IMG/VR virus record: IMGVR_UViG_3300035424_000304
Length of the DNA stretch: 20,000 nt
Direction: 5' to 3' (one strand)
Origin: an uncultured virus (IMG/VR IMGVR_UViG_3300035424_000304)
Taxonomy: Duplodnaviria > Heunggongvirae > Uroviricota > Caudoviricetes
Shown: one piece after another, positions 1 through 20,000 of the stretch
Position numbering within the stretch: position 1 is the stretch's first letter
Layout of the letters: every line of letters starts with the position of its first letter
Notes under the pieces: model-generated
Told to the model about the DNA's origin: nothing
Seen by the model: only the letters and a program-made list of their open reading frames with translations
Database searches by the model: none
Translations under genes and position numbers: made by a program

Positions 1-1993
1 ATACGTCCAGATAATTGTGTCCCTCTGCAGCAATCATATCCTTCCGCCCCTGCAGGTTATTTCCCAAGAGCACATCAAACATCTGAGCTGCCCGTTCTCC
101 ATCGCCAGGCAGCACCTTAATCAGTCTTCTGGTCTCTGGATTCATAGTCGTTAACCACATCATATCCGGGTCATTTTCACCCAACCCCTTGGAGCGGTTG
201 ACCTTGAATTTCTTTCCGGATAATTTCTTCACAACGTCCGCCTTCTCCTTCTCCGTATAGGCAAACCAGGTTTTCTCCCCATAGTTGATTTCAAACAGCG
301 GGGTTTCCGCAATATACACATACCCTTTCTCAATCAGGGTCGGGCAAAGCCGGTAGATCATTGTCAGCACAAGCGTCCGAATCTGATAACCATCCACATC
401 GGCATCCGTGCAGATAACAACTTTGTTCCAACGAAGGTTGTCCAAGTTGAACTCCCCCAGGTTCTTCGCTGCTCCCTTGCCGGCAATCTCCACTCCACAG
501 CCCAGAACTTTCATCAGATCCGTGATGATTTCACTGGCAAAGATGCGCTTATAGTCCACCTTGAGACAATTCAGAATTTTACCTCGAATTGGCATAATGC
601 CCTGAAATTCAGCATCCCGGCTCAATTTAACGCTGCCCAGAGCGGAATCACCCTCAACAATGTAGATTTCCCGGCGGGTGACATCTTTTGTCCGGCAATC
701 CACGAACTTTTGTACTCGGTTGGCAATATCAATTGTCCCGGTCAGCTTTTTCTTTATCCCTTGCCGGGTCTCCTCCGCCCGTTCCCGACTGCGCTTGTTA
801 ATCAAGACCTGAGCGGCAATCTTGGCGGCGTCGGCGGGACTCTCCGTGAAGTAGATCTGAAGCTGCTCCTTCAGGTAGTCAGCCATTGCTACTTGGACAT
901 ACCGGTTGGTGATAGATTTCTTCGTCTGGTTCTCATAGCTGGTCTGTGTGGAAAAATTGTTGCTGATAAAAATAATGCAATCCTCTATATCTTGCCATGT
1001 GACCTTAGACTCTTTCTTCTGATATTTATTGTTCTGCCTCATCCAAGCATCAATAGTGTTGACAAAGGCTGTTCGCATGGCTTTGTCGGGGCTGCCGCCG
1101 TGTTCCAGCCAGCTTGAATTGTGATAATGCTCAACCGCAGTTACCTTGTTCGAGAAGCAGAAGCAGACAGACAATTTGACTTTATACTCATCCTTATCCT
1201 CCCTGTCCTTGCCCCGGCGCTCTGTCTCCCAGAACACAGGATCAGTGAGTACCTCTTCCCCGGCAATCTCCCGGACATAATCAACTATCCCCTGCTCATA
1301 AAGGAAGTCCTGCTCCTCAAATTCACCAGAAGCGGTCTCGCTCCGGAACCGAAAGGTAATTCCGGCGTTCACCACCGCCTGCCGACGGATAGTATCCAGA
1401 TAATATTCAACAGGGATATCAATGTCCGTAAAGACGTCCAGGTCTGGAAGCCAGCGGGTACGAGTGCCTGTCTTGCGCTTATTCTTGGTCAGAGGCGTCT
1501 TTTTCAACTCCTCCCCTGTCTCTCCCACAATCTCCCCTCTCTCAAAGTGGAGCTGGTACTCAAAACCGTCCCGCCAGACAGTGACGTCCATGTAACGGGA
1601 AGCATACTGGGTGGAGCAGGAGCCAAGTCCATTCAAACCCAGGGCGTATTCGTAATTTTCTCCCTCATTATTTTTATATTTGCCACCGGCATAGAGTTCG
1701 CAGAAGACAAGCTCCCAGTTCCAACGCTGCTCCTTCTCGTTCCAATCCACGGGACACCCCCGCCCTTGATCCTCCACTTCAATACTGTGGTCGAGGAAAC
1801 GGGTTACGGTAATCAGTTGTCCATGCCCCTCTCTGGCCTCGTCAATGGAGTTGGAAAGAATCTCAAACACCGCCTGCTCGCAGCCATCTAAGCCATCAGA
1901 ACCAAAGATGACTCCGGGACGTCTGCGTACCCGATCCGCACCCTTCAATGCGGTTATCGCTTCATTACCGTATGTTGGTTTCTCCTTTCCCAT
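1..1993 (-). CDS. gyrB: Type IIA DNA topoisomerase subunit B (GyrB/ParE-like); stop codon lies just beyond the left edge
   Basis: Absent from the ORF track because it is open at the edge. Manual translation from ATG 1993 (RBS AAGGAGG) gives MGKEKPTYGNEAITALKGADRVRRRPGVIFGSDG...EILSNSIDE...EDQGRGCPVD...ELYAGGKY...GLNGLG (GHKL ATPase), IVEGDSALGS, PIRGKILN and CTDADVDG (TOPRIM), and RSKGLGEN, ending ...EGHNYLDV at position 2. GyrB versus ParE cannot be resolved by eye. Confidence 0.93.
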   Translation of the reverse strand, partial: MGKEKPTYGNEAITALKGADRVRRRPGVIFGSDGLDGCEQAVFEILSNSIDEAREGHGQLITVTRFLDHSIEVEDQGRGCPVDWNEKEQRWNWELVFCELYAGGKYKNNEGENYEYALGLNGLGSCSTQYASRYMDVTVWRDGFEYQLHFERGEIVGETGEELKKTPLTKNKRKTGTRTRWLPDLDVFTDIDIPVEYYLDTIRRQAVVNAGITFRFRSETASGEFEEQDFLYEQGIVDYVREIAGEEVLTDPVFWETERRGKDREDKDEYKVKLSVCFCFSNKVTAVEHYHNSSWLEHGGSPDKAMRTAFVNTIDAWMRQNNKYQKKESKVTWQDIEDCIIFISNNFSTQTSYENQTKKSITNRYVQVAMADYLKEQLQIYFTESPADAAKIAAQVLINKRSRERAEETRQGIKKKLTGTIDIANRVQKFVDCRTKDVTRREIYIVEGDSALGSVKLSRDAEFQGIMPIRGKILNCLKVDYKRIFASEIITDLMKVLGCGVEIAGKGAAKNLGEFNLDNLRWNKVVICTDADVDGYQIRTLVLTMIYRLCPTLIEKGYVYIAETPLFEINYGEKTWFAYTEKEKADVVKKLSGKKFKVNRSKGLGENDPDMMWLTTMNPETRRLIKVLPGDGERAAQMFDVLLGNNLQGRKDMIAAEGHNYLDV

Positions 1994-2025
1994 ACGATCC
2001 CTCCTTTGTTGTCAAATTTCTTCTC

Positions 2026-2055
2026 ATTCTATGCGCATATCTCGGAAAATATCAA
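2026..2055 (-). promoter_or_regulatory. Shared promoter motif upstream of gyrB (TTGATA-N16-CATAGAAT)
   Basis: Minus strand reads TTGATATTTTCCGAGATATGCGCATAGAAT, about 33 nt upstream of the ATG. Confidence 0.7.
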
Positions 2056-2255
2056 AAATGCAGAAAACTTCCCCTTATTTTCACGCATCTCCACATTACG
2101 TTTGTTTTCGGGCTGCTCCTTCTGAACCTATATATCTTAACAAGAACCCTCCCAATGCAAGATCTTCACACAAAACCTTCTGTTATAATGCTGACTCATT
2201 GTATCACGGCTCCCTCAAAAAGACAAATGTTTTGTAAGTTCCGTTTTATTCCCCG

Positions 2256-2285
2256 TTGATAGTTTTCATTCCTTTTTCATACAAG
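2256..2285 (+). promoter_or_regulatory. Shared promoter motif upstream of ORF 2335 (TTGATA-N16-CATACAAG)
   Basis: TTGATAGTTTTCATTCCTTTTTCATACAAG, with the same 16-nt spacing as the other copies. Confidence 0.55.
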
Positions 2286-2334
2286 AAGATAACCTATCAC
2301 GAAAAGGCTGAATATGAACAGGAGGAAAGAAACT

Positions 2335-2739
2335 ATGAAAAAAAACTTGTGTTGGATGCAGTTCAAAAATGCGATGGAGCTGCAGAATCAAGCATCCCGC
2401 GCCAATCTTCGGTTAAAAAACAGCATCATTCGGGACCTGAAAAGCGTTATCCCGGAAAAGGAAAAGACAGACAGCTGCTGCGTGGTTGTCTCCCTCTCCG
2501 AAATTCGCGCTGTGCGATCGCTGTCCCCTTCCGACTATATGGTGAAGACACAGGTGGAGCTGATTACCGAAGCTCTTATGGGTTGCCGTTCGGCCGAGAA
2601 AATGCAGGCTGTTGTCCAGGAGCTGGTTAAGACCGGAACGATTTCCAATGGGAATCGAATTCTGCCTATCAGCAGTCCTGTCTGGTCTGTTCTTAGGCGA
2701 TATTCCAGACCCGAGACCCGTCCCACCAAAATTGGGTAA
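2335..2739 (+). CDS. Hypothetical protein, 134 aa
   Basis: RBS GGAGG lies ahead of ATG 2335. The ORF is preceded by the shared promoter motif and followed by a hairpin and terminator. Confidence 0.7.
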   Translation: MKKNLCWMQFKNAMELQNQASRANLRLKNSIIRDLKSVIPEKEKTDSCCVVVSLSEIRAVRSLSPSDYMVKTQVELITEALMGCRSAEKMQAVVQELVKTGTISNGNRILPISSPVWSVLRRYSRPETRPTKIG

Positions 2740-2817
2740 GTCTCCATCCCGGATTTGACTGTCCAACGGAAATGGGTCAGAGCCGGCATGAGCTGACTTG
2801 ACCTGGACGGTTCAATG

Positions 2818-2853
2818 AAAACGCAGGATTCACCCTCAGAGTCCTGCGTTTTT
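2818..2853 (+). terminator. Intrinsic terminator (possibly bidirectional)
   Basis: AAAACGCAGGA...TCCTGCGTTTTT. Confidence 0.75.
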
Positions 2854-2927
2854 ATAACTTTCTGGCATTCTGCATAAGAAGAAGCAAGGCAACAAAAGAA
2901 AGGTTATCAAAAAAGGTTAGAAATGGC

Positions 2928-2957
2928 TTGATATTTTCTCAAGATATTGCATAGTAT
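2928..2957 (+). promoter_or_regulatory. Shared promoter motif upstream of nrdD (TTGATA-N16-CATAGTAT)
   Basis: TTGATATTTTCTCAAGATATTGCATAGTAT. A weaker second copy lies at 2851-2880 (TTTATA-N16-CATAAGAA). Confidence 0.7.
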
Positions 2958-2984
2958 AGAGTCCGATTCCACTATATGTTGTAT
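2937..2984 (+). promoter_or_regulatory. Tandem NrdR boxes
   Basis: TCTCAAGATATTGCAT (2937-2952) and CCACTATATGTTGTAT (2969-2984) match the consensus acaCwAtATaTwGtgt. They start 32 bp apart, the canonical tandem spacing, and lie directly upstream of an RNR gene. Confidence 0.8.
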
Positions 2985-3033
2985 TCGTGTGAAAAATCAA
3001 GCTTCTCTTAAATTTGAAAGGAGTAAACTTATC

Positions 3034-5358
3034 ATGACTACCACTATTAAAACCCTGCGCAAGAGAGACGGACGCGACGTCGCCTTTGACCCCAAGAAAA
3101 TCGCCAATGCCATTAACAAAGCGTTTACCGCCACTGGCTTTGCTGATATGGAGAAGACGTCGGAAGCTTTGACCCAAATGGTCATCAATGTTATTGAGGC
3201 GGAAGGCGTAGCGACTCCCGAAGTGGAGCACATCCAGGACATCGTAGAAAAAGTCCTGATGGAGGAGGACTTCACCAAAACCGCCAAAGCGTACATCCTT
3301 TACCGCAACGAGCGCAGCAAGGCCCGCGAGATGAACACCCGGCTCATGAAGACTTATGAGGAGATCACCTTCTCCGATTCCATTGAGTCTGACGTCAAGC
3401 GGGAGAATGCCAACATAAACGGCGATACTGCTATGGGATCCATGCTCAAGTATGGCAGCGAGGGGTCCAAGCAGTTCTACCAGATGTTCGTTTTGAAGCC
3501 TGAACACGCTAAGGCACACCAGCAGGGCGACATCCACATCCACGATTTGGACTTCTACACCCTGACTACGACCTGTACCCAGATCGACATCAAGAAGCTG
3601 TTCAAGGGCGGCTTCTCCACCGGGCACGGCTTCCTGCGGGAGCCCAACGATATCGCCTCCTATTCCGCCCTGGCATGTATTGCCATTCAGTCCAATCAGA
3701 ATGACCAGCACGGCGGGCAGGCCATCGTCAACTTCGACTACGGCATGGCGGACGGCGTAAAGAAGACCTTCTGCAAGTTGTACACGCAGAATCTGGCGAA
3801 GATTCTGGCAATCTGGACTCAGGACGAGGATCTGGAAGAGGACCTGAAGGCCCTGCGGAAGCAAATTGAAGCCGAAACAGGGATCTATCCCCGGCTGGGC
3901 GACTCTCAGCCCTATATAAAAGAGGAATTGTCGCGCTTGGCAGGCCGCTACAACACAGAGCTGATTGTGGATGCACAACAGATGTCTCTGCGTTATGCCG
4001 AGAAGGAAACCGACCGGGCCACCTTCCAGGCCATGGAGGCATTCATCCACAATCTGAACACAATGCACAGTCGAGCCGGCGCTCAGACCCCCTTCTCTTC
4101 CATCAACTACGGCATGGATACCTCTCCGGAAGGCCGTATGGTCATGCGGAATCTGCTGCTGACCACCGAGGATGGTCTGGGTAACGGCGAAACCCCCATC
4201 TTCCCTATTCAGATTTTCCGGGTGAAGGAGGGTGTCAATTTTAACCCCAGCGATCCCAACTATGATCTTTTCAAGCTGGCCTGCCGGTGCAGCGCAAAGC
4301 GGCTGTTCCCCAATTTCGCTTTTGTTGATGCGCCGTTCAACCTCCAGTATTATGACCCCAAGCGTCCGGAAACGGAGATCGCTTACATGGGCTGCCGCAC
4401 CCGCGTTATTGGCAATGTTAACGATCCCTCCAGGGAGCAGTGCAACCAGCGGGGCAATCTCAGTTTCACTTCCATCAATCTTCCCCGGCTCGCTATTGAG
4501 GCGAAGGGCGACCTGAACGCCTTTTATGAGGGGTTGGATAAGATGATGAATCTCTGCATCGATCAGTTGAAGGAGAGATTTGAGATCCAGTGCCGGAAGC
4601 ATGTCTACAATTACCCCTTCCTCATGGGGCAGGGCGTATGGCTGGACAGCGAGAAGCTGAACTGGAACGACGAGGTGCGTGAAGTCCTCAAGCACGGCAC
4701 TTTGTCTGTCGGCTTCATCGGCCTGGCAGAGACCTTGGTTGCCTTGACCGGCAAGCATCACGCAGAGGATTCCGATTCACAGCGCCTTGGCCTGGAGATC
4801 ATTGGACGGATGAGAGCAAGAATGGAGGAGGAATGTGCAAAAACCGGACTGAACTTCTCCTTGCTGGCAACCCCCGCCGAGGGTCTGTCTGGGCGTTTTG
4901 TCAAGATTGACAGGAAGAACTATGGCGTTATTCCCGGGGTCACTGACAAGGAGTATTACACCAACAGCTTCCATGTTCCTGTTTACTACCCCATCAGCGC
5001 CTACGACAAGATTCAGCTGGAGGCCCCCTACCACGCTCTGACAAACGCTGGACACATCAGCTACATTGAGATGGATGGCGACCCCATGAAGAATTTGGAC
5101 GCCTTCGAGAAGGTAGTCAGATGCATGAAGGAGGCCGGTATCGGCTACGGAGCCATCAACCACCCTGTCGACCGCGATCCTTGCTGCGGGTATTCCGGCG
5201 TCATTGATGACGTCTGCCCGAAGTGTGGACGGCACGAGAGTGACAGGGGTCCGAAGTTTGAGCGCATCCGCAGAATCACCGGTTACCTGGTCGGCACTAT
5301 GGACCGTTGGAACAACGCCAAAACCGCCGAAGAGTCTGACCGTGTGAAGCACGTTTAA
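3034..5358 (+). CDS. nrdD: Anaerobic (class III) ribonucleoside-triphosphate reductase, 774 aa
   Basis: N-terminal ATP cone (KRDGRDVAFDPKKIANAI), HIHDLD, YMGCRT, GNLSFTSINLPR, TPAEGL, a C-terminal metal site (DPCCG...CPKCG) and the glycyl-radical motif RITGYL. RBS GAAAGGAG precedes ATG 3034. Confidence 0.97.
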   Translation: MTTTIKTLRKRDGRDVAFDPKKIANAINKAFTATGFADMEKTSEALTQMVINVIEAEGVATPEVEHIQDIVEKVLMEEDFTKTAKAYILYRNERSKAREMNTRLMKTYEEITFSDSIESDVKRENANINGDTAMGSMLKYGSEGSKQFYQMFVLKPEHAKAHQQGDIHIHDLDFYTLTTTCTQIDIKKLFKGGFSTGHGFLREPNDIASYSALACIAIQSNQNDQHGGQAIVNFDYGMADGVKKTFCKLYTQNLAKILAIWTQDEDLEEDLKALRKQIEAETGIYPRLGDSQPYIKEELSRLAGRYNTELIVDAQQMSLRYAEKETDRATFQAMEAFIHNLNTMHSRAGAQTPFSSINYGMDTSPEGRMVMRNLLLTTEDGLGNGETPIFPIQIFRVKEGVNFNPSDPNYDLFKLACRCSAKRLFPNFAFVDAPFNLQYYDPKRPETEIAYMGCRTRVIGNVNDPSREQCNQRGNLSFTSINLPRLAIEAKGDLNAFYEGLDKMMNLCIDQLKERFEIQCRKHVYNYPFLMGQGVWLDSEKLNWNDEVREVLKHGTLSVGFIGLAETLVALTGKHHAEDSDSQRLGLEIIGRMRARMEEECAKTGLNFSLLATPAEGLSGRFVKIDRKNYGVIPGVTDKEYYTNSFHVPVYYPISAYDKIQLEAPYHALTNAGHISYIEMDGDPMKNLDAFEKVVRCMKEAGIGYGAINHPVDRDPCCGYSGVIDDVCPKCGRHESDRGPKFERIRRITGYLVGTMDRWNNAKTAEESDRVKHV

Positions 5359-5369
5359 CCTTATAAGGC

Positions 5370-5411
5370 AGAGACGGGAGAGCGAATTTTTCGCCTCCCG
5401 CCTCTTTTTTT
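5370..5411 (+). terminator. Intrinsic terminator of nrdD
   Basis: AGAGACGGGAGAGCGAA...TTCGCCTCCCGCCTCT followed by a T run. Confidence 0.75.
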
Positions 5412-5507
5412 GATAATTTCCACACAAAATTTGTTTCTTTTTTTAGAGGAAATCATACATCGGAACAAAAAGTCTCTAAGATTTTAATTATTCTTTTCGG
5501 AATTTTT

Positions 5508-5537
5508 TCGATATTTTTCAATAAAAGTGCATATTTT
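5508..5537 (+). promoter_or_regulatory. Shared promoter motif (TCGATA-N16-CATATTTT)
   Basis: TCGATATTTTTCAATAAAAGTGCATATTTT upstream of the recombinase gene. Confidence 0.6.
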
Positions 5538-5574
5538 ATAATTTCCGTAGTTGTCCCGCCGGACATCCAAATTG

Positions 5575-5603
5575 TTGACACGAAGAAAGAAATGATTTAC
5601 TAT
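5575..5603 (+). promoter_or_regulatory. sigmaA-type promoter for the recombinase gene
   Basis: TTGACA-N17-TACTAT. Confidence 0.65.
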
Positions 5604-5662
5604 TTTTATTGAAAGTTTTTTTGATTTTTAACCGGACAAGCATATAGAAAGGAGGCGGCTAT

Positions 5663-6745
5663 GTGAAAGAAAGCAGAGAAGAAAGAGCCAGAAGATTTGA
5701 GGAGAGAATCAACGAACAATTTGATGATGTTGAGATAATCCCCTCCTATGCAGACCGTGGGATCTCCCTCATTCCAGAGAAAGAATTGGTTGGTGCATAT
5801 TGTCGCGTCTCCACTATGCAGGAAGCACAGGTAGACAGCTTCATTATGCAGAAGAAATATTATGAAGACTATGTAAAACAGAGAGAAGGCTGGGATCTGA
5901 TTGAAATCTATGCAGATGAAGGAATTTCCGCAACAAGCATCAAACGCAGAAAAGATTTTATTCGGATGCTAGACGATTGTAAGGCCGGCAGAATTACAAG
6001 AATCATCACAAAGTCCGTTTCCCGTTTTGGACGGAATGTGGTGGATACGATTGCAACCGTCCGAAGTCTCAGGAACCTCCCTACCCCTGTTGGTGTGTTT
6101 TTTGAAACGGAGAGAATTGACACTTTAAGAAGAGAAAGCGACATGCAGCTCTCCCTGCTGGCATCGTTTGCTGAGTCGGAATCAGTGACAAAGTCTGAGA
6201 GTATAAAATGGGGTATCCGCAATCGATTTGCAAGGAAAATCCCACGCATAGTTGATTTGTATGGCTTTGACCGAGATGGACTTGCTCTAACGATTAACCC
6301 AAATGAAGGCCCCATTGTTGCTCAGATGTACAAGATGCTTTTCGACGGATATTCCCCCTCCCAGATTGCAAAGCATCTAACCAGTTTGGAAATTCCTACC
6401 CCTGCAAAAATCGGAGACCGCTGGTTCCCTTCATCCGTCAAGTATATCCTTACAAATGAGCGAAATTGCGGCGATATCCTCATTCACAAAACTGTTACCG
6501 TAGACATTTTTACGCATAAGACCATCAAAAATACAGGGCAGGAACGTTCCTATCGCCTGAAAAATTACCATCAAGGAATTGTTTCCTATGATGAGTGGTT
6601 GTACGCCTGCGTCATCCTTGGTGAACTCCCTTTTGATACAATTCATCCTAAGGATGCTCCAGATTTTCTTATTGATGGAGTAGTCTATAAACAAATCGAT
6701 ATATCCGGCGCAAGGCTGCTGGATGAAGCACATGAAAGGATGTGA
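5663..6745 (+). CDS. Serine recombinase family protein (resolvase catalytic domain plus recombinase domain), 360 aa
   Basis: AYCRVST catalytic serine motif, IYADEGISAT, ITKSVSRFGRN, ASFAESESVTKSESIKWG, YGF, and ILTNERNCGD. RBS AAGGAGG precedes the GTG start. Confidence 0.92.
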   Translation: MKESREERARRFEERINEQFDDVEIIPSYADRGISLIPEKELVGAYCRVSTMQEAQVDSFIMQKKYYEDYVKQREGWDLIEIYADEGISATSIKRRKDFIRMLDDCKAGRITRIITKSVSRFGRNVVDTIATVRSLRNLPTPVGVFFETERIDTLRRESDMQLSLLASFAESESVTKSESIKWGIRNRFARKIPRIVDLYGFDRDGLALTINPNEGPIVAQMYKMLFDGYSPSQIAKHLTSLEIPTPAKIGDRWFPSSVKYILTNERNCGDILIHKTVTVDIFTHKTIKNTGQERSYRLKNYHQGIVSYDEWLYACVILGELPFDTIHPKDAPDFLIDGVVYKQIDISGARLLDEAHERM

Positions 6746-7334
6746 TTCTATCAATTATAATACGCCATTTTCTTTTGAAAATTTTAAAGTTATACCTCCC
6801 CCAACTTATGAAGTGTCTTTTTCCGAGATAAAAATTTCATCAAAAGCATTGTTTTTTAGTGCAACGACTGTATCCGAGCTTAGCTACGCTCAAGACATTG
6901 CAATCTTCTTCAGTGCCAATGATCGAATTTTGGTAATAACCCCCAGCGAAAAATCGGAATATACCAGCTCCTTTTTTGATCCAACTCAAACCAAGCGGAA
7001 CGTCACCCTCATACACGAGAAACTCACTTCTGCCATTCGCTCAATAATGGAGTGGCCTGCCCGAAAAGGCACCTACCGTATTCCTGGCGTCCGTGTGCCT
7101 AACTCCACTCAAACCCTACTCTGCTTTGACCTTAATCATGCCTCATGCGCAAAAAAGACAACAAAAAAAATCGACCCAATAGCATTTCTTTCTGCTTGTC
7201 CTACTTTGCAGGATTTGAACCGCCCACATAGCAACTATATTCCATATGCATTACCCGCAAGCGCTTCTATTCCCACAGATGATGAAAAACAGGATTCTGC
7301 GGTCACTATTATTGACATGAACGCCGCTTCGTGA
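6723..7334 (+). CDS. Hypothetical protein coupled to the recombinase gene, about 203 aa
   Basis: Overlaps the recombinase 3' end and the next ORF (GTGA). From memory it resembles accessory proteins found beside clostridial serine recombinases (FSFENFKV...ILVITP...IMEW...YRIPG). Confidence 0.7.
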   Translation: MKHMKGCDSINYNTPFSFENFKVIPPPTYEVSFSEIKISSKALFFSATTVSELSYAQDIAIFFSANDRILVITPSEKSEYTSSFFDPTQTKRNVTLIHEKLTSAIRSIMEWPARKGTYRIPGVRVPNSTQTLLCFDLNHASCAKKTTKKIDPIAFLSACPTLQDLNRPHSNYIPYALPASASIPTDDEKQDSAVTIIDMNAAS

Positions 7335-8125
7335 AAGAGAAGGTGCTGATGGGACGGAAATCCATACATTATCGTAATCCTTACCAATCAGAATTTGTTC
7401 AGAAATTAGATAGTCTTTGTACAATCAAGAGTCTCTGGCAGGTCTGGTCAGACTTTGTTGCAATGGCCTCCCTGTCCATTGCAAACGCATTAGACCGCAC
7501 AAGTAAAACTCATGATGTCAGAGAAGAAGAATATCTTGCTATTACGAGGGGCTATTCAACAGGGGAATTGACAACTTTTGCTGAACTGCTATCAATATTA
7601 GTTTTGGCTCTGGAAGAAAATCCGGAGCAGGATTTTCTGGGCGAACTATTTAGTAGCCTAAACCTGATGAGCCACTGGAAGGGTCAATTTTTTACTCCGT
7701 ACCACATAGGACGATTGATGTCAACAATTGGCATTGAACAGTGCAAGGAGGGCATCCTGGAAAACGGGTGGACAAGCATCACTGACCCATGTTGTGGTGC
7801 TGGCTCGCTACTGATTGCCATGCGAAATGAAATGGTCAGACAAGGATTTAATTCTCAACAGGCACTGTATGTGGCACAGGACATCGACCGGACAACAGCA
7901 ATGATGTGCTTTCTCCAGTTGTCTTTGCTGGGCTGTGCCGGATACGTGGTGGTGGGTAACTCCCTCACCCACCCCGTTGTCTCTTCCACAGGGTCCCCAC
8001 TCTTAATCGCCCCGTTGGAGGATCAGGAAGTCTGGATCATGCCAGCTTTATATGATAAAATATGGCACTGCAGAATGCAGTTTGAAAAACTCCGGTTACT
8101 CATTGAAGGGGAAACCCGCCGCTGA
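7331..8125 (+). CDS. Short N-6 DNA methylase-like (SAM-binding) protein, 264 aa
   Basis: HsdM-like motifs DFLGELF, GQFFTPY, DPCCGAGSLL (motif I), AQDID and GNSL are present. No NPPY/F motif IV is seen. Confidence 0.8.
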   Translation: MKEKVLMGRKSIHYRNPYQSEFVQKLDSLCTIKSLWQVWSDFVAMASLSIANALDRTSKTHDVREEEYLAITRGYSTGELTTFAELLSILVLALEENPEQDFLGELFSSLNLMSHWKGQFFTPYHIGRLMSTIGIEQCKEGILENGWTSITDPCCGAGSLLIAMRNEMVRQGFNSQQALYVAQDIDRTTAMMCFLQLSLLGCAGYVVVGNSLTHPVVSSTGSPLLIAPLEDQEVWIMPALYDKIWHCRMQFEKLRLLIEGETRR

Positions 8126-8293
8126 ACACGGTTTAGTAGAGCATGAAACGCTGTCCTGTTTATCGCTCCCTTTCAAACCTGGTTGATTTGTCTCAGTGCA
8201 TCTGGCAGGTCTGCAAACTATCAAAAGCAGAACTACATTATCTTACCTGATGCAAGTTACCTTTGGAATTAAGGAGAGGTAGGACGGTTAGAA

Positions 8294-8758
8294 ATGAGTA
8301 AAAAACAGATGTTTAGTAAAAAATTTGAACAGGACATAACAGGAACTGTCGAGATGACGGAGATCGATGGAATCGAGGAAGATGCCGTCCTTTGTTTCAC
8401 TGACATTGGTAAGTTTGGAATGCCTGCCAGCGAAAAGGAAGTTAAAACCTGCTATGGGGATCTGTACGTAATCATCAATGTCCTTAGAGATTATGCCAAT
8501 ATTCTGGAGCGGTTAATTTCGGAATGGAATCTAACAGGATATCGGTCTGGCTACTATGAAATGCATGCCATCAGATGTCGAAAAATCGCCGATAAGTATT
8601 CTGCTGCTATTGGCTATGATTATGATAAAGCTTTAGAGCGATGCCAAAAGCGGCGAGCGAAAGAAGGAACATCAAGGAAAACTGGCATGGATGGAATTGA
8701 AGCCCTGCTTCGAAGAGATAGCTCTTCCTCTGTCCAGGCAGAAAATAGAGACAAATAG
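8294..8758 (+). CDS. Hypothetical protein, 154 aa
   Basis: Purine-rich RBS region (AAGGAGAGGTAGGACGG) and a clean ORF ending before a bidirectional terminator. Confidence 0.7.
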   Translation: MSKKQMFSKKFEQDITGTVEMTEIDGIEEDAVLCFTDIGKFGMPASEKEVKTCYGDLYVIINVLRDYANILERLISEWNLTGYRSGYYEMHAIRCRKIADKYSAAIGYDYDKALERCQKRRAKEGTSRKTGMDGIEALLRRDSSSSVQAENRDK

Positions 8759-8830
8759 GGAGTCTGTTTGCTGCTCGGATGATTCTGATGACTCATTCAA
8801 ACACAGATGACCTCATCTGAATAGAATTGA

Positions 8831-8868
8831 AAAGGGATGCGGAGGGGTAATCCCTGCCGCATCCCTTT
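8831..8868. terminator. Bidirectional terminator between convergent ORF 8294 and ligA
   Basis: AAAGGGATGCGG...CCGCATCCCTTT. Confidence 0.8.
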
Positions 8869-8880
8869 GCTTGGATCATA

Positions 8881-10935
<2,055 letters not shown>

Positions 10936-10950
10936 TTAAAAGGTTGCCTG

Positions 10951-10980
10951 ATAATATGCGGTTCGTTTTGAAAATATCAA
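10951..10980 (-). promoter_or_regulatory. Shared promoter motif upstream of ligA (TTGATA-N16-CATATTAT)
   Basis: Minus strand reads TTGATATTTTCAAAACGAACCGCATATTAT. Confidence 0.7.
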
Positions 10981-11076
10981 AAAGGTATTCATTTGCTTTT
11001 TCTTGGGGAATTTTCGAAGGAAATGCGGGGCCGGCAGAGAGGCTCTGGCGGGGCTAAGATTATTTTCATGAGTCTT

Positions 11077-11106
11077 TCGATATTTTTTGTGGAAATCGCA
11101 TATCAA
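11077..11106 (+). promoter_or_regulatory. Shared promoter motif upstream of the small membrane ORF (TCGATA-N16-CATATCAA)
   Basis: TCGATATTTTTTGTGGAAATCGCATATCAA. Confidence 0.65.
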
Positions 11107-11156
11107 TAGGTGGCATATTTCCCATGTGTCAATTTTCAAAATAAGGAGGGGCTTTT

Positions 11157-11327
11157 GTGATCAAACGTATTGCTATTGCTATCATCGTTTTTCTCGTTGT
11201 GTTTCTGCTGGCAAGCGCCCTGGTTGGCGCCGATGTCATCTCAGCCACCTTTGGTCTGGTTCTTTGGCTGATTGGATTGGCTGCGGCGATTGGCGCATTT
11301 GTCAAGACGAAGCCGAGGGGCAACTAA
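11157..11327 (+). CDS. Small two-TM membrane protein, 56 aa (not in the ORF track)
   Basis: RBS AAGGAGG, then GTG: MIKRIAIAIIVFLVVFLLASALVGADVISATFGLVLWLIGLAAAIGAFVKTKPRGN. It has its own promoter motif and terminator. Confidence 0.8.
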   Translation: MIKRIAIAIIVFLVVFLLASALVGADVISATFGLVLWLIGLAAAIGAFVKTKPRGN

Positions 11328-11338
11328 CGATCGATGCA

Positions 11339-11367
11339 AGGGAGGGGGAACTGCCCCTCCCTCTTTA
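11339..11367 (+). terminator. Intrinsic terminator
   Basis: AGGGAGGGG...CCCCTCCCT-CTTTA. Confidence 0.65.
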
Positions 11368-11457
11368 TAGAAGGATTGGTGCGGAAATCCCCGGCTCATT
11401 ATCGATAGAGGCTGGCAGAGCGGGGCTAGAGAGGGCCGAAAATTTTCTCCAAATAAC

Positions 11458-11487
11458 TCGATATTTTTCGGAGGAAGCGCATAGTAT
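11458..11487 (+). promoter_or_regulatory. Shared promoter motif heading the tRNA-containing unit (TCGATA-N16-CATAGTAT)
   Basis: TCGATATTTTTCGGAGGAAGCGCATAGTAT. Confidence 0.7.
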
Positions 11488-11526
11488 ATGGATGAAAACA
11501 AACTGCCTGAAAGGAGAACTTCGCCC

Positions 11527-11715
11527 ATGAAAATTCAATCACTTTCTGTTGTCATCCCCAACGCAAGATGCATCAAGTTTGGGACAACCTCGTTTTGGAT
11601 ACAAAAACAAGATGATGGGAAGTTCCATTTTCAAATGGATAGTTCTGAGTCCCATCTGTCCAGAAAAGACTTAAAACTGCTTGTTTTAGAAATCGAGCAG
11701 GCGCTTTCTGAATGA
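11527..11715 (+). CDS. Hypothetical protein, 62 aa (possibly a chimeric remnant)
   Basis: RBS GAAAGGAG precedes ATG 11527. The protein begins MKIQSLSVVIPNARCIKFG. Confidence 0.6.
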   Translation: MKIQSLSVVIPNARCIKFGTTSFWIQKQDDGKFHFQMDSSESHLSRKDLKLLVLEIEQALSE

Positions 11716-11729
11716 ACCAGCAGCTAAAT

Positions 11730-11814
11730 GCGGGAGTGGCGGAATTGGCAGACGCACCGGATTTAAGTTCCGGCGCCATATGGTGTGAGGGTTCAAATCT
11801 CTTCTCCCGCACCA
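11730..11814 (+). tRNA. tRNA-Leu(TAA)
   Basis: Acceptor GCGGGAG/CTCCCGC-A-CCA, anticodon arm CCGGA-TTTAAGT-TCCGG, long variable arm, T loop TTCAAAT. Confidence 0.93.
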
Positions 11815-11846
11815 GCAGCTCTCGTATTCGATCTAAAAAATCATTT

Positions 11847-11937
11847 GCCAGTGTATCGTAGCGGAAACGAGGGTCAGAAATCCAGGATATCCAGTGGTAG
11901 ACCTGCGGTGCAAGTTCGACTCTTGCCACTGGCACCA
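11847..11937 (+). tRNA. Atypical tRNA-like gene with a 24-nt anticodon loop (anticodon undetermined)
   Basis: Perfect acceptor GCCAGTG/CACTGGC-A-CCA, D arm TCGT-AGCGGAA-ACGA and T arm GCAAG-TTCGACT-CTTGC. The stem GGGTC/GACCT encloses AGAAATCCAGGATATCCAGTGGTA. Confidence 0.75.
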
Positions 11938-11940
11938 AAT

Positions 11941-12016
11941 GCTCGTGTAACTCAGTTGGTAGAGTAGCGGCCTTTTAAGCCGTAAGTCGAGGGTTCGAAC
12001 CCCTCCATGGGCACCA
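11941..12016 (+). tRNA. tRNA-Lys(TTT)
   Basis: 76 nt. Acceptor GCTCGTG/CATGGGC-A-CCA, anticodon arm GCGGC-CTTTTAA-GCCGT, T arm GAGGG-TTCGAAC-CCCTC. Confidence 0.95.
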
Positions 12017-12020
12017 TTAT

Positions 12021-12108
12021 GGAGAGGTGTCCGAGCGGTCGATGGTGTCGGTCTTGAAAACCGACGAGCTGTAAGGCTCCGGGGGTTCGAATCCCTCCCT
12101 CTTCGCCA
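12021..12108 (+). tRNA. tRNA-Ser(TGA)
   Basis: Acceptor GGAGAGG/CCTCTTC-G-CCA, anticodon arm TCGGT-CTTGAAA-ACCGA, long variable arm GAGC..GCTC, G73 discriminator. Confidence 0.95.
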
Positions 12109-12109
12109 T

Positions 12110-12400
12110 TGTCTCCCCACGCTCTCGCTCAACCAAATAATCGGGACATTGCGGACATCATCATCCGCTGTTTCTGGAAGGCCCGCCCGGTGGCGTGGGT
12201 GGGGGCGTGGGAGACATACGCTGCATCCATTTGCAGGCTGGCATTTTTCGTAAGCATACGCTGCAGAGTGTGCGACCGGAATTTCCGTCTGTCGATTGGA
12301 TGCCAAAAGAGTACCCTATTTATACGGCGGGCCTGGCCCATGTGAAAAGCAAGCCAGGTGCATTTATGCAGGAGTGAAGTATAGTAGCGTAGTCCGTCGT
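12110..12400 (+). ncRNA. Candidate structured non-coding RNA(s), three domains, family unknown
   Basis: A 21-bp stem (12110-12131/12196-12216) with G-U pairs, a multi-stem junction at 12239-12305 and a multi-stem junction at 12324-12400. No ORF with an RBS is present. It begins immediately after the tRNA-Ser CCA. Confidence 0.6.
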
Positions 12401-12428
12401 TCTCTAAAAATATAAAGGAGATAATCAG

Positions 12429-12536
12429 ATGTTTTCAATCACACTCAATGGTATGGTCTATTCGTTCGAAGATGACCGTCTGATGGAAATCATGGATATG
12501 CTGGATGCTGCGGCAGACAAAGTCCGGGAAGAGTAA
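12429..12536 (+). CDS. Small acidic protein, 35 aa (not in the ORF track)
   Basis: RBS AAAGGAG, then MFSITLNGMVYSFEDDRLMEIMDMLDAAADKVREE. Confidence 0.6.
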   Translation: MFSITLNGMVYSFEDDRLMEIMDMLDAAADKVREE

Positions 12537-12548
12537 AACGAAGCTGTG

Positions 12549-12580
12549 GGGGCAGCGTAACCCGCTGCCCCTCCCCCTTT
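12549..12580 (+). terminator. GC-rich hairpin (weak terminator or processing stem) before the CAT tRNA
   Basis: GGGGCAGCG-TAACC-CGCTGCCCC followed by a pyrimidine run lacking a good U tract. Confidence 0.4.
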
Positions 12581-12590
12581 CCCAGAATCT

Positions 12591-12666
12591 GCTCCCTTAG
12601 CTCAGTTGGTAGAGCGGCTGCCTCATAAGCGGTTGGTCCTGGGTTCGATTCCCCGAGGGAGTACCA
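12591..12666 (+). tRNA. tRNA with CAT anticodon (elongator Met or Ile2)
   Basis: 76 nt. Acceptor GCTCCCT/AGGGAGT-A-CCA, anticodon arm GCTGC-CTCATAA-GCGGT. It lacks initiator features and has C4-G69 and C5-G68 as in Ile2. Confidence 0.9.
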
Positions 12667-12694
12667 AGAAATCAACAAAAACGAGGTATTTAGC

Positions 12695-13159
12695 ATGTTT
12701 TCAAGCAACCAAATTCTTGACATTTCCTGTGAGCAAAAAGACCTGAGCCGGGTCATAAAGTTTGCCGTGGGACTGGATGACGAAGATTTGTTTATCCGGC
12801 ACGATGGTCGTCTGAAAATGGCTTTTTCCGAACCAATCCCCGGCGTGTACGCTATTGGAAGAGGTTCGTTCCCTGGCTTCTCTGGCAGTTCTGTGCGGGG
12901 ACATTCGGCGGGAAAGGGTTGGGTGGATTACCCATTTGACTACGATCCTGACATCGTCGCAGGTATTATCAACCAGTGGATTCAAAAGCAGCCTGAGCCA
13001 AAACATACAGGAACCGATGGATCGGAGCATCTGGGGGTACGGGTGAGGTGCCTGGAGTCCATGGGCGACGACCTGCCGCACAGCTATGATTTACCAAATT
13101 GGGACTGGTTCAGCTGCATTCTGCTGTTTACCCCAATTCATATGGCATATCACAAGTAA
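12695..13159 (+). CDS. Hypothetical protein, 154 aa
   Basis: RBS GAGGT. Co-oriented ORF filling the gap between the tRNA and the coaB-like gene. Confidence 0.75.
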   Translation: MFSSNQILDISCEQKDLSRVIKFAVGLDDEDLFIRHDGRLKMAFSEPIPGVYAIGRGSFPGFSGSSVRGHSAGKGWVDYPFDYDPDIVAGIINQWIQKQPEPKHTGTDGSEHLGVRVRCLESMGDDLPHSYDLPNWDWFSCILLFTPIHMAYHK

Positions 13160-13183
13160 CCGATAAAAACGGAGGCGTAAAAT

Positions 13184-13945
13184 ATGAAGAAAAGGATTAT
13201 TATCACATCTGGTCCCACAAACGAGCAAATCGATGCAGTGATGAAAATCACGAACATGTCGACCGGAGCTCTGGGAAGCACGATAGCGGAGACCTTTCTG
13301 CGGGAGCGGAGTAAAAACATCGAAAAAGTCTACTACCTCTCCCCCAAACTCGCCCTGAAACCCCGCCTGACTTCTCCTCTGTTGGATTACATCACAGTCG
13401 AATCCACGCAGGATTTGCTGGACGAACTGACGCACCTTCTGACCACAGAGCGCATCGATGCTGTTGTGCATTCCGCCGCCGTGGGAGATTACAAGGCCAG
13501 CTACACTATCCGGGCGGAAGACCTCATTGATGAAATCATCCGGAAACAGGCGGAGGCCGGGGGTGTACTGGGGTACGACGAGCTTATGGAAATCTTCGAC
13601 AGTCCCGAGGCCGTGCAGAATGACAGTACAAAAATCTCCTCTTATGAGCCCCACCTGATGACAATGCTAACCTTGACCCCAAAGGTTATCAGCAGTATCA
13701 AGAAGCTCTCCCCCAGTACTACCCTGGTGGGTTTTAAACTTCTGGAGGGCATAGCGAGGGACGAACTTCTTAACGTCGCCTCCAGGCTACGTGAGAAGAA
13801 CCAGGCAGATTACATCATTGCTAATGACCTTTCCAAAATTGGCAACGGAAAACACTGGGCGATGGTTGTGGGAGCGTCTGGGGTCGAGACGGAGTGTGAG
13901 ACAAAGCAGGAAATTGCCGATGCAATCCTGGCCCGGATTTTCTGA
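13184..13945 (+). CDS. coaB: Phosphopantothenate-cysteine ligase-like protein (stand-alone CoaB/DFP C-terminal domain), 253 aa
   Basis: IIITSGPTNEQIDAVMKITNMSTGALG, VVHSAAVGDY, KISS, TPKVI, LVGFKL and IIANDL. RBS GGAGG. Confidence 0.9.
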   Translation: MKKRIIITSGPTNEQIDAVMKITNMSTGALGSTIAETFLRERSKNIEKVYYLSPKLALKPRLTSPLLDYITVESTQDLLDELTHLLTTERIDAVVHSAAVGDYKASYTIRAEDLIDEIIRKQAEAGGVLGYDELMEIFDSPEAVQNDSTKISSYEPHLMTMLTLTPKVISSIKKLSPSTTLVGFKLLEGIARDELLNVASRLREKNQADYIIANDLSKIGNGKHWAMVVGASGVETECETKQEIADAILARIF

Positions 13946-13986
13946 CAAAAAAATATGGCTTCCCGCATCGTATGGGAGCCATATAT

Positions 13987-14072
13987 GCCTTGGTAGCTCA
14001 GTAGGTAGAGCGCCGTAGGGAGTTGATCGCCCCTTCGGTATGTCGCCGGTTCGAGTCCGGCCCAGGGCACAA
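13987..14072 (+). tRNA. Atypical tRNA-like gene with an extended anticodon arm (+10 nt); ends ACAA rather than ACCA
   Basis: Acceptor GCCTTGG/CCAGGGC-A, D arm GCTC-AGTAGGTA-GAGC and T arm GCCGG-TTCGAGT-CCGGC. The anticodon arm is GCCGTAGGG-AGTTGATCGC-CCCTTCGGT. Confidence 0.75.
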
Positions 14073-14170
14073 TAAGCCCCGTATGACAATGGTCTTGGTC
14101 CATCTCACCAGTTGGCGAGGGCGGCTTGCAACGCAGCGGGGCATTAAAAAATATGAAAGGAGATGCCGCT

Positions 14171-14461
14171 ATGACAATCATGGACCTAGTCAACAAAAAG
14201 GAGCAGATTGACCGCATGTCAAAGCGTATTAGAGACACAATCGCAAAAACAGACAAAGGGTTCGAATCAATTAACAAATTCGAAAAATCTACCGATGAAG
14301 ACGGGAAAAAGGCCATCAACCTTGCCCGTATTTCGACGAATGAACTCATCATGGATCTGAATGAATGCCAGAAACAGCTTCGGGAATATTCCCTACTGCT
14401 TGATTCAGTCTTGCGGCAAACAAATATCACATGGCCTCCAAAATGCACTGCCCTGGAATGA
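14171..14461 (+). CDS. Hypothetical helical protein, 96 aa
   Basis: RBS GAAAGGAG precedes ATG 14171. Its stop overlaps the next start (ATGA). Confidence 0.7.
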   Translation: MTIMDLVNKKEQIDRMSKRIRDTIAKTDKGFESINKFEKSTDEDGKKAINLARISTNELIMDLNECQKQLREYSLLLDSVLRQTNITWPPKCTALE

Positions 14462-14883
14462 CCCCACCCCTCCCCCGCTCTTCTCTCCTGCCAGCCTATA
14501 TTGCTGAGGATAAGTTGTTCTTCTCCACCCGCCACCTTCAAAACCCTGCGCTTCTCATCCAACCCTCTCTTGATTTGCTGGTGGCGGTTGGTGAAACACC
14601 AGAAATGAGAAAAGCGAAAGCTCGGTTTGACGCTGTCGCTACCCCAGAAGATTCCCAGACAAATCCCCTCATTGTGGTTCCCCTTGGCCTGGAAACCCCA
14701 TATGGGCTAACACTGGAGCAAGCCGAGTATACAATTAACCGCATGAGTTCTGACCTAGATTCCCATTTCGTAACCAGATTCTTTGAACACTTATGTCTGG
14801 ATGCAGACATCCGCTTTTGGATCAACGAAAGGATGACGCAAGAGCCTAAATGGACATACACGGTTGAGCAATTATTGGGGTGA
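14458..14883 (+). CDS. Hypothetical protein, 141 aa
   Basis: ATGA translational coupling with the upstream ORF, followed by a terminator. Confidence 0.65.
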   Translation: MTPPLPRSSLLPAYIAEDKLFFSTRHLQNPALLIQPSLDLLVAVGETPEMRKAKARFDAVATPEDSQTNPLIVVPLGLETPYGLTLEQAEYTINRMSSDLDSHFVTRFFEHLCLDADIRFWINERMTQEPKWTYTVEQLLG

Positions 14884-14892
14884 CAAGAATTC

Positions 14893-14930
14893 AAAAAAAG
14901 GACTGGCAGTCTGAGCCAGTCCCTCTTTTT
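14893..14930 (+). terminator. Intrinsic terminator (bidirectional shape)
   Basis: AAAAAAAGGGACTGGC...GCCAGTCCCTCTTTTT. Confidence 0.85.
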
Positions 14931-14956
14931 GTTCATTACGCCAATTTCTCAGTCTA

Positions 14957-14985
14957 TTGTACTTGTTTATGGAGTATGGTATATT
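14957..14985 (+). promoter_or_regulatory. sigmaA-type promoter with extended -10
   Basis: TTGTAC-N17-TATATT, with TG two bases before the -10. Confidence 0.5.
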
Positions 14986-15043
14986 AGAAAAAAGCAGATT
15001 CTATTTGTTCTATCTGTCAACCTATGTTATGAGGAGTACCAAG

Positions 15044-15448
15044 ATGATAAACACACAACCAGAGGTATGCAATCTCTGCGGAGGAAAAGTTATCTATACA
15101 AGCAATGCACGCGTCTACCATGGTCGGGAATATGGCAGCGGCTATTGTTATTTATGTCTTGCTTGCGGTGCGTACGTTGGAACGCATAAGCCTCACCCTA
15201 AAGAAGCACTTGGGCTGCTGGCAGATGAACGTATGCGGAAAGGGAAAATCATGTGCCATGCTCTTTTTGACGCCATGTGGAAAGGGAAAAAGCACGAAAA
15301 GAGAGAACGGGATGCACTATATCGTTGGCTGGCTGAAGAAATGGCAATCCCGGTGGAAGACTGCCACTTCGGTTACTTCAATATCGAACAACTCAGGCAA
15401 GCATACCGCATACTCAAACGGCGTTCGGAACAGGATGGTATCATTTGA
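15044..15448 (+). CDS. DUF3268-like zinc-finger protein (phage-associated), 134 aa
   Basis: CNLCGG...YLCLACGAYVGTH...ALGLLAD...CHALFD.MW...R..LY.WLA..M.I....CHFGYF. RBS GAGGAG. Confidence 0.85.
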   Translation: MINTQPEVCNLCGGKVIYTSNARVYHGREYGSGYCYLCLACGAYVGTHKPHPKEALGLLADERMRKGKIMCHALFDAMWKGKKHEKRERDALYRWLAEEMAIPVEDCHFGYFNIEQLRQAYRILKRRSEQDGII

Positions 15449-15450
15449 CC

Positions 15451-15496
15451 AAAAAGAGCTGGGTGATAGACATACGTCTTCCCCAGCTCTTTTTTG
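15451..15496. terminator. Bidirectional terminator between convergent genes
   Basis: AAAAGAGCTGGG...CCCAGCTCTTTTTT. Confidence 0.85.
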
Positions 15497-15536
15497 CGCG
15501 GTTAGTCTTCCTTCCGGCAATGCTTTTGTGCGAAAC

Positions 15537-16325
15537 TCATTTTGCCTGTAGGATTTGCCAGGATTCAGATAGGGCTGTTAGGTATATAATTGGCAAGGCG
15601 TCATAGAACCGACTCCGCAGTTCTTGCTCGCTGACCCCTTCCTTCCGGGCAATAAACTCCTTCTCTTCCCCAGTTGTTCCTCTCGCCCGAAGCCGCTCAA
15701 AATACTCCGGATAATGAGCAACGACTTCGTTCCAGTCGTCTTCGCTGACCTGCGAACGGATGTCGGAATAACCCTTACTCTCCCACCATGCCGTAACTTC
15801 CTGAGCATACTTTTCCAGGGTTGGGAGGGATATCCAGCTTCTCTTTCCCACTCGCAATCGCTCAATAATGGCACTTGCAACAAGGTCTGTTGCCGTGATA
15901 TGTATGGTTTGGCCCTGGTTTTTGGAGGTCCCGGCATTAACGCCGACAGTCTCGTCCGGTGCAAAAGCAAGGACAATTGCTGGAGATGAGAGATTGTGAG
16001 TGGCTTGGAAAGGAGAAATGGGAACCACGCACATCTGCTTCAGCCTCCAACCAAGATTTTGAAGCTCCAACAGGTGTAAGTATAGGTCGGGATCCTTTGC
16101 TCCATAGATAAACTCCGCAATATTTTCTCTCTGAAGAATTTCTGAAACTTCCTTCCACTGATTTGCGATAAGCGGGTCTTTGAAAGTAAGAATTTCTGAG
16201 CCAATCTTCTGGGTGGAACGATAGGCTTTTGCGCAGTACCATTCTGGCTGACTATACCATTTCTGGGCGCTTCCATCGGAATTCTGCTGTCCAAACATTT
16301 TCTCAAACAATTCTACCGTTTTCAT
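15537..16325 (-). CDS. Hypothetical protein, 262 aa
   Basis: RBS AAAGGAGGT precedes the ATG, and the shared promoter motif lies upstream. Confidence 0.8.
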   Translation of the reverse strand: MKTVELFEKMFGQQNSDGSAQKWYSQPEWYCAKAYRSTQKIGSEILTFKDPLIANQWKEVSEILQRENIAEFIYGAKDPDLYLHLLELQNLGWRLKQMCVVPISPFQATHNLSSPAIVLAFAPDETVGVNAGTSKNQGQTIHITATDLVASAIIERLRVGKRSWISLPTLEKYAQEVTAWWESKGYSDIRSQVSEDDWNEVVAHYPEYFERLRARGTTGEEKEFIARKEGVSEQELRSRFYDALPIIYLTALSESWQILQAK

Positions 16326-16363
16326 AGTAACCTCCTTTAGGGTGTATCTGCTTATGATACCCC

Positions 16364-16393
16364 ATTATATACATTCCCTGTTAAAAATATCAA
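16364..16393 (-). promoter_or_regulatory. Shared promoter motif variant (TTGATA-N16-TATATAAT)
   Basis: Minus strand reads TTGATATTTTTAACAGGGAATGTATATAAT. Confidence 0.65.
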
Positions 16394-16415
16394 GGGGTTC
16401 GCACCTAATTCTTGC

Positions 16416-16458
16416 AAAAAAAGCCCCGCCTCTGGACAAATGCCTAGAAGCGGGGTTC
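16416..16458 (-). terminator. Terminator for the minus-strand ORF 16482-17450
   Basis: Minus strand AACCCCGC...GCGGGGC-TTTTTTT. Confidence 0.65.
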
Positions 16459-16481
16459 GCTATTACAAATTCCTTTGGTAT

Positions 16482-17450
16482 TTATTCTGCGTCACAACAA
16501 ATCCTTTTGAGCAGAGCGTATTTGTCTGCCAATGCCTGAATTTGTTCTCTGATATTTTCTTTCATCTCGTTCCATTCAGGAGATCCACAAGAGAACAAAT
16601 CAAACTCCTCATGACCCCAGAGCCAGAGTTCATCCAGTCCAGAGACACCTTGTCCCCAGTGCTGAATCAAAATGGGATAACCCATTATTTTGCGAAGGAA
16701 CCCCATATTGACGGATTGGTATTTGACGATTAGTCCATCGTTTGCGGATGTAAGCCCCTCTCGAAATTCGTATGACCCTCCACGAGGACGAAGGAAACTG
16801 TTAAGATCTCTAAATAAACAATGGTATTTCACCGTTAGAGACAGTTCCCAGAACCAATCCATGTTTTCGGACACTTTCCAGGTAACAATCAATCCTGTCG
16901 GAGAGGCAAAAATTTCGATTCCAGGATTAACGATAGGCAGCCCGAAGGGGTCCTTTTCCTCCGTTGGAAAGAATCTCCTTCCACAGTATTCAAACCCTAT
17001 GAACCGGAGAATCGCCCGGCGGATATTAGATGACATACGGCAGGGAGAATTAAACCTGGATAAAAACGAGTTTTCATTCTGAACAAACCGAATCCAAACA
17101 TCGTTTGCTACATGTCGATCAAAACGCCCCGCTTCGGAAATTGCATACCGGTCTACGCCTTCTGCTGTTGCGCCTTCTACATCTGTTCGCTGTCCCTCCG
17201 GACGGTACTGGTTCCAATCAACTCTACTTAAATCGATTTTCTGCCAGCCATAATAATTCGCATTGAGGCTACGAGAAAAATTCGCAGGAAGGCTGCATGT
17301 GAGGGAGTGTCCGTCAACAAAAAACTCATGGCAAAAATAAAATCTGCTATCAGAAATTTCATCTCTTGACAACTTGGGCAGGCCGGGGTTTGTAACCACG
17401 ACCTCAATGATACGTTCGCCAATTTCTCTATTTCGATTATCCCTTATCAC
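16482..17450 (-). CDS. Hypothetical protein, 322 aa
   Basis: RBS AAGGAG precedes GTG. Long ORF in AT-rich DNA with no recognised motif. Confidence 0.75.
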   Translation of the reverse strand: MIRDNRNREIGERIIEVVVTNPGLPKLSRDEISDSRFYFCHEFFVDGHSLTCSLPANFSRSLNANYYGWQKIDLSRVDWNQYRPEGQRTDVEGATAEGVDRYAISEAGRFDRHVANDVWIRFVQNENSFLSRFNSPCRMSSNIRRAILRFIGFEYCGRRFFPTEEKDPFGLPIVNPGIEIFASPTGLIVTWKVSENMDWFWELSLTVKYHCLFRDLNSFLRPRGGSYEFREGLTSANDGLIVKYQSVNMGFLRKIMGYPILIQHWGQGVSGLDELWLWGHEEFDLFSCGSPEWNEMKENIREQIQALADKYALLKRICCDAE

Positions 17451-17518
17451 TTTTATACTCCTTCTCCGGAAATCTCCGGCTCAAAATCTTGTACTGTAAG
17501 AGCTTTTATTTGCTCAAT

Positions 17519-17821
17519 TTAAGAACAAACCTCCACAATGATTTCCGCAAGGCTCTGGGAGGAATTGATATCTCCTCCCTTTCCATGCAATAATCCCAGC
17601 AAAGTCTCATCGCCTGAATCTCGCAATTCGCAGTAATACGTCCACCCATCATCTTCTTTTTCGAAGCTAATATCCAGTTCCATATCCTGATCAACGACAT
17701 AGGTAACGATACGGTTATCAAATCCGGATGGGCGTGCGCCGGTTCCATCCCACTGGGTGGGGTTCATTTTTTGAAGGTGGATTTCTGCAATCTCCAGGGC
17801 TCTTTTTTGATCTATACTCAT
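17519..17821 (-). CDS. Hypothetical acidic protein, 100 aa
   Basis: RBS AAAAGGAG upstream, with the shared promoter motif at 17869-17898. Confidence 0.7.
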   Translation of the reverse strand: MSIDQKRALEIAEIHLQKMNPTQWDGTGARPSGFDNRIVTYVVDQDMELDISFEKEDDGWTYYCELRDSGDETLLGLLHGKGGDINSSQSLAEIIVEVCS

Positions 17822-17868
17822 AATTTCATTTTCTCCTTTTTATTCTATCCTGTGTGTCAGGCTTGCTC

Positions 17869-17898
17869 ATATTATGCCAAAACCACCTTTTTTATCAA
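17869..17898 (-). promoter_or_regulatory. Shared promoter motif (TTGATA-N16-CATAATAT)
   Basis: Minus strand reads TTGATAAAAAAGGTGGTTTTGGCATAATAT. Confidence 0.6.
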
Positions 17899-18079
17899 AT
17901 CAATCAGCTGAAACTATTCTTAAAGAGATGTTCATTTCATCCTCACAACTTTAACAAAGCTATTTTGTAACCACAACGGGCGGCGCAAATATTGAGACGG
18001 TCCGCAAATATATTCAGTCCCAAGGCGAAGAAAAACCAAAGCGAAAATATACGAAAAAGGCCCCCTTGCAGGCCCATTA

Positions 18080-18125
18080 GGCGATTCATCCCCGACCGAC
18101 TTTCGTCGGTTGGGGTTTTCTCGCC
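18080..18125. mobile_element. Orphan palindrome resembling an IS200/IS605-family end
   Basis: GGCGA-TTCAT-CCCCGACCGAC-TTTC-GTCGGTTGGGG-TTTTC-TCGCC. No tnpA/tnpB is nearby. Confidence 0.5.
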
Positions 18126-18164
18126 ATGGGAGGATAAATCTCCTGTCTTTAGTCATGGGGCTTA

Positions 18165-18194
18165 TTTATAGTTTCAAGACCTATTGCATAGTAT
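18165..18194 (+). promoter_or_regulatory. Shared promoter motif (TTTATA-N16-CATAGTAT)
   Basis: TTTATAGTTTCAAGACCTATTGCATAGTAT upstream of ORF 18254. Confidence 0.6.
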
Positions 18195-18253
18195 CTTCTA
18201 ACCCTGACAGAAGTAGAATAAAATCTGTGACAACAAAAAAAGGAGAGCAAACT

Positions 18254-18763
18254 ATGCGAAACATCATTTTTCACATTATCCCTGAGAAAATGCTTGACCA
18301 CTACACGACAATGGATGAATCCGATTTCTACGAGCATCTTGAATCTCTAAACGCCGATTCTGTCCAGAATCAGGATCCGGTGGACGCAAAGAACTCCGTT
18401 GAGCGGCTGGTCTCCCGGCTTCAGAATGCCGGACTCAAGGTCGAGACTGCGACTGGGCCGGAATCAGAGGAGTTCTATGTTTTCCAAACTGGCAATGCGG
18501 AAGAGACAAAAACATGCAAATGCCAGTATTTTGCTGCGGCATTTGCTAAGCTGCAGGAGATGGTGGGACAGATGTCCTTAGAGACATTTTCGTCTGATGG
18601 CACAGAGGAGTATCAGCTCCGCATGCTGATAAAAAACACGTCCGGCGATATGGTATACTACGGCGACTGGATGGAAAGCTCCCTCTCTTTGGACAGCTTC
18701 ATTCGGAAACTGACCCCGAATTCTGTGTACTACATCGCCCCCGAAACCGTGTATGTGCGCTGA
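18254..18763 (+). CDS. Hypothetical acidic protein, 169 aa
   Basis: RBS AAAGGAG precedes ATG 18254. Confidence 0.75.
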   Translation: MRNIIFHIIPEKMLDHYTTMDESDFYEHLESLNADSVQNQDPVDAKNSVERLVSRLQNAGLKVETATGPESEEFYVFQTGNAEETKTCKCQYFAAAFAKLQEMVGQMSLETFSSDGTEEYQLRMLIKNTSGDMVYYGDWMESSLSLDSFIRKLTPNSVYYIAPETVYVR

Positions 18764-18775
18764 AGGAGCCGACTC

Positions 18776-18985
18776 ATGGCTACAAATAAGATGTGGCAAA
18801 CAGTTTCTGAGTACGTTGCACAAAACCCTGGCAAAGCTTCCTATATAATCAGCACAGGCGGAAAAAAGTTTCTATGCCGGCAAGAAGAGGCTACGTCCCT
18901 GTTTGGACAGTCGATTGTCGTCCGCATTCGATATAGGAACAACAATAAAAATCTACCCATTCTCATTGTGAAACGGAAAGCGTAA
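18776..18985 (+). CDS. Hypothetical basic protein, 69 aa
   Basis: RBS AAGGAG overlaps the upstream stop. Confidence 0.6.
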   Translation: MATNKMWQTVSEYVAQNPGKASYIISTGGKKFLCRQEEATSLFGQSIVVRIRYRNNNKNLPILIVKRKA

Positions 18986-18987
18986 AC

Positions 18988-19254
18988 GCCCAGCTGGATA
19001 ACCTTTACCAGCAGCAGAGCGCCGCAAAGGAGGAAGTGGGCAAAGTCTTCCCCTATGAGGAGGAATTGCGGGTCAAGAACGCCCGTCTGGTGGAGCAGGA
19101 TATGGAGCTGAACATGGACAGCAGGGGGCAGTCCCGTCCAGATGTGGCGATTGCCAAGTGCGAAAGACCCTCGGTGCCGGAAGGGCTGAAACGCCCCATT
19201 CCGCCCCGCAGTATGGAAAAGAAATCCAAACAACAGGAACAGGAGGTAAGATAA
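18988..19254 (+). pseudogene. 3' remnant of a Tn1549-like ICE large helicase/methyltransferase gene
   Basis: In-frame AQLDNLYQQQSAAKEEVGKVFPYEEELRVKNARLVEQDMELNMD...ERPSV...QEQEVR matches, from memory, the C-terminus of SNF2/N6-MTase mega-proteins of Firmicutes ICEs. The 5' part is missing, and GC content rises here. Confidence 0.7.
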
Positions 19255-19255
19255 T

Positions 19256-20000
19256 ATGAACAACAACGAAAAGAATACGGCCCTTTATGAGAAGATGGCC
19301 GCTGAACAGGATATCTTCCGGGATTGGCTGAAAAGCCAGTCCCCGGAGGAAGTCTTAAACCATGCCTATGAGTACACCGTCCGGGAGGACATTGTGATGG
19401 CGATGGAGGAATTGGAGCTGACAGACGTCCAGGCCCAGGCACTGCTGGATTCCCCTTCGCCGCTGGCTGATGTGTACCGCCATTTTGAAAAGCTGGAAAC
19501 CAGCTATATGGATGTGATACGGGAGAGCATTAAGGAACGGGCCAATGAGATGTGCAGGGAAAAGGAAGAACAGAGGGTCGCCCCGATCTATCCCCACTCC
19601 GCCGCTTATGCGTCCGAGCATGGGGAGATGGCGCAGTACCGCGCCTCCCTGCAAGCCAGTCTTGCCTGCAAAGAAGCCATTGAGCAGGCCATCAGCGCCC
19701 ACTATGGGGATAACCGTCTGAATACCGAGGCCGCTGTCAAAGAAGTGCTGGAACAGTTCGGGCCGGAGCGTATGCAGTACATCCTTGCCAATACGGTGCT
19801 GAAAAAAGAGCATGACGGGCGTATCTCCCGCGATAACAAAGCCTGGGCGAAAACAATCCCCATGCCGGAGGATGGCGGCGATCCCCGCCACAGCTATGTC
19901 CTGGTGGTGGATAAGGTCAACCCCGGCCTGACCGACCTGTTTTTGAAGCAGGCGCGGAAAGTCCTTCAAGCCCCGGAGAAAGGCTCCGTCCTGGAAAAAC
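19256..20000 (+). CDS. DUF3848/DUF3849-domain ICE protein, 3' partial
   Basis: RBS AGGAGGT, then MNNNEKNTALYEKMAAEQDIFRDWLKSQSPEEVLNHAYEYTVREDI...IYPHSAAYASEHGEMAQYRAS...ACKEAIEQAI...ILANTV...DGRISRDNKAWA. Open to the right edge. Confidence 0.85.
   Translation, partial: MNNNEKNTALYEKMAAEQDIFRDWLKSQSPEEVLNHAYEYTVREDIVMAMEELELTDVQAQALLDSPSPLADVYRHFEKLETSYMDVIRESIKERANEMCREKEEQRVAPIYPHSAAYASEHGEMAQYRASLQASLACKEAIEQAISAHYGDNRLNTEAAVKEVLEQFGPERMQYILANTVLKKEHDGRISRDNKAWAKTIPMPEDGGDPRHSYVLVVDKVNPGLTDLFLKQARKVLQAPEKGSVLEK

Follow-up and report, generated by a model that had tools for sequence, protein, structure and literature searches.

The window, by which the whole analysed stretch of 20,000 nt is meant, carries a GyrB/ParE-like topoisomerase gene, nrdD (its product matches the NrdD Pfam family at E=1e-204), genes for a serine recombinase and LigA, a long tRNA-bearing unit, and further ORFs. 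Neither structural genes nor a sigma-like gene were found within the window, including the sigma70-family gene that the preliminary description had proposed to search for. The DNA resembles an unbinned mobile element from Oscillospiraceae-type Clostridia of the mouse gut, apparently an uncharacterised large plasmid or phage-like element; its behaviour is that of a mobile element, not of the chromosome of any catalogued species. Eleven copies of a bipartite motif, with the consensus ttTtGATAtTTTt-N11-tGCATAnTAt, are distributed over these genes (Table 1). All were named in the preliminary description, and each was found at the position given there.

Table 1. Copies of the bipartite motif in the window, with matrix scores and predicted transcription starts, which would lie 6-8 nt 3' of TAnnAT
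Copy	Position	Strand	-35 and -10 boxes	Downstream gene and remarks	Matrix score	Predicted start
1	2026..2055	-	TTGATATTTT..GCGCATAGAAT	GyrB/ParE-like topoisomerase gene (by Pfam), start codon 1993	36.0	~2019
2	2256..2285	+	TTGATAGTTTT..TTCATACAAG	134-aa ORF of unknown function, start 2335; weaker copy	25.7	2292
3	2851..2880	+	TTTATAACTTT..TGCATAAGAA	Upstream one of tandem pair before nrdD	26.3	2887
4	2928..2957	+	TTGATATTTT..TGCATAGTAT	nrdD-proximal; nrdD start 3031	34.0	2964
5	5508..5537	+	TCGATATTTTT..TGCATATTTT	Serine recombinase gene (5663), 125 nt downstream	34.0	5544
6	10951..10980	-	TTGATATTTT..CGCATATTAT	ligA (LigA by Pfam), start 10902; top copy	37.6	~10944
7	11077..11106	+	TCGATATTTTT..CGCATATCAA	56-aa hydrophobic ORF, GTG 11157	32.6	11113
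8	11458..11487	+	TCGATATTTTT..GCGCATAGTAT	Long + strand unit, to about 15448	35.3	11494
9	16364..16393	-	TTGATATTTTT..TGTATATAAT	orf15537, start 16325; TATA variant	28.2	16357
10	17869..17898	-	TTGATAAAAAA..GGCATAATAT	orf17519 and orf16482; no T-run; weakest copy	21.2	17862
11	18165..18194	+	TTTATAGTTT..TGCATAGTAT	ORF starting 18254	31.9	18201

The -35 core ATA is present in 11/11 copies, and the -10 core is CATA in ten and TATA in one (copy 9). The two boxes are separated by exactly 16 nt in every copy. G directly precedes CATA in 10/11 copies, the four positions 3' of ATA are T in 7, 9, 10 and 10 of the 11, and the eighth position of the -10 box is T in 8/11; the uniform spacing, the G, the T-run and the -10-box T noted earlier were thus all borne out. 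An exact scan of the window for TYKATA-N16-CATA gave 10 matches against 0.07 expected (sd 0.25), and none of 200 shuffled windows attained this number, so that the shuffle check asked for earlier came out in favour of enrichment. No TYKATA-CATA match with N15 or N17 occurs in the window. The shorter pattern ATA-N16-CATA also has 10 matches, each being one of the listed sites, and the other spacings N14, N15, N17 and N18 have 4, 3, 2 and 3 matches, respectively. When a weight matrix made from the 11 sites was used to score the whole window, the sites scored 21.2-37.6 and the next best places 15.6 and 14.0. The inter-box spacers of the copies have unrelated sequences; therefore, a simple recent duplication does not account for the shared boxes.

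All 11 copies lie in intergenic DNA, which makes up 18.8% of the window, and aim at a gene start that follows 32-150 nt after the box, most of these starts having a Shine-Dalgarno sequence. The earlier observation that every copy points into a gene start therefore holds, and the claim that the motif heads nearly every transcription unit is supported within the window, the rightmost module (18975-20000) having no copy. Copies 2, 7 and 11 are divergent from copies 1, 6 and 10, respectively, and the 134-aa ORF behind copy 2 has no Pfam match. A terminator-like hairpin of the upstream unit precedes three copies (at 2851, 16393 and 18165): copy 3 is directly 3' of a hairpin and T-run, copy 9 sits 23 nt past the terminator, and copy 11 lies 50 nt past the hairpin at 18090-18115. 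The unit behind copy 8 comprises a small ORF (11527), tRNA-Leu/Lys/Ser/Met, orf12695, a CoaB-like gene, an odd tRNA, three ORFs and a DUF3268 gene; the matrix and sigma70 scans detected no further motif copy and no strong sigma70-like site at its internal genes. Copy 4 is followed at about 2973-2988 by a sequence resembling an NrdR box, and a canonical TTGACA-17-TACTAT (5575-5603) stands between copy 5 and the serine recombinase gene. These features support a real fixed-spacing promoter-like element. From the sequence we infer that it is a promoter, where its transcripts would start, and what kind of factor might read it.

In comparisons with family genomes and related loci, the motif is confined to the DNA of the window. 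The strict pattern has at most 2 matches per genome among 401 family genomes, versus 11 copies in 16 kb here, and no motif cluster was found among these genomes or the related loci compared. The 1.26 Mb around orthologous topoisomerase genes contain five loose matches, none of them motif-like, and the homologous fragments and the ICE-like module contain no motif copies. Isolated intergenic look-alike sites are also present in family genomes that show no trace of the element; this fits a host-encoded factor and counts against a sigma factor of the element's own.

The shared motif suggests one dedicated transcription factor that turns the whole gene set on together. We favour, tentatively and at somewhat less than an even chance, the reading that the 11 copies form one sigma-70-type bipartite promoter class, recognised by a sigma factor whose gene lies in another part of the element. 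This reading is based on the invariant spacing, the intergenic position and the co-direction with a gene start of all copies, on the departure of the motif from both the sigmaA-like sites of the family and the host sigmaE sites, and on its confinement, together with the precedent of SigN. It is weakened because the window has no sigma-like gene, because 6/11 copies score 9-11 of 12 as sigmaA promoters with an 18-nt spacer, because chromosomal topoisomerase orthologues use TTGACA-18 promoters placed about as far from the start codon, and because two adapter-bearing contig ends of one RNA run (16403 and 18166) fall inside the -35 box or before it and not 3' of the -10 box. RNA polymerase with the element-encoded sigma would read the 11 promoters. 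The -10 recognition of this factor (GCATAnTAT) would resemble that of the mother-cell sporulation sigmas, and its -35 recognition would be TTGATATTT, fixed 16 nt from the -10 box. The topoisomerase, ribonucleotide reductase, ligase, tRNA and accessory units of the element might then be switched on jointly, like the regulon of SigN on pBS32.

Similar arrangements are known from other mobile elements. According to excerpts of its description, SigN (ZpdN), encoded by the B. subtilis plasmid pBS32, acts through one conserved bipartite promoter on a regulon limited to the plasmid, to which a DNA gyrase and nucleotide-synthesis operons belong (PMC6751061). The element-confined motif in front of topoisomerase and NrdD-type genes is alike. 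However, the consensus is different, being ATTTACGTTT..AGATATAA for SigN in the same excerpts (PMC6751061) and TTGATATTTT..GCATAnTAT in the window. The SigN gene is on pBS32 itself, whereas the present window has no sigma gene; the SigN host is a Bacillus, and the present host is a Clostridium-class gut anaerobe. In the large Bacillus phages, the host sigma is displaced by a phage-encoded one (gp28 and gp33/34 in SPO1), and genes of DNA metabolism have a common promoter consensus; the consensus sequences of the SPO1 middle and late promoters differ from the window motif. SPO1 is a phage, whereas the present element has no structural genes in the window. The switch of SPO1 from sigmaA to phage sigmas is described in the extract available from PMC13401047.

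Host sigmaA could also read these promoters, which would then be of one shared design, maybe spread as a cassette inside the element or aided by an accessory protein; we regard this as possible, though on the doubtful side. The motif resembles canonical sigmaA promoters in its TTG-type -35 box, the TAnnAT -10 box, the A/T-rich upstream DNA and the location 30-70 nt before start codons. In the window copies, the T of TTG is present in 11/11 and the G in 9/11; A stands at -11 in all 11 copies and at -8 in ten, and T stands at -7 in eight, with TAnnnT in 8/11 and its A2 in all. Copy 9 matches the sigma70 hexamers at 11 of 12 positions with the 18-nt spacer. The driven replication, nucleotide and tRNA genes are needed during growth, and the presumed NrdR box stands behind the nrdD promoter, an arrangement shared with the canonical sigmaA nrdD promoter in fragment L227. 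The chromosomal topoisomerase orthologues have TTGACA-17/18-TAnAAT at a distance from the start codon similar to that of copy 1, TTGACA-18-TAGAAT or TAAAAT being among them, and an 18-nt spacer is found in 23 of the 67 best sites. The window sequence is also present in RNA-library contigs of four mouse-gut studies; this evidence is weak, since the libraries may contain carried-over DNA.

The sigmaA-like promoters of the family are nevertheless different from the motif. Strong sites in 1.58 Mb of family chromosomes read TTGACA-17-(TGn)TATAAT; 97 have a 17-nt spacer and 21 an 18-nt spacer (about 15%), against a fixed 18-nt spacer in 11/11 window copies. Of the 97 sites, 63 have TTGACA as the -35 box and one has TTGATA, whereas all 11 window boxes are of the TTGATA type (TTGATA, TCGATA or TTTATA). 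GCA precedes the -10 box in 10/11 copies and in 1/97 family sites, and TGn in one copy (17898, under the 16-nt alignment) and in 30/97. About 12 bits of conservation, namely the T at -35 position 5, the T-run and the GCA at -15 to -13, are unexplained by canonical sigmaA contacts, and we know of no sigmaA role for the T-run. For host sigmaA, these extra letters would have to be bound by an accessory factor or be inherited by descent, and the unrelated spacers speak against a simple recent duplication. The alternative TTGATA-N18-TAnnnT reading offered earlier thus stands in the hexamer scores of 6/11 sites, but not in TTGATA and GCA, which are rare in the family.

The preliminary description had compared the motif with sporulation sigmaE promoters. 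In C. difficile, as far as the excerpted description goes, the sigmaE -35 box is ATA and the mother-cell sigma -10 boxes are CATATTAT and CATATAAT (PMC3789822). In Oscillospiraceae genomes, ATA-N16-CATA was found upstream of spoIVA in 21/30, spoIIID in 13/20 and spoIIIAA in 10/24, giving 44 host-family sites that belong to three orthologous promoter groups and are hence not independent; four further spoIIIAA sites have N15. The window motif is alike to the sigmaE promoters of B. subtilis, C. difficile and Oscillospiraceae in the ATA, the rigid 16 nt to CATA, the T at position 8 of the -10 box, and the ATAtt after the -35 core. The spoIIID -10 strings GCATAGTAT and GCATATAGT match window copies. 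However, G precedes ATA in 9/11 window copies and in 0/44 host sites (Fisher p=8.6e-9, the host sites being non-independent), where the base is C, A or T; the C preferred by the host sites (32/44) is found in 0/11. T at -3 (11/11 versus 12/44) and A at -8 (10/11 versus 12/44) are conserved in the window only. With a host-sigmaE matrix, nine window copies are among the top 30 matches of the window and score 3.8-14.9, against 9.3-23.1 for the host sites (leave-one-out); the other two copies are outside the top 30. The sigmaE likeness therefore stands for the ATA-N16-CATA core and spacing, but not for the upstream flank. Since the motif departs from both family sigmaE and family sigmaA-like promoters, it is, judged by its letters, a hybrid of sigmaA-like TTG and TAnnAT with sigmaE-like ATAttt, CATA and rigid spacing.

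It is unlikely that host mother-cell sigmaE reads these promoters, alone or in dual use with sigmaA, and that the replication and tRNA genes of the element fire in the sporulating mother cell, which was the first option of the preliminary description. The identical spacing is consistent with this, as is the family being largely spore-forming (SpoIVA in 86/101 genomes), and excision of mobile elements in the mother cell is on record (PMC4191935, PMC5025042). On the other side, sigmaE promoters drive sporulation genes, whereas the window motif heads none of them, and the apparent NrdR-type operator at nrdD, presumed from its likeness to the NrdR consensus, suggests growth-linked control. More specifically, the replication, nucleotide and tRNA module might be wired to a mother-cell-type polymerase, with host sigmaE or an own sigmaE-like factor, for mother-cell-specific replication, with the superimposed TTG maintaining a basal expression by sigmaA; this combination seems quite improbable. 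The mother cell is a cell that is discarded anyway.

Other sporulation sigma classes do not fit. For sigmaK, which had also been suggested, the partial C. difficile description (PMC3789822) gives an AC 16-17 nt upstream of CATAnnnTA; the AC is absent, the aligned positions being AT or TA in 11/11 copies. The forespore factors sigmaF and sigmaG were rejected as well: read by eye and not counted, several of 15 SASP upstream regions of the family show GAATAT, about 17-18 nt, and aGAATA or nnATA, and have no CATA box.

Finally, some DNA-binding protein could use the motif as a conserved operator, or the motif could be a 5' UTR leader element with the true promoters upstream. The direct repeat of GATA and CATA 20 nt apart (about two helical turns) and RNA run X19 might speak for this; contigs of X19 span copies 1, 9 and 10, and the two adapter-bearing ends in this run fall 10 nt upstream of the -35 box of copy 9 (16403) and inside that of copy 11 (18166). 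However, this is highly improbable: no conserved promoter-like sequence was found upstream of the 11 copies, several are directly after terminators, and the motif holds a good TAnnAT box at the proper distance from a TTG-type box. Contigs, moreover, cannot show transcript starts; since those of run X15 span everything, carry-over of DNA is likely, and the long contigs of runs X17 and X18 cross no motif copy among the pieces listed.

At present, this is a clear case and an unsurprising one, because mobile elements often have their own promoter class. A by-product of the comparison is a set of promoter patterns of the sigmaE, sigmaA and forespore types for Oscillospiraceae, obtained from DNA sequence alone. 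If a dedicated factor reads the motif, the consensus would be a handle for the rest of the regulon of the element and for locating its sigma gene, and might provide orthogonal expression parts for gut Clostridia in which genetic work is difficult. If the sporulation link is real, a mobile element would be timing its own replication to the mother cell; for a mobile element of gut Clostridia, this would amount to a life strategy linked with sporulation.

The preliminary description had proposed a sigmaE-like motif of fixed spacing, pointing into the downstream gene starts, and both features were confirmed. An exact scan of the window with TYKATA-N16-CATA gave 10 matches versus 0.07 expected by chance, and none of 200 shuffles reached 10. 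The eleventh copy is a variant, and all the copies have the N16 spacing. Every occurrence of ATA-N16-CATA in the window is a motif site. The other spacings (14, 15, 17, and 18 nt) gave 2-4 scattered ATA/CATA matches each, and TYKATA with 15 or 17 nt gave none. The motif consensus is ttTtGATAtTTTt-N11-tGCATAnTAt. A weight matrix from the 11 sites scored the motif copies at 21.2-37.6, and the next-best places in the window at 15.6 and 14.0. All 11 sites lie in the intergenic DNA, which makes up 18.8% of the window; a gene start, mostly with a Shine-Dalgarno sequence before it, is located 32-150 nt 3' of each copy. The terminator-like hairpin of the preceding unit is found 5' of three sites, and the copies form three divergent pairs and one tandem pair. 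As judged from the DNA sequence, this anatomy is that of promoters.

Among the sequences compared, the motif is restricted to this DNA; it does not cluster in the genomes of the likely host family, Oscillospiraceae. The strict pattern TYGATATTTT-N11-GCATA gave 23 matches in 21 of the 401 family genomes (reversed control, 1), at most two per genome, and several of the 23 represent a single conserved coding sequence. In 1.26 Mb flanking the orthologous topoisomerase genes, five loose matches were found, without the T-run or GCATA, and there was no excess of the 16-nt spacing. No copies were found in the homologous gyrB and nrdD fragments or in the contigs sharing the right-hand module. In a scan of viral contigs, all the matches listed were single. 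Three intergenic look-alikes with close resemblance to the motif, each in a single copy, were identified in the family; they have no homology to the window. One look-alike lies between SprT-like and Rep-like genes of a small integrated element in an Oscillospiraceae genome.

The window encodes a GyrB/ParE-like topoisomerase subunit and NrdD, and its right end carries a DUF3848/DUF3849 gene. It also encodes LigA, a CoaB-like protein, a DUF3268 protein, many ORFs without a family, four tRNA genes, and an odd tRNA-like gene. The genes for a serine recombinase and for an N6 methyltransferase occupy a lower-G+C stretch. The window has no genes for structural proteins or for conjugation. A protein scan of 185,579 species genomes gave the closest topoisomerase match at 78% identity, in Oscillospiraceae. 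Such scans for the topoisomerase returned chromosomal orthologues only, and none of 80 topoisomerase loci from species genomes shares the gene order of the window. LigA reaches at most 53% identity in any of the 401 family genomes, and no close relative was found. For the largest ORF without a family, a set of 5.8 billion proteins yielded only 6 homologue clusters, and NCBI genomes contributed to none of them. For orf16482, downstream of the motif copy at 17869-17898(-), a protein-based scan of viral contigs gave no match, and the best score in the ESM Atlas (0.82) is below the level that shuffled proteins also reach. An exact 51-mer of the window was absent from the genome and viral collections searched, and megablast against phages and plasmids gave no match. 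The stretch 9000-18900 is present word for word in mouse-gut metagenomes from many studies. Thus, the window quite probably belongs to an unbinned mobile element of plasmid or phage-like type. Two 'plasmid' records, Pusillibacter pMM59_01 and Monoglobus 'plasmid 18' were rejected as relatives of the element, since they carry core genes and are chromosome-like; the viral contig L081 was rejected for its chromosomal look, its gyrase genes being surrounded by REP-like repeats.

The right-end module, made up of the DUF3848/DUF3849 gene plus the DNA upstream of it, has 92-99% identity to 12 metagenome contigs (L082-L093) of otherwise unrelated DNA. The module lacks the motif, is widely shared, and is predicted to move separately. 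The metagenome scan used one 60-mer at the window end, inside this module, so the 12 contigs match the module only. Contigs of the public RNA run X15 show alternative joins at 18090-18130.

Several local features are listed in the table. The NrdR consensus is acaCwAtATaTwGtgt. A homologous nrdD fragment (L227) has two NrdR-like boxes around a canonical TTGACA-17-TATAAT. No adjoining activase gene nrdG is found within the window, and the recombinase island is next downstream of nrdD. This island is probably an insertion within the element. The two leader elements, common to a pair of divergent units, begin about at the predicted transcript 5' ends; they may represent an operator used by both units, or an RNA element. 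Three of the four tRNAs read codons ending in A or G, and the set fits a 49% G+C element whose hosts have 56-64% G+C, as the closest topoisomerase relatives do. The CoaB-like gene is an unusual cargo inside the tRNA unit. The odd tRNA-like gene, which has a much extended anticodon arm in its fold, may be an insertion-containing tRNA, a tRNA of the frameshift-suppressor type, or a decayed gene.

Features of the window and look-alike sites in Oscillospiraceae genomes (genome:contig:position)
Feature	Position	Strand	Description
Motif, exact copies	2256-2285, 2851-2880, 2928-2957, 5508-5537, 11077-11106, 11458-11487, 18165-18194	+	TYKATA-N16-CATA
Motif, exact copies	2026-2055, 10951-10980, 17869-17898	-	TYKATA-N16-CATA
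Motif, 11th copy	16364-16393	-	TATA replaces CATA
NrdR-operator-like sequence	2973-2988	+	between nrdD-proximal promoter copy (2928) and start codon; 13/16 to consensus
nrdD	3031-5358	+	
Lower-G+C island	5400-8800		G+C 42-46%; short serine recombinase (360 aa), overlapping 203-aa ORF, N6 adenine methyltransferase (phrog_5696), 154-aa ORF
Island's own canonical promoter	5575-5603		TTGACA-17-TACTAT
tRNA set	11730-12666	+	Leu-TAA, Lys-TTT, Ser-TGA, Met-CAT
Stand-alone CoaB-like protein	13184-13945	+	Pfam DFP C-terminal domain, E=1e-26
Odd tRNA-like gene	13987-14070	+	Rfam tRNA, 48.5 bits; ARAGORN four-base anticodon 'tgat'
Leader element	17838-17861	-	CCTGACA-N5-8-AGAATAAAA
Leader element	18203-18223	+	CCTGACA-N5-8-AGAATAAAA
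Right-end module	18975-20000		DUF3848/DUF3849 gene and upstream region
Look-alike (L338/L353)	G359:C53:3058		intergenic, single copy; matrix score 30.2
Look-alike (L341/L354)	G226:C60:323		intergenic, single copy; matrix score 28.2
Look-alike (L345/L352)	G039:C4:123307		intergenic, single copy; matrix score 19.8

Read letter by letter, the motif is a hybrid of sigmaA-type and sigmaE-type promoters. The sigmaA-type letters are the T and G of TTG, and TAnnAT with A at -8; the sigmaE-type features are ATAttt, the CA before TA, and the rigid spacing. The T at -35 position 5 and the G before CATA are peculiar to the motif. A sigma factor encoded on the element would read the entire pattern and would be the simplest single agent. 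This is the best reading, tentative and unproven. The B. subtilis plasmid pBS32 provides a direct precedent: the regulon driven by its sigma factor SigN is plasmid-restricted, includes gyrase and nucleotide-synthesis operons, and has a single bipartite promoter of conserved sequence (PMC6751061). Gut phages have also been reported to carry homologues of sporulation-type sigmas (PMC10294663). However, the search for a sigma gene suggested earlier identified no sigma-like protein in the window with E values as high as 5 allowed, which speaks against an element-encoded sigma. So do the family look-alikes, which suggest that a host-encoded factor can read such sequences.

Alternatively, the copies might be host sigmaA promoters of one shared design, perhaps used with a helper protein, a somewhat less probable reading. 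The preliminary description had noted that they can be read as TTGATA-N18-TAnnnT. A sigma70 scan accepted six of the 11 sites at 9-11 of 12, a point against the element-encoded sigma. At the orthologous topoisomerase genes, a sigmaA-like promoter of at least 10 of 12 was found at 51 of 72 loci, and ATA-N16-CATA within 200 nt at none of the 72. An 18-nt spacer is common at these sigmaA-like promoters (23/67). Some topoisomerase relatives have TTGACA-18-TAGAAT or TAAAAT about as far from the start codon as the TTGATA-18-TAGAAT of the window. The strong sigmaA-like sites in 1.58 Mb of family chromosomes sharply favour a 17-nt spacer, with 97 sites, versus 17, 21, and 7 with 16, 18, and 19 nt, respectively. 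The -35 box of the 97 sites was TTGACA in 63, TTGAAA in 29, and TTGATA in 1; the -10 box was preceded by TGn in 30 and by GCA in 1. About 12 bits of the motif are conserved at positions that sigmaA does not use.

Control by host sigmaE, or dual sigmaA/sigmaE use, is unlikely. SpoIVA was found in 86 of the 101 Oscillospiraceae genomes searched, so the family possesses the sporulation machinery. The genes spoIVA, spoIIID, and spoIIIAA are classical sigmaE targets in B. subtilis. Upstream of their Oscillospiraceae counterparts, ATA-N16-CATA was found at 21/30, 13/20, and 10/24 loci, respectively, 47-98 nt from the matched-domain start (spoIVA, spoIIID) or the estimated protein start (spoIIIAA). 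The family sigmaE-type pattern at these loci (L229-L258, L289-L308, L355-L381) is g-k-C-ATA-w-t, with 16 nt in total from ATA to CATA, then CATA-G/T-n-n-T. The spoIVA sites have the spacer GGCTTATCCC in common, which may be the site of a second regulator. SpoIID was uninformative as a sigmaE marker, its loci being mostly a long paralogue of ~560 aa. The suspected sigmaE-like resemblance is therefore real: the motif shares the core, the exact spacing, and the ATAtt extension with 44 host-family sites, although this count overstates independence because the sites are three orthologous promoter groups. The spoIIID promoters and the motif share whole -10 strings, such as GCATAGTAT. In C. difficile, one report gives ATA as the sigmaE and AC as the sigmaK -35 box, with the -10 boxes CATATTAT and CATATAAT for the mother-cell sigma promoters (PMC3789822).

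The -35 flank does not support the proposed control by host sigmaE or sigmaK. ATA is preceded by G in 9/11 window sites and 0/44 host sites, and by C in 0/11 and 32/44, respectively. T three bases before ATA (11/11 versus 12/44) and A at -8 (10/11 versus 12/44) also differ. Positions unused by host sigmaE hold about 5 bits of conservation, in addition to the G never seen in host sigmaE sites. A matrix from host sigmaE sites only placed 8 of the 11 copies within the top 13 places of the window and two outside the top 30; the nine copies within the top 30 scored 3.8-14.9, versus 9.3-23.1 for the host sites (leave-one-out). The motif does not fit the forespore-type promoters of several family SASP genes either, which have GAATAT, ~17-18 nt, and aGAATA.

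The four public RNA runs examined are contigs, and transcript starts therefore cannot be shown; contig stops and uncovered parts were not used as evidence. The contigs of X15 span every motif site, which may reflect DNA carry-over. The long pieces listed for X17 and X18 span no motif site, which carries no evidential weight in contig data. Three contig ends of X19 (12704, 16403, and 18166) bear Illumina adapter letters and, provided that first reads are sense-oriented, their direction agrees with that of the local genes. That the motif is no promoter at all is very improbable, although the ends at 16403 and 18166 fall on motif -35 boxes or just 5' of them, which is not predicted for promoters if these are native 5' ends.

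With reading by an element-encoded sigma as the best explanation, the motif would represent a mobile-element-specific promoter class, a kind already known.

Follow-up and report, generated by a model that had tools for sequence, protein, structure and literature searches.

The 91-nt tRNA-like gene described here is very probably a rearranged copy of a class II tRNA-Leu that is devoid of its anticodon stem and no longer decodes. It is located in a window of 20,000 nucleotides (the whole stretch of viral DNA that was analysed), inside an array of ordinary tRNA genes. The claim of leucine ancestry rests mainly on 23 nt preceding the T arm and on the overall length of the gene. Coordinates of the gene, of its parts and of the neighbouring features are collected in Table 1.

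Table 1. Features of the tRNA-like gene and its surroundings, with coverage by RNA-library contigs (positions of the window)
Feature	Position	Strand	Remarks
tRNA array	11730-12108	+	tRNA-Leu(TAA), tRNA-like gene, tRNA-Lys(TTT), tRNA-Ser(TGA); ARAGORN and Rfam
tRNA-Leu(TAA)	11730-11814		ends 32 nt before the tRNA-like gene
Whole tRNA-like gene	11847-11937	+	91 nt, encoded ACCA at the end; Rfam RF00005 spans 11847-11934
Acceptor stem, 5' strand GCCAGTG	11847-11853	+	partner 11927-11933; 7/7 Watson-Crick by reading
Positions 8-9, TA			between acceptor 5' strand and D arm
D arm	11856-11870	+	TCGT/ACGA 4-bp stem, 7-nt loop AGCGGAA; Rfam alignment
GGGTC, 5' strand of helix at anticodon-stem position	11871-11875	+	partner GACCT 11900-11904
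24 enclosed nt, AGAAATCCAGGATATCCAGTGGTA	11876-11899	+	TCAGAAA-like anticodon-loop remnant, two ATCCAG, then TGGTA
Block collinear with class II tRNA-Leu(CAA) (anticodon stem, 3' strand, and long variable arm)	11887-11909	+	
Five unpaired nt GCGGT			between GACCT and T arm
T arm GCAAG-TTCGACT-CTTGC	11910-11926	+	5/5 pairs; T54, T55, C56, A58, G53-C61 (Rfam alignment)
Acceptor stem, 3' strand CACTGGC, discriminator A73 and encoded CCA	11927-11937	+	
tRNA-Lys(TTT)	11941-12016		begins 3 nt past the tRNA-like gene
tRNA-Ser(TGA)	12021-12108		downstream of tRNA-Lys
Terminator-like hairpin	12151-12168		after tRNA-Ser
tRNA-Met(CAT)	12591-12666		
Second odd tRNA-like gene	13987-14070		anticodon stem of 8 pairs with one mismatch, 10-nt loop; same cluster
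RNA-library contig, run X15, record 1	11500-11937		0 differences
RNA-library contig, run X17, record 11	11739-11981		
RNA-library contig, run X18, record 17	11590-11927		

Architecture of the tRNA-like gene

Four helices can be read in the gene and their pairs are intact without exception (21/21); the bases that belong to the L shape (U8, A14, G18, G19, A21, T54, T55, C56, A58 and the G53-C61 pair) are all present, those of the D arm (A14, G18, G19 and A21) being in place in the Rfam alignment. In the ViennaRNA ensemble the pairs of the acceptor stem reach probabilities of 0.95-1.0. A preliminary description of this DNA, made from the letters only, had reported complete acceptor (7/7), D (4/4) and T (5/5) stems together with an encoded ACCA, and renewed reading confirmed it in each of these points. 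The same holds for a helix GGGTC/GACCT which was said to follow the D stem without nucleotide 26: the two stems directly abut with zero unpaired bases between them, and the helix is composed of four Watson-Crick pairs and one G.T wobble, the outer pair. The 24 enclosed nucleotides with ATCCAG occurring twice (11880-11885 and 11889-11894) were found as well. What had to be abandoned is their interpretation as a single anticodon loop, since the segment is composite: it combines what is left of a Leu anticodon loop with two copies of the 3' stem strand and the first part of the long variable arm. Taken alone these 24 nt fold weakly, with 3+2 pairs, the arm as a whole having -6.7 kcal/mol.

The gene is easily overlooked by routine annotation. 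Five tRNAs were reported in the window by ARAGORN at default settings, and five by the whole-window Rfam search at gathering thresholds, the tRNA-like gene being absent from both sets; its match to RF00005 surfaced only when 4 kb were searched with laxer filters (38.7 bits against a gathering cut-off of 29, E 8e-6, model positions 1-71), with a score that goes beyond chance. It can be said that the gene scores as a canonical tRNA with acceptor, D and T arms, but it lacks a canonical anticodon arm, which would measure 17 nt and have U33 and a purine at position 37 in a loop of 7: the loop counts 24 nt, and in the RF00005 alignment 33 nt occupy the slot of the 17-nt arm.

Statistics of folding were obtained by permuting, 20,000 times, the 39 nt that separate the D arm from the T arm. 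In 0.8% of the permutations a helix of five pairs out of five appeared in the same register, and in 4% it did so in any of six registers, while a repeated 6-mer was present in 2.3% of shuffled loops. The minimum-energy structure predicted by ViennaRNA differs from the cloverleaf (-29.4 versus -26.1 kcal/mol), each of the helices of the D, "anticodon" and T arms receiving a probability below 10%. This result weighs little, because two genuine tRNAs nearby, tRNA-Leu and tRNA-Met, are mispredicted in the same way. Within the loop, CCAGTGG is the complement of a CCACTGG that lies where the T stem meets the acceptor stem, a coincidence noted in 0.6% of shuffles. A switch between these two segments was considered and set aside, as the complementarity is read as a by-product of Leu ancestry and the pairing is unused in the minimum-energy fold. 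Likewise, a match to the Y RNA-like family YrlA, with 25.1 bits where the cut-off is 69, was regarded as spurious; it lies at 11902-11969 and spans the T arm and the D arm of the next tRNA.

Probable descent from tRNA-Leu

A covariance model (R1) was built on the tRNA-like gene with the cloverleaf of the preliminary description; it yields 124 bits on the gene itself by construction. Matches to R1 were obtained in 132 of the 151 genomes belonging to the order of G001, a metagenome-assembled genome (MAG). The ten best matches reached 42.5-47 bits, every one of them being 87 nt long, and the four that were checked were all called tRNA-Leu(CAA) by ARAGORN. The best class I tRNAs scored lower with the model, namely Thr(CGT) with 41.1, Gly(TCC) with 36.7 and Pro(GGG) with 35.9 bits. 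In global alignment the z value was 13.7 for Leu(CAA) of Clostridia and 15.1 for a metagenomic Leu(TAG), as compared to 6.3 for Thr(CGT), 9.4 for Gly(TCC) and 6.9 for Pro(GGG).

The part of the gene which carries the signal is the block 11887-11909. When aligned ungapped from its 3' end, 15-17 of these 23 nt are identical to four tRNA-Leu(CAA) genes of Clostridia, with a longest exact run of 12 nt, and only 5-8 of 23 to seven other tRNAs. In tRNA-Leu the equivalent nucleotides take in the last part of the anticodon loop, then TCCAG as the 3' strand of the anticodon stem, and finally a variable arm of 15 nt. No discrimination comes from the T arm, the acceptor strand and ACCA, the 28 nt with which the gene closes: identities number 13-23 out of 28 over all the tRNAs compared, with roughly equal values (20-23) for Leu, Thr, Gly and Pro tRNAs; the middle part alone gives a z of only 2.6 in gapped alignment. 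By its best R1 matches and by the 23-nt block the gene falls, as far as sequence descent is concerned, among class II tRNA-Leu.

Comparison with tRNA-Leu(CAA) from four MAGs of Clostridia makes it possible to state what has been kept and what has been lost. The ordinary gene is 87 nt long, the one studied here 91 nt, and both have A73 and an encoded CCA. The 3' half is collinear with its counterpart all the way from the second ATCCAG to the terminal CCA, the 23 nt that precede the T arm included; in the acceptor and T arms only paired changes are seen, three pairs being compensated. In the core, A73 and the contacts U8-A14, G18-U55 and G19-C56 are present both by reading and in the Rfam alignment, the identity set of leucyl-tRNA synthetase (LeuRS) being used here as given in the available text of PMC2377443; the 15-48 pair is G.U and not A-U. 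In contrast to the Clostridia genes, there is no anticodon stem and no 7-nt loop bearing a Leu anticodon. Nowhere in the gene is there a 5' strand for that stem, i.e. a complement of TCCAG, and the 3' strand TCCAG occurs twice, about 9 nt being extra with respect to tRNA-Leu and repeating ATCCAG. Despite the collinearity of sequence, the hairpin of the old variable arm is also lost: its GGT..ACC would leave a 2-nt loop, and part of it pairs with GGGTC instead. The new helix of five pairs, GGGTC/GACCT, holds the remains together as one 24-nt loop. The D arm differs too, with a 4-bp stem and a 7-nt loop of class I type here and a 3-bp stem with an 11-nt loop in tRNA-Leu(CAA) of Clostridia. According to this comparison the length of 91 nt follows from membership of the long-arm class (87 nt in bacteria) and not from 17 nt having entered a 74-nt tRNA.

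Alternative origins

The preliminary description had also proposed a tRNA with a tiny intron or a duplication, TCCA then suggesting tryptophan. Of this proposal the short repeat stood, at about 9 nt extra relative to tRNA-Leu; the intron and the tryptophan identity did not. A 7-nt loop can be left by eight different single excisions and none of them (0/8) gives U33 together with a purine at 37, as any removal of 17 nt from the loop puts G at position 33 and T at position 37. Taking the insert out thus fails to yield a canonical tRNA, and it follows that the RNA cannot decode, by which the earlier suggestion of a non-decoding RNA was borne out. ARAGORN with introns allowed, which had been recommended as a check, does not call the gene at the default threshold; at 90% of that threshold a Trp(cca) model is forced, which takes a 3-nt "intron", leaves two mismatched positions in the anticodon stem and needs a long variable arm. 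With no excision restoring U33 and the purine, a tiny intron was rejected. As regards tryptophan, TCCAG corresponds to the 3' strand of the tRNA-Leu anticodon stem and contains no anticodon, and the discriminator is A73. The discriminator of bacterial tRNA-Trp is G73.

A broader form of the same idea is that part of the 24 nt is spliced out to give a decoding Trp(CCA) or Leu tRNA, in the manner of the "enigmatic introns" of megaphages. Phage tRNAs with insertions are indeed suggested to be common in large phages in the available text of 10.1101/356790; two huge phages (G003 and G005) have inserts of 85-105 nt in the anticodon loop after a normal-looking loop start, and the Trp(cca) call at lowered threshold might be quoted in favour as well. 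Nevertheless, this explanation is very improbable, in view of the excisions described above, the two stem mismatches and the required long variable arm of the forced model, the lack in the gene of the complement of TCCAG which a Leu anticodon stem would need, the homology of the TCCAG block to a stem strand rather than to an anticodon and, for tryptophan, A73.

It was further considered that the gene could be a hybrid generated by recombination of two tRNA genes of an array, in which a 5' part with a class I-type D arm and a TCAGA..TCCA segment like the anticodon arm of tRNA-Gly(UCC) was joined to the 3' part of a tRNA-Leu at a shared ATCCAG. Such an event concerns origin only and is equally compatible with a leftover and with a molecular mimic. 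The D arm, unlike that of Leu, would be accounted for in this way; R1 aligns UCAGA..UCCA of Clostridia tRNA-Gly(TCC) to 11874-11884, ATCCAG flanks the presumed joint on both sides, and the change of flank seen in RNA-library contigs at the 3' end of the gene (see below) corresponds to swapping of tRNA modules. A hybrid is still improbable, because the likeness of the middle part to Gly is not significant (z 0.7), a clean class I anticodon arm can be read in no register, and two separate parents would have to share an identical 7-bp acceptor stem.

Occurrence and genetic context

A further alternative, an artefact of assembly or sequencing, can practically be discarded. The 91 nt recur letter for letter in three metagenome contigs; one of these comes from a strain with 127 differences from the window over 6 kb, nearly all of them within 13060-13600. 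A 3.2-kb stretch is present in public runs (20 rows), among which 9 rows, from 8 studies, are unmarked as a possible source. Three RNA-library runs (Table 1) cover the unshortened form of the gene with zero indels in assembled contigs, which are no proof of transcription. Assembly error, named in the preliminary description as a finding that would speak against it, is excluded, because the same 91 nt recur in three metagenome contigs and in contigs from several mouse-gut runs.

Logan contigs of four RNA-library runs (X15, X17, X18 and X20) list no joints or indels over the gene, contigs of this kind being blind to ends, levels and rare spliced forms. Next to no depth was recorded in run X20 across 11773-11954. 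It was also observed that the RNA-library contigs break or switch flank exactly at 11935-11937, from which it follows that tRNA modules are swapped at this site. The element is common in mouse-gut samples and is therefore within experimental reach.

A consensus scan of 11400-12700 revealed no promoter-like site on the plus strand, both sites found there being on the minus strand. The proteins encoded in the window include a GyrB-like protein, a NAD-dependent ligase, a serine recombinase, an N6 methylase, a CoaB-like protein and a DUF3848/DUF3849 protein; most of the remaining open reading frames (ORFs) have no family match. A 154-aa ORF adjoining the tRNA cluster has 16 homologues at 47-99% identity, more distant ones (25-35%) in contigs of IMG/VR that range from 10 to 673 kb (138-673 kb in five cases), and two loci in MAGs at 54% (a Clostridia MAG) and 33%. 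At the loci of these IMG/VR and MAG relatives a copy of the tRNA-like gene is absent. For the CoaB-like protein and the ligase no close relatives were found in viral contigs. The element can be taken for a mobile element of gut Clostridia, either a large phage or something phage-like, the word phage being used with reserve because structural phage genes are absent from the window.

Searches for homologues by BLAST and by covariance model, proposed earlier as a means of asking whether loop length is conserved, and by pattern returned letter-identical copies and no diverged homologue in viral contigs, GenBank phages, plasmids, metagenome contigs or the two related MAGs. In viral contigs the exact T-arm/acceptor pattern and the 20-nt loop pattern both gave 0 hits, and a pattern of acceptor stem and GTTCGA with free middle gave 4 loci whose middles are all unlike that of the gene. 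In metagenome contigs the latter pattern was matched by 90 stretches; three are the letter-identical gene and the others are ordinary tRNAs, mostly CAT and several Leu, the acceptor stem being common to them by design of the pattern. With blastn against phages, a 4-kb query matched neighbouring tRNAs only and the 91-nt query produced one partial match of 49 nt; against plasmids, only the chromosomal-type tRNA array of C. difficile records was returned. In the two related MAGs (G001 and G002) the neighbouring tRNAs are matched and the tRNA-like gene is not.

Proposed processing and charging

On the basis of general tRNA biology, the tRNA-like gene would be co-transcribed with the Leu-Lys-Ser array, and RNase P would cut at its own 5' end and at the 5' end of tRNA-Lys, by which the tRNA-like RNA would be freed; the 3-nt trailer would then be trimmed back to CCA. 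Release by the usual tRNA-end enzymes is expected because the acceptor stem, the T arm, the D arm and U8, A14, G18, G19, U55 and C56 are intact. The mature RNA should be a CCA-ended molecule which reads no codon.

According to the available text of PMC2377443, bacterial LeuRS requires A73 and the tertiary core and not the anticodon arm, and removing the entire anticodon stem-loop costs only a 2.5-fold loss of affinity. Charging with leucine may persist, since both A73 and the core are present here, and judging by its sequence the tRNA-like RNA may thus be leucylated by LeuRS. The variable-arm orientation which is required by Aquifex LeuRS is probably lost, however. For E. coli an A15-U48 pair is listed in the available text of the same source (PMC2377443), and the G15.U48 of the gene, together with the lost variable-arm hairpin, argues against efficient charging.

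Leftover or reused mimic

The preliminary description had left the choice among a mimic of tRNA, an intron or duplication and a pseudogene; the non-decoding nature and the short repeat having been retained and the intron and tryptophan dismissed, two readings of the present state of the gene have to be weighed. Slight preference is given, tentatively, to an evolutionary leftover, i.e. a pseudo-tRNA that rides in the array without a selected role of its own. The finding of no diverged homologues in the collections searched suggests this, as do the 24 nt, which are predicted to be almost without structure of their own, and the debris-like appearance of the region, in which a repeat and indels relative to Leu can be read.

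Other features suggest that the gene may be something beyond a leftover. While the anticodon/variable region carries lesions at several points, each of the 21 helix pairs beside it is intact; the D arm, though strongly unlike those of Leu, is well formed (4-bp stem, 7-nt loop); the GGGTC/GACCT helix arises rarely in shuffles (0.8-4%); the cluster has another tRNA-like gene whose anticodon arm is too long; and similar oddities exist in distantly related huge phages. The compensated pairs of the acceptor and T stems are indecisive in this respect, because they may predate the damage.

It is possible, with less assurance, that selection has kept the Leu-derived L-shaped body with its CCA as a reused, non-decoding tRNA mimic, for which the roles of a leucylated binder of LeuRS or EF-Tu, or of a sink for a tRNA-cutting defence nuclease of the host directed at the tRNA body or at the anticodon/variable region, can be imagined. 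The intact helices and core tertiary bases next to a heavily altered anticodon/variable region are in keeping with such a role, as are the new helix at the anticodon-stem position, the encoded CCA, the tight packing of the gene in the array, the second odd tRNA of the cluster and comparable ones in huge phages whose neighbouring 154-aa protein is 25-35% identical. The LeuRS identity set of A73 and core is present as well, and the anticodon arm is dispensable for charging in the text available from PMC2377443. Phage tRNAs that counter tRNA-cutting defences, and nucleases which cut anticodon arms or variable loops, are published (available parts of PMC11555353, PMC12445682 and PMC13096335), and a regulatory pseudo-tRNA of Bacillus cereus provides a precedent (PMC3399842, in the part available). 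Against the mimic stand the recovery of letter-identical copies only, with no diverged homologue, and the finding of neither a partner protein nor a target, the complement of the loop occurring nowhere else in the window, which also speaks against an antisense target there. A decoy for an anticodon nuclease would moreover be expected to retain the anticodon loop of the target, which this gene does not, and the predicted minimum-energy fold departs from the cloverleaf.

The most far-reaching version is unlikely, yet deserves to be formulated: the phage would keep an anticodon-arm-less Leu-tRNA body as a working molecule, L-shaped, CCA-ended and perhaps leucylated, serving as nuclease bait or as a non-decoding partner of LeuRS, and the gene would be a member of a wider, undescribed class of look-alikes with remodelled anticodon arms in huge-phage arrays, together with the one at 13987-14070 and the loci L118, L119 and L121 of distantly related huge phages.

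If the gene is a leftover, its value lies mainly in annotation, as a class II tRNA can by decay take on the look of a class I tRNA whose anticodon loop is very large, and reading an anticodon out of such loops (here "Trp") misleads. If it is under selection, it would be a natural phage case of a tRNA body used without decoding, with bearing on the answers of phages to tRNA-targeting defences and on the purpose of the many odd tRNAs of huge phages.

Comparison with known systems

The most fitting label for the gene is that of a pseudo-tRNA, or tRNA-like gene, within a phage tRNA array, which is a known kind, and its origin is explained by descent from tRNA-Leu. The tRNA cluster of phage T4 contains small stable tRNA-like RNAs, species 1 and 2, also designated RNA C and RNA D. 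They resemble the gene studied here in being non-decoding, in standing among phage tRNA genes and in being presumably co-processed with them. A published Leu-derived tRNA-like gene with fused anticodon and variable loops was not found in a narrow search of the literature, and the inserts of Table S6 of the Lak preprint may include similar cases.

Another comparison is offered by the Lak megaphages. Over-long tRNAs with "enigmatic introns", identical across cohorts and suggested to be common in large phages, are described for them in the available text of 10.1101/356790. According to the same partial text, the pseudo tRNAs of these phages and the present gene both belong to tRNA sets of big gut phages, are longer than expected, are missed or left unclassified by bacterial tRNA finders and are identical across cohorts (10.1101/356790). 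The difference is that in Lak phages, as far as that text goes, and in the huge phages G003 and G005 the anticodon loop is normal but for an insert, which is removable on paper, whereas here removal restores nothing. Among huge phages which carry the 154-aa protein, tRNAs with inserts of 85-105 nt (L115-L117) are found, as well as look-alikes in which segments of 27 nt (L119) or 57 nt (L118) replace the anticodon arm or in which the loop counts 9 nt (L121).

The tRNA-Other of Bacillus cereus is a pseudo-tRNA recruited to regulation, as set out in the available part of PMC3399842. It is chromosomal, flanks a genomic island and acts inside a longer transcript, in which it differs from the gene of this array. 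In common with the present case it is a predicted tRNA-like gene standing outside translation, and it illustrates, within the part of the report available (PMC3399842), that inactivated tRNAs can gain roles.

Putative exchange of tRNA modules

Two RNA-library contigs, coming from runs of two studies (X15 record 4 and X18 record 20), match exactly the tRNA-Lys and the start of the tRNA-Ser of the window, and their upstream flank differs from that of the window. A third contig (X15 record 1) departs from the window sequence directly after the CCA of the tRNA-like gene, at 11937. It seems from these alignments that the Lys-Ser tRNA pair is common to the element and another genome, and that the joint in this region (window 11935-12050) is a site of tRNA module exchange.

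The tRNA cluster of the element also encloses a gene similar to CoaB (phosphopantothenate-cysteine ligase), homologues of which (24-35% identity) were found in a small number of phage records and plasmids. Of the 127 differences that separate the window from L037, a metagenome contig with an identical tRNA-like gene, some 100 fall in a patch of ~540 bp (window 13060-13600) that takes in the end of the neighbouring 154-aa ORF together with the first half of the CoaB-like gene; elsewhere the two strains are nearly identical. The patch appears to have arisen by recombination with a more remote relative.

Features of the window and of the L082 tRNA cluster
Feature	Position	Strand	Location	Evidence
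CoaB-like gene	window 13184-13945	+		Pfam DFP, 1.2e-26
Second odd tRNA	window 13987-14070	+	3' of the CoaB-like gene	Rfam, ARAGORN
tRNA cluster of L082 (143-kb metagenome contig)	709-781, 1270-1549, 2896-2971

Second odd tRNA of the window

The second odd tRNA reached 48.5 bits in Rfam, with 20 nt in place of 11, and was labelled by ARAGORN as 'tRNA-???' with a 4-base anticodon (tgat). Its anticodon arm comprises an 8-pair stem, including one T.T mismatch, and a 10-nt loop; the gene has no encoded CCA and at its 5' and 3' ends is similar to Thr and Phe tRNAs from Clostridia. In L037 a single substitution (14046 C>T) turns one G-C pair of its T stem into G.T.

Unusual tRNA sets in other elements

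The tRNA-Leu(TAG) of L082 has the same acceptor as the tRNA-like gene and nearly the same T arm. Its neighbours in the same cluster are a tmRNA, a CTA-anticodon tRNA that may be an amber suppressor, and a 76-nt 'tRNA-Leu(caa)' lacking the long arm. In Clostridioides difficile NZ_CP149745.1, filed as a 150-kb plasmid, 43 tRNA genes lie within ~3.8 kb (locus L095, 36715-43507; genes at 391-4230 of the locus), two of them with a CTA anticodon and named Pyl by ARAGORN; the set resembles a chromosomal-type tRNA array that has been duplicated.

A 159-kb viral contig (L100; genes at 8428-8514 and 9388-9479) encodes a 92-nt tRNA-Glu(TTC) with a long variable arm, together with an 87-nt gene scoring 46.5 bits with the tRNA-Sec model against a cut-off of 47, the anticodon of which was read as UGA (Ser). 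Huge phages G003 (L116) and G005 (L115 and L117) have tRNA genes with anticodon-loop inserts of 85-105 nt. Because the inserts of L116 and L117 contain tRNA-like pieces with a GTTCGAA-type T arm, these inserts look like nested tRNAs.

Follow-up and report, generated by a model that had tools for sequence, protein, structure and literature searches.

The gene on the plus strand at positions 13987-14069 of the window (the whole 20,000-nt stretch of DNA that was analysed) encodes a tRNA-shaped RNA of 83 nt, counted to the discriminator, in which an extended arm stands in the anticodon position and ends in the tip GAGUUGAUCGCC. This tip recurs on tRNA-shaped genes of 16 distinct sequences, mostly within tRNA arrays, and it is held on stems that change their bases and remain paired. 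We consider it highly probable that the gene represents a maintained, non-decoding RNA. With its relatives it apparently forms a small, uncatalogued family that phages and other mobile elements carry in their tRNA arrays.

Structure and setting of the tRNA-shaped gene

The gene was recognised by ARAGORN, Rfam, the MFE fold and direct reading, and reading and fold agree on its stems. The strands of the acceptor stem, GCCTTGG (13987-13993) and CCAGGGC (14062-14068), form seven pairs including one U.G, the D arm GCTC-AGTAGGTA-GAGC (13996-14011) is canonical with A14, G18 and G19 present, and the canonical T arm GCCGG-TTCGAGT-CCGGC (14045-14061) is perfect. Besides the seven-pair acceptor and the D and T arms, the core bases U8, A14, G18 G19 and the T-loop UUCGA are all in place, and direct reading gives a 5-nt variable loop, ATGTC (14040-14044), whose last base, C14044, could pair with G15 in the manner of a normal tRNA core. 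The discriminator A14069 is followed by CAA in place of CCA (14070-14072); among the six tRNA-shaped genes of the array, this is the only one that lacks an encoded CCA. The cloverleaf is the MFE fold (-38.6 kcal/mol, z = -3.5), with 0/200 shuffles equally good. The earlier note on this DNA had described the D arm, the T arm, the 7-bp acceptor, a lengthened anticodon arm and an ACAA end, and it was correct in every detail.

The extended arm occupies 14012-14039 by reading and fold, so that 28 nt separate the D stem from the variable loop, compared with 17-18 in a normal tRNA. It comprises nine pairs, in the order G.U, CCG/CGG, a fifth position U.U and AGGG/CCCU, then the bulged A14021, the pair G14022-C14030 and the 7-nt loop UUGAUCG (14023-14029), which is the same in all 16 distinct family sequences. 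The tip that defines the family, GAGTTGATCGCC (14020-14031), occurs once in the window, and the UGAUCG of its loop is self-complementary when U.G pairs are counted. Whereas a standard anticodon arm has five pairs, a 7-nt loop with U33, a purine at position 37 and the standard elbow distance, the present arm has nine pairs, a bulge and one further pair, and carries C37. The annotation tools reflect this build, as the Rfam tRNA model (RF00005) scores the gene at 48.5 bits against a gathering score of 29 while skipping 20 nt of the arm, and ARAGORN labels it tRNA-??? with an 'anticodon' of four bases. Two other identities were considered and rejected: neither ARAGORN nor Rfam reported a tmRNA for 13987-14069, and the match to the YrlA-type Y RNA (RF02553) reached 12.9 bits against a gathering score of 69 (E = 4.7).

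The tRNA array lies at 11730-12666, with Leu-UAA, Lys-UUU, Ser-UGA, Met-CAU and an odd gene at 11847-11937, and is joined by the gene at 13987. Other genes of the window encode GyrB, an anaerobic ribonucleotide reductase (NrdD), a serine recombinase, a DNA methylase, an NAD-dependent ligase (LigA), a CoaB-like protein, DUF3268 and DUF3848/3849, and the whole looks like a large phage or plasmid-like element. The stretch is present in many mouse-gut metagenome runs. The CoaB-like gene (13184-13945) ends 41 nt upstream of the RNA, and between the two lies a plus-strand hairpin (13953-13984), ending 2 nt 5' of the RNA, which may be a processing or terminator element. Since no promoter-like site was found close upstream on the plus strand and the hairpin adjoins the 5' end, the RNA is probably excised from a longer transcript. 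The open reading frames that overlap the gene, 13810-14562(-), 13787-14089(-), 13791-14018(+) and 14023-14211(+), yielded no Pfam families.

A distant family with the same tip

Close relatives of the window were gathered through the CoaB-like neighbour, which gave 10 loci in metagenomes. The RNA is kept in four close relatives, being unchanged in one (L140) and carrying C14046 -> T in the other three (L131, L132, L137), where the T-stem pairing is retained as U.G. In a further locus (L139) the contig stops inside the match, and the other five are AT-rich, 55-60% identical and without an adjacent tRNA, and are read as chromosomal CoaB. No relatives of the CoaB-like protein were found among viral contigs. 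The close relatives form a mosaic, with 98.8% identity in the RNA gene, 97.6-99% in the intergenic flanks and 82-89% in the CoaB-like gene. No signal of selection on the RNA is detectable among them, and because the flanks are conserved as well as the gene, these relatives reveal little on the question. Cultured phages and plasmids gave generic tRNA similarity only; the matches in Lactococcus phages were discarded, being a T-arm/acceptor minihelix that lacks the hairpin.

Informative homologues come from more distant sources, namely gut Clostridia contigs, a Lachnospiraceae prophage, a myxobacterial MAG, and cyanophage-like and T4-like viral contigs. The first of them, retrieved with the loop and a generic tRNA motif, is an 84-nt gene on a contig of an Angelakisella MAG (L158, identical to L147), in an array ordered Leu-Lys, tRNA-shaped gene, Met...Ser. 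Its acceptor and T stems differ from those of the window copy by compensating changes, and its arm likewise has nine pairs, a bulged A, a G-C pair and a loop of identical sequence, with two pairs double-changed, U.U turned to U-A and G.U to A-U. Scans for the 12-mer GAGTTGATCGCC with a T loop after it gave the later members. They lie on cyanophage-like viral contigs (L191, L203), on a T4-like contig between the clamp and clamp-loader genes (L193/L202/L207), on other viral contigs (L194, L198, L196, L199), in a prophage of a Wujia MAG (L211), in an Archangium MAG (L218) and, as two members of one array, in a rabbit-gut Clostridia MAG (L339a, L339b). Per pattern scan, tRNA-shaped genes with the same tip made up 1/10, 9/20, 3/21 and 1/20 loci, the other matches to the 12-mer being mostly coding DNA that translates as Glu-Leu-Ile-Ala; one such candidate, L343, was rejected as a maf gene read in this way. 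The 16 distinct sequences are the whole family found in three very large collections, and the family is thus small. A search with model R1 through 151 genomes of the family of G001 gave, among the matches listed, an 84-nt match only in G001 (98.2 bits), the others listed being 73-nt tRNAs at 60.6 bits or less, with 2041 weaker matches beyond these.

The members share the tip and its place more than they share a body. The hairpin is nearly always found at the anticodon-arm position of a tRNA-like body, with one or two copies per record, and the window copy agrees with the family in its tip, its anticodon-arm position and its mobile-element setting with a tRNA array. Canonical class I tRNA bodies are seen in the window copy, L158 and L339a, while the bodies of L191, L203 and L230 have a miniature D arm, an 8-pair acceptor and a 4-pair T stem. 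Acceptor pairing is 7/7 in 10/13 tested members and 6/7 in the other three; L196, L199 and L198, each with 6/7 acceptor pairs, do not give a clean cloverleaf fold. The stalk below the tip ranges from ~5 to ~11 pairs, with ~5-6 in L211, which has nearly normal tRNA length and an encoded CCA, and ~11 in L191. L339a is built as the window copy, in that it lacks base 26, begins its arm with G.U and has nine pairs with U.U in the same place, and it differs by double changes in four arm pairs. Gene contexts vary from member to member: tblastx between the window and the L158 contig found only tRNAs in common, and none of the contigs carrying L158, L339 or L211 was found to encode the DUF3848/3849 protein. 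In five phage records that were searched for second copies, extra 9-mers occurred at chance level and without hairpins. An additional hairpin copy, in mRNA sense, does lie inside a protein-coding gene on the same contig as L158. The family escapes standard annotation, as ARAGORN flagged 2/11 non-canonical loci as tRNA-???, Rfam matched 0/11 at the motif, and L158 and L339a were labelled tRNA-Leu(gag) by ARAGORN. Because these tools mislabel or miss the family, phage tRNA counts and calls of 'suppressor' or 'frameshift tRNA' may be contaminated by it.

Pairing was assessed in two alignments. In that of four full-length sequences (A5), 97.1% of cells are paired, compared with 81.2% after shuffling (0/500 shuffles as high) and 33-48% in slid controls; 11/26 pairs are changed on both sides, including 5/10 in the arm and 5/7 in the acceptor, and the D arm is invariant. 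The second alignment (A6) joins 14 hairpins outward from the loop, an earlier version having had 11 sequences, and has 74.6% of cells paired, compared with 58.7% after shuffling (0/500 as high) and 41-55% in slid controls, with 31 double-change cells and 8/10 arm pairs changed on both sides. The abundant G.U pairs fit RNA pairing on the plus strand of the gene. Since the acceptor, T and arm stems stay paired through double changes in the window copy, L158 and L339a, the whole fold has remained under selection. The earlier note had held that this is a selected RNA rather than random decay and had proposed looking for the extended arm in homologues and for covariation in its extra pairs; this check was run, the homologues keep the arm and the extra pairs covary.

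The constancy of the tip needs a separate reading, as the 12-mer was required to find most members and its invariance is partly by construction. Two checks escape this circularity. Orthologues of L191/L203 (including L230/L232), fetched by their acceptor and T-arm sequence alone, carry UUGAUCG in 4/4 loci (three distinct sequences), with changed stems and with the closing C replaced by A. In a scan that left the central four bases free, the cases at a hairpin tip had solely GATC (9/72 loci), and the remaining 63/72 loci were ordinary tRNAs or coding DNA. The family tip reads G-A(bulge)-G-UUGAUCG-C(or A)-C and is carried by a stem that covaries.

These results bear on the reading that the gene is a dead tRNA, or that a selfish hairpin inserts into anticodon arms and has no function. 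Such a hairpin fits its occurrence in unlike tRNA bodies, the extra copy inside a protein-coding gene and the close relatives, which have no conservation excess over their flanks. It is opposed by the acceptor, T and arm stems that stay paired through double changes, by the almost fixed position of the hairpin with only one or two copies per record, and by the fact that most other occurrences of the 12-mer are Glu-Leu-Ile-Ala codons in genes. A relic or pseudogene is unlikely, and we leave this explanation only the slimmest of chances.

The earlier note also placed 11847-11937 in the same class, and here the comparison is less favourable. This gene has a good acceptor stem, a T arm, CCA and a 10-nt loop containing the palindrome GGAUAUCC, and a G-U directly after the D stem and a 5-nt variable loop are indeed seen in both genes, as had been noticed. 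Its loop (GGAUAUCCAG) differs from the UUGAUCG loop of 13987-14069, neither ARAGORN nor Rfam finds it, its fold is no better than that of shuffles (z = -1.2), no relatives were found among viral contigs, and in L132, its sole diverged copy, two C.A changes break stems and the palindrome is disrupted. For these reasons the assignment to one class is not upheld. The 'junction geometry' that was proposed as a shared trait (no base 26, G.U first) recurs in L339a, but L158 and the wider family do not have it. The two genes may have a design idea in common and a separate ancestry, as homology does not support one class.

Origin and possible function of the extended arm

An 88-nt contig from an RNA library matches 13984-14015 at 31/32 positions and then runs into GACTGAAAATCCGTATG, an ordinary Phe anticodon loop, and the best ordinary matches to model R1 are Phe, Thr and Asn tRNAs. 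Both observations point to a Phe-type origin of the body, and the window copy resembles a tRNA of the Phe type that would have exchanged ~11 nt of its distal stem and loop, and with them the anticodon, for a 20-nt hairpin module. An exact-pattern search for the source of this body led only to chromosomal tRNA-Phe of Bacteroidales, whose acceptor stem is not the same.

Alternatively, the gene could be a tRNA with a very short intron, comparable to the 'enigmatic introns' of Lak megaphage tRNAs, which bear conserved inserts (PMC6784885). In L339, three further tRNA-like genes have an insert of 45-50 nt in this position, and the intron mode of ARAGORN proposes Ala(cgc) with a 7-nt intron. This solution is non-canonical, however, being placed at 32/33 and needing a stem with a U.U mismatch, and on reading the sequence, whichever prefix and suffix are removed from the 18 nt that the proximal 5-pair stem encloses, no U33 loop results. 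There is no bulge-helix-bulge, the insert measures ~10-11 nt compared with ~200 nt or more in group I introns, no Rfam intron family matches, and relative to the Phe-type relative the insert took the place of the anticodon itself. Contigs of four metatranscriptome runs, which may derive from DNA or from long transcripts, span the gene unspliced and contain no joints, a weak argument since contigs from RNA libraries lose rare forms and small RNAs. An intron is unlikely, and we regard this explanation as barely credible.

A working decoder would read AUC/AUU with a GAU anticodon, or four bases with UGAU. The 7-nt loop with U33 and GAU at 34-36, the intact tRNA core, the discriminator A, the ARAGORN call tRNA-?(Ser|Ile)(tgat) and the near-normal length and encoded CCA of L211 all speak for it. 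An over-long arm cannot preserve the anticodon-to-acceptor distance that the ribosome requires, and the arm is five pairs too long in the window copy, with ~5 to ~11 pairs across the family. In addition, C37, G38, the bulged A and the flanking bases are invariant over different bodies, unlike in any isoacceptor family, and tRNA-Ile(GAU) is already present in five arrays carrying the RNA. Decoding is unlikely, and we give a functional decoder very little credence. The earlier description of the RNA as non-ribosomal is likely to hold, although it is something we infer from the arm length, C37, the invariant non-tRNA loop and the tRNA-Ile(GAU) of the arrays.

The interpretation that we favour, with moderate confidence and on the strength of comparative sequence analysis, is that of a stable, non-decoding, tRNA-framed RNA, a natural 'tRNA scaffold' with the loop as its working part. 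The tRNA body would act as the scaffold, with RNase P and RNase Z cutting it free of a longer transcript, CCA being added and decay being resisted, and the hairpin would display the loop to a trans-acting partner that reads it sequence-specifically. The partner could be an RNA of the host or one of its factors for handling anticodon-like loops, and the setting would likely be a contest between phage and host over translation. We tentatively propose that the loop may serve as a decoy, sponge or regulator that a host protein or RNA recognises; any one named partner is unlikely to be the right one. The same loop occurs in elements tied to Firmicutes MAGs, a Myxococcota MAG and cyanophage-like viral contigs, with no common linked protein gene, so the partner is probably universal in bacteria, and a loop constant across such distant hosts indicates a universal host target that should be findable by pull-down. 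When a host protein or nuclease was weighed as a candidate, the U-turn signature and GAU at 34-36 were in its favour, yet no natural anticodon loop is mimicked. No complementary (antisense) target was found within the window, and a search of rRNA with the 10-nt loop gave only runs explained by G.U-tolerant chance.

A specific partner could be the ribosome, if the invariant, Shine-Dalgarno-like GAGUUGAUC paired with the single-stranded and universally conserved 16S 3' tail GAUCACCUC in the anti-Shine-Dalgarno region; the RNA would then be a tRNA mimic that docks on 30S subunits and alters initiation. When 16S and 23S rRNA from two genomes were compared with the 9-mer, this tail was the sole site with 8/9 Watson-Crick matches, the others having at most 7. 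The duplex is predicted at -8.0 kcal/mol for the invariant part, compared with -8.7 for GGAGG, and at -13.4 kcal/mol for the window copy, with a range of -8.0 to -14.0 over 14 members. Such pairing would account for the invariant bulged A, for both flanking G and for the same loop across phyla. On the other hand, the proposal was made post hoc, equal binding to the tail is reached by 1.6% of random 9-mers, and U14023 opposite C1535 is an invariant mismatch where a G would pair. The GAG of the 9-mer is paired within the hairpin, only 3/14 members in the hairpin alignment extend the pairing fully by the next four bases, and the variable arm length is at odds with a fixed ribosomal geometry. A likeness between the arm and helix 45 of the E. 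coli 16S was discarded, as the likely host group has another 16S sequence at this place. We judge docking on the 16S tail improbable; were it true, mobile elements from different bacterial phyla would share a single RNA design for occupying or retuning the initiation site of the host.

The RNA could also pair with itself, the UGAUCG loops kissing as a dimer or kissing other RNAs with the same hairpin. UGAUCG self-pairs as U.G, G-C, A-U, U-A, C-G, G.U, and its GAUC core amounts to -4.8 kcal/mol as a plain duplex. The palindrome in the loop of the neighbour 11847-11937 and the extra mRNA-sense hairpin on the contig of L158 are in line with this idea. It does not explain, however, that all nine loop positions are invariant, the non-palindromic ones included, and the scan with free central bases found no alternative palindromes in the same frame. 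By our estimate a 4-base palindrome arises in a 7-nt loop about once in four cases by chance, and the extra copies in the five phage records are chance 9-mers that form no hairpins. Self-pairing is a distinctly unlikely function, and we retain the scaffold with a partner-binding loop as the preferred reading.

Comparison with known systems

The body can be compared with a canonical tRNA of the Phe type (RF00005), which has the acceptor, D and T arms and the core in common with 13987-14069. It differs in its 17-nt arm, as opposed to 28 nt, and the phage RNA has no Phe anticodon and carries C37. The C4 RNA of phages P1 and P7 and the CI RNA of P4 are regulatory RNAs, released by RNase P from tRNA-like precursors, that act via short exposed loops. 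Their targets are complementary sites within the same phage, whereas none was found in the window for 13987-14069.

T4 phage provides a further parallel in RNAC and RNAD, which have tRNA-like ends, are processed together with the tRNAs and measure ~120-140 nt. They are thus longer than 13987-14069, and the GAGUUGAUCGCC tip is defined only for the present family. Also known as species 1 and 2 RNAs, they resemble our RNA in kind. They are described as small RNAs that lie among phage tRNA genes, and their roles as still unknown (PMC3014915). RNAs of this type have been recognised for a long time, and the family of 13987-14069 offers a sharp and testable definition in the form of a tRNA frame, a covarying stalk and a constant loop.

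Two kinds of altered phage tRNA are also relevant. The inserts called 'enigmatic' introns in Lak megaphage tRNAs have a conserved sequence, and the way they are processed is reported as unknown (Devoto et al. 2019, PMC6784885). They leave the predicted anticodon and the tRNA type in place, whereas 13987-14069 has no recoverable anticodon loop and its tip is found on different bodies. Phage tRNAs with altered anticodon loops are reported to evade host tRNA nucleases (PMC10264068, PMC11464382, PMC11555353). Like 13987-14069, they are genes of tRNA arrays with an anticodon region unlike that of the host, and it may share their setting of defence and counter-defence, but they are functional tRNAs of normal size, in contrast to its extended arm.

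A literature search with partial coverage turned up no account of the UUGAUCG loop and none of a phage tRNA-like gene whose anticodon stem is extended. The general kind, small tRNA-like RNAs in phage arrays, is known, its nearest examples in print being T4 RNAC and RNAD and the Lak phage inserts, and the family with the UUGAUCG loop appears to be new. An analogue in principle is the engineered tRNA scaffold of Ponchon and Dardel for recombinant RNA, a chimera that keeps the acceptor, T and D arms, replaces the anticodon stem-loop by a hairpin with an RNA cargo and is processed and protected by cellular enzymes (PMC3753655). The engineered RNA is man-made, while 13987-14069 is natural, its cargo would be a short conserved loop and its processing is predicted. 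The same principle at work in the engineered chimera backs the scaffold reading of our RNA (PMC3753655). This suggests that nature apparently uses the 'tRNA scaffold' trick that biotechnologists have devised.

The tRNA array of the window and the CoaB-like gene

In comparison with its close relatives, the metagenome contigs L131 and L132, the window is 96-100% identical on both sides of the CoaB-like (DFP) gene, while the gene itself (13184-13945) reaches only 82-89% identity. A segment so divergent inside such well-conserved flanks suggests that the CoaB-like gene has been exchanged by recombination. Further upstream, tRNA-Ser and tRNA-Met are separated by a 482-nt spacer (12109-12590), which matches L131 at 100% identity and L132 at 96.5%. 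It contains an ORF of 35 codons (12430-12537) and gave no match to an RNA family.

The same array holds a second odd tRNA-like gene between tRNA-Leu and tRNA-Lys (11847-11937, plus strand), missed by both ARAGORN and Rfam. A T arm, a small D arm and an encoded CCA accompany its perfect 7-pair acceptor stem, and its long arm ends in a 10-nt loop, GGAUAUCCAG, within which lies the palindrome GGAUAUCC. The copy in L132 differs by five changes, two of which are C.A in stems.

Other tRNA-shaped genes with altered anticodon arms

The array of the rabbit-gut Clostridia MAG contig L339, which carries two members with the UUGAUCG arm tip, also includes three tRNA-like genes of 114-119 nt (392-505, 1088-1204 and 1209-1327, all on the minus strand; Rfam tRNA scores of 40-51 bits). 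In each, 45-50 nt are inserted where the anticodon would lie, and the inserts have in common a module consisting of a hairpin of 5-7 pairs followed by Y-N-ACAGCAA. A repeated leader, ggcggcccggaaagacgggcaa, stands upstream of at least two of the array's genes.

A family of Phe-like tRNA genes occurs in viral contigs L009, L010, L051, L056, L071, L083 and L121-L130. Its D and T arms are common to the gene at window 13987-14069; the anticodon arm reads GCCCA-GGAAUA-UGGGU, in which the 6-nt loop includes GAA and lacks U33, and is followed by a 12-nt variable region. Other long-armed tRNA-shaped genes, each with its own conserved tip, are found in viral contigs L064/L114 and L049/L089, the tips among them comprising a UCGCU loop on covarying stems of 6-9 pairs and an inner hairpin capped by GACG. 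Giant-virus tRNA-Tyr genes interrupted by ordinary introns are also numerous alongside the long-armed genes in viral contigs.

A near copy of a hairpin, a minihelix and a known RNA motif

A near copy of the hairpin of L158, an Angelakisella MAG contig with a UUGAUCG member, is present in L153 at 1495-1517 on the plus strand (about 9372-9394 of G001:C1). This sequence, GGAGAGTTGATCGCTCTATTC, is one base shorter. It falls in the 3' end of an ORF with a CxxCxxCC domain, on the opposite strand from the RNA gene, and may represent either chance coding for Glu-Leu-Ile-Ala or a second hairpin.

The temperate Lactococcus phages bIL309 (L325, about 1190-1250) and BK5-T (L326, about 1195-1245) carry an acceptor-plus-T-arm minihelix, GGGAAG...CAGGTTCGATTCCTG..CTTCCC, in a part of the lysogeny-switch region that carries no annotation, directly upstream of orf6 and the Cro repressor gene, respectively.

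In the tRNA arrays of two cyanophage-like contigs, a minus-strand segment matches the abiF RNA motif (RF03085) above its gathering score of 37: L191 1383-1419 (53.8 bits) and L203 3818-3854 (49.3 bits).
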